A stretch of DNA of 64,000 nucleotides, from assembly GCA_003344405.1 (NCBI GenBank), contig NOWV01000128.1, forward strand, positions 62,001 to 126,000, in the 5' to 3' direction. A program made the position numbers and the translations under genes. Source of the stretch: Trichoplax sp. H2. Taxonomy: Eukaryota. Shown here piece by piece: positions 1 through 64,000 of this stretch. The notes beneath the pieces were generated by a model. The model was not told the origin of the DNA and ran no database searches. It saw only the letters and a program-made list of their open reading frames with translations. Within the stretch, counting starts at the first letter, position 1. Each line of letters opens with the position of its first letter.

Positions 1-3000
1 TGGAAATTGCATTACGAAGATACGACCATCTTCCAAAGCCTAATTTATTTTATGTTTACACAATTTACACAGTTATCATCGATGACAATAATTATCCAAG
101 GAAGCTCAATTATCACTACAATAACAGTAACATGATAAATAACTTTCTTACTTGATTTACAGTATTACCAAATGTTTGCGAATTCAATTTGGACTCAATT
201 GCATTCTTCCAACCAAAATCAGGATTTAAGAAAGGTTTTAACTCAGAAACCTTAGTACCATCGAAAATAGCATCTAAGTAGGACCAAATGTTTATTAAAA
301 AATTTAGTGCTGTAAAGAAATTGAGGCATAAATTTTTACTGCTATGGTTTTGTAACCTAACTTCGTATACTTGCATATCTGTGTTACGGTTTGAGCATTA
401 TTAAAAGGAAATATTAAGAGATATCCATGTATGAAAGATGTAGTACGGTATATCTTACAAGTATTATTCGCTCCGTGTGGCTCTATCAAGTATATTGTAC
501 AGGGTATATCAAAATGGAATTATTTATTTCTGTCTTACCTCTCTGACAAACAACTTTCCAGACAGGCTTAAAGCAGCTAGTATAAAACAAGCGCAAGCCA
601 TATCGCGAAAAACGAGCTGATAAGCACTTTCGGAAGTAGCTTGGTGTGTTGTAAGAATTTTCAACGGTAGTACCATCCAGCCACTTACCATATTTTGCTC
701 CCACATAGACACGTGAGTACCATGTTTTGAAGTACTTATTAACAAGTTTAGCTTCCGTAGGATCCGACAATATTGGTAAACGGCCATGATTACATTTGCA
801 CTTATATTGAGCAATATGCCAGTTTGTGTAATGATATGGACGAAAGGCTTTATAGCAATGTTTACCAATTAATTTCCAACCCTGTGGACAAGCTACATGT
901 ACATACAAGATTTAATATTTTGGTTGCTTAATTCAAGTTACCATTACCGGTAATTAAGATCTGATTAGCAGATCGGGTAATTTTGGAGAACGTGTTATTA
1001 TTAACAAATTACTCATAAATAATGTGATTAAAGCTACTTCAACTTACATGATTTGAAAACTCTGGATAGCTGCAAGGGATGTAATCCTGCCAAACGCTGC
1101 TCTGCAAAGACTTTATCATCCGAGAAATTATCAATGATTAGATCACTAGGCATCGTGAGTTGATTTCCTAGTGCCTAAAGTAATGAATTTACAAAGCATG
1201 AATAGGTTTAGCTAAGTTTGCTATCAGTAAAAATTTCTTGATTGATAGTATGCTCTTAAAATAATTACATAGTATATGATTATACTAAAATATAGCATCC
1301 TATCAAAGTCGCTAAATCCAATTAGCTGACTTATCCATTTTTACCAATAAATTTCGTGGTGCAGCTAATTACGATCACTGCATAAACTTATTTTAGCATG
1401 ATAAATTATAACTCAGTATTATAGCAGTATACCATTGTATGTAATTATGACTAAGTCTAATAGTATCAGAACTAATATCTATGTTGTTTCTTTATCTTTG
1501 CTTGCATTCAATTCACATTATATGATGCTTATGTACTTTATATTTCTGCATTGCATTTGTACTATCCTTCACATAGGTTGCACTCTACTGTTGATTAGTA
1601 TAACAGTAACTCACATTCCCAAATTACAGTTTGAGACTCAAAATTCTTTGAGTTTACCATTAATTCATTACAGCCTGTCATCAATTGATTTCAAGATTTC
1701 AATCTTAGCTGTATACTAACTTAGATGAATTTAATCAACAAAAAAATAAAATTAAAATTAAATTAATAGCCTGATCGACACTCGAGGGCTTAGCCACACC
1801 CGAGGTCATAATTCGAGGACAATTTAGTATGCTGATTATTTTGACGCATGCGTCCATTAAGCGGAAGGTATATTTCTTTTCACGATATAGTTCCGCAAAT
1901 TTTCCTTTCTAGATATTATTTGCCAGCCGGACTAGAGATTTCTCCGCCTTTACCACTCCCATCTATTATTTAAAACTAATATTGAATGCGATCTGCTTTT
2001 CTTTTTTTTTTGTCACTTAATGAACAGTAAAAAGGATACGTCCGCGCATTGCAATCGATCGCTTAAAAATTGCAGAGCTATAATCACCTGGAATGATTTC
2101 AGCTAATTATGGCACAGTTGCCATGTATAAGGAATAAAGTGATAGTATGCAATGTAGAACTGTACGTCTTAATAAAGTAACTATTGATTATAGCTCGTAT
2201 GATGAAATGGCTCACCTACCCATATGAGCTATGTAAGGTCGTAGCTGATAGCCATACTAAGTATTATTGCTATTTGAGCAATCTACTTTTAAGATTAATG
2301 ACTCCTATACATTATCTAGACGAGGTATAGAATTGACGGAAAGGAAAAATTGCTAAATAGTACTTAAATTAAATTCAGAAATTAAATTAATCAAATCATT
2401 CTTAGCAAAGTGTGCCAATATTTTTTTATTACTATATCATCATTCAAATTTTCTTGGTTATTGTACAATTCAGCTAATGACGAACGTCACTGATCGTAAC
2501 TAGTTGCTTAACCTATAATTTTTTTAGAAATATTTATTGAGTAGTGCTTATTTGCTGTTGCAAAGTATGGAGATGTCTTAAAAAGTCACGTAAAGAGTCA
2601 AAGGAGTAGGATGCAGCTGCCGTTAATATAGACAAAATTTCATTCCTCAAGGGATGTGTCCATTTCTGTGATGCTAAAGCTTATACCTATTCTAGATGTG
2701 CAAATTGGCAAAGACTGACTAAAAATACTATTAGTCATAGGTCGCTAATTGCTGTACAAATTTTTTGAGGGATCTTATTTTACATGGAGTGACTTTGCCC
2801 GTATGAGAATGCATGGATGCTAATAGTTTTTACTCTGTTAATATTTCATATCAACAAATACTTCCAATTATACTTTGCTATTAGCAATGCTGATATTGAT
2901 TTGTTGATACACGTAATTATTAACTAAGCATAATATGGCCTAGTGTTGGCTTAATATTTACTTTCATAAACATAAAATATCTCAAATGCTATGATAAGGG

Positions 3001-6000
3001 TGGAGGAAGTAAAAGGCGGATTCGGATATTGTCGGTGAAATTCTCAATTAAATACTTTGCACCTACTTCCCGTAGTACTGAGGCTTACATTCTTTTAGAG
3101 TACCATGTACCAAATTGAGTCTATATATATAATGCATGGTAGGAAGTGCAGTACACTCAATGAAGAAACTGTTAATGTTATACTTCATATAGTCAAGATG
3201 TTTGTATCATTATAATATCTTTACAATAAATAGTAAAATATCCTTTCGCGTTAAGTTTAACATAACTTAGATAAAACATTTGCTGCAAGTGAGGACTTGC
3301 AGTTATTGAAAGAAGACAATCAATGATTTATATAATTATTAATCTCATCTGAAATTCTGAGTCAGATACGCGAGTAAGATTAAATTTTAGAACGCTAACG
3401 TAATTATAAGCTAGTGCGTATATATATTTACGAAGAGAATTTTGTTAAGATCAAGGTTCAGTTCTATATCAAAAGCAATACAGTACATAAAGTGACTTAC
3501 CAACTGCGCATCGTAAAAGAAGGAAAATAACGCCTTGTAGTCTTCAATAACGGTAAAGTCTCGAAGAGAATTATTGCCAGTGGTAAGGAAAGTGGCCGCT
3601 AAATTAGCACTGTCCTGTAACGTGAATTGATACGAAAAAAACCATGGATTTTCCAATGGATCACTAAATGCAACACCGAATGCTGTGCCTGGATCGGCAT
3701 CCCATAGTGGTGGAATTAACACAGTTGGATCCCGCAGAGGATTATTAAAATCTGGTGTTTGACGTAATGCATATATAGTTTGACTTTGGGCTAGTTCAGT
3801 TTGACGATCCGCTAAACATGCTGCACTAACGAATTGTGGTATATCGACTGGACAAGTATGGTTACTACGAGGCAATCCAACCAATTTATGATCCTTTTTA
3901 GATTCGATAAGTAAATCAGCTGTTTATAATTGTAGAGATAAAGAGCTGTTATTAGATAAAAACACAGCAAATTGGTCTTTGATACGATATTAACCAATTC
4001 GGAGATTGTTAACATAATATATTGTTTAAGTACCGTGATGAGTATACAACGAATACGAATATCAACATATGATTAGCACAGCTCTATATATTCAATAGGT
4101 CTAGATAGGATAGAGCCATTTCTTCACTTTTTAATAGCATGATTGATTGTATAATCAGGGTCATTGCATAGTTACTGTAGTCACTTAAAATGAAACAATC
4201 AATTGGTTTTGCTATAGTCTGATACTATCTTAAACTTTATATTTATAAGGGTGAAACGTCAACATTGCATAGAGTTTACTTATCTTATTTTAAGCAAGCA
4301 AACGATATTTTAACGATACTGCCGAGTTAGCTCGACGATGGATAAAATGTAATAGACTTTGCAAATTTGATGTAATGATGTTTAGATAATTATCATACGC
4401 GCAAAGGAGAAGCCTTCTATTTTACTTCAATCAAAATAAACGCTTAAGAAATATAGCATAAAGCATATACATATGAATTTATATAAATGAATTTATATAT
4501 AATGGCCTGTAAAATCAATAATTATTAATATAAACACTGAAAAGGACAATAAAAATTAATTAAAGTAAACGCTGAAGTTTCTAACTGACCTATTGGTCTA
4601 TATTCTTGATCAGAAGAAGTCACATCACTTTTATTTTACAAGGATAATTTAAGAAATGAATTAGGTAACTAGCTCCAAGATCTATACATATAATAATTAA
4701 TCTGATAATTTGATAAATGGATTATTTAGTTAGGGACCAATCGTAGCATTGAGAATGAAATCGATTGATGATAACAAATAATTTATAGTCCATAATTTAT
4801 TATAAATCGTATGTAATCATTAAGAACTTCCGTATCGCGTATATTGTCTTTAATATTATTTTTACTGATTCTGTTTAGTGTTGCAATTGAGATAAATCAA
4901 GATTGTTACAAAATTATGGAGGAGTCATGATCAACGTGAATATTTTAAGTAATGCTATGATTAAACTACAAAATTATAGACAATAATCACTGCAATAAAT
5001 TATTCCATTGCCGAAGCCTTGTAAGGATATTTATAAATCAAGTACTATGATTGTATAGTTGGCCAATATGGCATTCTACTTACTATTATCTTGGCTTTTG
5101 AAGAATTGGCTGTTAAAGAAGCAATCTGAATAAATTCCAACGCATAAACATGTTTCTGGTAAGATGCAGAATTCACCTTTACCACAGCTCTGACGGCAAA
5201 CAGCTAAATAGATTGAAATTTTAGTTTTCTTAAATTTCTTGAATTAATACACATAAGGCGTTAAAATTTAGCGGTTTGGGAATTCTAAACTGTTAGCGAT
5301 GACAAAGACTACTACATGCGTAGTGATAATGGAATGCTTTAAATTATTGACTTTTATAATCGAGATTAAATCAACTATGAGTTTAATATTATCCAAATTT
5401 TTATGAATTGTTATAAGTGGCTTTTCTTTATACGATTAATCAGGTATAGAATGGACTGTAATGTACTGTACATTAAATGCTCTATCATAAAGCAATAAGG
5501 TCCGCACCAGCTGTGTTCATGGCATAATAATATAAAGGTTCAGTTTTCGATTAATTTAAATTTTCTACTAGATTAATTGCCAGTATGGTAACTGTTACAG
5601 AGTAAGTTAACTTTTCAAATAAGTTCACGTTTAATCCATGCTTCATATTCTATATAAGTCAAATAAATTATAGACAGCGCCATACAACTCCTTCACTATA
5701 GTTTTCTTGCACCGTTATCGTAACGTCTCTTATATTACTTTTTAATTTTACAACAACATTTTGCAACGGATCCCATAAATATTACATTGCAACTTAATAC
5801 TATAATGTCTGGCAATGCATATATAATACAGTAATTTACAGCAAATCGATCAACTACAACTATCCTGTATCATATAGTCGGTACCGGATAAAGTGCAATT
5901 ATGAGCTTGTGGCAATTTAAAGATCATAACGGTCACTTACAGAGTAAGATCATTACATGAGGTTAGCTAATTTATGAATAGTATCGTGTCTTTGAAAAAT

Positions 6001-6767
6001 TAACATATCGCATGCATTGCTATTCAAAGTGCATGAAATATCACTGCCTTGACATAATGACAAATATATTCTGTTTCTAAAACTACTTACGTGTAAAACA
6101 AGGATCTTCGCCATAAATTATTCCATTAGGCCTTGACCAACCCTCACAACATTGAGGATCTTTTTGATTTTTTATGCTTAAGTTCTTAATGATGCTATTT
6201 AGTCTTTGACCATCGCTGATTTAATTTTAAATGAGTAATTAAATAATCATAGGATACATAGGATCTGGCATAGTATCAAACTTAAAACACAGAAAAGATT
6301 TTTACCTCTCCACTTCGCAAACATTGTTATTGAGAAAGCCAGCGATGATACTTGCAATAAAAGGAACATAAATTATTACTTATTCCATATATCTAATCAA
6401 ACTGTCTATTTTTCTAAGGATATTTAAAAACTGATATAGAATTAGCAACAAGTTGTTCGTACATCATAAAATGCCCACAATTAAATAAATCAGCTGATCA
6501 CAATGATGTAACTAAATTTAACAACGTGATCTATGTAGAGATATAGATAGTGTGTTTCGTGTCTCTTTAGTTTTTAAGACGTGAAATGCAGTTTTTACTC
6601 GCTTTGGTTTAAATCTCCAATTATATCACTATAGAAATAGTATGAAATACTTTTTTTGCACCCTTCTTTTTGCTGTATAACTTCCCCTACCTTGTTAAAC
6701 GCTCGTATTGTGATGAGGGTAGTGGCAAGATGGCAAAGATGGCTATAAGAGCCAATACAGACTTCAT
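1..6767 (-). CDS. Secreted lipoxygenase paralog A: signal peptide, CCxGW/NIM-EGF head, LOX domain with inserted C-type lectin-like domain; 3' end runs off the window
   Basis: Frame-compatible GT-AG exons: 6767-6691 (MKSVLALIAIFAILPLPSSQYERLT), 6350-6306 (IIAGFLNNNVCEVE), 6215-6091 (QCCEGWSRPNGIIYGEDPCFT), 5203-5084 (PVCRQSCGKGEFCILPETCLCVGIY), 3919-3501 (TCPVDIPQ..RQTELAQSQTIY), 1174-1048 (DDKVFAEQRLAGLHPLQLSR, LOX motif), 892-539 (CTLD), 273-152, 39-1 (ALEDGRIFVMQFP). Near exon-for-exon homologous to the complete paralog at 14632-23449. Confidence 0.88.
539..892 (-). CDS. C-type lectin-like domain exon of LOX paralog A (354 nt, phase 1-1)
   Basis: CPQGWKLIGKHCY...A..KC...GRL...YVG...WLDGT...CL...SC....VVCQ pattern; tag acceptor at 893-894, gtaag donor at 537-538. 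Confidence 0.9.
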
Positions 6768-9700
6768 TTTGAGACAACGAAATGAATCTGATCGTTCACT
6801 GTGCAACCTAATCAATTCAACGTGAGAATTATTAAGAAGTATCAAGTTGTTTATCAGTTTTTGACAGCAATGATTAATCAGCCTTAATTATTTGTTAATA
6901 GTGCAATGGATTATGATGACAATGTGATTGACTTAAAACAATTAATAAACAATTATTCATCATTGTGCTCGACATCGCTTCAATGAACACTATGTTAATA
7001 TTGATTTAACTTTTCTACAATGCTATGAATTTTTCGATCTTATTTGATTCGCTGAAATTATTTTACTTGACTTTTTGTAACCAAAAGACCACTTTGAAGA
7101 AGATTTAGATGGTAAATCTTATAAGCATTAATAATATCAGGTTTAAATAATACTTTCTTAATAAATACGTAGCCTACAGGCAATACAGATGGCTAGACTG
7201 CTAGAATTTAAGATAGATAATTGAATCCATAATTTTTATATGCCTTACTTCAAGATTTCGTTTAATTATCATCACAATAAAATTATATAATAACATTTAC
7301 TATTATCAAAGATACATTTTCGGCTAGAGAATAAATAATGGAAAAGACTAGATTTAAGAAATTATTATTTATCAAAGTATGATTTACAGCCATTAAAAAT
7401 TATAAGCGCTAAAACATAACTACGTAAGATATGGTAATGCACATGGAGCATAAAAATTATAAAGAATTTTTGCCCCTATTCATAAAAATGAATATTTAAA
7501 TTAAGGGATCATTAAAGGATCCTTATATTGATAATTCATTATAATTAATTGGATTATTAGTTTTGTTTCACTAATTAATGAATGCTTTGCTAAATCACAA
7601 TTGTTACGGTAATAATGAAAAAACCGTTCGGGGGCAACTAAATGCGGCAGTTAATATTTAAAATAAGATGCATCGTCTATAAACATATTTTCGAAATTTG
7701 AAGGTTAGGATCCATTTATTTTCCTAAACTTAAAACAATAGAAACTATGATATTAAGTCACTAGGAGTGATTCTCTTGGAGCAAGCCAATGTGCTATCGT
7801 TTCCAAAATACTTCTGATAGTAAAAATACCTTAGTACGACTTTTTACAAACGATTCTAGAGGTATAAATTGGGGTATACTTTGGAGTGGGTATAGTCTGG
7901 GCTGTTACACAGGTTCTCATTTTTTAGCATCCTTTTATAATTGGTGATATTATAGTCATATCATGGTTTTATATTTTAGCTAAATATTTACAGCGGTTAA
8001 TTGAAGCTATAAAAGTATAGCTAAAGTAAAATTGTTGCAAGAATACAGATAATTTTATTAATTTAATCTAGCTTTCATTTTATGATCTATTCTTAGTGTA
8101 TGGTACTGTTTTGCATAAACGTTGTATAATGGAATAGTATCATAATAATTAGTATCACTACTACGTAGTTACTAATAAAGGAAACATTAGAGTCGTCTAA
8201 TGTTTTAGAGGAGAGCGAAATCATTGTACAGTAGATTATAGTTGACTTCTATTACCCCAAAATACTACCATATTAGTTGCGCTGCCAACAATTTCTAATA
8301 AATATTCAAACTTAACAAGATTTATTCATTTGCTAGATTTTTCGTTCTAATCAATAATTTTCAGAGCTCGATCAATTTAGCTAGCGCTAGAACCAGTTAT
8401 GTAGATAAATAAACGTGATTGGTGCTTTTAAGACTCTTGAGATAATATTTTGTAATAGATATCCTAAGATGATCTTATTCTATAATAGCCTAGTAGTGAC
8501 TAAGTCATGGTGTTATGATATATGAGCAGTATTAACTAAATATCATTCTGATACCATTACCTACTATATTTGCTTTTAAATATTAGTGGGCTAATAATTA
8601 TTTTATCAGGTAATTCATTCTGATAGAAAGACATTAAAGAGATTTCGTATAATGCTATTTATACAATGTAAAATTATAGATTATTGCATGTAACGATAGA
8701 AATAGATCTTAAAACGCAAAGCTTAATGGCATGAAGTTGGTTGATAATTTATTCCCAAATCTAATAAACTTTCATTCAATCCGTCATACCTTTACTTTAA
8801 TCACACTCTATTTTCTAGTTTTAATCACTCTGAATCATTTTTTAAAGCCTCCTTTTATTCCTTTATGCTTATGCTGAAATACATCTGAAGATATTGTTAC
8901 TGCTGAAATACTTTTTCTGTCCACGTAAAACGAAAGGCAGTAATTTTAATTAAACAATATCACAGATATCAATCTAATCTACGAGACGCTATAAAAATAT
9001 GAAGCTGTGAAGCTTACTCAAAATATGCTTTGACATCGAAGTAATATAACGCTAATTCTACATCTATCAATACATCTATCGATCATCACAAAACTTGACT
9101 AAACTACATTGCTTTTCCTAAAAGTTCCAATAATAGCTTATTTTTGAGTTTGTAGCGCCAAAATTTTCATCATTTATTTCTAAGAGAAAAAATTAAAAAG
9201 AAGTATCAATGCGTTGTATACAATAAAATATTTGCTTTTACCATGTTGTACTAGGACTTTCGTTAGCTAATTTAAAGGTTAAAGGTTAATATTTCATAAT
9301 GCTTGTAGTATTTTCATAATGATTTCAGATACTGATATGGAAAGACTGGTAAATTTCTTTTTTACATACCTTTCCCTATAATACGTATGATTAGCTCATT
9401 TTGGCGATGATAGTAAATAAAGCATAAAATTAAAGAATTATTGTATTTTATTCTTATATAGCTCTGATTCGATAAATGATATCATAGTGAATACAGATAA
9501 ATAATGAGCCTAGGATGGGTTTTGTAATTTTTAATTGAAGTATTGAGGGCAAAAAGTCAATATATCTAATGTTGACTAAGAGATATATGGCTACTAATTG
9601 TTTCTACGAGACAATGAAAATATTTCTTAAGTGCAAAGCTACATAAAATTGTCTGCGTATTCTGCCTTTAGTATTATATATTCAATATGAATGTGCTATG

Positions 9701-10640
9701 GGAATTGACCTTGGCCTCTAAACGATAAGATCAAGGACAATATTATAAAATTGTGAACGACAAACTGATATGCTATGTACGGTACCGAGATCTCGGAACA
9801 GTAGGAGTTAATTAGGTGCTTGCTTTGCTAGCCCCCATCAGGCAATGCTCGCTTGTTTTGTTCTTAATTCTATGACGGGATATTGACTAGATTGCTAGAA
9901 GAATTCTTTAATTTAATAGTCACTGAAAGTAGTTTGTTTACATAAAATTCAATAAATATTCTTGAGAGATTAAATGTTATACCAGGAGATCCTACGTTAA
10001 TGATTAATTAATTAATTAATTAATTATGAAAAAAATAAAGTTGTTGCTAAGTGTCACTAACCAGCTTCGTGACAAAGATAACGTAAAACAAATCTCTAAA
10101 TTACTCTAGTCTCCAGGATTCAGTATCCCTAAACTACCTCACAAGAATTTAGACGCCTTTGCTTCTACGTTAAAACAACTATATAAGTCTTCTTTTATGC
10201 AACTATCTGCCGAGCTTAACCCTTCGGCAGCAGCTATCATGTATGAGTCATAACGGTTCATGAAATTTAGCTCATATTGGATAGCTAAATTAATACAGAA
10301 ATTATTCATAATTTTGGACATGTACCGAACGATTCTAGATAATTAGACTACAGTATGTCCACACGCAGAATTATTTATAGTATCACCTATAATTGAATAT
10401 CTTCAGGATATTCATCATAAGCGTTACAAGACATAACGCTATAATCAATTACTATTGGTTACCTTATAAGAACTTTTACTACAATGCAGCATAATTTACT
10501 GTAACAAATAATAACTACCGCAGTTCTTACTGTAAGTCATCATTAGTTATCTCCATGTATGAATGTTAAACACTAAATTTAGTCATATACTTTTCACAGT
10601 GGCTCGTACCGTAACACTAAGATATTATGTTTGAACCATG

Positions 10641-11189
10641 TGTCACAATTTTACTTCTGCGACAAGGTAACGTACAGTAAAAGTCTATAAGTAGCTACTG
10701 ACTTAAACGCCCTTCTACCTAACTTTAAACACACACAGCAAAATACTGTAAAGATAAAACTTTTATTAGCAAAGACACATCTACAACTTTTTACTACCCC
10801 ACTCAACTCAAATGTTCCCGTTTATATAGGAAAAGTCTAATTTGTAAACAACAGTATTATTATTATACCTTACTAGGAGAAACATCTCGAAATGAGATGT
10901 TCGTTACATAGCTTTTCTATCAGTAAACATTTTGTATTTCTTACTCTTACTTAATCTTAATCTAAGCACGTAGGTTGTCTAATTCAACTATCATCAACTG
11001 GAACTTGAATCATCTTACTGCTATTTATCACACAATAACAATCAATAACAAATATGTAATGAACTATCACAAACAACATCCACGTTAAGGCATTACTTAT
11101 CTTACCTAGAACTACAAATATGGATATTCTCCGTACTAGCTACTACTGTACTTATTAAACTATCCCAATGACAAGGCAACACCGTAACA
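10641..11189 (-). mobile_element. Solo LTR (549 bp) with 5-bp target-site duplication
   Basis: Termini TGTCAC...GTAACA; CCATG on both sides (10636-10640 and 11190-11194); minus strand has TATATAAA (~10821-10828) followed ~60 nt later by AATAAA; homologous inverted copy at ~57285-57567. Confidence 0.8.
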
Positions 11190-14100
11190 CCATGTAAATA
11201 TTAGTGTTAACAAGGCATCTCGAGTAGTTGTATCAATTTGCAAGATACTAATATCATTTCTAGATGAATGCCCAATATCTTTTTACATCTTAATAGTTGA
11301 TGGATATCATAAAATTGAACGAAAGCCTTTCACATTATTACCAGTGCCATAGATAAATTCCAATTCTCTATTAATTACTATAAATTCACTTCTAGACTTA
11401 ATTATTTTCAAGCGCAGGCGACTTATGAGTTTCTGACATAAAATTCTAAACTTTTAAAAGATTAATAGTTTGAGAATATCGACAGTACGAAAAGTATTTC
11501 TTGATATTTCGGAAATAAGCTAATAGAACACCTGTTGCTAAGTAGTACAGTTATTCTTTTAAAATAATTGCTAATAAATTGCTTGATGTAATCTCTTATT
11601 TCAAACGTATATGTTACGGTCAGTGTATAAGCTATTATTGCCATGGAACGATTCATAACTCGACAAACTCCGATATAATTTGCTACTAGGTAGCAAATAA
11701 ATGGGCTGCATGAATAACCCGTCCGTAATACGTACTTGTTACGGTTCATCATTACCGTAAATAAAAAAAGAAATATTTATTCATATTTTTTCTAAAGAAG
11801 AGTTGTGATATGTTAAGTCGTTAATGGATTTCCATTAATGAATGTGTGATAAAGATTGTCACACTTGATTAATGAGTTATTAAGTAACATGTCTAGTTGA
11901 TTTGTTAACTGGAGTAAGAGTGGTAAACACTCAATATTAATTTACATATATCTATTCTATACTGACTGTCATAAATATATGTTACACAAAATCAAGTATA
12001 TTGTAAATAGAATTATGCTGATAGAAAATGGCATAGGTATATAAGAGCGTGCCTTTAATCATAGAAGGAGTTCTCTTATTACATTGCCTAGTAATATATG
12101 TTATCGTTCGAATAAAGAGGATTTATGAAGTTATCCGGATATACACACTGCTGAATAAGGTCTTATACTAAGCTGGTCGAGTTAGTGAAGCTTATTAGCA
12201 ACGGTATATTACGGTAGAGCGGTTACGTTAGGAATAAAATTAGTTACTTGTACCACAAACGACGTTACGACAGAACTATATATTGATAGTTTTTTTATTA
12301 CTCGTAAGTAAACAATTGAGCAGCCTAAAATTTGTCATGTAACAACTGTAAATTGCTAATAATAAGACACAACCAAGATTGGGAGAGAAAAGAGTTCGAA
12401 ATAGCCTGTTATTAATTCCGCGTCCGTTAGCTCAAGGAATTTAGCTTTTTTAATGAATAACTTAACATGGCAATGGAAGAGGCGAAAAGAATATATGCTT
12501 CTGTTTATTCATTTGCATATATAGCTATTTTTACCTATGTTCTTGTATTTATACAGCTCGTCAGGATTTCTATTTAGCATCTACTAGGATAAATACATAG
12601 AATTTGCTCTTTAACTTCTTAAGTTCACTTTACTATTCGTGGATTCGACTGCCACTTGATTGAAAGTTGTAAAGAATTTTGTTGATGTATTTACTGGGGC
12701 CTGATTGTGGCACAAAATATACCATTGTTTCGATGCTTAATAAGCAGCAGTCCTATTATTTCACTGTAGATCAATGTCTATATTCGACCAGAGAATTAAT
12801 GATAATTTACTTATATAATTAATCAAAATGGGGCAAAAATTTTTTCATGCACCGACACTGATGTCATGCAATAGAGCCTACAAATATGATGTACTGGTAT
12901 GACAGTATTCATTTTAGGAACTAGTTAGAGGTGATTGCATCCGCAAACAACTTCAGGCACTGAAATTCCACGGCCCATATACAGTATTGAATAGTTACTG
13001 GCCCTTAAAGGATGATACAGTAAATGATAACTTATAATTACGGCTTAAAAGATATGCACCACTTGCAGGAGGTATTAACTGAAATATCAGCTTACGCCCC
13101 TCTAGAATCATACAGGCACGTAATTTTCTCAGCATCTATCATTATCATTATTGATTTATTTATCTTGGCTAACTTTATGAATGGCTGAGTAAAGATTTTA
13201 AGTTTCGTCCTTTTGGACAACATTACTTGAAACAGCATTTTGTAGGACTATTTCTGGTAGTCATAAAAGTACACAGAATCCTGAATATTATATGCTCTTT
13301 ATATTTTATTTCATGCGAATTATCTTACTCAGTTAGGACAGGTATATATTTGTTTATGATATAGGTAAGGTTAGAGTCTGAATTTTTATTTAGGTACGTA
13401 GTATTCTCCATTATACTGCGGTATATAATGATTATTTTGCTAAATGAAATATCTAAAATTGACGGTAACATTCTCGTATAAGCGAGTAGCAAACAAGTAA
13501 ATTACAAGGATAAAGTTTTACTAAATATAATTTAATAAAACTAATGTCCTCAAGCTGCTATAAGAAAGAAATGGATACCTTTATTAGTATTAGAATATAT
13601 GGCATTAAAACTAGTCTATTTAATTGTCTCTCACTTTTAAACTAACGACAATTACCAGGTTTAGGACACTAAAGCAGATTTTGTCATTCCGATTGTGACT
13701 AGGAGGAGGTAAAACTAGTAAGATCCATGCTTTGACGTTTTAAGATAAAGATATCCATGACAAATCATATGTTATCGTATGAATTAAATTTTACCTTAGG
13801 AAAATCTAACATCTTAGCATAATAAATTATTAAATTAGGGATAGCGTCAATACGATATGGTGCTAAGTAACTGTCCATATAGGCAATTAAAATATATGCT
13901 TGTATTACGATACAAGGACCACAAGTTAATAAAATTACCAATTCGATGAGTGGAAGGAAAAAAATTTTACGGCGGACTAATTATACTTGAAGAAATGATG
14001 GCATTTACCAGTTAATACAGAAAGTGAAATTTTCTACGAAATAATTGGATGCGCACTATTCATACCCAACTAAATTTTGCAGTAATAGCGAATGAATAAA

Positions 14101-14631
14101 GAAAGAAACTCAATAAATATGAGCGTATCTGTTATAATATTAAGTACGGTAATTTTGCGTAATATATTAGAATTAGATCGATATGATGTTAATAATAAAT
14201 CCGTGTCTGGAGCAAAAAGGATGCCATACGGCAATTTAATAATTATTCTGTAATATCATAGTGAACTGGTAGATTACATCGCAAACGTAGAGCTATAATG
14301 CATAATACACTATCATTCTAAATTAGATAAGTCTATTTTAACCTTATATGATTTGATAATTTATGCTTAACTTAGATAGTTCCTACATTTTAATGAAGTA
14401 AATTAGCGAAGGTAGATAGTTAGTCTTATTACAAGAGTGGAAGCTTGTAGTTTTTTCTGAAATATCGCGGTCTATATTCTGTTACTTATTCATAAAGTAA
14501 ATAAGATGTAGCTTTAACTGATATGTGAATATAGCAACAATGCTACTGCTGATTTTAAATATGCCCGTACTATCGATGTTACAATGTAAAATTATGTTAT
14601 ATTGCTGTTAGAATCCATATCTGAAATGGTC

Positions 14632-17600
14632 TTAACTACTAATGCTATTTGGTACATTTTTTGGATGAAGGTACTTATAGCTCAAATGGCCATTGGCAAC
14701 ATTGGCGTTATTTCTAGCCACTAAATTAGCTTGAATGGTATCAATGCGAGCCTTGAATTCGAAGACCAACTCTTCAGCATCGCTATCTGCCATGCTAGCA
14801 GCATAATCGAACAAACTATCGAAATGTAATGAAGCCAAGTTGAAGCCAACTTCTACATGAGTCTAGGATAGAAGAAATAAATATTAGAGATAAATTTATT
14901 ATTGCGAAATATTAGTACTGGAAAGCTATTGAGGTAAAGTAAATGATGACCCTATAGTACTTTAGTTGTGGTTAATTATTATTATCTTGTTCAAGAATGT
15001 AGAGTGTTACTAATTATAATTGTAATTATCCTGAAAAATTTAGTATCAAACCTTGTACTATTGTTTACAGTTAAACTCATAAAATTTGAAATTTTGCCAA
15101 TATTGTTTGTCTACTAACGTCGCAGATTCTAATGATAAATGCTTATTGGATAATTATACTTACTAAAGATTGGGTCTTGGTTGGGAATTTTATTGGGTCA
15201 AATCCTGTTACACCGTCCACGTTATAAATTTTACCAGGCATATTAGGTAGAAAAGTGCCATATTCAATGACTGGAAAATTAACTGCTGCATGTTGGCAAG
15301 AAGAAGACCAAACGAATTTATGTAATACATCGATGACTTGAGCTTTTGTAGTGAAAGATTGAGGGAAGTCGCGTAACTACATATTTAAGCGAGACGATAC
15401 CAGTTTAAGTAAGTAAGTAATGATAACGAATTATAGTTTATTTGTAGTCTCTGAATACTATTAACATCAGTTCATATATTGCAATAAAGTTTAGCTTTAA
15501 AATACATAGCTCTAGGTGACTCAAAATGACACTGGATACAGTTATTACTCACTTTGCCTTTGCCTGAGTCTGGAGTACCTGTAGCACCTAAAGCAATTTC
15601 GTTTGCCCAACGTTGCATTTCATGATCGGCAACTACAGTTGCATCATCTACATAATATCTGAGAAAATTAATTTGTAAAATTAGAATCGAAGGTTATTGT
15701 ATTTGTTCCTCCAGGTCAGTTGTCTATTAAACTTACAGGTTAACGTAATCTCGTATAAAATCACCAATAGCTTTATATAATTCTAGCCCATCATCTCGGT
15801 AAGGAAAGAAAGGAAGTGCTTGCTTATCCAATAATCCAGATTTCTAACTCATGATAAATATAATATATAGCGACTTAAATTAGTATATACTACAAAACGT
15901 TGTACTCAATTAATGGTAGACTGTTCAGTGATTCGATAATACAAATTTTTATATCATTATAAACTAGATATTGCTGCTTAAGTGCCCAGAAGGTGATGCT
16001 TTTAACCAAAGCTAGCAGAATCGTTGTCTTACTAAGCAATTACTACAAGCAGCTTCAGTTATAATCCTATTTCTTAATATAACAGTTAGGTCAATTTTTT
16101 TTCGGTAGTGAACGATAAGTACTTCAATATTTTGCGTTTAATATATTGTAGCACAAAATTTATTTAACTCGTTAAATACTAGTTAAGCTCAAACCTTTAA
16201 TCGATAATTAGGGTCGTGATTATTAAATGACCAGGTATTAAATCCATTATTTATAACGTCATTTTGTCCCTTGAATCCAACAGTCAGGATTCTGTCCACT
16301 CTACCACCGAGTGGTATTAAGCTTAATTCGCCAACTTTATTCGTAGTCAATGTTCCTCTACAATGTTGGCGAATAAGTTGGCCCACAGGATGCGTTATTG
16401 GTATATTTCGTTTACCTGATACACATAAGGGATCGTTGACTAGATGAGTATGCAATAAATGTTCTAATAATTCAGCGGTAGTAAAAGCGGACATTTGAAC
16501 TAAAATTTTAGCAATGGTCCAGTTATCGCCATCATCTGGTGTATATACTGGCGAATTTTGAGTACTATTGATCTGAATAGCAACAGGCAAAAATTCTCCA
16601 TGGTTGACGTCCGGATTTGAAACAAAGATTGCAATTGGCGACATTAAAGTCATCATAGTTCTACCATCATTTGGTATTTCTTCAAAATCGGGGCTGGTTC
16701 TTATTCCTCTAAGCTCAGGAAATTCTGATACGTATACCCTACCATCTTGCACAGCCTTAAAAGTATAAAAAATAGCAAATTATATTTATGCGCAAGCATA
16801 CGATTGAGATTTAGATAGAACTGATAGGGAAATACAGTAATCTTTATTTACTTACATCAACAAAGGTATTACTATAATAAGGCGAATTAGAAGCCAGTTT
16901 GGATCGAATTGCTTTCTTCCACTTGAATGATGAGTTTAGAACGGATTTTAAGGTTGAGATCTTAACGCCATATAAATTAGCAGCTACAGATGATACATAA
17001 AAATATTAATAGAATCCAATCATGCTATCAAAAATCATTGAGAAATAGCATGATACCAAAATAGCCCTTATTTTTATATCAAGTAGTCACCTTTTTGACA
17101 TAATATTTTTCTCAAAGGCCAGAAACAGAAACTGTATCTTAATTTTAAGCCAGATTGAGTAAATCCAGCTGTTAAACATCGACGGAATGCACTAGGTTGA
17201 TTGCTGGCACCCACAACTGGAGTGCCATCGGGCCATGTACCGTTACCGCCGTCAACATAAACGGGGACAGAAGCAAATTTATATCGCTTATTTACTTTAG
17301 CGGCTTCCTGTGAATCCGATAGATCTGCTAGATGGCTGATATGGCATTCGCAGACATGTTTTGCAGCATTAAAATTGCTGTAAGGGTATCCACGGAACAT
17401 TCTATAGCAATTCTCTCCAATTAACGTCCATCCTCGTGGACAAGCTAAAGAAGAACAGACATTGCTTTAAAATTGATCGTGCTCAAGGCTAACTGAAAAT
17501 AATTGAAAGGCTAATATTATTGTAGTAAGGCCCAAACTATACTTTAAATGAAAATTCTACTAACTACCAATACTTTGGTTAATGTAAAGAATGTTTTTGG

Positions 17601-20600
17601 TTATATATCAGGCAGTATACCGAATCTATACAGTCACCTAAAGAAGATCAAGAAAGCATGATACTTACGCTTGCCGATAACGCGCTTCACGGGGAATGGA
17701 TTTAATCCGGCAATTTGCTGCTCTGCAAATACACGATCATCTTGCCACATATCAATAATTAAATCATTGATATTAGTTGGGACATTTCCTTGGTCCTACG
17801 TATGTGAGAAAAGCATTACAAGAATTGATTCTCAATCGATAGAAAACATTACAATCATTGTCTATTATCAAGTGAGAATGTCGTAAAGGTTCCCCATTTT
17901 AATACTGATATTAGAGATTACTTCTATACACTTACCACATGAAACATATAGAAGAAGAAAAATAATTCTCGCCAATCTGAAATACTAGAAAATTCCCGGA
18001 CAGAATTATTTCCTAGACTTAAGTAAGTCTGGACTAATTGTCCGTTGGTTCCCAATATAAAAAAGTATTGATTTAACCAAGGTGCTTCAAACGGGTCACT
18101 GGCTCCAACACCAAAAGCCGTTGGTGGATCGATGTCCCATAATGGAGTAAGTAATACATCTAAATCACGACCAGAGTCATTAAAATTAGGCGTAGTACGG
18201 ATTTTATAAATAACACGATTAGTAGCTAATTCTGTTTGGCGCTGGATGGTACAGTTGGGGCTAGCATTTTGCGGCAATGCTACTGGACAGGTTTGGCTAG
18301 TCGATCTTTTGCTATGTTGTTCAGCATCGCGATCGAATAAATTATTGTCAAAATTTTCTTCACTTCCAACGTCGATATCCGCTGCCCAACGTGTGAATTG
18401 ATCAAAAGGCGATCCTAAAGTTTCAATAAATTCAAGGAAAATTTTGCAGAATGAAAAGTTGATGCAATCCGTCTTGAATTATGATACTCTCTATCTGATC
18501 TAAAAATCATGATCTCTGCATCTATATCCGTTCGTTATAGTAAATGAAATATGACTGATATCGCCGCAATACTTAAATTAACAATTACTGACTTTTGTAC
18601 CTAACGTAGTCTAAATTTAGATAAGATGAATTATGGAAGCATCATACTAGAAAATAGTAGAGATGGAATATGAATTAAGAGTGCAAGTTACTTTTTTTTC
18701 CATTCGTCGCGTTATAAGTTGTTGATTGACATCCTCTATAGCCCAAGACGCATAAGCACTTATCTGGCTTATAACAAGATTCCTTATTGCCACAGGGTAC
18801 CTTGCAAGTTGCTAATTATAGAATAAATGAATCAATAAATGACTAATGAATTGAGCACATTATTTTAGAATCATTAAGCAAGTAAATTTCAAGCTATTGA
18901 GATTTTTGATCGCAAAACTGAGACTAGAAATAGTCCTACGCAAACAAAAATGGTGGAAAGGATTGAATCATGAGTGTTAAAAGTTGAGGTAGATTATATT
19001 ACAGTTACGCTTAATTAGACGAAATTACACATAAATCATCTATTTTATCATAAATACCATAGCTTACAGAAAAAAAGGAGATCGCAATCAATACGATACA
19101 GAAATTTAACGCTGCACAAGATTGTCTATTTTAAGGCTACGCTTTTGATTGGTAATTGAATTTTAGAAGTACAAAAATTTTGCACTATTGAGACTGAAAT
19201 TCACTGCAGAGTTTAGTCATCTATTTTCTTCCGGATTATTGTACAAAGTGTGAGCACCGCATACTATTGCACTTACGAATAAAGCAAGGTGCATTTCCTT
19301 CTCGATTACCGCCGGCCCTTGTCCAGCCATCGCAGCATCGAAATTTTGTAGCCCTAGCAATATAGTCTTCCTCATCAAAGAATCGGTCGCTGATGCTATG
19401 GTAAGCTCGCCTAAAATAAATTTTCAAAGTATGACATTTATATTACTTTCTATTATTAATTCAATGCCAATCAATATCACGAATTTCGCGTATTATTTCC
19501 CACTCCACTAAAAGTAATTATAAATACTTGGCAAACTGTAAGCTTAAATAAATCTCGATATCAGGATTAAGCTCAGCCTATATGTACTATAGAATGGAAG
19601 TTTAAACTCTGAGATATTATCGAAGGTATTCAATACTAAATCATATCTGTGTCATGATAAAGGTAAGAATAAGTTGGCCAATTTTTCACAGGATCCTATT
19701 ACAACATACGATTTGACTTTTGCTAAGTGTAATATTATAATTAGCATGTTACTCACACTGTAACGCTGTAATATTTATTTCTTCTTAGTCTAAACTGTAA
19801 TTATTGTAGTGGTTATCTACCTAAAACTGAACTTACTGCTTGAGCTCATTTCAGTAAATGATCACTTTTGTTTCACTAATGATCAATACTACCACAGTTA
19901 TTACCGCATTTATTGCTACCGCTTATCGATGTCTAATCTTAATTACACCGGAAGCTGTCCAGTTTACTACTGTCATTTAAACTAGATACATCTAACTTTG
20001 CAAAATCTGCGATCCAATTTACTGATTAACCTGCCAATAGAATTTATTTTAATCATGATTGATTATATGCTAGAATAAGATATTTTACAATATCATCAGT
20101 ACTATACCACTGTGCAATCAACTCTTGCGGCAATTTTAGCCCCTTTTCTATACAGATAAAAGTAAATAATTTGGAATGGTGGTTTACCAGTTTGACGCCC
20201 ATGTTAATAAATTTAGTTTAGCCAGCATACAATGGAATTATTTACATGGATAGTGTAATACGTTAAATTTTAGGTAATGCATGCACATATTTAGTGAATT
20301 TTATGGCATTTACCGGTATTAATGCATGTTGTAAACTAATTACGATCGATAATAATCGATACTAGTGCGGTATAATATCCGCATATGCTAGTTATAATTA
20401 GAATTATCCATTAAATTGTTTTCAAATTTTAATAATACTAAGATCAATAACAGTAAATTATAATTATAAACTTTTATACGAAGAAAATCGAGAAGAACAT
20501 TAAAGCTAACATCAAAATGGTTGATAGCTTCAATTAAAAACTTACTTGGCAGTATAAGAGCAGACATTGACATTGACGGAACCACTACTATTAAGACAAT

Positions 20601-23449
20601 GAATAAATAGATGTTATTATTTAACATTTCCATCATCTATAAATAATAACTTTGTCTTCTATTTGTAATAGATCAATTTTAATTGATAAACTATAAATGA
20701 AAAATTATTCTTTGCGTCACCATTGAATTATTAAAATAGGCTATTTTACGATGAAGTTGAGAAAAACAGTCGCTTATAAAAGCCTAACAAATCTGATAAC
20801 AGTCACCAATTTTACAAATATACAGTATTCACAAAAAGATCGTTTGTAATTAACATTCAATATCATTATCTATTGCTAATGTGGAGCATTAGTAATCAAA
20901 TAGATAAATTCTACAGTATTGCTGTTATTTTGAACGGTGGTAATTACTTATTCCGGAAAGCAGAAATTATTTGGCCGATGTAACTAGTTATTTGCAAGTA
21001 TAAGTGGCGTTTTAGCTATTATTACTGAATAAATCCAGAATTTTCTTCTATGATGTGTAAATTAATTGGGCCAATGTAACAAGTTATTTGAAAATATTTA
21101 CTGTGATTTCACTCTTATGATAATATACTCGTAGGATCACTATTTTTCTTCCATGACAGGTAAATTAATTGGCCAATTGAACTGGTTATTATCCGCAATC
21201 CATATTACTTTTCAAATTATCGTGTTTTCCATTTTATTTTGCTGATACGTCCTTAATTAGCGGTTTTAAAATTTCAGCTGTATCATGACGCTGCAGCAAT
21301 TAAGTGAAAAATAATACACGGATTTAAGCTATGCTTTAATAATTTTAACCACTTTCTACAGTTGGCTTTAGTAGTAGTTTTAGAGTTCATTCCGCGTACT
21401 TGACGACTGATCTTGATTTGATTCATTACAATTTAATGTGTTCTAGAATAATACTTATGTATCATTTACTACAAATTGATGATAGTTATTATTTCGAAGT
21501 ATTGTTTGAAATAAATTATGAATAATGATCTTGTATCATTTAAAGTAATTGGATGATAACTGTTGTTCCAAATTGTTTTTTGAACGCGTTATACAATAAT
21601 AATTATGAATTATTGAAATCATAAATGCAATGACTGTTGTTTCCAAATATTGTTTATGCACATTAGGGAAAAATGAAGATAACGGTATAGACAATCATAA
21701 CATTCTATGCATAATCTAAATTTAGTTATAATTATTCTCGCATCGCGGTAAATGATGGAGTAAGTTAAAAATAATCTTAATAGATTAATATGAATCGACA
21801 ATATATGGAAATATTATGTTATGAATAAATAATGTTAATTTGTTTCCATGATTTATAAAGGTGTTGTGATTTCAGCTAATTATAGTATTATTGTGTTTTG
21901 AAAATGTAATATCGATATGTAGTAATCACTATGTAGTAGAGAATAATCGTTTATGCTTAATAAAGTAATTGTGGATGATAGGGGTTAAAACCATTCATTA
22001 AAGAAATTAAAGTAATTCTAGATGACAGGGTTAAAACCTTTCATTACAGAAAATTTTATTGTTATAACTTATGCTCAATGTAATTTCAATTTAAAATAAT
22101 GTACTGGTAATTCGATGATATCTAGAAATACCTTGGTGGGACGTAATAAATCCAAATCGATAGCACCGATTCAAGCTAAGGATAGCAAAAATCTCTGAAC
22201 TAATAAATTAAGTAAACTTTTCGACTATGTCTAATTTGCACAAAATAATTTGCATTAAAAGTTTTAATTGCGATCGATAGATAAAACATTTATCTTTCGA
22301 TTTCTCTTCTCTGGTCGGAGTTATTACTTTGAGCTTTTGATCATTACATAAGATCAATTAGTTCACAATTAGAATGTGATATTTATTATCATTAATTACT
22401 CATAAGAATTGGTTTTAATCACAAATGATCTCAATTAAAAAAAATTTACTGGTCTATATTAGTCCAGTTTGACATGATTGTCATTTGCAAAAAAGTTATC
22501 TAGTAGTGATTTAAAATCTTATTTATTGCCTTCAGACTCAAGTTGGCTTTGATCAAGTACGATACCTATCTAATCAGACTTGATATAATCTGGCTTTTTA
22601 GACATTAAATGATATTAATTGGATGCATTTTGCTATCATTTCCTTATCTGGTATGAAATATCCAATTACAACTTCTACTATATTTAGTGGGCAAATAAAA
22701 AAAGGGTAGTTCCGTATGCTATCCATATCAATACCTAGCTATAACTTCTACCTTTTTAGCTATCAATAAAGCTATTTATATTCGATTTATTCACTGGCCT
22801 AATAAAAAATAGGATAATTCTGTATGCTATCCTTGACAGTAGCTAAATATAAATTAGATGATTATTATATAATCGAGAGGCCAATTATACGCTGCTTTGA
22901 TTTCATTTTGAAGACTACCTCATTTCTGTTTTATTGTCTGCTTTTACCAACAAAATTATCTTTTAGCCATAATATAGTCATCTTTCAATAACAGTTACTG
23001 TTATTTGGAACTGTGTTAACTTTAAAATTACCTTTTGTGTAAAAATTGGTTAGTTAAGAAGGTATAAAAATAGGATAGCATCTTAAATGCTATCGCTAGT
23101 TGTTATCATCGTGATAATTTCTAATCAAACTTTCATCCAGATTCGAGTTCTTTTTATTTGCTGTTATTTTCCTACTAATTTCTGCTTTCGTTATAATATT
23201 AAGGTGCAATTTTAAAATAAACTAGACCACAATTTTGCTTTGGTGTTAACCACAGCTTCGTGTATTAAGTGATTAGACTAAAGACGCTTCTAAAATGGGG
23301 CTATTAACCTGGCTACAACAAATAAGAACAATCATACTAATATAACTAGATCGATCTTTCTAAGTAGACAATTTGATACTGTATAGTAGACTTTACCTTT
23401 GGGAAGCAGTGGCTAAGGCTACTAAGAGTAGAAAGTATCCAAGATTCAT
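14632..23449 (-). CDS. Secreted lipoxygenase paralog B, complete (~870 aa): signal peptide, CCxGW/NIM-EGF head, acidic spacer, LOX domain with inserted C-type lectin-like domain
   Basis: Exons 23449-23397 (MNLGYFLLLVALATASQ), 19410-19277 (RCCDGW..PCFI), 18811-18692 (PTCKVPCGNKESCYKPDKCLCVLGY), 18414-17936, 17795-17669 (WQDDRVFAEQQIAGLNP), 17444-17091 (CTLD), 16983-16856, 16755-16195 (PVAIQ, WTIAK, HLLHTHL, HPV), 15843-15737 (PYRDDG), 15658-15553, 15376-15164 (QHAAVNF), 14862-14632 (YLHPKNVPNSISS*). All phases are compatible (2613 nt). His/His/His/Asn iron ligands are present. Confidence 0.92.
17091..17444 (-). CDS. C-type lectin-like domain exon of LOX paralog B (354 nt, phase 1-1)
   Basis: CPRGWTLIGENCY...AAKHVC...HLA...WPDGT...CL...FC....ILCQ; same length and phase as paralog A. 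Confidence 0.9.
20940..21195. repeat. Degenerate ~100-bp tandem repeat (3 copies) in intron 1 of LOX B
   Basis: Recurring ttggcc(g/a)a(t)tg(t)aac..gttatt at ~20971, ~21067 and ~21169. Confidence 0.45.
21961..22055. repeat. ~47-bp tandem duplication
   Basis: taaagtaatt..gatga.agggttaaaacc.ttcatta.agaaa occurs twice. Confidence 0.7.
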
Positions 23450-23554
23450 GTTATCCGTTATTTTCTCGCTGAGTGCTTGCTATGATGACCAATCACCCGG
23501 TCGTTGTGGAACAACGCAGAGGATGTTTATGAAAATGACAGTGGTTAGATCCTG

Positions 23555-23562
23555 TATTTATA
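23555..23562 (-). promoter_or_regulatory. Candidate TATA box of LOX paralog B
   Basis: TATAAATA on the minus strand ~105 nt upstream of the ATG at 23449; weak evidence in AT-rich DNA. Confidence 0.45.
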
Positions 23563-26500
23563 GTGGTAGATGAAAATCAGCGTAATTTATTATCGCCTCT
23601 AAGGGCATTGATGTACGGAAGTTTACTTTACGCTATTTCTTCATTATCATCAATAATTCATAATATTGACATTTAATTGTTATTCCGATCTGTCAGCAAT
23701 GATTTGTATTCTTGATATCTTAATAATTCATTTTAAGATTCAATTTGATGAAAAATTATCTTGATCAATTTCTCAGAATTAATGACAAAGTTGGTCTTCC
23801 TATGCTGGCAAAATGTTTTACCTTCTTTTTTCGCATTTTAAGTTCATTGCTACATATTATATAACTTTGGAAGCTGTAATTATGGTGCAGATAATTGGCA
23901 GTAGCCTATTTTGATTTCTTCCTGTGTTTCTGTATGATTTGAATGACTATTCTTTATCTAATGCATATTATTAGCTTATTATCGTTATGATTTCTTCAAT
24001 AGTCTGATCATGACGGCTTGCTTGCGTCCTCAGATGGATTCTGCTTTAATTATAAATTAGAATCTGGATGGATTAATTGTAGCTCAGTCAATATTGCATT
24101 GGGGTTGTCAAGCGGATGCAAAAATGAAAATTTAAATAAAAAAATCCTCCTGGTCTTTCATTTAGCGTGTAAGAATAAGTAGAGTCTGACCTTTAAGCTT
24201 TGTGGCGATTTAATTGCTATGCTAAGCTAATCGTAAATATTTCTTGACGACATCATAGGTGTGATATTCATCTGACGAATATCGTAAAAGGAATCCAATA
24301 TAGCAAATAAATAGAATAGAAATCTCTTCATATCGTGTTGTCCCTACAAAGAATATTAGGTATACAATTTTAATCGAATGAATAGTAAACAAAGCCTCGC
24401 TTGTGTGCTATACCGCTTAGGCTTTGATGGTAAGGAATTGCAACAGATTCATGCGACTTATTATATATCATTATGCATTATCTTGAACAATTAATGCCAA
24501 ATATAAAAAGATTGCAAGTATATTAATACTTATTCTGATTTTGTAAAATCTCATATATAAAGTAATTAACTTCATGTGAGTAAAATTTAAAATCTGTTTA
24601 GGTGTTGGAGTGTGAGCTAAGATGTATAAGAATTTTAAACTAAAAGTTAGTTATCTCGCTTCAGTAGTTAAAATCGCTGATTATCTAGATTTAAAATAGT
24701 TGTTATTCCGGTCAGTAGGCCATTCATTAATAATTTACCAGATAACATTGTTACTTAGCTACTAATAAAGGATTCAGGCAGTAGCTCACAGTTAATCTAC
24801 TCCTAGTAATAAATCACATTTCCAATAACTTCGATCAAGGATTGCTTTATTAATCGCATCTGCGATCGTTATTTATTTAAAATATTACTATGCAAACGTC
24901 GTGGCATCGGTGATTATTTCTTTAGGATCTTGGTAAATGAATAAACATGTTTATTTCTGTAGCAGAAATAAATGAAGTGGCAATAAGTGAAAAAATGAAT
25001 ATTATAATAAAATTTAGTGTTAGTGAGCAGCTATAAGTTATTAAGTAGAGAAGTATATTTTTGCTTAAAATAGATTCATTGGTACTTGTCTAAGTACTCT
25101 GGTTCTACTCAATGAATTATTCGGAAAATCGAATTAGTTTAGAATAGATAAAATAGCATTTGAGTATTGAAGATTATTCCTGCAGGTATTTTATATTTTG
25201 ATTGTGTAATAGATCAAACTATGTGAGTAAGCTACAATTTGTTACCATAGATATCACAATATAAGTGTAAATAATGAATAAATCTGTTAGAAATAGCTTA
25301 AAATGCTATTCCAATCTGATATTGGCCTAAACTTCTGGAGATGTAATCGGTGGATTACATTAAGATCTGTCATGAGCCTAAGGCCTCGATCGATGTTGAC
25401 AATTTTATCCAGATATACGTGCTATTACAACAATTACTTTAAGTAAAGAAAGAGAATATTGTCTCATAAAACGAAATTATAATTAAAATGTAGAAAGCAT
25501 GTGAAAATATTATCTCATACATCTAAATTATAATCGAAGTTCAATCAGAATATGAAATTCATAAGTATTTAGTATAAGTCAGGGTGCAATTTAATACCAA
25601 TTTGATTGATCAAAGTTTTTGCTGTAATTTGTCTTGCTTATACTGCTATAAGTCATAATTTAGAACAGCTCTTTCATACGCAGTCAACTTAAAGATATTT
25701 CGTCTACTTATAATTACACATAATATCTAATTTATGTGATGTCAAGATTATTCTAGTTGATAATAGAGAAAAATTGTATGATCTATAATTAATTACTGTC
25801 TAGCGATCCGATAACATAAATATCTAGTTTTTTTGGTTCCTATGCATAGAAGTTCGATTTTGCAGTCTGTTATCATGAATTGTATAGATCAAGATCCACA
25901 ATTTTTTATTAATTCGATAATCTCCCTTTCTTTTCGATGCATACGTGTTTGTGCATTTTGCTTTTACGATAATATTGCTAAATTTTAACTACGGACTGAT
26001 TTGAGACTGCTAAATTGACGATAGTTGACTTTAGAAAACACAATTCTATTCAGAGGATCAATTCTCTCGCCTCTTTCCTCTCTTTTTCTATGTATTGTCA
26101 TAAATTAGATATAAGTTAATTTTTCGATATTGTACCAAGAAACAGGGAGATAAGAAAATAATTTATCCATTTTTGTTTCTATTTCTGTTACATTCGTACT
26201 TACGTTGATCGGTTATACTAACGAATATCTAGCTTAATAGTGCCAAACTAACTCAATACCGTATGATACTGTCGCAATTAGAATCCAAGATAGAAATATC
26301 TTAAGAAATTTTTATCTCTTTTTGGGCTAATTATTGTTTTCATCTACAGATAAATCTGCTTATTTCTTCGATAAGTGGCTTTTTGTAGCTTTTTTAATGT
26401 ATCATCGTCTCTCGAGTTAATAGTAAGGGAGAAATTTTATTACGTACGCCTTAGACGATATTGCGAGCTGCAATTTATCGATTAACCAATTAATGAATGA

Positions 26501-28159
26501 ACTAATCAATCAATTCGATTTACTTTTAAAAGCCATCTAATTGAAGCTAATTTAAAATTAAATGATGCAAATCTGAAATTGAAAACGTAAGTAGCTACAG
26601 CATTTTCATGAATATTAATATTAGGCGTAACAACTTCTTTTCGAATACTTTAATTGTTCAATCGCTTTGACCTGTAATTAACTGCCTTATTTTCAGTCTG
26701 TAAGCCCTTAAAATAAAATAATCTATAAATAGATTTATCGAATGGGTGAATAAACGATCTAGTTAAAAATTAGAAGCCTTGTTCATAATATTATGGTACT
26801 GCAATTTAAAAAGGCTTGATTATTAATCTACTAAGGTCATCTAAATCAGGAACGTAGCTTATGTAGAATCTACCATCGTAATAGGATAAGTTAATTTGTG
26901 TATGAGATGACGTAAGATAGGATGGTTTTAAGACCTTGACAATTGCTAGCCAGCTTTGATCATACTGTATTTTGATATTTAGACCAAATAGCAATAATAA
27001 ATAATGTAATCGATCTCTTCAGAAGAGTAATTTTGATTAGAATTGAAAAGTAGCAATAGTAACAATGTTGTTAAGATCGGTCAATAGCCAAACTGCTCTG
27101 ATTATCAATTATAATTTTATGTCAAGATAAAATCGCAATGATAAATTGATCGCATTATAAAATGCTATTTGGATTCATTAATTTTACTCCAATACCTTGC
27201 TATCTACAATCAAGGAAACTGAAATATGAACTTGATTACTTTATAGCTAATTGTGAGCTGTTTAAATCCTTTTTCTTGAATGATTTAAAGATATACTGGC
27301 TTATTCTTTAACGGTATGAATCTAATGCCATTGAGCCTATAATGAAATTTATATAAATATTTTAAACCAGCTTTCAGTCTATCATGAAGGCTCATTTGAT
27401 TTATGAAGCTAAGATAGAATAATATATATGTGGTTATATATTATTGATAACTTTGCTGGCATATCGTTTTAAGATTGAACGATTGTCAAACCTGTTGTGC
27501 TCTACATTAATATTTTATTCGTGCTATCGATCATCCTTACCTTTCATCATTAATACTTATTAATCAGTTCCGGTATGGAAATTTACAGATTTAATTGGCA
27601 AAATAATGGCAGTATCTCTAATTTTCCTTCAAGTTAAAAAAGAATTAGATCCGGATGATAATTAGATAGGTCGAATGAGGATAATTAACGGCTTAGATTA
27701 ACAAAATCCTTTATCTTTACTTTATAACGGAAGGTGATCTGGAATAACCTACCGTATATTTCGTCCATCTATCAAATGATTTTACATAAAATAACGTTAA
27801 GAAGGAAATTATTGGTATTAATGTTTACCAATAATATTAATAAAATGATCTAAAATTACCATGTTGATATTATTTAACTTATTATTTCATGAACATCGTA
27901 CAAATTTTAGACTGATTAAATTTGACTGATGGCGATAGCTGATATGTAAACCTGAATAGTACTAATTTTCATATTATGCGAATGTTATCTCACGAGTATT
28001 GATTCCATCAACATGGTTTATTTGAGTAATTATTTAGAAGAAAACCTATATATTATGCTATAAAATTTGATAGATTGCGCTAATATGGATAAAACTGGTT
28101 GCAAGATTATTCTAATTGGGCTGGTAGGTGCCCCCAAATTTAAACGTTTAGATTTATAG

Positions 28160-28425
28160 TTTTTCTAGTCCTGCCCATCAATGCAGATTTGATGAGTCAT
28201 CAAGATTCACGTAAGCAACTATTTTAAAGGTAATTTATGTAAACAGCTAAAAAACTTCACAGTTTAGTGTAATTGGGATACTACTGCTTGCAGATTGTTC
28301 TAATTTTGCTAATAGATGTCCTCCAAAATATAAACATTTCGATTTATTATCTTTCTAGTCCTGCCTCACTGATGTTGATCCGATGTGTCATCAGGATTCA
28401 TTTAAGCATTTATTCGAAGGGTAAC
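28160..28425. repeat. Diverged ~75-bp direct repeat spaced ~190 bp apart
   Basis: tttctagtcctgcc...gatg.gtcatca.gattca..taagca occurs at ~28162 and ~28352. Confidence 0.6.
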
Positions 28426-31400
28426 CTACTTAGCGAGTCTCCTGTTACTTAAATAATACCAATTTCAATTATTTACTACTGTCTAAATCTCATATTAATT
28501 TTTTATATTCATTAAAGCAGTCGCTGATTGTCGTAACTAAAAATTTTGCTTCATTATGTTCATCAATTTATTATATATCACTTTTTGCTCATTAAGATCC
28601 GTTTCAGACTAACGCAAAATTATTCAATCAATTTTGAATATTAGTATTATTTAGTTTTATACATTTCATATGCTTGTAGTTCCCAAATGCAAGTATTAAG
28701 GCGGATAATCATCAAAACGATCTTAAATGTATTCTTTCTGTTAAACTTACTTGTAGCGGCGACTTTAATTAGATCATATTTCGGATTAATTTCTTCTATA
28801 AGATTTAATAGAAGAACTTACATCTTGAAAATAAGCTGTTAAAGATACTTCCGATGCTAAATGATCTTTAATTTGAACCCGAGTGAATTTTATTTTATTC
28901 TTATCTCTTTTTACAAAATTACATCATAGACGAAATGCAAGACTTTGCTACCGTATTTTTATTAATTTATAGTGATCAAGGTCTGAAAGTGAACAATAAT
29001 TTCTTCTTGTCTAGAATATTAATAAACGTTTTCAATAAAGAAAATTTCATGAAATAAGTCTGTTGATTTAGCGATAATGCTAACTTGTTTAGCTTATATT
29101 CGCTGCTTAATTATAGGTTTAATTATAATTTATCCCACAACAAGAATTAAATACTCTATTCGCTAAATGTAGGTCTATCTCATGATGATATTATAATAAG
29201 TAACTGTTAAATTTGACGGAGAAAATGCAGTAGATCATACATTACTAGGGCTTGTTGATGCTTAGTTAAGCAGTCTCTTACTACCCTTGGCGTAAAATAC
29301 TATTTTGGTTTTGCAAAATTTTACTTTAATTAATTTAAGATCTATATCCACACTATTAAGGAGGTAATTGTGGTGACTTTTAGACTTAATTGATCAAGTT
29401 CTGCACTTATTATTTCATATTTTATCAAGTGATCTACATAACATATGACTTTTATGTAATGTTAGGAATGATACAGCAGAAAATGTAAAACTTTTATCGA
29501 TTGAAGGGATAACTGCCAAGTAAAAATGAACATGGTAGACTATTACTATCATGGTAATTTGTATGTAGTAATTGAAAGCTCTCTCAACTTACAAATAATT
29601 TATAGTAATCTCATTATCAAGCTTAAAACTATAATTTCATCATAACTGAAATAATATTATCTAAGCCCGGTGAAATTGTTGAATTAAATCAGAATAAGTT
29701 TATTGTCGCTTAGTATAACTAATCTATTTTAGGAAAATTCTTCAGTTATAACAGTAGAAAACATCAGGCATTAGCTGACTCCCAAGGTCTCTGATAAACT
29801 ACTTGCCATTAAATTTTTAAAGTTGAAACATAAAGGCTAATTTAAATGATAACGCTGACAATAAGATATTTGTAAGCTTTACTGGTATCGACAATTCATC
29901 ATTGGATTCATTATATTGATGTTATTCTTAATAACTTACCTTTTGCTTAGTCAAGCGGAGTAATATCATTAACAGTTGACGGCAGATTGCAATATTCCAA
30001 AATATATGAAGATCAACCGGATAAGGCACACCTACAAATATGAATAAATTCATTTTATGTAATATAATGGAGAATTAATAGCCAGACTGCAATTGAATTC
30101 AATGTTTTTAAATTTAATCTTAACTGCTTAAAAATATGGCGGTTTAAATGACCACATAAATATATGATACAGCTTAGCTAGTAAACGGCTTTTGTATGCG
30201 TTACTTCAGCAATATCTATTTCGCAAGCTGATATTTACCACAATATAGGATAGTGTCTGAAAAAAAGCATATGTGCATATTGCAGTATTTGCATTGCTTA
30301 ACGGTACTGGTAAGAACTGAGAAGAGCTGAGTAAAAGGCGAAATAAAGTGTGACTGCATATTTAATTTTTAAATAATAAATATACGCACAAGCGAGTCGA
30401 AAAATTTTCCTTTCATCGTTCATTTTATAGCATAAGAATCAGATACTCTGATCATGAGATGTGATATTCCCTATGCAGGTTGCTTAGTCAGAGAAATGGA
30501 AACAGGGACAGTTTCTAAAAGATTACACTGCGTATGTTTTAGGATAAATTCTTAAAATATTCAATACAGATTCTTTGTAACATTATAGGCGAATAAACCG
30601 GGCGCTTGATTTGCAGGAATCATTCATTTAGCAGACTGAGTACAGTGGCAGCTAAATCGGAAGTAATAGATATACAATTATTCGTGTGGGCCAACATTTC
30701 CTGTATCTAATAAAATCTATATTTTACTCAGATTAAATGATGGAAGCAATGATTAAAAATTCGGCATTGACCAAATTTCCGATAATTTCCGATTCTTAAA
30801 TGATTGAAATAAGGAAAAAATTCTTTAGAACCAGTTAGGTAAAACACAAAAATTGAATGAAATGATGAAAACATTTAATTTCTAGCCTGTGCAAGGATAT
30901 TATAATTATAATTTACTCAATTCTACGCTTGGAATATCATTTGTCGTTTTATATATATGGTAAACTTTTGATATTGGCGATTAAATGTGAGCTGCTAGTT
31001 CATACATAATTAAATACAGTATGGAACAGTATACGAATACTTTAACATACAGTATATCATAGCGTAGGTATTCCTTATAGCAGTATAAACTATCATCAGT
31101 CAGGAGGAGTAAAAGTAGTGAGGTAATTTACGATGATTTCATATAAGTTAAATTTTTTATTGAAAGTAACTTATCGGTTTCAGAAGTGAGCCTGATAATT
31201 TGACTTCTAAATGGAATGAGGCAATACCATCCAAAATCAAATGGTGACCATCAGGATTTGCTTTTACTATACAGTATATGGTCGTTCAGTAATGTTACGT
31301 ATAGTTTAAAAATTATTTAAAAATATGATTAATACACTCAGCAGTAAACTGAATAGCAATTTAAAACCAGTTTAACATGGAATATTTCAATATAGCAAGC

Positions 31401-32889
31401 AGCTAGATTAGCGCAAAATCGCAATGTTATGGCAGTTACAGATATTAAAAATGAATAAATTGATAAGATAATAGACGGGAGTTCAGAATCGGCTCATTAT
31501 GGATTACTTAATTAAGCAAGCAGCTGGATTAATATGAAACTGTAAGATATCATGGACTGCAATGTTTTAAGTAATTCAAAAATTCAAAATTGAAGACTGA
31601 CTAGGTATTAATCATTCTCTTAAAATCATTTTAAGACAAATTACTTTAACTTAACCAATGACTAGATTTATGGGAAGCTACAAGGTTGTGTACAGTTCGA
31701 AAAGATATTTTTAAAAAAATAATAAATTGATGACGTACTAAACCACATTTCAGAATCAGCTTCAATAGATTTTCCAGCAATTATGTAGGACTTGAATGTG
31801 ACTTAGAATTAAATGACTGTTTAAAGACGTTCTATGGTAATTTGCACAGATAAATACAGCTTTATAGGCGAATCTGTGATGGTCAGTAGGATTGTATCTT
31901 GATTTTTGTTCCACGATAAATCGACATATTTTCCCTAAGCATATTTGACACATAGCATAAGAATTTGATTTATTGTGAAGTTCCAGTCCCCACGCATTGA
32001 TGTGCAAATCAGATTAAACTTGTAACACGTGTAATTTTATAACAGCTACCATCAGTCGATTAATTATTACATGCCTAAATGCGCGTACGTCGATGAGATA
32101 AATTTTAAAATAAAAAATTTAACGACAAATTGTTACGAATAAATGTTTATCATTAACAATGAAATTTAATCATACATATTAATGCTAACAATACCAATAC
32201 TATGACAGCACTAGAATAGCGTCTTCTATATGCTAAATTTACATCATACTAGTATTACAGTTAGATTTCATGAAATAAAAATTGATACCATAGTTATTAA
32301 TATCTCGGTACGCTATTTTACACATTGTCACAAATTTAAACTTTTTAACATTTAATGGGAAGATTAATTTAGAAGCATTTATGCTTTGCAGTACTTACAG
32401 CATGGATTACAATTTTTCTGTTAACTGTACCCAAGTCATCATTTACTATCATTATAGTTATCTTTATGAATTCGATAGAATTGCCTTACAATTCTATTGG
32501 CTATATCGTAATAATTTTATACTGTATCGCGTGTTCTACTTATAACTAAATCAAACAGTTTCATCTAAATCACTAAAATATCGTCTTAACCGATAATATT
32601 ACAATATGGTCATACACAACTGTGTTACGACTACAAAATAGGAGATTATTTAGCATGATTGTTATAATTTCTATTACGTTAATTGCCATATCATTTTTAA
32701 TAGTAATTGAAAAATTTGTATTCTCTTTTAGATTGCCCATAATTTAATACATTATATTATATTCTTAGCAAGTATATACTACAATAACTGTTTCTTTAGA
32801 ACTAAAAATAGATTCAGTAAATCTTTTCAGCGATATAGTCCAAGATACATACAATAAATCCATACAGGTAATGCATGAGAGTTATCATA

Positions 32890-35800
32890 TTAACGCCAAC
32901 TTAGATTTTGCTGTGCATTCAACTGTCCAGGAGTGTTCGCGTAGATGTTGCCTTGCTGTTGCACAGGAAAATTACCGTACTGTTGTGAAGTTTGTCCAGT
33001 CATGTTTCTTGCAGACGAATCACTTGGCGAAGATTGAGCTGAAAGTAAGAACAGCATCATTTCATTAAAGGGTTTCTAGTTTCATATAAAACATATACCA
33101 CACATTTTCATCATCAATATAGATTAGTATATTACGAGTGAATACTTCAAAACGTTGGATAGATACCTACCTTCCTGTACAAATTTACTGGCATAGGCAA
33201 ATACTGCTTCATAGCACATGATGTATTGATCCTAGTAATAAAGTATATAATTTGGTTGATTACAACAAACTACAAATGGACATCTTTAATTCGTTCTTTT
33301 TTCTAGGCGAGATAATAACACATGTAACACGTTGACATCAACATACTCTGATCATATACCTTAGTTCGAACCATGTAATTTCGACGTTGGCGAAGGGATT
33401 GAATCAGCTTTGAAATATTTACTATGCAGCAATAATTTAATAGGTCATTAAAACCTAGATTCAGATACTAAAAATGCTACATTAGCAATAACACATCGCA
33501 TACTTAATCCATGTCCGCCTGCCATTTCTTTGATAGCAGTGTAAAGGATACAGAATGCTCCTGTTCTTCCAACTCCATCACTGTAAGAGGACACAAAATT
33601 AATCTTCGACTAATCTATTATTATGAGAAGAAGCTGTATATGCCGCTCTTACCTGCAATGCACCACAACAGGCGCTTGCGATCCAGGGTCGATCTTTTGT
33701 AGGTGAGATGTGACGTCTTCTAAATAGGCCATGAGTGGCTTGTACGATGTTTGATTGCTACAATAGAATAAATATAAGAAGTGAATAAGCTTTTATTAAA
33801 CTCCATGAAATAGCGTATTTTGTATTTTACTTACAACGGCTGAGGCCACGTAATCAGTTGTAACTGAGTTATTGACCTACTTTCGGTATTCTAGTAGTAA
33901 AGCAATAAGTGTAGGTTATTTTAACAATCAGCTAATTAAATAAAATATTATGGTATAGTATCTTGCTCTACTTCAAAATTATAAGAACCTTTTTAATGGT
34001 TATTATCCTCTTGAATCCATAAGGTTGAGCTTCTTGGCTTGCTAAAGTTACAACAATAGCACCGTAGGTAACTGATGATCCTACATTTTCCGGCCAATAG
34101 CGATCGCACACACGCTAGCGTAAGTGATTAAACGCACATATTAATACAGTATAGAAGGTAACTGAAGGTGCCATTTTTTGTAGAACTCTACCTTGCAGTT
34201 TTCAATTTCAGCTACTAACATAGCAATAAATAATGCATTTGTTTCCCAAATCATACGCCAGAAATCAGTAAAGGATGACGGCAAGGGAGGTTGTGTAGCA
34301 ATATATCGTGATGATAACGTAGTTAAATCATCAATCAAGCTCGAGTTTATATATCCTTCATCGCCTTCATATTGCGGGCTCAATATTACTCGGGAATAAT
34401 CATCTAACGTCAATAATAAGCATAATTGCGTTTTAGTTATCAAATTAGTATCGTAGCTTCAGACAATGTTTAATATTCTTCTTACAAGGTAGAATAGTTT
34501 CATCGCGATTGCCAATTGGATGCCGGTGAGCTACGTTACAAGGGTATTTGCGAGAGTCCGTAACACGGCTCTCTTCTAGAGCCTGTATGTAAGAAATATT
34601 CATCGTAAGTCAGCCATGAAATGAAAACTACAAGAATATAATTTTATTTTTATTCAAAACGCAAATCTAAAACCTGAAACTCAGTAGTGAAACCGTCACA
34701 GTTCTGTTGGGCACTGTAGCATAAAGACTGCATGTTTTGACCAAACTGCATTGTATCAGAGCGTAATTTATCTATGTACTCTCTGGAGAAACTTTGAAGA
34801 AGTGGCTTCTGCTGAGTTGGAGCAGCTGGTTTACTACCCGCTATCACAGGCGATAAAATAGTGCTCCCGGATGTTCCTTGCAAATTAAATTGATCTACGC
34901 TTGAGGTAAGTAAATCAACGGGCTGATTATTGTTTTTCGCCTGATATAACCGTGGTGGAAATTGCTGATTCTGCACCGGTTGAAGAATTTGAGGCTTTTG
35001 TTGTTGTGCTGGGGGTGCTCCATTGTATCGTCCCTGCTGTAAAACAGATTCGTTTGAATTATTTCATAAATTGTATACATATTTGCTAACAAATTATTTT
35101 TCGGTTACCTCATGAAATTGCCTAGAATTTGCCTGCGACATGTTTGCATTGTATGGCCTAACTGGTCCCTGTTGATTGACTTGCTGCAGTGGAGTAAACT
35201 GCTGTTGTTGTTGCTGCTTGGCAGTACTGATTCCACCTTGTACTTGGCTGTTGCCATACATATTTTGACCTTGCGAATTTGTTTGATTATACATATTCAT
35301 GCTTTGTCCACCTTGCTGAGTGTTAAGCATTTGCTGCATTACAGGATTAGAATGAGCATAGACAGTGCTCTGCGCAGTTGATTTAGCCGATTGTGAAGGA
35401 AGATTATTTACCATAGAAGGATTATTATTTACCGTTACGTACGAAGTTTGCGTAGTAGGTCGAGGCCCCATTTGTTGCTGTAGTGGCTGAGCACTCATAA
35501 AACCAGTCGGACCTTGATTTTGGCTCTGCTGTTGTAGACTAGGCTGCTGCTGATTACTGCATATCCAAGCGGTATTATCACCAGCTGGTTTAGAAGACTG
35601 ATTTACTATCCCTTCATTTCGCCTTATGTTGAAAGAGCTATTTGATGGGATATTTCCTTGAGAGAAAGTGCCGGGACGCTGATGTTGAGACACCGCTTGT
35701 CCTGCACTGCTTTGCGATTGAATAGTATGTGCTTGTTGATTTTGGGGCCTTGATAAGACCTGTGTCGGCTGCTGAGCTGACTGAGACGACGGAAGTTGTG

Positions 35801-38800
35801 GCTGGTAAGTCGGGTAGCCAGAAAACTTCTGATCTAATCCTTGATTCGAAAATTGATTTTGTAAGGCAGTAGTTGATTGAGGCAAATTTGATTGAATATC
35901 TTGGCGTTGTACATTGGTGTGAGGACCCAAAACGTTACCCGAGGATGGCTGCTGAAAACTCACGTGTTGTGAATTTGGTTGGTTTAAATTTGGATTTGAT
36001 ATTTGTCTTTGTATCGCATTAGGCACTGCAGTACTATTTGACTGAGAAATTTGACGTTGCGGATTAGGTGCTGTATTACTACCGGATTGAGAATTTTGAT
36101 ATTGTAGGTTATCATTGAATGCTGTTGTTGCATTACCACTCGTCAACTGTTGAGACTGATAGTTATTTTGGGGTAGCATACTTCCACTAGATACTTGCCG
36201 GGTAGCCGATAATTGATTTTGAGGATGCGATGGAATGTTGGCTTGGTATGGCAGTGAGACTGGAGTTGATACATTGCTTTGGGAATTCATTGCTGCAGAA
36301 ATCTGGTTTACTGAAGATAAAGGAACTGGACTACGCTGCTGCGACAGTAACGGCTGTGGCGATTGTGGTTGCATCGGTAACGGCTTCTGTTGTTGTTGAG
36401 AGATACTTGCGGGAGTTGGATGTGGAGATTGTGGAGATACTGGAATAGTCGATTGGGAATACGTACTGGAGGGTAGCGATTGTTGATGCTGAAGTGAAGA
36501 TGGAGCTGCATCCGTACGGCCTTGAAAAAATTGATTATCATCTCGATTCGGCAAAGGTAATGCAGTAGGACTAGCGGTATTAAAATTCATGCCTTTGTTT
36601 AAGTTTTGCTGATTTGTTGGCGAAGTAGGGGTTACTTGGCCATTTGCAATTAATCCCCAACGCTGAGTGTTTGCTATTGGCTGTAATAAAAACATATAAT
36701 TATTTCAGTATCTGAGATAAGAGCATAAAACTATTTATCAAATCTTAAAATGAAAAAAATGTACAGTATTATTGGCCATTAATTCAGCATTTTTTTTCGC
36801 TCTTCTTTCTGCAACAATTTCCCTAAGAATACAATATGTAGATGAGATGCTATTTATTCGAATATGATTTGGCTACATTAAGGCTCTACCTTGCTTTTTG
36901 CTCCCGTTCTTTCAATCTTTGCTGTATGACTGGTTCAATTTTCTGAGAGAATTTTTCGATATCATTTGCAAATTTCTTATAGAATTCAATTCCATGCCTA
37001 GAATAATAGAGGCGAAATAATACCGTCCAAGTCAGAGTCTGCATCTATTAGAACGTAGAATACTAACAATACGTAAATACTTACTCGGCTTTTGAAATTA
37101 ATTCATTCATTACGTTGTAAGATAGCATAAGGGATTTAATATAAGCATTTCGCCTATGATGGAAGCAAATTTAAAACATTAACCAAACGGTCATAGACCT
37201 GTAGCTTCAATAAGATTAGCATTTCGTTTCTTACTTTGCGCTAGTTTTGCATGCTTGTTCACGTGCAGCTCCATATTTGGCATTTGCATCAGTTAACACC
37301 CTAGTTAAAGCAGAAAAAGTGAGAAAGGACTATAGCAGACTATCAGGAAGTACCCCAGAGTTATATCTATATAAGAGCCACAATGCAAGCGCCTTACATT
37401 ATAATTCTTTCTTGAGCCGCCAAATTTTGGCGAATTACGTTAACAAGACTATCATGTTTCTGTATCTGCTCGTGAAAGATATCAGTACTATCTTTATTGG
37501 TTTGAGTGACAATCATGGATGTAATATCATCCTCATTTAAGGCTTCTCTCAAATTTCCCTCTAGATTACTTCTCTGTTTTTTCATTTCTTCTACTTTTGC
37601 CTGCAAGCCACGTTATGATATAAATAATCATGCATGAATCTAGGAAAATAATATAGTTAACACTATTGAATGAATTCATTTTACCAAAATTCTTCGAAGA
37701 TTTGTTTCAGCAGCTTCATCAATAGGTATATCTAATAAGTTTAACTTTGGTAGAGAAGCCATTAAAGCATCCTTCGAACCATTTAGCAATTTTAGATTTT
37801 CAATATTACTATCGTATGCATTGAAAACTTCATCATTGCACTTCATCGCTTTGTCGTTTGCTTCTTTTCTTCTTTCGAATTTAGATTTCAATTCTTCAAA
37901 TACAGCTGCGTCATGTACTATACCAAATTTAGACTACAAAACACCGAATTAGATGGCATATCGCAAATCGAGTTCGAAACTTAGATAAAGTTTGACAGGG
38001 AAGGCAACTGGAAATAGTACGTAGTTTTACGTAGATACCTCAAAGCGCTCTGCAGCTTGGTTTTCTTCATTCAATTTTTTGTCAGTAGCGTTAATTTTAT
38101 CTTCGATATCTTGGTATAAACGCTTTAACTCTGAAATTAAATAAACAGACTAAATTAAGACACCTACATACCGATCTATAGGGCCTTGAACAAAATATTA
38201 CCTTCGATTAACTCATTCAATTTTTCTAGAACATCAGGATTGCTATTTAACTGTTGATTAATTTCAGAAATTTCACCTACATCACATCATTTGTATAATC
38301 AGATAGAGTAATTAGTAATGGCTTTCGGTATATATCTATTTTTGATACGTATATAAAAACCTTACTTGGCAATTCCATTTGTACTTGCATATCGCTTCGG
38401 TTTAAGTTTGGTAATTGGAGTGACGATATCACTTGGCTTAAGTAATTTTAGAAATTTGTTTCAAATATAATCAAATATAAGTCTTAGGTCTGACTATGCT
38501 GCATATGCCAAAATATCATAATCATTAGGAAGAAATTGATCCATACCTTAGCTCTTCATTTTTTTGCTGAATAGAACTAGTAACTGATCGCAGGAGTTGA
38601 GCCTTTTCTTCACTATGGTACATAGAATATTAAACGAAACAGTCTAGATTAATTTAATCTAGTAAGAGTATTAACAACGATGTCATGGTGCTGTGCTTAC
38701 CTATACATTGATGACTGTTCATGTGCCTGCATTGGAACAAGTTTTGCAAAGATGTCATCGCCATAAAGATTTTTATCAGTTGGGCAAAAGGTACGAGGTT

Positions 38801-41800
38801 TAGAGAGAGAAAGTCCTAAAGAGATGTATCAACATGGCAGTCAGTGACGATTTATGATATTAAGTAATTTAAATCTTTTCCACAAGTACTAATCGATTTA
38901 ACATAGTATCATCTCATGCCTTCGATCACTGGCAGATTAGCGATTGCAGGTATAGATTCATGATACACAAAGTCATTATCTTTGATCGCTGCTTTTAACC
39001 TGTTTGAATATACAAGTTTAGCATTGGCCAATAACGGCATAAAAATATACATATAATAGGTAAAATATTGACTTATAGAAAGGCTGATTTATCATCAGAT
39101 GTATCAAGCTTACTGATAATTTATCACGTCGTAGGTGTAATTATAGACATCTTGGAATTTAGCATCAATTCCTTGCTGTGAATTTTCATAAAACGAAATT
39201 GTTATTAATGACATTTTTCAATTAGAAGGTAATTTCGTCTTAAAATATTACCGCTACCTTTAAAAGTTTTGAACATTCTTCTAGTTTTGCAGAAGCAGCT
39301 TTTAAATAACCAACCTTAAAATGAAAATAAACGAAGTAGAGAGAGCTTAGTGATGCCGTTATCTAACTGTATTTATTATATAACAATATATATGTCATTG
39401 TCAATCTATAGATTATATACAACGTTCCATAAAATTTTAGTCGCATAGTCATCCTAACTTACAATGATAAAAAGAAATACTTACTTTATCTCCAAATCTC
39501 GAATTTTCATCGGAAGAGTTTGCCATATACAACTGTTTAAGTAGATTGTAATTGTTAAGAAATTAATAAATGCACTCGGTTGAGCAAATTAAATGGTCCA
39601 ATACATTACAATTAACTATACGAATTACTCACATGCGCAACTGCGTCATAGTATACAATTTTAAAGGTTAGAAACTTTGACCATACCTAAAAGAACAAAG
39701 TAATGATTATTTTAACAACTATATAGTATTTACTTGCATTTCCTATAGTAAACAATTTCGTTCTTACTTTGCATCTTCTTGAACTAATGATTTGTACAGC
39801 AGCTTCTAATATATTTTGGCCAAGTCTCAGATAGCTAATAATTTGCGCTGCTATTCGAGCAATTAAGGAGCCCTTTCTGTTGTCTTTGATCGATTTTTCC
39901 AATATGCATTCTTGCGCTTGACCCTATTTTCGCGACAGAATGTTAGGTAAAAAATAATAATAGATAGGCGAGATTTCGATCATCGGTATACATACCAGCA
40001 TTAATTGTATGTAGAAGGAAATAATAGCATGGCTAACATCGGGAGTATAATCCCCCCCAACTTGATCCTATAAAGGATTAAGAAGATCTTAGTGGTTATT
40101 AACGATCCGTGTTTCTACAGTATTGCAACATATACTAGCATTTATTTAACTACAAAATCTACAAATATTTAAGATCGATTACTGACACAGTTGATGTGAC
40201 TAGAATGCTATTTGTATCTTAGCAATAGTATTTTATTTAATGAAGAAAGTTTAATTTAAAATGTACAGTTAAGTAGGTGAATATTCCAGCAGCATCTTGA
40301 AAATGAGTACAGGATGTTTTCAATGCCTACAGTGCATAATTTATGGCAGATCAGCTTATATTAATCTTTTCATACCTAGGCTACTTTACATATAGGTATT
40401 ATAGCATGTCTTACTTCGTCAGTCATTCTCTCATCTTTCGCACCTAATTCGGCATGTAAGGCTCCCAAATTGTGCAATATGCAGGCTTGCTCGAATTTAA
40501 TATCATCATGACATACCTCCTTTCCATTATACATGTCAGTCCTATCAAAGTTGATAAAATAAGAGCTCCTTGAAGATAATAAAATTTTCAGTTATAAAAT
40601 TACGTAAAGTATGTCATACCATGTATACAGTATAGCTGCTCGTTCACCAGATCGCATAGCGAATCGCACTGTCATCATATTTAATTGGCAAAAATAGCGC
40701 GCAAGGAGTAGGCATCCATTTTCCCCGCATGGTGGAATAATAATAGACTGAAATGCAAGATTTTTGAACGTCAAGCAATTACTATTAAACACTGCTGATA
40801 AGCCTGAAGCGAAAAAGCAAATTTCAGTACAAGCTTATAGGTACGATTATTTGTTCTCCATGCTACGTTAACAAATTAAGAATGCTGCAGATCTTGCTGC
40901 ATCTGCGCTACTGAGATAATATATGAAAGATATGACGAGAATCTATTAGATCTAGGTTGTGCGAAAGTTAGAAGATTTGGTTTTGACAGCAAATTACGTA
41001 AAAAAAAACATCCAAAAGAGCATTCTTTGAACCAAGATAAAAATATCATTTTATCCTAAACCAAGTTGGTAAGTCTAAATTTTACAAGTGTAACCATTGA
41101 TAACCTATAGCCAACCCGTATTTTCTATTGACAACTGTTGTGGCTCTTAAACAAAAACTATAAAGCAGCGATGCTCTCTTCAGTTAGTTTTCGGTGCTGC
41201 GTAAATGTGTATCAAATTTAGGTAAAAAAGCAGTTTAAGCAGGATTGATTGTCTAGAGACTATTAATATTGTTATCGTATATTCATAACTATCATGCTTA
41301 TTGACTTTTTGATTCGTGTAATTATATCAGCGCGAGTGTAATAAGATAGTGCCAATTCATAAATAGATTGACTAGTGATCAGAATAGAAAAGTAAATATT
41401 AGAATTCAGGGATTCAGTGACATCTGATAGCATTCAATCTATGGTACGAATATTTCTAGAAAGTTACTGTTGAACTCTTCAATCAAGCGACGATACTACT
41501 AGTAATCAACGTTGAAAAATACTATCATTTTAGCCCCAGCATAAGCAATCAAGAGTATTACTTAAATGACATACAGTATCAATATTTGCTCAAGTCGCAG
41601 GAAATTACTAATGAAAATTATAGGACATGAAGCGTAAAAGTTTATACAGTAGTTCTATGTTTCTATCGCATAATAACAAATTGTGGAGGTGAAATCCCCC
41701 AATTGTAAAGCGATTCGATTTTTTCAATAACGACAACGGCACATTATGGTAAAAATATTATCGATTAACTACAGCAATAAAGGGTGGAAATAATTGATCA

Positions 41801-44179
41801 CATTATTCTAACAGCAATTGATCGATTATAATAATTGGAGACTAGAATGTGTTATTCTAACCGAAATGATCAGCAACGATGAATACTGTATTAATTAAAC
41901 AGCGTGGTCTATATACAGTATAAAAAGTAGGCTACTCACCCTATTAATATAAAATTCATAAATAATAATATCGAAAGATTTTCAGTTACCTTTCGTAAAG
42001 CTTCTAGTTGTTGTATCTCGCCATTGTAGTTGTCGCTGTTTTCTTGGTAATTCTCGCTAATATACTAATTATCAATGGTTATAAGATAAAACTTGTCATT
42101 AGGAATAAACAAATAGCATTACTAACTCAAATAATAACTAGTTAGTACTGTTCTACAGAACTGGATTACAATTAGAAGTAAGCATCAGAAGTTGAATGCT
42201 GTTTTAGGCCACGTTTCATCTGCTGTCTAACTGGGATCATTTATGACAACTTTCTAAAGTATGATTACACTAAGTCTTGATCAATGCGTGAGTGACAGAA
42301 GTACAGAAAAGTTTAAAAGTGCAATTCGATTGAATTTCAACAAGGATCGACTTGTAAACTTTGCAATATTACTCGTATAAGAGTCAAGATTAGAAGTCAA
42401 TCGCTACTTTTATCTATCGACATGATCGATCGAATTGAACATCAATACAATATGGCGAATAACGGGTAAGGTGCTGAAACTGATGTATCGTATGGCAATT
42501 GTAAGTTACGTAGAATTGAATATCTATCAAAGATGGCTAATAAATGGTTAAAAGTGCAATTTGATTGAATTGCAACCAGGATTGACTTGTACACTTAGCA
42601 TTATTACATGTATAAGAGTCAAGATTAGAAGTCAATCGCTGCTTTCATCTATCGACATGATGGATCGAATTGAACATCAATACAACATGGCGAATAACGG
42701 GTAAGGTGTTAGAACTGATGTATGATATCTTCCCATTCATCAATTACATGGCAATTTCAAGTTATGCAGAACTGAATATCTATCAAAGATGGCTAATAAC
42801 GGGTTAAAAGTGCAATTTGATTGAATTGCAACCAGGATTGACTTGTACACTTTGCATTATTACATGTATAAGAGTCAAGATTAGAAGTCAATCGCTGCTT
42901 TCATCAATCGACATGATGGATCAAATTGAACATCAATACAACATGGCGAATAACGGGTAAGGTGCTGAAACTGATGTATCGTATGGTAATTTTAAGTTAC
43001 GTAGAATTGAATATCTATCAAAGATGGCTAATAACCCGTTATTAGCCATCTTGGTTAAGGTTGCAATTTGATTGAATTGCAACCAGGATTGACTTGTACA
43101 CTTAGCAATATTACTCGTATAAGAGTCAAGATTAGAAGTCAATCGCTGCTTTCATCTATCGACATGATGGATCGAATTGAACATCAATACAATATGGCGA
43201 ATAGCGGGTAAGGTGCTGAAACTGATGTATCGTATGGCAATTTTATGTTACGTAGAATTGAATATCTATCAAAGATGGCTAATAAATGGTTAAAAGTGCA
43301 ATTTGATTGAATTGCAACCAGGATTGACTTGTACACTTTGCATTATTACTTGTATAAGAGTCAAGATTAGAAGTCAATCGCTGCTTTCATCGATCGACAT
43401 GATGGATCGAATTGAACATCAATACAACATGGCGAATAACGGGTAAGGTACTGAAACTGATGTATGATATCTTTACATTCATCGATCCTATGGCCATTTC
43501 AAGTTCTGTTTCCTGTTAGTCACAATCAAGATGGAATTATCAACAACCTCTACAAGGATGTCAAGACTCAAGAAGGTAAAAATAACATCTTGACGTCATG
43601 ATTCCAATCCATGCAATATGGAGTAATCATCTGGAGAGTGCCGCCATGATTGCATAGTAACGAGTGTATTCGTCAGTCCTGATTGTGTCATCAAAGATCA
43701 GAGGCGATCGTTGTACCAGTAAGAGTTTGGCACAATATTGGTCAATGAAGCCATAGTGAAGGCATCGCTAGACGAACGACAATACTAATGTATATATCGA
43801 AATGGATTGAAAGAGTAGCATGACTGCGATCGTATCCAACATCAACAGTAGAAGACGAGAGCTATTTCTCTTCTCCATTTGTCCGTTGAACACAGCATCA
43901 TTGATGAAGACTGGACAATTGATCTACGCCGATTTTCAGTCCTATTGGCAATGAAAATCGCCTTCAATCTAGCAATGAAATGATTGGCAATTTGGCTGCA
44001 CTATCGCTTGATAATACATTGTCCCCTACAGTAGTATCGCTAGCACAACAAGCCATGTTATGTCATTGTCGATATTGTACTTTATGACGACTTACTGATT
44101 TCAAAGTAAGGCCAAATTCCACAGGTTTTGTCTCTTTTAAGCCAAAAGATAACATTGGACACCTTGGGCAAGCATCCAT
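32890..44179 (-). CDS. PTPN23: HD-PTP / tyrosine-protein phosphatase non-receptor type 23 ortholog (Bro1, V domain, Q/S/P-rich region, PTP-like domain)
   Basis: Exon 1 44179-44096 MDACPRCPMLSFGLKE (cf. MEAVPRMPMIWLDLKE); exon ~42064-41990 YISENYQENSDNYNGEIQQLEALRK; Bro1 motifs (GCLLLARYFCQL, FEQACILHNLGALH, KDNDFVYHE, DIFAKLVP); V-domain GIEFYKKF; long Q-rich exon ~36680-35109; PTP motifs YINSS, YIATQPP, DFWRMIWE, VHCSDGVGRTG; stop at 32890-32892. Confidence 0.92.
42310..43510. repeat. Tandem array of ~232-258-bp units (5 copies) in PTPN23 intron 1
   Basis: Units start near 42315, 42549, 42807, 43060 and 43292 and share tgcaatt..attgaatt.caa...taagagtcaagattagaagtcaatcgct...gggtaaggt. Confidence 0.93.
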
Positions 44180-44359
44180 TGCGAAAAATCGATGAGGATA
44201 CAACCACAGAGAAGATTGGACAAGTTATCCAGGCAAAGGTAGACGAACTGAGTGGAGTTGAATAACGTAGTACAGAGAAGTGACAACACCGTGGTATGAC
44301 ACTGGTATACGCATCATTCGCTGTTGGACTACACTGGCCTGGTAGGGTCAACTGGACAC

Positions 44360-45495
44360 TAGTGAGTGTACAGTACAGTGTCACCCTCCACTGCACCACT
44401 GTAACAGTGTCACTGCTTTTGGCATTGACCGAGTCGATGCGTCATGATCGCATCCATGATGTCATCCAGGTAAAATGACCCTCCTTATGACTATGACATC
44501 ATCAATGATACTAAGTATAGTATGTAAAGATGTCATGCAGATAAAATGGCCCTCCTTATGACTATGAATGACATCATGAATGATACTAGTGGTAAAGGAC
44601 AGTACTGTATGTAAAGTAGTGCTGTAGAGTGTAGACGTCGAGCGATTGGACGTCCAACGGACGTTCGATTTTGGACGTTCGGTATGTACGTTCGTTGTCA
44701 GATCGGACGTCGACGAACTGTACTGTACAGTGTACAGTACAGTGTATACAGTCAGTTTGTATAATCCCACCCCAATACTATACTGTACATACAGTACAGT
44801 ACTGTACAGTAGTACAAACGTCTTTTACAAGACTTTGTACAGTATTTCAGAGTCATGACTACAGTATACTGTACGCTGTTACGTACAGTACACTGTATGT
44901 ACAGTGTACTGTACAGTATACAGTATAGTCTTACCGTACTGTACACTGTACAGTGTACACTATATACTGTAGTGTTAACACTGTACACTGTGTACGTTGG
45001 TACGTTCAATGAACGTCCGACGTTCAAATTGGACGTTCGTACGTTCGTTCATTAAAACTGGCTAACGTCCACAGTACTAATGTAAAGTACAGTTATATAC
45101 AGTACACACTACAGTACTTACCTCCTATAGTACAGTACAGTACAGTACATACTGAAGATCTACAGTACGGTGTACAGTACTGTACTGTACTGTAGTTTAA
45201 CTCTTTACAGTGTACAGTTTACAGTACAGCCTTTATGTACTGTACTGTACGTACGTACTGTACTGTATAAGTGTTATACGTACCTTCATCGCCTCGCCTC
45301 TGCGCAGAATCCCATAGTACATCAGTGAACATCTACGGTGTACAGTGTACAGTACTGTACCTCTGAACATCTACGGTACAGTGTACTGTACTGTACTGTT
45401 GTTAACTCTTTACAGTGTACAGTGTACCGTACAGCCTACATGTACTGTACTTCACGTACTGTACTGTACTGTACTGTACTGTACTGTACTGCAGA
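44360..45495. repeat. (CTGTA/TACAG)n-rich low-complexity satellite with ACGT-rich sub-blocks and internal duplications
   Basis: Dense tacag/ctgta/gtac; pure (GTACT)7 at 45456-45490; ~72-bp duplication at 44458-44615; gacgttc-rich blocks at 44635-44715 and 44990-45050; ~90-bp duplication at 45158 and 45369. Confidence 0.85.
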
Positions 45496-45834
45496 GTGCA
45501 CATTGGGCATTCACAAGTCACAACATGATGGAGAATTGGACGATCAGAGCGGCTTGCTGAATTGAAATCTTACATCTGCAATAACAAATTAATATTGGGC
45601 CAAAAATCTTCCGTAGTGGGAGGCGCTTGCAATTGCCTAAGCCTTTCTTACAAGCCTGCTACCTTGAACGTGTCCCACTGGACCTGAACCCGCAACGATC
45701 ATTCGTGCAACCGTTGCCACAGTAACATTCAGCGAATCTACTGTACAGATTGCAAATTCATTCATACTGAACATTGATTGTAATTAATTACTGGCCAAGT
45801 GGACAGAGAGGATTTAGCAGAGGTGCTGTGACAA

Positions 45835-48084
45835 ATGTCTGGATTTCACCATGGCTATTCTATCTGGAGTTTATTTTCCATGTTTTATTGTGTTCTGCTC
45901 GCATCCTGTTTAGTGGTGGTATCAGCACAACCTGGCGATGCAAGGAGAACAAGCCAACATCCGTGGTCTTACAAATCCAAAATTGATTGCAGCCCTGGCC
46001 ATTATCCACCAGATTATTGTACATTAACCAAGGCTTATTTTCATCATTCTGATCGCATTTTCTATCTCAATACCACTCATTCAATTCCTAATCCTGCATG
46101 GAGTACCCAATTGTGGACGACTAAAACGGTCAACATCAAATCCGATATTCAATGCCATCACCTTTACCATAAAGCTTTTATATTTACATTTTTTTTCTAT
46201 TATGGTCATTCCAACAATTTCCATCTTCATTATGACACCTTAATACCCATTTACAGCCAGTTGAGATTTATTGAAAGTAGCAATCAACTGCCTTTAAGCA
46301 ATCAATCAATTGTCTTAATGCCAACAGTGGAAAAAAAACGAATGGAAGTACGTCTTTAATTTAAATTTATATTCTATGTGAACAGTATCGAATCGATAGC
46401 ATGTGATTCCTATCATGATATCTAAGATAGACGGATATAGAATAGAATAAATTAATCGGTACAGTATTCCTTTAATGCATTAATCATGTACACATGAGAA
46501 TAGGCTACATAAGCCATTCTTGATATCTTATAAAAACTCATTCAGTATAAAATGCAATGACCTTGCTTTGATACTTTGACTCAATTGAGTGGCACAGCTG
46601 CCATGCGCTTGCATTGTTATGTAGTCATTCTGGGACTGTGTTTTAAATCCATATCCATACAATTCTAACCCTAAAAATCCCTGATTCTATTGGTGTAGAT
46701 TCTAGATTGGGACACCGATGCTTTCACAAGTACTTATAAAGATAGCTATTTTATGGAAGCGCTGAAGGTTGGCTAATTCATAGTTGAAAGTGGATAAAAT
46801 GATAGAAAATCAATTGATACTTTGACTGTTCTACTCAATACTGTTGCAGTGATTAGTGATACACGTATATTGGTACGACATGCTAGGGATATGAATGATT
46901 AATTATTATTGTTTACTATGGTTAAAGCTAAATTTGCTAATTAATCGTTATCAAGGATTAAAATGACTTGCTTCCAATACAAAGGTATTAACTGGTCCTC
47001 ATGCCTTCTTACCCATGTCAAAAGCTTCATTTAATCAGTACCCTAACGCTAAAACGTGCTTTGAAGAAGCAAAACTAGGAGTGAGTACAGTATAGTAATA
47101 TAATGAACTTACAGGAAACTCTTGTTATTTGATTCGTTTCAAAATTTCTTCACTGTGATAGGTATAGTTGAGGCTTACTTCACTGTCATTCTACAACTGA
47201 CAATTTACAGTATATAATCTGTATGATATTGATCTTACTCAGAAATATTTGAGAATGATTAGTATTTAAACTCATATGTTGATACTCTCTTTAGACTCCT
47301 AGAGTTGAATTTACTGACAAAAAACTCATTCAAGGATATATAAGCTTTATTCTTAGGAGGTTACGTATAAAAAAAACTACACCTAAGGCTGCTCGAATAG
47401 CTTTAATTAAGCGGTAAGTCTTGAAGAGCTAAAATGAAGGGCATGCTTGAGTTTCTAGTATTAATCAGTCTTCGAGTATTATATTTGTAATGTAATAAAA
47501 TCTTAGTTTTAAAAACACACAATGCTATTCTTAGAACCAATCGCCGATTAATTCTAAATCAAGATGAACTCATCAATTCTGTTAAAAGCTTGGCTAATAT
47601 CGAGCTAGTCGATTTTAATGGAATGACATTTAAGCAGCAGGTAATACAAATTAGTCAATTTCAGAGTACATTAATTTATTATTCATTGCAATAACTTGTA
47701 TCAGACTTTCATAGTTGACATTAAATTTGCATGTACTGAAATATCTAGGTAAAATTGATGCGGAAATATTCGGTGCTAATTGGTATGAACGGAGCTGGTC
47801 TAATGAATGGTTTATTTTTGCCAAAAGGTGCTGTAAACATTCAGCTTGTACCATACAAAGCTCAACTTAACTTCAAGGAATTTGGCTCATTGCTTAGCGT
47901 TCGAGGTCCTTACTTAGAGTGGCATAATCAACACGAACATTTGAATCGTGATGTTCCTGGTGATAATTATCACGGCCAAGCAGATACTATAGTTAAAGTG
48001 GATGAATTTGTAGAACTTATAAAAAAAGCGTTAAATACAGGTCTTAACGCTAAATTGCAAAAACGAGTAAAGACGGAACTATGA
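45835..48084 (+). CDS. Glycosyltransferase family 61 (EOGT/POMGNT2-like) protein with hydrophobic N-terminus and C-terminal KTEL
   Basis: Exons 45835(or 45880)-46347, 46699-46767, 46985-47080, 47295-47413, 47535-47640, 47749-48084. Motifs NFHLHYDTLIPIY, TCF..AKLG, RTNRRLILNQDEL, MTFKQQV, VLIGMNGAGLMNGLFLPKGA.NIQLVPY; ends KTEL*. Confidence 0.85.
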
Positions 48085-48579
48085 TAATACAAGTAATTTC
48101 CTACAATTTGGTCAAGAGCTATAACATCTTCTCGTGTTATATGTATTTGTACGCTTTAGACTGATAAACTAAAATACTGTGGATGTATATATAATACACA
48201 TATACACGACATCTCATGAAGTGTACAAATAGATAGTGTTAAAATGTTCAAGTAGAGCAGCCGTTAATCCTCTTTGTAATTCAGTTGTCATTTTAAGTTG
48301 TATAAATTGTGTGCTTTCATACTTAAAACTTGAATAAATCTCATTTATCTTAAAATTTACGCGAACGTAATAAATAATATTATATAGCAATTACCTGCTT
48401 GTGCCAAAAATTTTATCGGCATTTTTCTATATCGATCTGGATTATATTTACTACAAAATTATTATTCTTTTGATGGGAATTCGAGATACTGAACTTGATT
48501 TACGGGTTTATGAATGGATTATTGTCAGTTACTCTCTAAGTAAGTAATGCGGATAAATTTTTTCATACTATCAAATCCT

Positions 48580-51500
48580 CATTTATTCACGAAATGCACA
48601 ACATCGACATTGCCATCTGCATAGTATAACATATTAAATCTATGAGGCCCTGCTTAATATAGGACAGTGATAGTACGATGCTATCGCAAATAAATTTTGC
48701 GTTACGAAAGACTTTTACTTTAAAGAGTCTCCATCGGTACGGATTAAAAGGACAGTCTAATTTTATAAAATTTACCGTCTTAGTATTAAATTAATCAATT
48801 TCTAATCATAATTTAGCAAATATTAAGTTATGTAAGATATTTCATCGGAACATATAGATATAAATAAAGTGTTAAGTTTAATTCTACTATAAATGCAATA
48901 AAGCCTGCTTATAAAAACGTCAAATCGAAACTTTAATCTGGAATATTAGTACACGTGAATTCTTAATTACTGAAATAAAAAAGTGTTATAGTTGCACTAG
49001 TTAGTGTAAGAATTCTTACTTAGCATTTGGATAGATTGATTTAAATTTTCCTTTGAATAAGTATGTTTGAAAATTATTCTTAGGTTGTTCATAATTACGG
49101 CAGATGGCCTTGGCTATTGGTCCTTCAGCAATATTAGTATCATCAAAAACTGTTTAATATATAACTGCCACTTCACGCTACTAATCATATAGTAAATCTT
49201 GCAATCAGTAAAACATACTTTTAGTGTATTTAGTCGAACTTTATTTTCTAATACAAACATTATATAAAACGTAATTGAAAGAATGTCCCTCTGTAAGTCA
49301 AATTCGTATTTTAAGAAATAAAAAATAGAAATGAATACTTTTAACGTTATTACACTTACTGCAGCTTGACATAGTTTAAACCATGCGTTTATTCCTAGTC
49401 ATAAAGCCCTTAGACTTGAGAGCTAACAGTAACTTGCGAAGCTAAATTGAATACGTTCGAGATTAATGCAGATAAAGCCGTATTTGTCTACCGTCAAAGT
49501 TTAGCAAATGCTGATTTTAGGGATAAATTTATAATTTAAAATAGCTTAAAAGTATCCTAATGCTGTTATTAGAAGTGTAATCTTAAGTTTATAAATCTAT
49601 ATTCGCCGCGTCGATAAGTTGAAAAAATTTAAGCGAAAATAGATATCGTAAGACAGTTAACAAGACTTACAAGTTAGCGTAAAAATACTGATAGGATACA
49701 AAAATCAAAATGATTCATTTTTCGTTAGAAATAATCGATTTAAAAAAAGTGCTATACATTGGAAGATACTTTACCGTTTAATTTGAATTTCTGTCCTTGC
49801 ATTTCATGATATTTGAGGACCACCGATATTGAGCTTTTTAGTGGTTGGCATATAGCAAAATGTCAGTGCATCTAGGTCGGATTTGATTATTTACTACCGG
49901 GTTCAGTAATTAATTTGATGACAGTAAACTTTTCCAATCCAACAGTAATAAATGCGGACTGGTCACTATTCCATTTTATAGCCTTAATATCATACGAAGG
50001 GAATGGTAACTCGTACAGAAATTGCAGAGATTTTGCATCATAGATGCAAATTTTTAGTTTTTTCTCTTCAAAGTTGTCATCAAATACTAAGAAAAATCGA
50101 TCCGACCATAAATTTTGCACATTGAAATAATTACATCTCTTAATCAAAATCACTTTGTCCTTGTAGCCTTTCTTAAAAACTTTCTTTTTTACATCGAAGC
50201 ACTACAGATGAATAAATATCCATGATTACAGCAAAGTACCAGTGGAAAAAGGTTTTCTAATTTTTTTATGCATCGTCTTACGTACCGTGACATGGTCTCC
50301 CTTTTTGACTAGAAAATAGGCGTTATAACGAAGATCAAGACAATCCACCTGATATCATTAAATTACCAAACAAACCAATATTACAATGAATAATATTAGA
50401 TTTATTCTTACTTAAAATAGTAACGGGTTAGTAAACGAAGGAATTGATTCATATCAGTACGAGACTTGCCATAGTATTTCCATCATTCTCCCCCCACTTT
50501 TCAAATATTTCCTCATTTTTCTCGAAATTAGGATATAAAAATTCAACCTCGGGATCAGATGTTAAAGGATCATCTGGTAGAATTATTCTACCACACAAAC
50601 CAAGGTCTTCATCGTATTGAAAAGCTTCTGTATATTCTGTTTCCTTCGTTTCATCACCTATTTTATACCGCTGTATAATCAAAAATATTTTACTTGAGGG
50701 TACTTAATTGACATAAAATATTGAGCATTGCATTGATCATACTTTAAATCGATGATAAAGAGCAATTAGCTGTATAAATATATCAGTATTTTGACTGCTT
50801 TCATGATAACATTATATGCATATATAGTCTTTTCATGAATTACCGCTACTATCAAGTCCTCGGGTCGTTCTTCCATGCAAGTTACCAGATAGGAATCGTC
50901 GCAATAACTGACAGTAATATTATAGCAAATGTCTTCATCGACGAAGATATTCGTATGTCCATTATGGTAATTTATGGTTATTACCATAAGTTGTTTTTCG
51001 GTCTCAAAATCGAGAGAATCATCAGTAGAAGGTTCAAGCTAAGGTTAGTAAAAGGAGAACACAGATAATTATGCTTTAATATCATGTCCATAATTACTAA
51101 AATGAATTGATGATTAAGATCAACTTAAGTAGTCCTCTAAGTTTTTTTTTAACAAATAATGCATTCGGACGCCATTAACATAGCCGTATCATGAGACATT
51201 ACGTACCATAATATAGGGTTCATAATTACCTTTGCTATAACTACAAATATTAACGTTTCATCGCGCTTTCTATATCTTGCCTCCATAACGAACACAGATT
51301 TAATTTTGTCAGGTATTCTAAAACGGTACTGGACCTTCTTCTGGTTGTTTGGAATGGTATGCTTGTTTAATATGTCGATCAACTAAATATATAAATATAA
51401 TTATGAATGCAATAAGCACATTATTAAAACTGATATACCAATATAGTTATGCGAATCTAATTTACAATTATCTACGCTTAGAGAAGGCTAAATTTATCTA

Positions 51501-54500
51501 TGTATCCGAAGTTGCAGAATCCTTTCTAGTGCAGGCTTATGTAATGAATACGATTTTAGCCCATAATGTTCACAATTCGCTATCGCCAAATTTGAGTAGT
51601 CAAAATATCATCTTATCAACCATAATCCATGATTGCTTATAAAGAACAGTCAAATCTTCTACATCACTTAATGCTTTATTTCATATAAATATCAAATTTT
51701 CAAAATAAGTAACTGCTGTAACTCGTTACAATCACTATAGTTACTTAAAGTGTGAATATTTCTATTCCATTACATGTATATTATCACATTTTATAATTTA
51801 GTTTTTATTTAAATAACTTTAGGATCTACTGTATATTTTTTTATCATCAAAGCATATTGAAATTGGCCATTACCTCAGTAATTAAAAGATGATCATGGAT
51901 CACTAAATCTTCTCCATAGCAATCGATATGATTACATTCACACCTTCCAAATAGAAAAACTGATGGGAAATCATCGCATATTGCACATGCATAATATTCT
52001 TGATCCAAATCATGACATGATATTATTGATAATGTCTCTCCTTGATAAATCTAAAGTAAAGAATTGGATAAAAAAATTGATAGATTAGTAAAACGGTTAA
52101 AATAATATTATAAGCAGTCAACATTAATCTCTTACCTTTAGCTGATATTTGTTGAAATCCTCATTAATTTCGGTTTCGATCAAGTGCGTAGCAAAGGGAA
52201 TATTGTTAGCAAATGCTATATTTGCCTGGCAATATTTATGGTAAACTTTTCGTTCTAAATAGCTTCTGTAAGAATCGTTACATAAATTTTGGTGAGCTTC
52301 TCTGGTCCGCCATGGTTGATTTTCAGCTATGATAAAATTTCAAATCATATACGCATAAAAGTCGTCAATATTGATAAAAAATAACTAATAACTGCTGCAT
52401 GTTTGCTCAAAAATAATGATAAGCTTACTGTCTAGATTATATTCGTATAAGGATAAATAATTGGATAAGCAGATTGGAAGAGTTCCATAAGCAAGCACAT
52501 GATGAGTTCCGGGTATAAACATTTTCTCATGCAAGACATTAGGTGTTGTGATCTTCAAATATGATTCGATTTCGCCATTTGTAACATTAATTATCCACAT
52601 CTGCAAGGATAAAATATTTATGTCATTAAGTACAGTATAGCAAATCAAAATGATCATATAACTGAGATCGTAAATTATATTATGCATTGTGTAGCAGCAT
52701 GCTTACTGAGTCTTCGGTCATGCTAATTCCTAGGTAATGATGGTCGCTTGAGCTAATGATTTTTCTTATATTTCTAGATGACATACGTTTACCTTCAAAT
52801 AGAAGCTTACAATGCTTAACTAGCTCTTGACTTGAACTAATATTCTCATTTGTTAATTTTACAAGCGCCAAATTTTCTTTATAGGCTAAGATTATCCATG
52901 TATCATCATCACCTCCAGGTAGTACGATTTGTAAAGATTGACCATGTTCAAATTTAGAAGATATTTGGAGAAAATTTTCTGAGAGATAAACCCAATCAGG
53001 TACCTGAAATAGCCGTAGGCATTGCCATGTTTCTACATCCCAAATCTATTTCGTCGTCAATATAATATTATTTTTAAAGATTTGGCGGGATTTATTTTAA
53101 CAACTCCTATTTCATATACTTTCTTAAATATTCAGGAAATTTATTTATTTCGGTACTAACTTCTATTTGGCATTCATTTCTCCATTCCATGGCTTTACGC
53201 TTATTGCTAGAATCATATTCATAATTTTTAAACCATAATAAAAGTTTCAAGCCATTTCTAATAAATTGGCATGATTGTATCTCGTTTGTATAAGAATTTT
53301 GCTTATTCATCGCTTGAATTTGATTATCGCGAATCTGCCAGATCTGTAATATAGCATAAATAATTCCTGGTATCGTCTATTTCATTTGATAAAATTAATA
53401 AGTAATTTTAGCCCTTGCTACTTATATTCAGGATGTATCTCTGACCTTAACGGTTTTCTTATCCATGGATTGCGTCATAATAATACAATCATTGCCCGGG
53501 TGAAAGTCTAAATTTCGAAATGATAAGCTCGATTCGGTAGCCTCATTATCGTCCATAAAGGAAAGTTGCTGTTTGGTATCAACGTTATAGATGATCCAGT
53601 TCCAATCGGATGTCTATCATTAAATATGAGCTCAACGTTATATACCAAAATATTGATATTTGGCCAGCAATATAGTAATAATAGTATGTTTAAAATTAGA
53701 TTTATTAGCTTTTGCAGAGGATCAAGTAGATCAACTGTAGATGAAAGAATACTAACTAAAACACTCCGAGAGCATCAGAAATCTATTAGCACGATAAATG
53801 ACGATAATGAAATTTAATATGGTCAATTCCAACATGCTCATACTTAATTCGTCATATATTATTACGCAAATTAAAAGCTTAAAATAAATAATCGTGTACT
53901 GAGACTTCAAATTTATAACAATTAGTTTAACTTGATTTGCAAAGCTAGTTTATGCTTATTTTGAACAAAAACTAATGAGAGCAATGTTTAAAGAATAACG
54001 ATATTCGCCAAAACTGAAAAATTTAATTTTAATTAAATGTAAAAGAATGAATCTATCTACGGGGTAATTCAATTTGAGTAGCATATTGCATTCTTAACAT
54101 TGGTTTACAAATCACCTGAACATCAGCGTAGGCATAAGCTATCAAAGATCCATTTTGCAGAAATTTTTGTACTTTGAATTGCATGATTAGCGGGAGTTAT
54201 TTCAAGAATAACTTTCGAAGAAAGATAGTGGCGGACCTGTATGAGCGCATGCATTTATATACTTCGTCAAATTTAACATTTTATTCATGTACAAATAATA
54301 CAGATAGGCAAACTAAAATCAGATAGAAATTGGCTTTTTAATTAGTTCATTTTTGGTTCTAAAACTGCCTACCGTAATGGAATATTGTTTTAAATCAATC
54401 GTGTTGGCATGGACAATCCTTAAATCACCATATTTTGGACTAGAGCAGTTGATAATGTCCCGAGTATTGCTACTGTCAATAATAGATCTATATCCAGTAT

Positions 54501-57500
54501 GAATTATTTTTCGATCTATCCATTTACAGTCTGTCTGCTTGATTTCATTGTTATTACTAGAAGTGGGTTATGCAAAGATGGGATTAATTATTTATTAATT
54601 GACACTATTCCATATTCGAATTACTTTAATTTACATGCAAATAGGATACAGCGTAATAAACATAGCTTACCCAGTAATTTTCCACCCTGTGGCTTTCCAA
54701 TAATCATTATCTTGATTTTTCCCATTTAGTTCAGCTAACTTCATGGCTTGTTTGTTAATCCAGTTGTCTTTTCTGTTGCTTATTAGTAAAAATTGTACTA
54801 TATCCATTGTCTTAATATGCAAGTAAGGTGCATTTGTATTTAGTAACTGGTACAATTCTTGAATATTGAACCATTTCTAGACGAGCAGAAATTATCGACG
54901 AAATTAATTATTTGTAAAGCAGGCCTATCACTCTCATATAGTTCTGATGCAATCTATTTAAATTAACCAGAGAGGTTATTTAATAGATCTAACAGTAAAA
55001 ACTGAAATTTGATTATATCAATTATAAGATTGACTGTACGTAGCAAATTAAGCAAGTGGTTTATCGGTGCGATAGAGTGGAAGGGGAGCAACAACTCTAA
55101 GCTGTATTTCGAGTAGTGAGGTTGCTGACAGTAACTATAAATGCGAAATTATCGAATTTATGCATTCTTGTTTTCTGGTAAAGAATGATTTAACTTTAAG
55201 AATTACATTTGAAGAACGATTAATAATTTTAGTATTGATTGCATACTAGCTAATGCATTTTAGATATTAAAGAAACGTTTAGAATAAATTTTAGAGTAAA
55301 CAAAAAAGGTGTGTCGGTAATGAATTTAATAGAAGTCATATCGTTATAGATAATCATAGAACAGTGATGTCCTTTAAATATCCTGTAATCGATCAATTTG
55401 CAACAGAAGATCCTGTAATATTACTGAAACTTCAGTGCAAAGTTGATGGTGTAAAGATTACGTTTATTTATAATCTCTACATTTTAGTCATGTAATTATA
55501 CTCTAAAGTAGTTGATGTATTTACTATATTTAAATGCCCAAAATATATAAACAAGTTAAGTGTAGTACCTCTATTTCTCCATTAAAATAAAAATAATCCA
55601 AGCATTTTTGAAGATCTGAATAAAGTTCCTTGGCCAATTTACACGACCTAAGTTTATTGGTTATCCAATCAAAATCACGAACAATTTCCTCTAAAGACAC
55701 TACATCTTCTGCTTGCACAACATGAAATATAAGATATTGATAGAAATAGCCGTCATCCGGATGCGTAAACCACTTCCTTTCACATCGATGAGCATAACCA
55801 TGGATTAGTGCTCGATTGAGTATTTTATTATAATCTGAAATTGATTGATCTGATTGTAATGGCTGTTGAAGAAAGTCTACCATAACTTCGGTAAGAATAC
55901 AACAGCTTGATGAATAACTGAGTGTACGCATAAACAAACAACAATTAGTTATTAAGATTTGACTGAGATATGAAACGATAAGCAATATGATTAAATGAAG
56001 CAAAACTAAAACTTATGATTTAATATTTGGCGTCAGTTATGTTTTGTCGAAGTTGATACTTACCTATAATACATTTATATATTTGTGTAAAGTTTAATTT
56101 CTACCTGTTTTCTTCTCTATATCGTAGAAGAGATTTCTGATGGAATTTCTTTAATAATGAGACTGTTTCGGATTGGCTGCACTTCCATAAAGATTGGATA
56201 GAATCAATCGGTATTGGAAGTTTTTTAAATGCTCCAAGTGAGCGAAATAAGTGGCGATCATTTTTATCCAACTGTTGGATACTTAAATCGAAAATTCGAT
56301 GGAATTTGAAGTCGGTTGTGCTTGATTCATTATTTTGTGCTTGATTGTCGATTATAGAGGCAACTTGTTGCCAATCTTTAACGTTCCTTAAATATAGACC
56401 ACTAATGATATCGATTGCCGAAGGATGATTTTTGCAAACTTCGATAACCCTAGAAATTTCCCGGTTTTGACGTGACTTTGGTAGATTGCTGTCGTTTTGA
56501 TGTTGGGCTAATACTTGTATTGCGTTATCGAATGTAAATTGTTCCTGACAGAATTTAGTAATTGCATTAATGAGTAATAATTTAAAATTTCTACTTAATT
56601 TTACAAAAATTTATGATAATAAGCTTTGTGATAGCCTCACTGCTACTACATTACTTCACCGTTTCATCATCAGCTACGGCCCACTGACATCCTTATTTTA
56701 TACTAATCATAACATGCCGCTTTAATTTATTTAATGTAATTTTAATATATAGCCTCTTTGTCCATAGAATGTGACTTTGATGAATTAGCTTCGCAGTCAA
56801 GCTTGATGTTTACATTCTTAATAATTTTTACGATAATTTTTGTTTACTGTGTATTAAGCGGTTAAGTATTTAGATCCTTAAATTGATGTAGCCTCCTAGT
56901 AATTATATTATAGAGTGGAAGATGATTTTTATTTTGATCAGTATAGAGATCGATATTTTTTTGTCAAATATTTCTAACAATGTGACACATGTATGATCAC
57001 ATTAAGTTGATTTGATAGCACATTGTGTCTAATAAACTTTAGATTTTGATAATAATCTTTGTTAACAACTCAAAATAAGTGCTTGACGTTAGAATCATAA
57101 AATTTTCCCTGATTAGTTCGTGATATAGAATGATAGTCATGTCCTACAGTATAGTTTATAGATCATTGGTGGTGCGGACTGCTTTTTGCTTTTGGATTAT
57201 AGCAAATTACTTGAAAAGTTTCTACACACACTTCTAATTCTTAATAATTGAGGTAATCTGTGTACAATACTGTAGTAGATCTAACAATATTTACTGATAG
57301 AAAAGCTACGTAAGAAACATCTCAGTTCGAGATGACTCTCCTAGTAAGGTATAATAATAATACTATAGTTGTTTATAAATTAGATGGCTCCTATATAAAC
57401 GGGAACATTTGAGTTGAGTTGTGTGATGAAAAGTTGTAGATGTATTTATGCTAATAAAAGTTTTATCTTTACGGTACTTTCTGTGTGTATATAGTAAGAG

Positions 57501-60093
57501 AGCGTTTAAGTCAGTAGTTATAGACTTTTACCGAACGTTTCCTTGTGGCAGAGTTTAAATTATAACATATTTACTTTCTCTACTTACTTTGAGGTATTTG
57601 CAATCGCGATCAGAATACTGTATATCTCTCTTCCGTGATTAAAGTTATTCTTACAATTAGAAATGCAAGCGATATCAAAAATATATATATGTTGTGATTT
57701 TCTTACTATTACCAACGGTATCAGCAAGTAATAAAAATATTTATCTGCAGTATAAACACATAGTTAGCTAATTCCATAAGGTAACAAAAAATATTTCTAC
57801 GATTGTGATAAATCACTTGCAAATTAGATGAAGTAGTTTCGAAAAAAATACTAACCGGCATTTTATAATATTCATATTTATCCATGTTTTGAGGTTTTGA
57901 GTATTGTGATGTGACGATCGATTTCTTAACAAAATCCAAGAATTCATAATGATGTTCTTTGCGGATATCATCAAATATGAATAACGTGTTGCAATTTTCT
58001 ATACCTGGAATTGAACACATTTTGTCACAAAGTCATTATTGTAGCCAGATTGAGTAAGAATTTTTCGTCATTCGTGACAATCAAGTACCAAAAATGAACG
58101 ATCATAATGATTTTAGGAGTAATGTTGTTAGCGTTACCTTTATGGAAATATTGCACTTTCTTCTTGAAGGTTTCCAGATCATCCGGTAAATTATCCTCGC
58201 CCCATTCCAAGTCCAATAGTAAATGGTTCAATTTGAGAAACAGCTGAAAGTCCGAAATGTTTCCTAAATACCATCAAAAATAAGAATTATTGTACGACTT
58301 AACAATGTAGCTATTTAGAAAAGTTTATTTACTATACTAGGCACTAAAGGAGAATTATCGAACTAGACGGAAATATATTTGCTAATTATCGATATTACAG
58401 TAGCAGAGCTATTACTAAACGAACTATCTTTAGATATAAATAGATTAAGTGTTCAAAGTAAGCTCAATGAGAAGAAATACTAGTCTACAATATTTTGAAG
58501 TGACAATGAAACTTGGTAAAATTTAGTATATAAATCTAATACACAAAGTAAAGTGGATGCTATCGCAGCTAAATCAATAGCAACAATCTATTGATGGAGA
58601 ACCGTGGAGTTATATTCCTAAAAGTAATGGTGTTTTTAATTACTGTTAATTTAAGATCTATTATAGGTAATTATTATTAATTGCGTCGATATATTACAAA
58701 TATGAGTTGATTATACGGTAGTTTGGATGTATGGCCATTGTAAGAATTCACGGTAAAATATAGTTCTAAAGTCTCTTAATAACTTCGATTATGATTAGGA
58801 TAAATGCTAGACGCAGTAACGAAAAATCTAGTTTGTTATGTTACATTAATATATACTAGGTAGGAAATCTAATACTACCAACTCCATTTCAATTTTATTC
58901 AGTTAGAAATTAAAGTGCGACAGAAGGATTGAAATTATTCGTGTCCTAAAGGATCTGGCATTAGTATGTTCTGAATATAAGTATAAATCACAGTACCAAT
59001 TCGAAGCCAATAGCAGCTATAAAATTTAAAGCAGCCTTCATTCTCAATAGCTCTTTGAATAGATTGACAGACAGCCGTAGTTTTACCACTTCCAACACCT
59101 CCATGTATTAAGATATGACCTCCATCTTGATCAATTCTCTTCAATTGCTTACCAATATTCTTAGTAAATTCTTTGTAGAGAACGTTGTGATGATCGGAGA
59201 TTATGGGTATGTGTTGCAATAAGTATTCTATAGCAATTAGATAAAACGCAAATCCTTCAATAGGCATAGTAATTTTTAATATCAAAACTTTCTGACAGAA
59301 AGTAGTATTGTAATTTTTTTAAATTTTAAGATGATTTGTTTGCAATATAGCAAATTGTACATGTTAAAATTGAGATGAAATAAACGCTAAATTTAAAAAA
59401 AACAGCTGATATAAATGGGTTAAGGTTTAATTATAACTGTATTTCTAATACATCTTGATCGCACCTTGGTTACCAATGCGTTTTTGCTCTTTTTCCCTAA
59501 GGTCAACTTGGATTGAATAATAACAGATTAGGCTTGAGGTTTATCTACAACAGGTTTTGATATTTCAGTCCATAATAATTCTATGCAATTTGTAGATTAA
59601 TGAGATTCTATCTTGTAGTAAATTAGTAAGTCAATTACTTTTCAAACTATAAGGTGAACATAATACTTATGCTAATGTACATAATGGAATGACTGTAGAC
59701 ATTTAGAAGATCTAGCCTTTTCAAATAGCTTAAAGAAGAGATAACTTAATTATTTGCATCTTTGAAAATTTGATGTGAAACATCTTACGTAATTGTTCAG
59801 CAATATCCCGGCAGCCTATTTTGATCATAATTTCTAATAGCTCTTTAAAAGTTTTGTTCACGACTTTGCCGTAATACAACATATAGGATGCTCTTGACTC
59901 AAAAGTGTAAAAGCTATCCATAACTTCATAGCAATATGTTGCATGATCTTTGCATACTTCATTACCAAGAGCCAACCATTTTCTACCAATGTTTTTTACT
60001 ATAATTTCGTAATATTTCTCACATTCTATAAAATAGTTATCGTGTTAGTAGATAACATCAATTTAATACAATAATAGTGGCGTTACTGGCCAT
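48580..60093 (-). CDS. Apaf-1-like STAND protein: Death domain, NB-ARC, helical domain, divergent WD40/beta-propeller region (3' exons and stop approximate)
   Basis: Candidate ATG 60093 (aaaATGG, 7 coding nt then gt donor); Death-domain exon 60025-59789 (IVKNIGRKWLALG..ESRASYML..TFKELLEIMIKIGCRDIAEQL); linker 59506-59474; Walker A IHGGVGSGKT and EGCF..YWLRIG (~59229-58997); Walker B LFIFDD; CKNHPSA (GxP-like); DDGYFYQYLIFH..DFDWITNKL; later exons with D-F-HP, V-IW-I and IKWNSD WD-like motifs. Confidence 0.8.
57285..57567 (+). mobile_element. Partial (3' part) LTR of the same family as 10641-11189, in an intron of the Apaf-1-like gene
   Basis: Matches the reverse complement of ~10641-10930 (tttactgatagaaaagct..ctcctagtaaggtataataataatact..cctatataaacgggaacatttgagttgagt..ctaataaaagttttatctttac..gcgtttaagtcagtag); ends TAACA. 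Confidence 0.85.
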
Positions 60094-60168
60094 TTTATTT
60101 GCTGAAATTAATCTCAAAAATTCGGTTAATTAAAACAGCCATATATGTGTTGTCTCATGTTTATCTAC

Positions 60169-61145
60169 CTTAGTAGTACAGTTAAATTTTGTTATGTAGT
60201 GAAGATCAATATGCAGTCTGCATTTAGTAGAATATTCTGATGAAATTTCATATTTTTTGTTGTCATTAAATGATATATTTTTATTAAAGGCTAAATAAGT
60301 ACTTGAAATCTATTTTGGTCAAAAGGTGAAGAAATCTGTTTGCACTTCAGAAGCTATATTAAGCCAAAAAATTGTAGAAATTAAAGCGCTGTTAAGTGAT
60401 TCTAGGATTTTAGAATGTATCTTACAGATACTACACAAGCACTATAAACATTTGCAGAAACCCTCATTTCAGCTGGAAAACCTTGATAATATACTAGCTT
60501 CAGACTCTAGAAACTGTAAATTATAAACAAAATTTACTGCCTGTAAGTTTTTTAACTGCTCTTAAATTAACAATTAAATTGCAATTTTAGTGTAGCTAAC
60601 ATATTAGTAATTAAAGCCCTTACCTAATACATAAGGATATTCATCTTCTACGATAGCCTGTTCCATATCAACTATATTCCAAGGTTGTGATAAAGCCGAT
60701 GAATATTCTGTTGCAAATAGGATAAAATGTAGGTCCGATAGTTTAATATCAGATGGTTTTCTGTAGCGGCGATTAATGGATTGAACATAGAACTAAATTT
60801 ATTCTAAAATAACCTAGTGTAAGATACTCTGAGGGAACGAGATTGAATATTTTGAGCGAAATTGATAAATTATAAAAGTGTTATATTGGTTTCAGGTTAG
60901 TGCTACGCAAAATTAGATGGATAGCAATGTTATATTTTTAAATAAACTCGACTAGTACGACATAAAGAATGAGGTTTTGCATTATTGCAACTGTAATAAA
61001 TCTGTAGCTTAAATACGTAGGTTTATCTCTGTGGATCTTTAGCGATTTATAGCAGATTTTCAAGTTTTTAATTCGGTTATTCCCTTGGAAAGCTTTAATC
61101 GTAATTAAATGTTTCATAATACAATTACAAGGGAACATTATTTCC
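60169..61145 (-). other. Unidentified exon-like segments upstream of the Apaf-1-like gene (3' end of a neighbouring gene, or 5' extension/UTR)
   Basis: AG..GT-bounded open segments such as EYSSALSQPWNIVDMEQAIVEDEYPYVL (60708-60624), with mostly conservative changes in the duplicate copy; I could not join them into a confident model. Confidence 0.3.
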
Positions 61146-61235
61146 TATAAAAAGTGCTGATAGAGCCGAATAAATTTTGAATATGTCATGAACTTTCGAA
61201 ATTATGGTGGGTAAAAAACTTAGGTCTAGTCTCGG

Positions 61236-61706
61236 TGTTACAGTGTTAAATACTGTATTACAGTAGAAATAACTATGTTAGGATAATTCTGTTAGACTAT
61301 CCTTATTTAGTTAACTTCTAATTTGGATATACTGTATTTTAATATAGCACTGACTTTTTATGACAGTGACACTTATACACATACTGAAATTATAATAGTT
61401 ATAATAGGGAATGCAAATCATCTGCTTACAGTTCGAATCATTGTGATTGTAATTTACTTATGGTAGACTGTAAATTATCATGGAAATGTTCCGTGATAGG
61501 ACATATCGTAATCTGACTATTCTGTATTAGTCATTACATGTCTATGTTCGTAAATACTGTTGTCTGCATTAAGGGAGCAGTAGCTAAAATTAATATCTAA
61601 TTCAGTAAATGATTCTAATGTTAATTGTATTAACTATGACTCATGAACTATTGAGGAATAGTATATAAATGCAGTATATCGTGAAATAAAGAAGAATTGT
61701 CCAACT
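61236..61706 (+). mobile_element. Probable LTR start, truncated by the gap
   Basis: Begins TGTTACAGTGTT (cf. TGTTACGGTGTT of the solo LTR) exactly where the two duplicate copies diverge; TATATAAA at 61662 then AATAAA at 61685. Confidence 0.5.
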
Positions 61707-61726
61707 NNNNNNNNNNNNNNNNNNNN
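61707..61726. other. Assembly gap (20 N)
   Basis: Run of n characters. Confidence 1.
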
Positions 61727-64000
61727 TTTTTTACTATAATTTCGTAATATTTCTCACATTCTATAAAATAGTTATCGTGTTAGTAGATAACATCAATTTA
61801 ATACAATAATAGTGGCATTACTGGCCATTTTATTTGCTGAAATCAATCTCAAAAATTCGGTTAATTAAAACAGCCATATATGTGTTGTCTCATATTTATC
61901 TACCTTAGCAGTACAATTACATTTTGGTATGTAGTGAAGATCAATATGCAGTCTGCATTTAGTAGAATATTCTGATGAAATTTTATATTTTTTGTTGTCA
62001 TTAAATGACGAATGAATAAATATTGAGTATATATGGGAGAAAATGCGATTTAATTTCTTATTTAGCTGATTCTCAGACGGGTCTTAAAGATAGATTGTAC
62101 AGTACTTATACGAATAAGTGACATTTGCTAGAGCTATTAATTGAATTTTTATACTCGCAATATATTTTTACTAAAGGCTAAATAAGTACTTGAAATCTAT
62201 ATTGGTCAAAAGGTGAAGAAATCTGTTTGCACTTCAGAAGCTACATTAAGCCAAAAAATTGTAGAAATTAAAGCACTGTTAAGTGATTCTAGGATTTTAG
62301 AATGTATCTTACAGATACTACACAAGCACTATAAACATTTGCAGAAACCCTCATTTCAGCTGGAAAACCTTGATAATATACTGGCTTGAGACTCTAGAAA
62401 CTGTAAACTATAAACAAAATTTACTGCCTGTAAGTTTTTTAACTGCTCTTAAATTAACAATTAAATTGCAATTTTAGTGTAGCTAACATATTAGTAATTA
62501 AAGCCCTTACCTAATACAAAAGGATATTCATCTTCTACGACAGTCTCTTCCATTTCGACTATATTCCAAGGTAGTGATAAAGCCGATGAATATTCTGTTG
62601 CAAATAGGATAAAATGTAGGTCCGATAGTTTAATATCAGATGGTTTTCTGTAGCGGTGATTAATGGATTAAATGTAGAACTAAATTTATTCTAAAATAGC
62701 CTAGTGTAAGATACACTGAGGGAACGAGATTGAATATTTTGAGCGAAATTGATAAATTATAAAAGTGTTATCTTGGTTTCAGGTTAGTGCTAGGCAAAAT
62801 TAGATGGATAGCAATGTTGTATTTTTAAATAAACTCGACTAGTACGACATAAAGAATGAGGTTTTGCATTATTGCAGCTGTAATAAATCTATAGCTTAAA
62901 TACGTAGGTTTATCTCTGTGGATCTTTAGCGATTCGTAGTAGATTTTCAAGTTTTTAATTCGGTTATTCCCTTGGAAAGCTTTAATCATAATTAAATGTT
63001 TCATAATACAATTACAAGGGAACATTATTTCCTATAAAAAGTGCTGACAGAGCTGAATCAATTTTTGAATTTGTCATGAACTTTCGAAATTATGGTGGGT
63101 AAAGAACTTAGGTCTAGTCTCGGATATAGAAGTAACTGTGATTAAAACCGAAGGTCGCGGAAAGCTTCCATTGCTTCATGATGATATTTCTATGGTCAGA
63201 CATCATAAGTAGTAAGAGTAATTGGACTATAATAAATTTGAACGTGTAATGATGTGAAAATTTTCATTTACAAACGTTGAGGTAATCGCAATTTGTTCCA
63301 TTGCAGAAATGCTGGTCATGTAGGTCAGTTTTCTAATCATACTTCGCTATCGAGTTAAAGAAAACAGAAATAATAGTTTTAATAATTTAATGAAGGTTAA
63401 TTTTTATAATTCTCCTTCAAGTGCTTGTATTGTACTTATTCTAGCATTAAAAATATGATTATTTGGTTGATTACAACAGAAGATTTTAGTTAGTATCTTG
63501 GTATATTGTAAATCCGACTGCTTTATTCGGGCAAGAATTTAAGATAATCGACAGCATGATTTTTTTTTACAATGAGATATTGTGAGGTTGTAGTTCAAAC
63601 GTTGTAATAGAATATATATGTGGCTAATTTTGATCATCAATTACAGTAAAAGTTAATGTCATTTTATGATTTCATGCTGTATGAAACCGAATGTTCGATA
63701 TGTGCTCTAATTAAGATTGTTGTTCTATCTTATCGTATACTGTAAAAATCTATAATTTTAAGTTAAACTACGATTATATTAATTTAGAAATTTCGGTAAT
63801 CTAGGGTATAATATATAATTAATGTGTATGCTTGATTGCTAGTTTAATTTGGAGTAATTTAGAACGATAATTGGATAGTTTAATGTCACCAGCTGCACTG
63901 CGTAGCACACAAAAGGTGGCGTAGTTCGATGGTTTAGTGAAGTTGAAGATAGAGAAGAGAACAAAAGTCTGGGATAATCATGAGTTATCTCATTAATTGG

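Follow-up and report, generated by a model that had tools for sequence, protein, structure and literature searches.

Two tandem Trichoplax genes for modular, secretory-type lipoxygenase-fold proteins that are probably not ordinary lipoxygenases

The window analysed here, 64,000 nucleotides of a Trichoplax sp. H2 contig, carries two genes in tandem on the same strand, and the best explanation of the locus is that they are paralogs encoding a secreted, modular lipoxygenase (LOX)-fold protein of Trichoplax. The features of paralog B are as follows (CTLD, C-type lectin-like domain):

14531..23530, minus strand: whole transcription unit of paralog B, 13 exons and 884 codons, from spliced contigs and protein P0001
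23397..23530, minus strand: exon 1, with an 81-nt 5'UTR (23450-23530), the ATG at 23449 and, in codons 1-17, the hydrophobic signal-type segment
20546..20587, minus strand: exon 2 (42 nt), closing the signal region and opening the head with 'NVC'
19277..19410, minus strand: exon 3, CCxGW (EMI-like) part of the head
18692..18811, minus strand: exon 4, 6-Cys EGF/NIM-like module, 120 nt, phase 1-1
17936..18414, minus strand: exon 5, acidic linker, then the opening of the LOX core with its Cys159...LPQ...Cys171 pair
17669..17795, minus strand: exon 6, LOX 'AGLNP...KRV' segment, with the insertion point at its end
17091..17444, minus strand: exon 7, CTLD as a single 354-nt exon, phase 1-1
16856..16983, minus strand: exon 8, clade-specific 'GxxW..L...LN..F.W' segment, 3' of the insert
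16195..16755, minus strand: exon 9, LOX core; Ala573 (16474-16476) stands where the first ligand His would be, followed by His578 (16459-16461)
15737..15843, minus strand: exon 10, LOX core
15553..15658, minus strand: exon 11, LOX core
15164..15376, minus strand: exon 12, carrying His766 (15290-15292) and Asn770 (15278-15280) in the HAAVN motif
14531..14862, minus strand: exon 13, C-terminal ...PNSISS with Ser884 (14635-14637), stop TAA (14632-14634) and 3'UTR

A first-pass annotation had proposed that the signal, Cys-rich head, CTLD and LOX exons of paralog B splice in frame, and RNA mapping over the junctions bears this out. All 12 introns are GT..AG, and each is bridged in all four runs, from four studies, by one spliced contig per run; depth is equal at the 12 joints (233.5 in X10, 138.7 in X8), which fits a single contig of 2813 nt in X10 and 2764 nt in X8. 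The joined exons translate exactly to the NCBI protein P0001 (884 aa, Trichoplax sp. H2, 100% identical), which maps to 23449..14635, and the signal-peptide, head, CTLD and LOX exons therefore belong to one mRNA. No ATG was found in the 81-nt 5'UTR, which has an in-frame stop, and X4 and X8 both show a loose contig end at 23530; that of X8 resembles a template-switch oligo, and so would mark the mRNA 5' end. Exon 9 showed no differing letter against the four runs among the rows listed.

Paralog A is cut by the edge of the window:

1..6767, minus strand: partial paralog A, 476 codons up to the window start, beyond which its catalytic half lies
6691-6767, 6306-6350, 6091-6215, 5084-5203, 3501-3919, minus strand: exons of paralog A, with AG/GT borders and the phases of B
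1048-1174, 539-892, 152-273, 1-39, minus strand: exons of paralog A, continued, with AG/GT borders and the phases of B
539..892, minus strand: CTLD exon of paralog A, 354 nt, phase 1-1, 47% identical to the CTLD of B

Its nine exons match those of B in layout and phases, as read from the sequence, and the 476 aa open at the window edge are 44.7% identical to B (207/463 aligned). The earlier claim that both paralogs are in frame thus stands by spliced contigs for B, and as a prediction up to the window edge for A. The head and N-terminal LOX part of paralog A are equal to T. adhaerens TRIADDRAFT_60388 (P0207).

It is scarcely credible that the 884-aa model is an annotation artefact, a fusion of neighbouring genes with signal/EGF or lectin exons taken from other transcripts. 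The first two exons are tiny and the first two introns long (2809 and 1135 nt), and in the older T. adhaerens annotation paralog A appears only as a 301-aa fragment, as such an artefact might produce; against it stand the contigs over all 12 joints in 4 of 4 runs, at a single depth in each of X10 and X8, the identity of the translation to P0001, the exon order and phases repeated in paralog A, and cnidarian homologues with the same head-plus-core layout.

The LOX exons of paralog B match Pfam PF00305 (E 1.3e-13 for 16189-16779, 3.4e-7 for 15143-15376), as does P0001 itself (E 2.5e-39), for which no PLAT match was found in Pfam, in agreement with its description as a PLAT-less LOX. AF2 modelled P0001 with pLDDT >80 in all blocks but one from about residue 156, and >90 for most of 156-320 and 428-884, with only helices ahead of the core; the head and the CTLD are at pLDDT <50. 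The best Foldseek match is the likewise PLAT-less Cyanothece mini-lipoxygenase CspLOX2 (5med; E 9.9e-33, TM 0.81-0.85 on target), which differs from P0001 in being bacterial, in possessing the full HxxxxH pair, and in having neither signal peptide nor modules. In sequence, the best matches are the canonical animal LOXs (coral 8R-LOX, 2fnq/3fg1; Gersemia 11R-LOX, 3vf1; human 5-LOX, 3o8y; E 9.9e-50 to 7.6e-44), which have the same catalytic fold and share HAAVN, YRDD and a C-terminus at the ligand position. These are cytosolic, with an N-terminal PLAT/C2-like domain and all five ligands, whereas P0001 has a signal segment, an EMI/EGF-like head, a CTLD insert, Ala573 and a C-terminal Ser, without PLAT; in trees, the two group on separate supported branches.

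The N-terminus of paralog B has a hydropathy of 2.69 across 10 aa starting at residue 6, a signal peptide call made with my own hydropathy heuristic, not SignalP. P0001 possesses no second hydrophobic stretch, and contains 22 Cys and 9 N-x-S/T sequons. The head had been described as NIM/EMI-EGF, and its CCxGW and 6-Cys EGF-like pattern is indeed present, but no Pfam domain, EMI and EGF included, matches it even at E<=10. An 'NVCSY...CCxGW' pattern is common to paralog B and Nematostella P0169, residues 30-99 of which show a weak Pfam EMI match (E 0.0045, below cut-off); the EMI-like part of P0001 is shorter than that of Nematostella. The head of paralog A aligns weakly (E 0.027) to the N-terminal CCPGW and EGF region of fibrillin-1 (2m74), where, as in the heads of both paralogs, CCxGW is followed by a 6-Cys EGF-like unit. 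Nimrod/Draper/MEGF proteins also have heads of EMI/NIM-EGF type. In the Trichoplax protein, this CCxGW and EGF-like head occupies the place of the PLAT domain of other animal LOXs.

The CTLD was correctly placed within the LOX domain. It scores just below the Pfam Lectin_C gathering cut-off of 22.6 bits in paralog A (21.9 bits, E 3e-4) and further below it in B (17 bits), but is clear against solved CTLDs: a profile of both domains matched 90 solved chains at E<=1, and all 60 matches listed are CTLD proteins. Compact CTLDs (KLRG1 3ff7, NKG2D, snake-venom CTLDs, PLA2 receptor CTLDs) are matched over their full length, with E 2.2e-5 over 115/117 positions for KLRG1, and E 3.2e-8 over several repeats for PLA2R; unlike these, the Trichoplax CTLD sits inside an enzyme fold. 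It retains the CPxGW...CY start and the WxDG motif, and has 7 Cys. Inspection by eye found no EPN/QPD or WND motif in it, and Ca2+-dependent sugar binding is therefore not implied. The single phase 1-1 exon is inserted in a short surface linker of the LOX fold, between NP309 and G442, which is 12-15 residues long in 30/36 rows of the clade described below and 132 residues in P0001. Corals put FN2 modules into the same linker, which is 137 residues long with the two FN2 of Oculina P0002 and 71 with the single FN2 of Montipora P0022. The signal-type N-terminus, the Cys-rich head, the CTLD and the lack of PLAT make a secretory-pathway route with extracellular-type modules the natural reading.

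The metal site departs from the claim that B keeps the LOX iron ligands. His578, His766 and Asn770 are retained, as are WxxAK, YRDD and HAAVN (motif list from the accessible text of PMC5793058), and the C-terminal residue sits at its conserved position but is Ser, rather than Ile or Val. The first His of the HxxxxH pair is Ala573 (GCT) by HMMER, hmmalign and MAFFT: HMMER alignments to three solved LOXs place Ala573 opposite this His, ungapped on both sides, and the hmmalign column, Ala in P0001, is His in 112/166 rows. Ala is likewise found there in P0033, a second placozoan fragment (63% identical). Of the ligand set, the 'HLLHTH' stretch contains only the second ligand, H578; its H583 is a conserved non-ligand. 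H578 and H583 do retain the HxxxxH spacing, shifted one step along the helix, and may form a shifted ligand pair. Mutants of 5-LOX and soybean LOX-1 at the first ligand His are inactive. Both ligand clusters are called essential for true ALOX sequences in PMC6612559.

P0001 belongs to an old, well-supported clade of His-less LOX homologues spanning a sponge, cnidarians and placozoans, together with a Nitrospira-type branch. The clade comprises 25 animal rows (anthozoans, Hydra, scyphozoan, sponge) and 10 Nitrospira-type bacterial rows, all without the first His, with sequences from Exaiptasia, Nematostella, Acropora, Stylophora, Montipora, Hydra, Sanderia, Sycon and Nitrospira. FastTree places 35/147 rows, every one His-less, on one branch (support 97), and in a quick IQ-TREE run on 70 chosen rows, 28 fall together to one side of a branch with SH-aLRT 99. 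In the MAFFT alignment, the first His is found in 0/36 clade rows, H578 in 33/36, H766 in 34/34, N770 in 30/34 and G442 in 34/36. Different residues (A, S, T, N, C, G, V, L) occupy the first-ligand position, and there is thus no one residue that replaces the ligand throughout.

Pfam finds PF00305 in all 36 clade rows, fn2 in 3, EGF in 2, TSP_1 in 1 and PLAT in none; several animal members carry FN2, EGF, TSP1 or EMI-like modules. Of the full-length animal rows, 17/20 have an N-terminal hydrophobic segment, against 0/9 bacterial and 3/102 canonical ones; the Cys pair flanking LPQ occurs in 19/20 animal and 0/9 bacterial rows. The cnidarian and sponge members examined (among them Nematostella XP_048584002.1, Oculina P0002, Hydra XP_047133050.1, Sycon XP_065182404.1), known as predictions auto-named '5-lipoxygenase-like' or 'AOS-LOX', resemble P0001 in their signal-type N-terminus, their lack of PLAT and of the first His, and modules at the same linker. 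Their heads are EMI-like or EGF, and their C-terminus is mostly Thr, Ser or Val; none of them has a CTLD, with FN2, TSP1 or EGF modules instead.

According to the accessible text of PMC5793058, no stony-coral LOX has been characterised, and just 2 of the 28 stony-coral sequences have the first His replaced; if its 'separate clade' is the His-less clade, that alignment differs from the present one. Eight lipoxygenases are stated for a coral skeletal organic matrix in the available part of a preprint (10.64898/2026.03.24.713908), a circumstantial point, their subfamily not being given.

Since an iron-holding His is missing, the products of the paralog pair are probably not ordinary lipoxygenases, and its loss may mean that catalysis was lost as well. 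Three readings of the protein can be weighed. The proposed extracellular enzyme gains from the secretory-type modules on one transcript, but its competence as a dioxygenase is unsupported, one cluster-1 His being Ala. I consider it unlikely that it is a classical secreted dioxygenase, a competent iron LOX peroxidising lipids of microbial, algal or dying-cell surfaces, or making extracellular oxylipins. The LOX fold with its motifs, the three retained ligands, the well-placed C-terminus, and ligand conservation over a very old clade, which argues for a working metal site, would all suit such an enzyme; the Ala of both placozoan sequences, the variable first-ligand position and the requirement for both clusters speak against it. 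Exported LOXs that act outside their producer, namely Pseudomonas aeruginosa PA-LOX/LoxA (4g32/5ir4) and the fungal manganese LOX (5fno), are the closest functional analogy to this idea. Both have complete ligand sets, lack recognition modules, unlike P0001, and are not its closest relatives (E 2.2e-37 and 6.8e-17). PA-LOX is a known bacterial secreted LOX that oxidises membrane phospholipids of other cells, according to the abstract of PMC5764228.

A catalytically dead LOX fold, that is, a secreted lipid-binding, adhesive or matrix protein using the LOX cavity and modules with no redox chemistry, is a minority possibility that deserves some weight. One ligand is gone across the whole clade, and the Exaiptasia proteins P0017 and P0167, together with P0041, lack His578 as well; P0017 and P0167, an anthozoan subgroup, also lack Asn770, a region that P0041 does not cover, and show a Lys plus Thr pattern of replacements that recurs in one coral sequence in the accessible text of PMC5793058. 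The fold can thus persist without a metal site. Matrix and adhesion proteins typically bear modules of the EMI, EGF, FN2, TSP1 and CTLD kinds, and LOXs are reported in a coral skeletal matrix. However, the conservation of H578, H766 and N770 from sponge, cnidarians and placozoans to bacteria is hard to explain without a metal site, and the bacterial members lack both signal peptide and modules, which makes the altered site itself the shared core feature.

On balance I lean towards a LOX-fold protein that is secreted, is targeted by its modules and has a non-canonical metal site, probably a metal-dependent lipid modifier with altered chemistry, which I consider more likely than a textbook dioxygenase. 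The protein would enter the secretory pathway, and four of the canonical five ligands (His578, His766, Asn770 and the carboxylate of the C-terminus) would still hold its metal; absence of the fifth would leave an extra open coordination site. Head and CTLD would anchor the protein on a surface or matrix, and lipids would be acted on outside the cell or in secretory granules. The altered chemistry could mean weak or different oxygenation, or the conversion of lipid hydroperoxides.

The architecture is less isolated than first believed: NCBI already has the paralog B gene model, under a misleading name, and the cnidarian relatives likewise have a signal peptide, no PLAT and a head of EMI-like or EGF type, with modules inserted where the CTLD sits here. 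What sets the Trichoplax protein apart from the FN2-, TSP1- and EGF-bearing relatives examined is the CTLD in its linker.

The window has a G+C content of about 30%, as in AT-rich eukaryotic DNA. An exon of 196 amino acids at 16189–16779 (−) is 100% identical to P0001, an 884-residue Trichoplax sp. H2 protein with the automatic NCBI name 'Allene oxide synthase-lipoxygenase protein', which tblastn maps to 23449..14635 (−). NCBI therefore already has the gene model of paralog B, the 13-exon lipoxygenase (LOX)-like gene at 23530..14531 (−), but its name there is misleading. For the stretch 14500–23600, 21 public sequencing runs are listed, 18 of them with part of the stretch, and four were used (X4, X7, X8 and X10, from four studies). 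In 4/4 runs, the contigs leave out an identical set of 12 intervals. Once ambiguities of one or two bases are resolved, every one of the 12 introns has GT..AG borders on the minus strand, and the 13 joined exons translate exactly into P0001. X10 and X8 show a single depth value at all 12 joints (233.5 and 138.7, respectively), which fits a single contig in each run (2813 and 2764 nt, respectively). RNA is on record for X4 only; for X7, X8 and X10 it is a guess, but intron-less contigs of depth 138–570, over introns of depth 0–30, are as expected of RNA. Introns of low or zero contig depth were left out of the evidence.

The first-pass annotation had raised the possibility that the head exons (the CCxGW and EGF-like, Cys-rich N-terminal part) or the lectin exon belong to separate transcripts, and had proposed that the junctions be checked against RNA-seq. 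For paralog B, these exons lie on one mRNA, with the 12 introns bridged in all four runs, and the same spliced contigs rule out a gene-fusion artefact. An additional 83-nt skip within the intron that separates exon 3 from exon 4 (18988->19072, GT..AA, with 8 foreign letters) was seen in X10 alone, at depth 5.3, and probably reflects noise or a rare by-product.

The contigs of X4 and X8 stop at 23530, with loose letters (13 in X4, unexplained). Those of X8 resemble what I take to be a template-switch oligo, in which case 23530 would be the capped 5' end of the mRNA. The 81-nt leader contains an in-frame stop and no ATG, so translation begins at the hydrophobic N-terminus, the start codon used being the first ATG of the mRNA. 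Residues 6–15 have a mean hydropathy of 2.69, and P0001 has no second hydrophobic stretch, since no other 19-residue window exceeds a hydropathy of 1.6. The protein is thus predicted to enter the secretory pathway.

Features of P0001, encoded on the minus strand (residue numbers)
1–20: signal-type segment, from hydropathy
~21–116: head with 10 Cys, comprising NVCSY, then CCDGW, then a six-Cys EGF-like unit
156–320 and 428–884: LOX core, from Pfam, AF2 and Foldseek
319–436: C-type lectin-like domain (CTLD), encoded by one exon of 354 nt, phase 1-1

The core belongs to the lipoxygenase superfamily (PF00305 fold): the Pfam match has an E-value of 2.5e-39, and 57 solved LOX-type sequences match P0001 at E≤0.01. 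In an AF2 model built from a 116-row alignment, the pLDDT of the LOX core is mostly above 90, and Foldseek ranks the Cyanothece mini-LOX, itself without PLAT, as the best match (E 9.9e-33, TM 0.81–0.85 on the target). To my knowledge, animal lipoxygenases are treated as cytosolic enzymes consisting of PLAT and a catalytic domain. The canonical animal LOX possesses an N-terminal PLAT beta-barrel and no signal peptide, whereas P0001 has a signal-type start and no match to PLAT (PF01477), and the AF2 model has no beta-barrel ahead of the core. PLAT is on record for the canonical matches P0012–P0014 and P0016.

The metal ligands were located by alignment. In three HMMER alignments (to 11R-LOX, Cyanothece LOX and 8R-LOX), gap-free from the WxxAK motif through the ligand helix, Ala573 lies opposite the first His of HxxxxH, and hmmalign and MAFFT likewise place it there. 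H578 is the partner of the second ligand His, while H766 and N770 (HAAVN) align to the ligand His and Asn. H583 aligns to a His conserved in 114/116 LOX rows (MAFFT), whose equivalent in canonical LOXs is presumably not a ligand. The C-terminus falls at the conserved position, with Ser in place of Ile (...PNSIS-S versus ...PNSIA-I); as this ligand is the main-chain carboxylate, the terminal Ser may still bind metal. No differing letter was found in exon 9 among the differences listed for the four runs, so Ala573 cannot be put down to an error in the window sequence. Ala is also present at this site in P0033, a 63% identical fragment from another placozoan-like source.

Five metal ligands serve as the test for a 'true' LOX, and both ligand clusters are described as 'essential for true ALOX sequences', in the available passages of PMC6612559. 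Judged from its residues, P0001 retains cluster 2 (His and Asn of HAAVN), but lacks an intact cluster 1 (HxxxxH), of which only H578 is kept. The statement in the first-pass annotation that paralog B keeps the LOX iron ligands is therefore right for H578 and HAAVN, and wrong for the first His and for the C-terminal residue. Its broader claim, of an extracellular LOX enzyme, is supported as to secretory and modular character, but a competent dioxygenase is unproven and, with cluster 1 failing, doubtful. A classical secreted dioxygenase, for which the preserved H578 and cluster 2 would speak, is an unlikely description of this protein.

The missing His is not peculiar to Trichoplax. HMMER identified 2620 proteins at E≤0.001, and the nearest among the best 150 of these 2620 are not canonical LOXs. 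In a FastTree phylogeny of 147 rows (with at least 300 filled columns, and five near-identical Pocillopora rows left out), 35 form a group with support 97, all without the first His; five other His-less rows are scattered in the tree. In a quick IQ-TREE analysis of 70 hand-chosen rows (28 clade, 13 canonical animal-type and 29 others), a branch with SH-aLRT 99 separates the 28 clade rows from the rest. Source names in the clade include the anthozoans Exaiptasia, Nematostella, Acropora, Stylophora, Montipora, Actinia, Pocillopora and Oculina, as well as Hydra, the scyphozoan Sanderia, the sponge Sycon, whose placement is unsure because of its long branch, and Nitrospira, in a bacterial branch.

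A MAFFT alignment of 36 clade rows shows His at column 573 in none of them (N 8, S 7, A 6, C 5, L 3, T 3, V 2, G 2), with H578 present in 33/36, H766 in 34/34 and N770 in 30/34. H578 is replaced by Lys in three rows (P0041 and the Exaiptasia proteins P0017 and P0167). At the N770 site, P0017 and P0167 have Thr, P0035 has Gly and P0077 has Gln; the part with H766 and N770 is missing from P0041. P0017 and P0167 have thus lost three ligands, with the remaining fold conserved. A replacement ligand immediately before H578 throughout the clade was considered and rejected, the residue there being inconsistent (Glu in 15/36, Asn in 8/36, aromatic in hydrozoan-like rows).

Two sub-branches have features of their own. 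The bacterial rows (P0023, P0026, P0029–P0032, P0034, P0036, P0043 and P0046, the named ones being Nitrospira or Nitrospiraceae) group with the animal His-less clade and not with other bacterial LOXs; in the tree, 8/10 have Asn at the first-His site and 9/10 a C-terminal Val. In the available text of a review of bacterial LOXs (PMC13319228), Nitrospira and ligand variants are not mentioned, by the terms searched. The Hydra sub-branch (P0039, P0044, P0071, P0076 and P0079) has Cys at the first-His site in 5/5 rows, with an aromatic residue before H578, and this Cys could bind metal.

From their replaced ligands, P0017, P0167 and P0041 look like a maintained pseudo-enzyme lineage. This bears on the possibility that the whole family is a dead LOX-fold scaffold, as Exaiptasia members lacking two further ligands are still maintained, and PMC5793058 mentions a coral sequence that carries these Lys and Thr replacements as well. 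However, the remaining ligands are strongly conserved throughout this very ancient clade, even in bacteria that lack the additional modules, and a dead scaffold is, on balance, rather improbable, if a little less so than the classical dioxygenase. For the same reason, I lean modestly towards a working but altered metal site with putative catalysis.

One published account may differ in one respect. PMC5793058 (Eicosanoid Diversity of Stony Corals, section 2.1.1) describes ten stony-coral LOX sequences as 'a separate clade' in an analysis of partial sequences, with a Thr C-terminus in many coral LOXs, no stony-coral LOX characterised, and the first His replaced in two sequences only; a term search found no mention of signal peptides or PLAT in it. 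If these sequences belong to the same clade, H578 and H583 were probably counted as the ligand pair, as the HxxxxH spacing is kept between them. This disagreement over the first His is the main caveat on the ligand assignment. In a further report, as far as its accessible part goes, the skeletal organic matrix of Desmophyllum pertusum contains eight lipoxygenases of unspecified subfamily (10.64898/2026.03.24.713908), which fits extracellular LOX-family proteins in corals. A Clytia atlas preprint, in the portion available, describes LOX-expressing 'putative eicosanocytes'.

Searches on placozoan or Trichoplax LOX, LOX with an EMI domain, and the gene names did not bring up this gene in any title or abstract opening, and those on secreted or extracellular LOX no animal case in the titles or abstract openings of the matches listed. 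What is new relative to the searchable literature is the family picture (predicted to be secreted, PLAT-less, His-less, with a common insertion linker) and the placozoan CTLD variant.

Signs of secretion extend to the animal members in general. A strongly hydrophobic 10-residue window occurs within the first 40 residues of 17/20 animal clade rows with a complete N-terminus, as compared to 0/9 bacterial clade rows and 3/102 canonical rows. Similarly, a Cys pair brackets the 'LPQ' start of the core in 19/20 animal rows versus 0/9 bacterial ones. Across the 36 clade rows, Pfam identified LOX in 36, PLAT in 0, fn2 in 3, EGF in 2 and TSP_1 in 1.

The stretch from P309 (of the NP motif) to G442 spans 12–15 residues in 30/36 rows, and 0–7 in three N-terminally truncated rows. 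It is enlarged to 132 residues by the CTLD in P0001, to 137 by two FN2 modules in Oculina P0002 and to 71 by a single FN2 in Montipora P0022, so the same linker has received two module types in different lineages. A symmetric phase 1-1 exon is the classical footprint of exon shuffling, and the Trichoplax linker module is encoded by such an exon. A position of the insert beside the substrate portal, at helix alpha-2, was dropped: the alignments put it after the 'NP...R' segment (8R-LOX residues ~257–279), which the alpha-2 position is taken to precede in LOX.

The identity of the two recognition modules was assessed separately. The CTLD is assigned from its sequence profile and Cys framework. 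A profile of the paralog A and B domains gave 90 matches to solved chains at E≤1, with CTLD proteins making up all of the 60 matches listed, including KLRG1 (2.2e-5 over 115/117 profile positions). Pfam Lectin_C falls just under its cut-off of 22.6 bits (21.9 for A, 17 for B), and ESM Atlas places the CTLD part in Lectin_C clusters at 0.82, under the 0.9 lead level; with the whole of P0001, it returned no usable match. AF2 of the CTLD alone (2-row alignment) was uninformative, with a mean pLDDT of 35.5, and both head and CTLD are below 50 in the full model. The EPN/QPD and WND motifs form the sugar and Ca2+ site of C-type lectins. Both are absent from the A and B domains, where QPS or TPS is found in place (alignment, by eye), and the domain does not appear to be a Ca2+-dependent carbohydrate-binding C-type lectin.

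The head had been proposed to be of NIM/EMI-EGF type. Tested against the EMI (PF07546) and EGF (PF00008) profiles, the P0001 head matches no Pfam family even at E≤10; its EGF-like unit is encoded by an exon of 120 nt, phase 1-1. Three weak, independent links nonetheless keep the proposal alive: Nematostella P0169, whose head has the same NVCSY start and CCPGW, gives a whole-profile Pfam EMI match below cut-off (E 0.0045); Exaiptasia P0017 has a Pfam EGF match (1.8e-5); and the paralog A head weakly matches the CCPGW-EGF start of fibrillin-1 (2m74, E 0.027).

Paralog A, the tandem copy on the same strand, has nine exons between 6767 and 1 (−), with AG/GT borders and the phases of paralog B. The EGF-like exon (120 nt) and the CTLD exon (354 nt) are exactly equal in length in the two genes, and two further exons are equal or within one base. 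Its 476 open codons, running to the window edge, show 44.7% identity to paralog B (207/463), at which silent sites are saturated. On this comparison, the predicted B-like structure of paralog A is confirmed by sequence, with the catalytic half beyond the window. The anatomy originally put forward for both genes can hence be kept, save for its ligand statement, from one spliced mRNA equal to P0001 in the case of B, and from sequence up to the window edge in that of A. An exon of paralog A matches T. adhaerens TRIADDRAFT_60388 (P0207) with 100% identity, which, together with the match to P0001, identifies the locus as placozoan. P0207 is an 'uncharacterized' protein of 301 amino acids with no Pfam domain on record, spanning only the head and first LOX exon. 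Because this model ends after an exon at 2477–2512 (−), without a Pfam domain, the LOX homology of paralog A was hidden in the older annotation; that last exon is unused in the homology-based model.

Elsewhere in the window, three further features were observed.

35094–36704 (−): open frame of 536 amino acids within the G+C-richer segment 34001–38000, rich in Gln, Ser, Pro and Asn, of low complexity and with no Pfam match, which probably represents a large exon coding for a nuclear-type, Q-rich protein
55530–56012 (−): exon-sized frame with a match to PF17908, the helical domain of APAF-1 (E 6.8e-10), in an APAF/NLR-like gene ~32 kb from the LOX pair
47749–48084 (+): weak match to glycosyltransferase family 61 (E 3e-4; 21.5 bits, under the threshold of 27)

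In the altered-site reading of paralog B, the putative metal site would consist of H578, H766 and N770 together with the carboxylate of the C-terminus, and would have one open position more than that of LOXs. The protein may act on lipids outside the cell or inside secretory granules, with the head and CTLD possibly serving as attachment parts. A wider reading, of an undescribed family of secreted LOX-fold metalloproteins with altered chemistry, aimed by modules and with an external role, is offered tentatively and with low probability. The family would be common to early-branching animals (sponge, cnidarians and placozoans); loss of the His would leave an open site of two His and a carboxylate (plus Asn), suited for example to direct O2 activation or to cleavage or rearrangement of lipid hydroperoxides; exon-shuffled modules, inserted in one permissive linker, would aim the activity at different extracellular targets, with CTLD in placozoans, FN2 in corals, and TSP1/FN2 in hydrozoan-like members; and the Trichoplax tandem pair may act in external digestion or surface defence.

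The locus encodes a transcript-backed LOX-fold protein of an animal, apparently made for the secretory pathway and equipped with recognition modules, and links it to a conserved clade whose members all lack one ligand His. The common insertion linker is a clean natural case of domain shuffling into an enzyme core. If inactive, these proteins would represent an old and widely retained family of pseudo-enzymes that serve in the matrix or in recognition. If active, they would widen the range of LOX metal sites, and the simplest animals would have lipid oxidation outside their cells.

Follow-up and report, generated by a model that had tools for sequence, protein, structure and literature searches.

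A cysteine-rich coding segment N-terminal to a lipoxygenase (LOX) in Trichoplax sp. H2 raises the question of what such a head contributes to this enzyme, and whether it took the place of a PLAT domain. Animal LOX studied so far have been portrayed as intracellular, with an N-terminal PLAT domain as their means of reaching membranes. Possession of this N-terminal domain is attributed to the LOX of higher eukaryotes in the abstract of PMC7436259. The initial annotation of the locus proposed that a Nimrod/Draper-like module had replaced PLAT as a recognition or oligomerisation head.

The window, i.e. the whole 64-kb stretch analyzed, contains two LOX genes, A and B, both on the minus strand, which are tandem paralogues coding for mosaic lipoxygenases. 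Gene B corresponds to a public 884-aa Trichoplax sp. H2 protein (P0001; 100% identity with the gene B exon-5 query), which is reproduced exactly by joining exons defined by RNA-contig joints and two upstream exons fitted to P0001. The contigs stem from four runs in two studies; ten joints recur in all four runs and one (16983|17091) in three, with GT..AG on the minus strand. Exon 1 (coding part 23397..23449; signal-peptide-like MNLGYFLLLVALATASQ) and exon 2 (20546..20587; SSGSVNVNVCSYTAK, with the NVC cysteine) were located by tblastn of P0001, their boundaries being chosen to yield P0001 on joining; a loose RNA end at 19410 in all four runs, read by eye, translates to the exon 2 peptide. Contigs of all four runs then join exon 3 (19277..19410; CCDGW and ...APCFI; joint 18811|19277), exon 4 (18692..18811; the EGF-like/relaxed-NIM unit, 120 nt, phase 1-1 in the joined model) and exon 5 (17936..18414; an acidic linker containing KR-S and, after it, TCPVALPQ...RQTELA, where the catalytic domain starts) with GT..AG ends, thereby connecting head exons directly to LOX exons. 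RNA joints also define exon 6 (17669..17795; DDRVFAEQQIAGLNP, with a weak Pfam Lipoxygenase match) and exon 7 (17091..17444; a C-type lectin-like domain inserted after QQIAGLNPFPVKRVIGK), and, together with the fit to P0001, LOX exons 8 (16856..16983), 10 (15737..15843), 11 (15553..15658), 12 (15164..15376; QHAAVNF, with iron ligands H766 and N770) and 13 (14632..14862; the C-terminus ...PNSISS and stop codon), the last two being additionally aligned to 11R-LOX. Exon 9 (16195..16755) encodes the LOX core, including the iron-binding H578 and H583, and was identified by a Pfam Lipoxygenase match to its ORF (E 1.3e-13) and by alignment to 11R-LOX.

Gene A extends past the window start, its contigs continuing 3' for over 1200 letters more. 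RNA joints define exon 9 (1..39, cut by the window start; 39|152), exon 8 (152..273; LOX), exon 7 (539..892; the C-type lectin-like domain, within the catalytic domain; 273|539 and 892|1048 in four of four runs) and exon 6 (1048..1174; LOX motif DDKVFAEQRLAGLHP; four of four runs). Exon 5 (3501..3919; a short linker, then the catalytic-domain start TCPVDIPQ...RQTELA) is defined by the joint 1174|3501 and contig pieces covering 3500-3919, and is 52% identical to gene B across 118 residues. Exon 1 and the head joints of this gene come from our own splice model and RNA bin depth, the RNA joints listed for gene A reaching from exon 5 onward. Exon 4 (5084..5203; the EGF-like/relaxed-NIM unit, phase 1-1) is the sole AG..GT candidate holding the whole cysteine-rich unit; its 120 nt equal the length of gene B exon 4, and the bin depth fits about 120 nt. 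The acceptor of exon 3 (6091..6215; CCEGW and the cysteine of ...PCFT) could alternatively lie at 6203 or 6194, but 6215 is favored because the depth in bin 6004-6670 would fit about 170 nt for exons 2 and 3. Exon 2 (6306..6350; ...FLNNNVCEVE, with the first head cysteine, that of NVC) has an AG acceptor, a GT donor and an open frame in the joined model, and parallels gene B exon 2. The coding part of exon 1 (6691..6767), with the start codon and a hydrophobic signal-peptide-like segment (MKSVLALIAIFAILPLPSSQ...), has a GT donor, and its phase is compatible with exon 2; at the depth of the main contig, the RNA in bin 6671-7337 would correspond to about 120 nt. In the 2669-letter gene A contig 409 letters remain 5' of exon 5, which exons 2-4 (290) and exon 1 (about 119) would account for.

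The span originally flagged, 5084-6350, thus consists of gene A exons 2-4, its limits coinciding with the donor end of exon 4 and the acceptor end of exon 2, and the corresponding part of gene B, 18692-19410, is bounded by RNA-supported exon ends. The peptides quoted for it are all present on the minus strand: NNVC in the ORF at 6302-6379, CCEGW in 6083-6220 and VCRQSCGKGEFCILPETCLCVGIY in 5076-5243 for gene A, and CCDGW in 19239-19442 and CKVPCGNKESCYKPDKCLCVLGY in 18678-18815 for gene B.

Sequence profile analysis of P0001 recovered the Pfam Lipoxygenase domain (PF00305) with E 2.5e-39 (135.8 bits; cutoff 23.6). H578, H583, H766 and N770 lie in nearly invariant alignment columns and align with the metal ligands of 11R-LOX (His-x4-His, His-x3-Asn). 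The chain ends in Ser where LOX usually have Ile, with ...PNSISS aligning to the LOX C-terminus; the C-terminal residues listed for members of its clade (see below) are T, S, V or I. The structural model has pLDDT mostly above 90 in residues 157-884, beginning at about residue 157, and structure comparison of this part recovered LOX catalytic domains only. Residues 157-884 superimpose on 4qwt_B with Z 40.9 and rmsd 2.3 (538 aligned, chain range 111-693), and residues 158-884 on the whole chain (1-569) of the PLAT-less CspLOX2, 5med_B, with Z 39.8 and rmsd 2.2, placing model residue 157 at about residue 111 of a PLAT-bearing LOX and at residue 1 of CspLOX2. LPQ...RQTEL, which the initial annotation had taken for the helix that normally follows PLAT, lies in the next exon (3501-3919 and 17936-18414) and matches the opening residues of LOX catalytic domains. 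The catalytic domain of P0001 is complete and starts exactly where that of PLAT-bearing LOX starts.

No PLAT/LH2 domain (PF01477) was detected by Pfam in P0001 at E up to 10, and PLAT-encoding exons in the large introns, which would have overturned the earlier claim of a missing PLAT, did not appear: none of 74 minus-strand intron and upstream ORFs of at least 28 aa (3815-8168 and 18418-23946) matched, while, as a positive control, the scan of 83 relatives recovered the same domain in 6. Pfam PLAT is found, for example, in the relatives P0046 and P0110, of about 1,050-1,080 aa. In gene B there is no room for it, since the RNA joints run from the EGF exon straight to exon 5, where the catalytic domain begins. 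The best PDB sequence match of P0001, 11R-LOX (3VF1; E 9.9e-50, with agreeing aligned iron ligands), and the coral 8R-LOX/AOS-LOX (4QWT, 3DY5) share its catalytic fold (Z 40.9 and 38.6). The automatic name of the public record, 'allene oxide synthase-lipoxygenase', derives from these enzymes and is misleading for P0001, as it has neither the N-terminal PLAT/C2-like domain nor the catalase-like AOS partner of the coral LOX.

Catalytic domains of this compass are known elsewhere. That of the Cyanothece mini-lipoxygenase CspLOX2 (PDB 5MED; sequence E 1.7e-47) starts at LPQ with nothing ahead, and many PLAT-less bacterial LOX start M..SLPQ. Unlike P0001, CspLOX2 and its bacterial kin have no head, lectin insert or cysteine bracket, and among the rows seen none has a signal-peptide-like start. 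The Pseudomonas aeruginosa LOX (4G32/5IR4; Z 38-39 against the P0001 model) and the fungal manganese LOX (5FNO; Z 33) are exported enzymes described as lacking a PLAT beta-sandwich; they differ in the absence of EGF, EMI and lectin modules and, in the fungal case, also in the metal used.

In the phylogeny, genes A and B fall into a clade devoid of PLAT to which cnidarians and a sponge also belong. P0001 branches basally within this group of 14 rows, all without PLAT; the tree stems from a quick search and has several long branches, and the branch joining P0001 to the cnidarians has an SH-aLRT of only 85. A branch with support of 99 separates off the six rows that have PLAT. The clade comprises anthozoans, Hydra, Sanderia, Sycon and T. 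adhaerens; its members have an N-terminus resembling a signal peptide and two cysteines that flank the LPQ start, and they carry extracellular modules of various kinds. The closest sequences are cnidarian LOX, such as Nematostella vectensis XP_048584002.1 (39% identity over the catalytic part), which along with Exaiptasia XP_020901452.1 and Montipora XP_068716666.1 resembles P0001 in its lack of PLAT, its signal-peptide-like N-terminus, the two cysteines on either side of the LPQ start, and the presence of an extracellular module, placed either N-terminally or in the same loop. These modules differ between members: the N. vectensis protein has an EMI head, the Exaiptasia protein an EGF head, another relative (P0029) TSP1 and FN2 modules, and the Montipora protein an FN2 module inserted in the very loop that holds the Trichoplax lectin-like domain. 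The Nematostella relative P0003 matches Pfam EMI with E 0.0038 (18.4 bits, under the cutoff of 25). The lectin insert, or CCxGW and EGF together, occurs in none of the 90 aligned rows. Our search found no experimental study of the cnidarian secreted-type paralogues, whose records are automatic annotations. No scanned member of this cnidarian, placozoan and sponge clade contains PLAT, with or without a head. Hence no PLAT swap is needed, and the idea that the head replaced PLAT is wrong as history.

The second module of these enzymes, absent from the initial annotation, is a lectin-like domain encoded by its own exon of 354 nt in both genes, which, like the EGF exon, is of phase 1-1. It is inserted inside the catalytic domain, in the loop after the QxxAGxNP...RV segment. 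Pfam Lectin_C (PF00059) matches it with E 0.0003 in gene A (21.9 bits against a cutoff of 22.6) and E 0.011 in gene B. A search of the gene B domain against the PDB recovered 33 sequences with E no higher than 1. Almost all of them are C-type lectin-like, led by NKG2-D (9.9e-5) and KLRG1 (5.7e-4) over residues 1-112 of 117. The pLDDT of this domain in the full model is below 50. C-type lectins bind calcium and sugar through an EPN or QPD motif plus WND. Neither EPN/QPD nor WND is visible in the lectin-like domains of genes A and B, and glycan binding is therefore not implied.

The head has the same layout in both genes, namely a signal-peptide-like, hydrophobic N-terminus, the NVC...CCxGW piece and, 12 residues after CCDGW or CCEGW (with W for Y), one six-cysteine EGF-like unit with the spacing C-x3-C-x5-C-x5-C-x-C-x6-C. 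All ten head cysteines are kept between A and B, with identities of 17/50 in the EMI-like part and 13/29 in the EGF part, falling to 9/34 in the linker that follows, the least conserved part; exon sizes and phases match. In all six frames of the window CCxG[WY] occurs twice, both times in these heads (mean 0.18, maximum 1, in 100 mononucleotide shuffles), and the within-exon pattern C-x3-C-x5-C-x2-P-x2-C-x-C-x3-Y likewise occurs twice, only in the two heads (0.0 in 100 shuffles); the head motifs thus exceed chance. We conclude that the head really exists, is transcribed, and joins a cysteine-rich module of CCxGW and an EGF-like unit to a lipoxygenase.

Its affinities are less sharply defined, and the folds proposed for the head and the lectin-like domain are putative assignments from sequence patterns and weak E-values. 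Seven cysteines, with CCxG[WY] at the C-terminal end, define the EMI domain. By inspection of the sequence, the head retains NVC, CC and the next C..P.C of this pattern and misses two central cysteines, which marks the NVC...CCxGW...C piece as an apparently reduced EMI-like element. The profile searches suggested earlier gave a divided answer: Pfam found neither EMI nor EGF in the 96-aa head at E up to 10, nor EMI (PF07546) in the single exon ORFs, but EGF_PEAR1L, a family named for the platelet receptor PEAR1, was the only match of the gene B exon-4 ORF, at E 0.041, below the Pfam cutoff. The top Atlas cluster for the head carries EMI (97%) and EGF_PEAR1L (98%) at a score of 0.86, where values below 0.9 are a lead only. 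A phmmer search against the PDB did recover an EGF-type structure by sequence, though not that of a Nimrod or Draper protein: the best match was the N-terminal CCPGW-EGF piece of fibrillin-1 (E 0.002), followed by the WIF-1 EGF (E 0.22). In the fibrillin-1 piece (PDB 2M74, the 'FUN domain') CCxGW, C-x2-P-x-C and the following EGF cysteines are in register with the head; however, fibrillin-1 is a matrix fiber protein and not an enzyme, and its NVC-to-CC distance is only a few residues, as against 27-31 in A and B. The pLDDT of the head is below 50 in the full model and averages 34.3 for the head alone.

These observations bear on the possibility that the head is a true Nimrod/Draper-type EMI+NIM module, homologous to phagocytosis receptors, that took the place of PLAT and recognizes bacteria, algae or phosphatidylserine. 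As in Nimrod, Draper and MEGF10/PEAR1 heads, CCxG[WY] stands directly ahead of a six-cysteine CxPxC-type unit. PEAR1 is a relative of MEGF10 and Draper, and the EGF_PEAR1L match and the Atlas lead also speak for this reading. The nearest Nematostella LOX has an EMI match at the same place and begins with the same NVCSY letters. The Nematostella head differs in its longer EMI with the central cysteines present and in lacking the EGF unit. Both genes have CCxGW ahead of a unit fitting a relaxed NIM pattern (CxxPxC, a third gap of five residues, no retained NG, and IY in A), with two one-residue insertions relative to the strict form. The strict consensus CxPxCxxxCxNGxCxxPxxCxCxxGY, quoted with its N-terminal CCxGY rule in a section of PMC4073527, matches neither gene. 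Moreover, Nimrod and Draper proteins have many repeats on a transmembrane receptor body, whereas A and B have a single unit, fused to an enzyme, and no transmembrane segment. Together with the failure of Pfam EMI, the missing central cysteines, the fibrillin-1 match and the clade-wide lack of PLAT, even in head-less members, this makes such a descent unlikely.

Still less probable is that head and linker form a removable pro-region, cut at a basic site before the catalytic domain to leave a mini-LOX with a lectin insert. Gene B reads ...HSKR-STSQTCPV at the relevant position; P0041, a fragment 57% identical to gene B and, we would guess, probably from another placozoan, reads ...GKRSKR-STTATCPV, interpretable as R-x-K-R; and gene A has ...LPR-SNHTCPV at equal distance from the cysteine. 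The linker, besides being poorly conserved, is modeled as disordered. However, furin requires R-x-K/R-R, which is complete only in the P0041 fragment, gene A having a single Arg, and the conservation of ten out of ten head cysteines argues for a folded functional module and not a spacer. That the head exons are chance ORFs or belong to another gene, the public model being chimeric, can practically be dismissed: gene B exons 1 and 2 do lie 4 and 1.1 kb upstream, beyond the RNA-covered stretch, and one low-depth contig ends oddly at 6440, but the GT..AG joints linking gene B exons 3-4-5 in four of four runs contradict it for this gene, the paralogues share one architecture, the 5' letters of the gene A contig would fit exons 1-4, and the 884-aa T. 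adhaerens model is 99% identical to P0001.

Taken as a whole, the evidence is best explained, we think rather probably, by a secreted mosaic LOX in which head and lectin modules were added to a PLAT-less enzyme for surface docking. The A and B enzymes are predicted to be secreted, and the modules would have joined an enzyme that lacked PLAT beforehand, with exon shuffling as the probable route. Their likeliest job might be to dock the enzyme on an extracellular surface, such as matrix, cell coat, or the surface of prey or microbes, and their function is probably extracellular targeting. Docking could allow the enzyme to reach its lipid substrate, the equivalent job being done in cytosolic LOX by membrane binding of PLAT. 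The combination of a PLAT-less LOX with a cysteine-rich head and a lectin-type module was not found in the literature searched.

Trichoplax digests algae outside its body. A more speculative, and on present evidence doubtful, extension would see in these proteins an old extracellular LOX family of non-bilaterian placozoans, cnidarians and a sponge, aimed at foreign or matrix surfaces by exchangeable modules of matrix, immune or lectin type, the Trichoplax pair being a lectin-guided, membrane-peroxidising enzyme of digestion or defense and the EMI-LOX fusion predating the placozoan-cnidarian split. The Trichoplax and Nematostella proteins have the NVCSY start in common.

Thus, in conclusion, a whole clade of early-branching animal LOX is without PLAT, looks secreted and is repeatedly decorated with extracellular modules, two different ones, the lectin in Trichoplax and FN2 in a coral, occupying one and the same catalytic-domain loop. 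If these enzymes are active outside the cell, they would represent an extracellular arm of oxylipin chemistry in these animals, which could serve digestion, defense, or interactions with matrix or symbionts. The A/B locus would, in addition, illustrate cleanly how phase 1-1 exons are shuffled into the core of an enzyme.

The protein encoded by gene B, one of the two tandem minus-strand lipoxygenase (LOX) paralogues A and B, is already public under automatic names. A query with the open reading frame (ORF) at 17927-18478 returned a single protein with 100% identity, the 884-residue P0001, listed by NCBI as 'Allene oxide synthase-lipoxygenase protein [Trichoplax sp. H2]'. Its 90% cluster also contains Trichoplax adhaerens TRIADDRAFT_60389, identical at 882 of 884 positions. 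The window is AT-rich (about 30% G+C) with its coding sequence split into exons, and transcript structure was examined by mapping RNA contigs from four runs of two studies, three of the runs recorded as RNA-Seq, on positions 1-20000; stretches free of RNA, such as 7338-10005, carry no evidential weight. In gene B, RNA joints with GT..AG on the minus strand connect all exons from 19277-19410 down to 14632-14862, and these exons together with the upstream 23397-23449 and 20546-20587 translate letter for letter to P0001. The limits 19410 and 18692 proposed from sequence are thereby seen to be exon ends.

Gene A extends past the window start, and RNA joints are seen at 39|152, 273|539, 892|1048 and 1174|3501. 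Its exons 1 to 4 (minus strand 6691-6767, 6306-6350, 6091-6215 and 5084-5203) were modelled from splice sites, phase and likeness to gene B, the acceptor of exon 3 possibly lying at 6203 or 6194; the frame is open throughout the joined model, and by these limits the span 5084-6350, flagged in the initial annotation, comprises exons 2 to 4. A 2669-letter RNA contig has 3500-3919 at its positions 1841-2260 and 409 letters remaining, which equals 290 for exons 2 to 4 plus about 119 for exon 1 and hence supports the model. Bin depth divided by the depth of the main contig gives about 120, 170 and 120 covered letters in the bins of exon 4, exons 2 and 3, and exon 1, respectively. The joints of the gene A head are thus deduced from splice sites, exon phase, the length of this contig and the bin depths.

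Several further transcript features were recorded around these genes. The stretch FFFFYMFHV at the end of exon 5 was considered as a read-through error and rejected, as an RNA joint supports it and gene A keeps LFSFFY. A low-depth contig present in each of the four runs stops at 6440, a position within the first intron of gene A that has no AG acceptor; its further 255 letters match nothing in positions 1-20000, and it could come from an alternative 5' exon, from another transcript or from a difference between strains. Contigs also cover 10006-11339, between the two genes, with depths of up to about 200 in one of the runs. None of the ORFs in this stretch matches a Pfam family, and it may hold a small gene that has escaped annotation or give rise to a non-coding transcript. 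Directly 3' of the gene B stop lie unspliced contigs of about 1.1-1.3 kb at 13295-14617, of lower depth than the coding exons; they probably stem from a separate transcript or from a long 3' UTR.

The N-terminal part of gene B begins with a signal-peptide-like helix (residues 2-17 in the predicted model), followed by a cysteine-rich head in which NVC is separated by 31 residues from CCDGW and this by 12 residues from a unit of the form C-x2-P-x-C-x3-C-x5-C-x2-P-x2-C-x-C-x2-GY-x2-C. Between this unit and the catalytic domain lies a linker of about 55 residues with HSKR-STSQT at its end. The layout is shared by gene A, whose linker is shorter, and the peptides originally quoted for the two loci were recovered on the minus strand at both. 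The CCxG[WY] motif occurs twice in the six frames of the window, both times at the head loci, against 0.18 expected from shuffles; similarly, the within-exon cysteine pattern occurs twice, only at these loci, against 0.0 in shuffles. All ten head cysteines are common to A and B, while identity amounts to 17/50 in the NVC...CCxGW part, 13/29 in the EGF unit and 9/34 in the linker, as compared with 81/160 in the first catalytic part and 55/119 in the lectin domain.

The initial annotation had read this head as a Nimrod/Draper-type recognition module, quoting a NIM consensus and a CCxGY rule in agreement with the part of PMC4073527 in which they are given. In favor of this alternative, CCxGW is present and a relaxed NIM consensus with two single-residue insertions fits both genes; however, a pattern test found the strict consensus in neither gene A nor gene B, and a Pfam search with the 96-residue head recovered no family, EMI and EGF included, at E-values up to 10. 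The only Pfam match to a part of the head is EGF_PEAR1L (E = 0.041) in the exon-4 ORF of gene B. Sequence comparison with solved structures recovered the N-terminal piece of fibrillin-1 (2m74, E = 0.002), in which CCxGW and the cysteines that follow align without a shift, and further an EGF repeat of WIF-1 (E = 0.22). A protein-atlas search placed an EMI+EGF_PEAR1L cluster first (score 0.86), which serves as a lead only. A word-index protein search with the head at E-values up to 10 (three candidates) yielded P0001 alone and no head relatives, as did searches with exon 5 and the whole protein in yielding only P0001. In the full-length AlphaFold model residues 17-156 have pLDDT below 50, and the head predicted alone has a mean pLDDT of 34.3. 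The EMI domain, as defined, includes two central cysteines. Our reading, from the cysteine pattern, is that the A and B heads may be a reduced EMI-like piece without these two cysteines, followed by one CxPxC-type EGF-like unit, and would belong, at the class level only, with the modules fronting EMI, Nimrod and Draper proteins and fibrillin.

The catalytic domain is that of a lipoxygenase, P0001 matching Pfam Lipoxygenase with E = 2.5e-39 and, among solved structures, best by sequence the coral 11R-LOX (9.9e-50), the Cyanothece CspLOX2 (1.7e-47) and the coral 8R-LOX. The metal ligands are intact: H578, H583, H766 and N770 show almost no variation across an alignment of 90 rows and line up with the ligand positions of 11R-LOX. 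P0001 terminates in PNSISS, and the last residue of its clade relatives is T, S, V or I. With this alignment as input, AlphaFold gave a model of high confidence between about residue 157 and the C-terminus, except for residues 338-435 (pLDDT below 50); the matches listed by a structure search with the full model are all lipoxygenases, which bears on the catalytic domain and not on the head. Residues 157-884 superpose on residues 111-693 of the 8R-LOX chain (Z 40.9, rmsd 2.3, 538 aligned) and on the entire chain 1-569 of the PLAT-less CspLOX2 (Z 39.8). These superpositions put the exon with TCPV(A/D)(L/I)PQ...RQTEL at the first residues of the catalytic domain, in agreement with the initial annotation, which saw in it the helix that normally follows PLAT. 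PLAT itself was detected by Pfam neither in P0001 nor in 74 minus-strand ORFs of at least 28 residues taken from intron and upstream sequence of A and B, PLAT-encoding exons in the large introns having been envisaged as a possible refutation; as 6 of 83 scanned relatives score in the same scan, it is able to detect the domain. Moreover, RNA joints in gene B lead directly from the EGF exon into the first catalytic exon, and the architecture is thus PLAT-less.

The catalytic domain is itself interrupted by a C-type lectin-like domain, encoded by exon 7 in both genes (gene B, minus strand 17091-17444; gene A, minus strand 539-892; 354 nt each) and spliced into both mRNAs as seen from RNA joints. 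With gene B exon 7, 33 PDB sequences were found at E-values up to 1, nearly all of them C-type lectin-like, the best being NKG2-D (9.9e-5); Pfam Lectin_C matches with E = 0.0003 in gene A and 0.011 in gene B. In nearly all HMMER matches of P0001 the domain splits the LOX alignment in two. In the 90-row alignment a long insert in this loop is confined to P0001 (136 residues) and Montipora P0007 (75 residues, FN2), as against 17-18 residues in the closest animal relatives and a median of 8 over all rows. The EGF and lectin exons are both of phase 1-1, a phase associated with shuffled extracellular modules. Neither an EPN/QPD nor a WND motif was seen on reading the lectin domain sequence, so that sugar binding by it is not implied.

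A full HMMER scan with P0001 as query, covering 1.84 billion representatives, recovered 2620 proteins at E-values up to 0.001. Names taken for 19 of the listed matches include Exaiptasia, Nematostella, Acropora, Stylophora, Montipora, Hydra, Sanderia and the sponge Sycon. A hydrophobic N-terminal start is present in 10 of the 11 full-length relatives that were read, the exception being the Sanderia model P0020, and a cysteine pair brackets the LPQ-type start in all 11. Several relatives carry other extracellular modules by Pfam, namely EGF in Exaiptasia P0002, TSP1 and FN2 in P0029, and FN2 within the catalytic domain of Montipora P0007, while many further matches start M..SLPQ with nothing ahead; the cluster of P0008 is named Nitrospira. 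In Nematostella P0003, residues 30-99 match EMI below the cutoff (E = 0.0038), and this match starts ENVCSY where the Trichoplax counterpart has VNVCSY. PLAT was found by Pfam in none of the scanned members of this animal group. In a tree from a quick search (51 chosen rows of 151, 558 columns) P0001 is basal in a 14-row animal group (SH-aLRT 85), a position that is not firm because several rows are long-branched; the six PLAT-bearing rows cluster with one another and are separated from this group by a branch with support 99. The head thus occupies the position that PLAT has in other LOX proteins, but since the scanned members of the animal group lack PLAT and the tree sets the PLAT rows apart, the head was most likely added to an enzyme already devoid of it. 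The combination of EMI-like, EGF and lectin modules with a LOX is real and unusual. Literature searches of open-access articles found nothing on Trichoplax LOX or EMI/EGF/lectin-LOX fusions, nor on TRIADDRAFT_60389, B3S833, RDD39626 or XP_002116455.

Elsewhere in the window, exon-like ORFs on the minus strand at 34144-40834 suggest an HD-PTP/PTPN23-like gene, with BRO1 domain pieces at 39690-40834 and a protein-tyrosine-phosphatase piece at 34144-34458 (E = 4e-19); no Pfam family matches the 536-residue open frame at 35097-36704. The region 44465-45560 is richer in G+C (about 42%), and several reading frames on both strands stay open through it, yielding YSTV/QYTV-like repetitive translations; it probably represents a tandem repeat or one of low complexity. 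On the plus strand, two ORFs at 47491-48081 match Glycosyltransferase 61 (E = 7.6e-5 and 3e-4). The minus strand at about 49890-60044 appears to carry a large gene of many exons, read as being of APAF-1/NB-ARC type with an extended C-terminal region; it has an APAF-1 helical domain match at 55533-56012 (E = 6.8e-10) and an ORF with a GxGKT P-loop at 58938-59318. The near-identical blocks 60133-61144 and 61868-63031, about 1.9 kb apart and almost alike in their ORF translations on both strands, are a recent tandem duplication; a 20-N gap at 61707-61726 adjoins them.

In the linker, a basic site 4-5 residues before the first cysteine of the catalytic domain is a possible convertase cut, which would release the head. 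That the head is a pro-region removed there is an improbable alternative, suggested by the KR-S of gene B (P0001 residues 152-158) and the RSKR-S of the related fragment P0041, but with only R-S in gene A, just before TCPVDIPQ. In the preferred reading, that of targeting, the LOX would be exported from the cell, and the disulfide-rich head and the lectin domain would fold outside it. PLAT gives cytosolic LOX enzymes access to membranes. In a manner reminiscent of this, targeting by the head and lectin domain might allow the catalytic domain to reach lipid at a surface outside the cell.

Follow-up and report, generated by a model that had tools for sequence, protein, structure and literature searches.

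The window analysed is a stretch of 64,000 nt from Trichoplax sp. H2 (contig NOWV01000128.1, positions 62,001 to 126,000). Its minus strand carries two tandem genes (paralog 1, 14632-23449; paralog 2, cut by the window edge, with exons between 1 and 6215). Both look like genes for PLAT-less lipoxygenases (LOX), and a crude hydrophobicity reading and the neighbouring modules suggest that the products are secreted. The predicted layout of the product is a signal-peptide-like N-terminus, an EMI-like Cys-rich module, an EGF-like module and then the LOX catalytic domain, inside which lies an exon for a C-type lectin-like domain (CTLD). The exons are listed in Table 1.

Table 1. Features of the two tandem LOX genes, in positions of the window
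Gene	Feature	Position	Strand	Properties	Basis
Paralog 1	Exon 1	23397..23449	-	start codon and hydrophobic signal-peptide-like N-terminus (MNLGYFLLLVALATASQ...)	P0003 spliced walk, tblastn
Paralog 1	Exon 2	20546..20587	-	42 nt	P0003 spliced walk
Paralog 1	Cys-rich EMI-like exon	19277..19410	-	CCDGW motif; phase 2 to 1	spliced walk
Paralog 1	EGF-like exon	18692..18811	-	120 nt, phase 1-1	spliced walk, RNA joints
Paralog 1	N-terminal helical extension of LOX domain	17936..18414	-	TCPVALPQ... motif	spliced walk
Paralog 1	LOX exon ending ...FAEQQIAGLNPFPVKRVIGK	17669..17795	-	127 nt, phase 0 to 1	
Paralog 1	CTLD exon	17091..17444	-	354 nt, phase 1-1; 117 full codons, 7 Cys	
Paralog 1	LOX linker exon (AANLYGVKISTLKSVLNSSFKW...)	16856..16983	-	128 nt, phase 1 to 0	
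Paralog 1	Large LOX exon	16195..16755	-	starts AVQDGRVYV; holds His578 and His583	spliced walk
Paralog 1	Four C-terminal LOX exons	15843-15737, 15658-15553, 15376-15164, 14862-14635	-	hold His766 and Asn770	
Paralog 1	Stop codon	14634-14632	-		
Paralog 2	EMI-like exon	6215-6091	-		RNA contig pieces and joints
Paralog 2	EGF-like exon	5203-5084	-	120 nt	RNA contig pieces and joints
Paralog 2	N-terminal LOX extension	3919-3501	-		RNA contig pieces and joints
Paralog 2	LOX exon ending ...FAEQRLAGLHPLQLSRVFKS	1048..1174	-	127 nt, phase 0 to 1	
Paralog 2	CTLD exon	539..892	-	354 nt, phase 1-1	
Paralog 2	LOX linker exon	152..273	-	122 nt, phase 1 to 0	
Paralog 2	Start of large LOX exon (ALEDGRIFVMQFP...)	1..39	-	exon cut by window edge	

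For paralog 1, the joints 18413/18414->18691/18692 and 18811->19277 were found in 4 of 4 RNA runs. Loose RNA ends at 19410, present in all four runs and read by eye as the reverse complement, encode the P0003 residues NVNVCSYTAK, which is consistent with a splice to exon 2. The open frame and the RNA contigs give 14862-14635 as a single final exon. In paralog 2, the RNA joints 38->151 and 1173->3500 were observed, and for each of them a cut one place further fits equally well. The EMI-like exon of paralog 1 was assigned to no family by the Pfam scan, and the EGF-like exon gave a weak EGF_PEAR1L match (E 0.041). This EGF-like exon has the same phase, 1-1, as the CTLD exon. By the hydrophobicity reading, the first 35 residues of paralog 1 include a hydrophobic stretch of 8-11 residues, and a hydrophobic N-terminal segment was found in 15 of 16 close family members. 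Relatives carry EGF, TSP1 and fn2 modules, and the Nematostella relative P0009 gave a sub-threshold EMI match in Pfam (18.4 bits versus a cut-off of 25).

P0003, the annotated protein of paralog 1, scored 135.8 bits against Pfam Lipoxygenase, and no PLAT domain was found in it by Pfam. The LOX exon upstream of the CTLD exon matches positions 189-213 of this profile and the large downstream exon matches positions 296-411, while the linker exon aligns to the G-x-x-W..LNxxFxW segment of cnidarian LOX sequences. His578, His583, His766 and Asn770 fall in columns conserved in 116-119 of 120 sequences, showing that the metal-ligand columns are intact in paralog 1. In the predicted model, pLDDT is 93-98 on either side of the insert. 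The N-terminal extension (residues 161-290) is modelled as helices with pLDDT 90-98 over most of its length, and its consensus is common to the PLAT-less LOX rows of alignment A2. The best structural match of the model is Cyanothece LOX2 (TM-score 0.83, normalised by target).

The coral 8R- and 11R-LOX (2fnq, 3fg1 and 3vf1) have the same catalytic domain, which was matched by query residues 476-883 at E 1e-49 to 3e-47. Coral and animal LOX gave a structural match probability of 1.00, and share the AGxNP motif and the His/His/His/Asn columns with the Trichoplax protein. However, these coral and other animal enzymes have an N-terminal PLAT/C2-like domain, whereas the Trichoplax protein has instead a signal-peptide-like N-terminus, Cys-rich modules and 117 extra residues as a CTLD in a loop. 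Between the two matched stretches there are 18 residues in 3vf1 (278 to 296), versus 154 in the query. The coral 8R-/11R-LOX and other PLAT-bearing animal LOX are cytosolic. In Cyanothece CspLOX2 (5med) and Pseudomonas aeruginosa PA-LOX (4g32), an N-terminal helical extension replaces PLAT; these are bacterial single-domain enzymes without inserted or appended animal modules, with about 20% identity over the structural alignment.

In the spliced walk of P0003 along the window, the CTLD exon of paralog 1 (acceptor CTTTAG, donor GTGACT) follows the LOX exon ending ...AGLNPFPVKRVIGK and precedes the exons that lead to AVQDGRVYV. The exon of the tandem paralog 2 (acceptor ATGTAG, donor GTAAGA) has the same length and phase. 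Each exon translates to 117 aa with 7 Cys, and the domain ends coincide with the exon ends, the first Cys being at codon 2 and the last one 3 residues before the end. When a profile of both insert sequences was used, all of the 23 PDB matches at E<=0.01 were C-type lectin-like proteins, and KLRG1 was aligned across positions 1-115 of 117. The single-sequence search found NKG2-D (E 9.9e-5), EMS16 B (2.3e-4) and KLRG1 (5.7e-4), and Lectin_C clusters made up 28 of 30 feature matches in the protein-language-model search. Pfam Lectin_C scored the two copies at 17.4 and 22.5 bits, just under the gathering score of 22.6 bits. Judged by its sequence, the insert is a complete, divergent, long-form CTLD encoded by one symmetric exon. 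The pLDDT of this region (residues 320-437) is 41-83 within the full-length model and 35.5 as an isolated domain, so structure prediction did not corroborate the CTLD fold.

In sequence, the insert most resembles the CTLDs of NK receptors and snake venoms, with KLRG1 3ff7, NKG2-D 8tm0 and EMS16 B 1ukm as the best matches. Sequence identity to these CTLDs is low, but they have in common with it the CPxGW...CY hairpin at the N-terminus and the W-x-DG segment; the alignment with KLRG1 3ff7 runs from end to end. They are free-standing or stalk-tipped, whereas the two ends of the insert are both tied into the enzyme loop. The EPN, QPD and WND motifs were looked for in the insert and none was present, so sugar binding is unsupported. 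CTLDs of the KLRG1, NKG2-D and EMS16 B type are likewise not known to carry the EPN/QPD...WND Ca2+/sugar site.

The CTLD enters right behind the strand that comes after AGxNP, ahead of the short helices through which the chain reaches the DGRxxV strand. Measured between the Pro of NP and the Gly of DGR, the loop of the three Trichoplax rows is 174, 174 and 172 residues long. In contrast, the same loop has 22-108 residues (median 38) in all of the 113 non-Trichoplax LOX with both anchors aligned, and about 50-53 residues in the nearest cnidarian relatives. Lectin_C was found in 0 of 75 scanned matches. The CTLD insert is specific to Trichoplax, and no other LOX examined has one; no description of a lectin-in-LOX enzyme layout was found in the literature searched.

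The outlier in loop length among the other LOX is XP_068716666.1 of Montipora capricornis (P0013, 'polyunsaturated fatty acid 5-lipoxygenase-like isoform X2'), which belongs to the same PLAT-less cnidarian/placozoan LOX group and has a signal-peptide-like start. In this protein, a whole extracellular module interrupts the alignment where the CTLD does, with R-x-V-x-x-x before it and G-x-x-W after it. Pfam identifies it as fn2 (58.8 bits, residues 195-234), a fibronectin type II domain about 50 residues long and not a CTLD, so it represents an independent insertion event. Because the length of this site varies, a coral has a second, independent module there and the LOX fold is confidently modelled on both sides, we infer that the CTLD occupies a surface loop of LOX.

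An earlier sequence-only reading had described a whole CTLD in a symmetric exon of both paralogs, flanked by LOX exons, interrupting an otherwise contiguous LOX segment and acquired before the genes duplicated. Every coordinate and property of the exon was reproduced, the profile matches place both flanks inside LOX, and the loop lengths of the other 113 enzymes confirm the interruption. The order of events is also supported, as both tandem paralogs have the exon at the same site, with the same length and phase. The CTLD products of the two paralogs are 47% identical (55 of 117 columns, including all 7 Cys), the flanking LOX exons 52-55%, and the paralogs about 47-55% throughout, so that the most parsimonious order is insertion first and duplication second. 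The CTLD of paralog 1 has zero amino-acid differences between its H2 and H1 orthologs. Our reading is that a class 1-1 extracellular module was shuffled into a phase-1 intron of an already extracellular, mosaic LOX gene, and that the tandem duplication came later. The two terminal strands of a CTLD lie side by side, which would allow the domain to be housed in a loop while the host fold stays whole. We hold this anatomy and the exon-shuffling origin of the nested CTLD with high confidence.

Transcripts of both genes include the CTLD exon, as the sequence-only reading needed. In paralog 1, the exon is spliced in at both junctions (joints 17444->17669 and 16983->17091) in 4 of 4 runs from 4 studies, and RNA contigs of 2764-2813 nt bridge it and the LOX exons on each side. 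In paralog 2, the inclusion joint 273->539 was found in 3 of 4 runs, and a contig of run X5 has the pieces 539-892 and 1048-1173 back to back. The same reading had proposed lectin-minus isoforms. The frame is indeed kept on skipping, but no skip junction around the exon was found among the 15 joints listed, out of 20, in the four runs; RNA contigs drop rare or minor splice variants.

Were the exon a regulated cassette, skipping (17669 to 16983; 1048 to 273) would preserve the frame, and the genes would yield enzymes both with and without the lectin, which would differ in targeting. The symmetric phase 1-1 exon in both paralogs fits this idea, as does the 56-residue loop left after skipping, which is near the 50-53 residues of the closest cnidarian relatives. 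The CTLD donor of paralog 1 is GTGACT, versus GTAAGT at 6 of 13 listed donors (the last listed intron is an artefact), and the fn2-bearing coral protein is named 'isoform X2' by its source. However, inclusion joints are present in all four runs. The lack of skip joints is weak counter-evidence, since it concerns 15 of 20 joints and contigs drop minor variants. A regulated cassette is unlikely to us; the best reading is that the exon is always spliced in, and lectin-minus isoforms are an unsupported, formal possibility. A constantly included CTLD could also be a functionless, tolerated passenger, a neutral accident of exon shuffling. The variable length of the loop across LOX (22-108 residues) and the different module accepted in a coral show that this loop is permissive. 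But the exon is intact, of identical length and with all Cys kept in paralogs that are only 47% identical there, the CTLD has not outpaced the catalytic exons in divergence (47% versus 52-55% identity), and transcripts of both genes include it. We consider this reading very unlikely.

The protein could instead serve in adhesion or in the matrix outside the cell, with the CTLD and the EGF/EMI modules doing the work and the LOX domain as a dead scaffold. In the T. adhaerens ortholog of paralog 2, Gln replaces the second conserved His, the sole case in 120 rows, so this protein may not be a working iron LOX. The usual C-terminal Ile is missing as well: the ortholog ends in Val, and the paralog 1 protein in Ser, versus the usual Ile or Val. 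Yet paralog 1 keeps all four His and Asn ligands, a C-terminal Ser or Thr is common to cnidarian relatives (13 of 120 rows), and pLDDT exceeds 90 in the modelled catalytic core, which makes a non-enzyme very improbable. An oligomerisation or regulatory module, which pairs two enzymes, possibly through the seventh Cys, or gates the active site, is rather unlikely but deserves more weight. NK-receptor and snake-venom CTLDs, the nearest solved relatives, act as dimers. A long-form CTLD has six Cys and the insert 7; the additional Cys, at position 33, is conserved in both paralogs, and Cys31 occupies the place of the canonical helix-1 Cys in the PDB alignments. However, the extra Cys could equally stay free or pair with a Cys elsewhere in the protein.

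The CTLD probably binds a target or partner, and a targeting function is tentatively assigned to it. The gelatinases MMP-2 and MMP-9 have fibronectin type II modules inside the catalytic domain, which serve as substrate-binding exosites. They share with the Trichoplax LOX the principle of an extracellular binding module within a catalytic domain, but they are zinc proteases with another module and LOX are non-haem iron dioxygenases, so the likeness is analogy and not homology. PA-LOX is described as a secreted enzyme that can bind phospholipids and that oxidises the membrane lipids of red cells (PMC5764228). This action on membrane lipids is the working mode that we propose for the Trichoplax LOX. 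The CTLD would be a binding exosite through which the secreted enzyme attaches to a surface of protein, glycan or lipid; candidates are the membranes of prey or microbes and the matrix of the animal itself. In this role, the CTLD may substitute for the membrane-targeting PLAT domain that is absent from this LOX lineage. As a whole, the reading of a shuffled CTLD nested in an extracellular LOX and acting as an exosite is fairly probable, the targeting function being its least certain part.

The catalytic domain of an apparently intact lipoxygenase (LOX) of Trichoplax sp. H2 contains a nested C-type lectin-like domain (CTLD), which is present in the transcripts of both of the tandem genes that carry it. 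The window containing these genes is AT-rich (GC 0.28–0.42). In the split gene on the minus strand (paralog 1), the translation of the largest LOX exon is 100% identical to RDD39626.1 (884 aa, Trichoplax sp. H2), and the 90% cluster of RDD39626.1 includes T. adhaerens TRIADDRAFT_60389, which also has 884 aa. The protein of paralog 1 (P0003) was reproduced exactly by a spliced walk along the window. It differs from TRIADDRAFT_60389 at 2 of 884 positions, both of which are located within the exon directly after the insert. The final exon of paralog 1 is single and undivided according to the open frame and the RNA contigs. The second gene (paralog 2) is cut by the window start, and the two paralogs are 47–55% identical when compared exon by exon. 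The sequence-only reading had described a CTLD exon of 354 nt and phase 1-1 in both paralogs, lying between the LOX exon that ends with ...FAEQQIAGLNPFPVKRVIGK and the exons toward AVQDGRVYV, and the exon walk recovered all of these features at the positions listed in the table.

Coordinates of the two lipoxygenase genes and of other features in the window
Feature	Coordinates	Strand	Properties
Paralog 1, exons 1-7	23449-23397, 20587-20546, 19410-19277, 18811-18692, 18414-17936, 17795-17669, 17444-17091	minus	spliced walk of P0003
Paralog 1, exons 8-13	16983-16856, 16755-16195, 15843-15737, 15658-15553, 15376-15164, 14862-14635	minus	spliced walk of P0003
Paralog 1, exon before insert	17795-17669	minus	ends ...FAEQQIAGLNPFPVKRVIGK in phase 1
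Paralog 1, CTLD exon	17444-17091	minus	354 nt, phase 1-1, acceptor CTTTAG, donor GTGACT
Paralog 1, exon after insert	16983-16856	minus	128 nt, phase 1 to 0; following exon opens AVQDGRVYV
Paralog 2, exon before insert	1174-1048	minus	127 nt; layout equal to paralog 1
Paralog 2, CTLD exon	892-539	minus	354 nt, phase 1-1; layout equal to paralog 1
Paralog 2, exon after insert	273-152	minus	122 nt; layout equal to paralog 1
Paralog 1, EGF-like exon	18692-18811	minus	120 nt, phase 1-1
Paralog 2, EGF-like exon	5084-5203	minus	120 nt
Paralog 1, end of P0003	14632-14640	minus	...PNSISS
Paralog 1, patch near-identical in paralog 2	16506-16550		SPIAIFVSNPDVN
Transcript region directly downstream of LOX stop codon	13300-14620		unspliced
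Transcribed locus between both LOX genes	10000-11200		spliced

The CTLD translations of the two copies have 117 residues each, with 47% identity and 55 invariant columns. Cysteines are found in both copies at positions 1, 12, 31, 33, 89, 106 and 115 (seven shared positions), and Cys1, Cys12 and Cys31 align with cysteines of solved CTLDs. The Cys pattern of long-form CTLDs consists of an N-terminal hairpin pair and two core disulfides. The insert contains this framework, and the Cys at position 33, which is kept in both copies, is additional to it. The Pfam profile PF00059 (Lectin_C) remained below its gathering score of 22.6, with 17.4 bits for paralog 1 and 22.5 bits for paralog 2, and the precomputed Pfam lists of P0003 and of P0157 (TRIADDRAFT_60387), the T. 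adhaerens (H1) ortholog of paralog 2, contain PF00305 alone with no CTLD flagged. When a profile of the two copies was searched against PDB, 23 matches were obtained at E ≤ 0.01, every one of which is a CTLD protein by name (best 3.2e-8), and KLRG1 was covered over positions 1–115 of 117. A single-sequence search returned NKG2-D, EMS16 B and KLRG1, each at E below 0.001, and Lectin_C clusters accounted for 28 of the 30 protein-language-model neighbours (Atlas feature matches). In the full-length AlphaFold2 model, the insert region follows the order beta-beta-alpha-alpha-beta-beta-beta with pLDDT of 41–83 and three alignment rows covering it; the CTLD predicted alone reached a pLDDT of 35.5 and was unusable. 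C-type lectins that bind sugar in a Ca2+-dependent manner combine a WND motif with either EPN or QPD. A motif check for EPN, QPD, WND and WIGL found none of them in either copy, and the insert is therefore classed as lectin-like, not as a lectin. Judged by its sequence, the insert is genuinely a CTLD, though a divergent one, of the NK-receptor and snake-venom kind, with one extra conserved Cys.

The position of the insert within the LOX domain was supported by several comparisons. The exon upstream of the insert, which the earlier reading had placed inside the LOX fold, indeed corresponds to positions 189–213 of the Pfam Lipoxygenase profile, and the large downstream exon corresponds to positions 296–411. 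The LOX parts flanking the insert have pLDDT of 93–98 in the AlphaFold2 model. In the local phmmer tables, the closest relatives match P0003 on both sides of the insert and are almost gapless themselves. In P0005 from Pocillopora, residues 280 and 288 correspond to residues 316 and 442 of P0003, so that the flanks are 8 residues apart versus 126. Loop lengths were counted in a LOX alignment of 120 rows (A2), consisting of P0003, its H1 ortholog, the H1 ortholog of paralog 2 and 117 of 139 search matches of at least 430 aa. Measured from Pro (NP motif) to Gly (DGR), the Trichoplax rows have 174, 174 and 172 residues, versus 22–108 (median 38) in the 113 non-Trichoplax rows having both anchors; four fragmentary rows were left out of this count. 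The nearest cnidarian relatives have about 50–53 residues in this loop, and the Trichoplax loop minus the 118 residues contributed by the CTLD exon has 56. A search for homologs without the insert had been proposed as a check; in all 113 non-Trichoplax rows that have both anchors, the CTLD is lacking and the flanks are contiguous.

The sole outlier, at 108 residues, is P0013 of Montipora capricornis (XP_068716666.1, source name 'isoform X2'). Its extra residues form a fibronectin type II domain (Pfam fn2, 58.8 bits, residues 195–234; insert about 186–236), which falls into the alignment gap that is filled by the CTLD in Trichoplax. The presence of two unrelated extracellular modules at one point in two lineages suggests that the loop site is permissive. 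The alignment of CTLD and fn2 at one site would fit a conserved intron as the receiving site. The label 'isoform X2' of P0013 implies another isoform.

P0003 matches Pfam PF00305 with 135.8 bits (cut-off 23.6), and the window exons, taken by themselves, reach 50.9 and 29.6 bits. The AlphaFold2 model of P0003 has a pTM of 0.78, and most of residues 441–884 are modelled at pLDDT above 90. LOX structures were retrieved with this model by Foldseek at probability 1.00, and the best of them was the PLAT-less Cyanothece LOX2 (5med, target-normalised TM-score 0.83). LOX binds its metal through the His pair of an HxxxxH motif on one helix and through the His and Asn of an HxxxN motif on a second helix. 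In the columns of His578, His583, His766 and Asn770, these residues are present in 118, 119, 119 and 116 of the 120 alignment rows, respectively. LOX proteins also end in Ile (or Val), and the carboxylate of this residue is a further metal ligand. The last residue of P0003 is Ser; among the 120 rows, Ile is last in 70, Val in 29, Thr in 9 and Ser in 4, and the nearest cnidarian relatives have Thr or Ser in this position. Since the ligand is the carboxylate, a LOX ending in Ser may still work. The profile score, the four His and Asn columns and the model suggest an intact LOX catalytic domain in P0003. P0157 has Gln in the column of residue 583 (EHLLKTQF, the second His of HxxxxH), which is the sole case in the 120 rows. 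Its gene model has 550 aa and is without a stretch found in paralog 1, and this region lies beyond the window. The metal site of paralog 2 may be altered or lost, or the gene model may be incomplete.

The source product name, 'Allene oxide synthase-lipoxygenase protein', was rejected for P0003. A fusion of this kind would have an N-terminal catalase-related allene oxide synthase domain. Pfam found neither a catalase-like domain nor PLAT in P0003, and the source name is therefore probably a best-hit transfer. The Pfam matches of P0003 are Lipoxygenase and a weak UL45/CTLD match and nothing else, and the matches to PDB 3dy5 are limited to its LOX part (residues 647–1063).

Transcription of both genes was observed in RNA assemblies. 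Several of the 22 listed runs contain about 0.55–0.61 of the sampled words, which is close to the exonic share of the stretch (0.59). Contigs on window positions 1–20000 were analyzed for four runs from four studies, one of which is RNA by its record and three of which are presumed RNA, with intron-free contigs. The joints 16983 to 17091 and 17444 to 17669, which connect the CTLD exon of paralog 1 to both flanking LOX exons, were found in all four runs, and their CT..AC ends correspond to GT..AG when read along the gene. The CTLD exon is joined to LOX exons on either side in contigs of 2813 and 2764 nt. For paralog 2, the joint 273 to 539 was found in three of the four runs, and one contig covers 151-273, 539-892, 1048-1173 and 3500-3919 serially. 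The absence of the CTLD exon from spliced reads had been named as a finding that would speak against the insertion, and spliced transcripts include the exon in 4 of 4 runs.

A joint listed in three runs as '16550 goes back to 1' was rejected as a genuine junction and is probably a mapping artefact, because the SPIAIFVSNPDVN patch is near-identical between the paralogs and common to P0003 and P0157. A contig of paralog 2 that runs past the window start would have been placed on this short patch of paralog 1. Two further stretches of the window are transcribed. In the unspliced region directly downstream of the LOX stop codon, the contig depth is 812 to over 12000 versus 139 for the LOX exons (run X7), and one contig has a loose T run before 13366. 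A frame survey of the window found no convincing open frame in this region, which may represent either an extended 3' UTR or an abundant minus-strand transcript of its own. The spliced locus between both LOX genes has contig depths of 33–206 in four runs. Contig depths cannot rank genes, and the depth differences between the paralogs were left unused.

A crude hydrophobicity test found a hydrophobic N-terminal segment in P0003 and in 15 of 16 close family members. The N-terminus of P0003 is followed by a Cys-rich exon with a CCDGW motif and then by the EGF-like exon, and Pfam support for both of these modules is weak or absent. The EGF-like exon has the same length in both paralogs, and the copy of paralog 1 shares the symmetric phase of the CTLD exon. 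Pfam scans of relatives, among them the first 75 of 152 search matches, found EGF in P0008 from Exaiptasia, a sub-threshold EMI match in P0009 from Nematostella, and TSP1 plus fn2 ahead of the LOX domain in P0033. The signal-peptide-like start and the EGF, EMI, TSP1 and FN2 modules possibly point to extracellular lipid peroxidation in early-branching animals.

Closer relatives of the Trichoplax genes were searched for with several methods. A word-based homolog search with the whole P0003 returned only itself, and a word-based search with the CTLD profile returned only two Trichoplax/T. adhaerens clusters; both methods are word-limited and give weak evidence. Metagenome scans with the CTLD profile and with a profile of the N-terminal LOX exon found no relative. 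The query's own cluster was absent among the best 150 matches listed in an exhaustive representative search. Among these 150, the closest are P0023 and P0045 (ENA, 159 aa each), with 63% and 57% identity to P0003, respectively. Both are single-exon fragments that end short of the CTLD site, and P0045 reads through the same exon end as the Trichoplax gene. A third paralog or another placozoan lineage may be their source.

The CTLD occupies a single exon with phase 1 at both ends, and in both copies the domain extends from codon 2 to 3 residues before the exon end. Exon shuffling of class 1-1 modules is a concept of Patthy. A class 1-1 module would thus have been shuffled into a phase-1 intron of an already extracellular LOX gene before the tandem duplication. 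The symmetric exon and the 47–55% identity between the paralogs argue for the earlier proposal that the insertion arose by exon shuffling and is older than the duplication. For a secreted enzyme without a PLAT membrane-targeting domain, the CTLD may provide a binding exosite. The nearest analogies to such an exosite in Trichoplax would be gelatinases, whose catalytic domain contains fibronectin type II modules, and PA-LOX of Pseudomonas, which is described as a secreted, membrane-attacking enzyme.

Other explanations can be given for the CTLD. It could be a dimerisation or regulatory module, or it could be a neutral passenger in the loop. It could also belong to a regulated cassette exon, in line with the lectin-plus and lectin-minus isoforms that the sequence-only reading considered possible. 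The lectin-plus form was confirmed by the inclusion joints in 4 of 4 runs, and no skip joint (17669 to 16983 or 1048 to 273) was found among the 15 of 20 joints listed for these runs, in contigs that lose minor forms. A cassette exon is thus less likely, although rare skipping may occur. Finally, the protein could be a non-enzymatic scaffold. This explanation is more plausible for paralog 2, whose H1 ortholog carries Gln instead of the second His of HxxxxH. An exosite on a secreted enzyme would remain our preferred function for the CTLD.

To our knowledge, LOX proteins combine PLAT with a catalytic domain, extend the catalytic domain by helices, or are fused to allene oxide synthase. A folded binding domain nested within the catalytic domain would be a new LOX layout. 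Literature searches covering titles and abstract openings found no account of placozoan LOX or of LOX with a nested lectin-like or FN2 domain, and no mention of the accessions. In the part of PMC13514124 covered, lipoxygenase appears solely in the expansion of the abbreviation PLAT. The gene models are already public, and both the enzyme and the module are known; what is new is their nested arrangement, which bears a clear signature of exon shuffling. It provides a clean natural case of exon shuffling into an enzyme core, with a symmetric 1-1 exon in Trichoplax and, independently, another module inserted at this site in a coral. In practical terms, nature has already validated the loop as a place where LOX tolerates domain insertion. 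Extracellular lipid peroxidation has so far been tied mainly to a bacterial secreted LOX. More tentatively, and with more doubt than confidence, placozoans and cnidarians may have an unrecognised family of secreted, module-decorated LOX, in which one catalytic loop, probably marked by a conserved phase-1 intron, would have repeatedly received binding modules (CTLD in Trichoplax, fn2 in Montipora). Serving as exosites, these modules would direct lipid peroxidation to extracellular targets (prey or microbial membranes, for instance), as in the external digestion or surface defence of Trichoplax.
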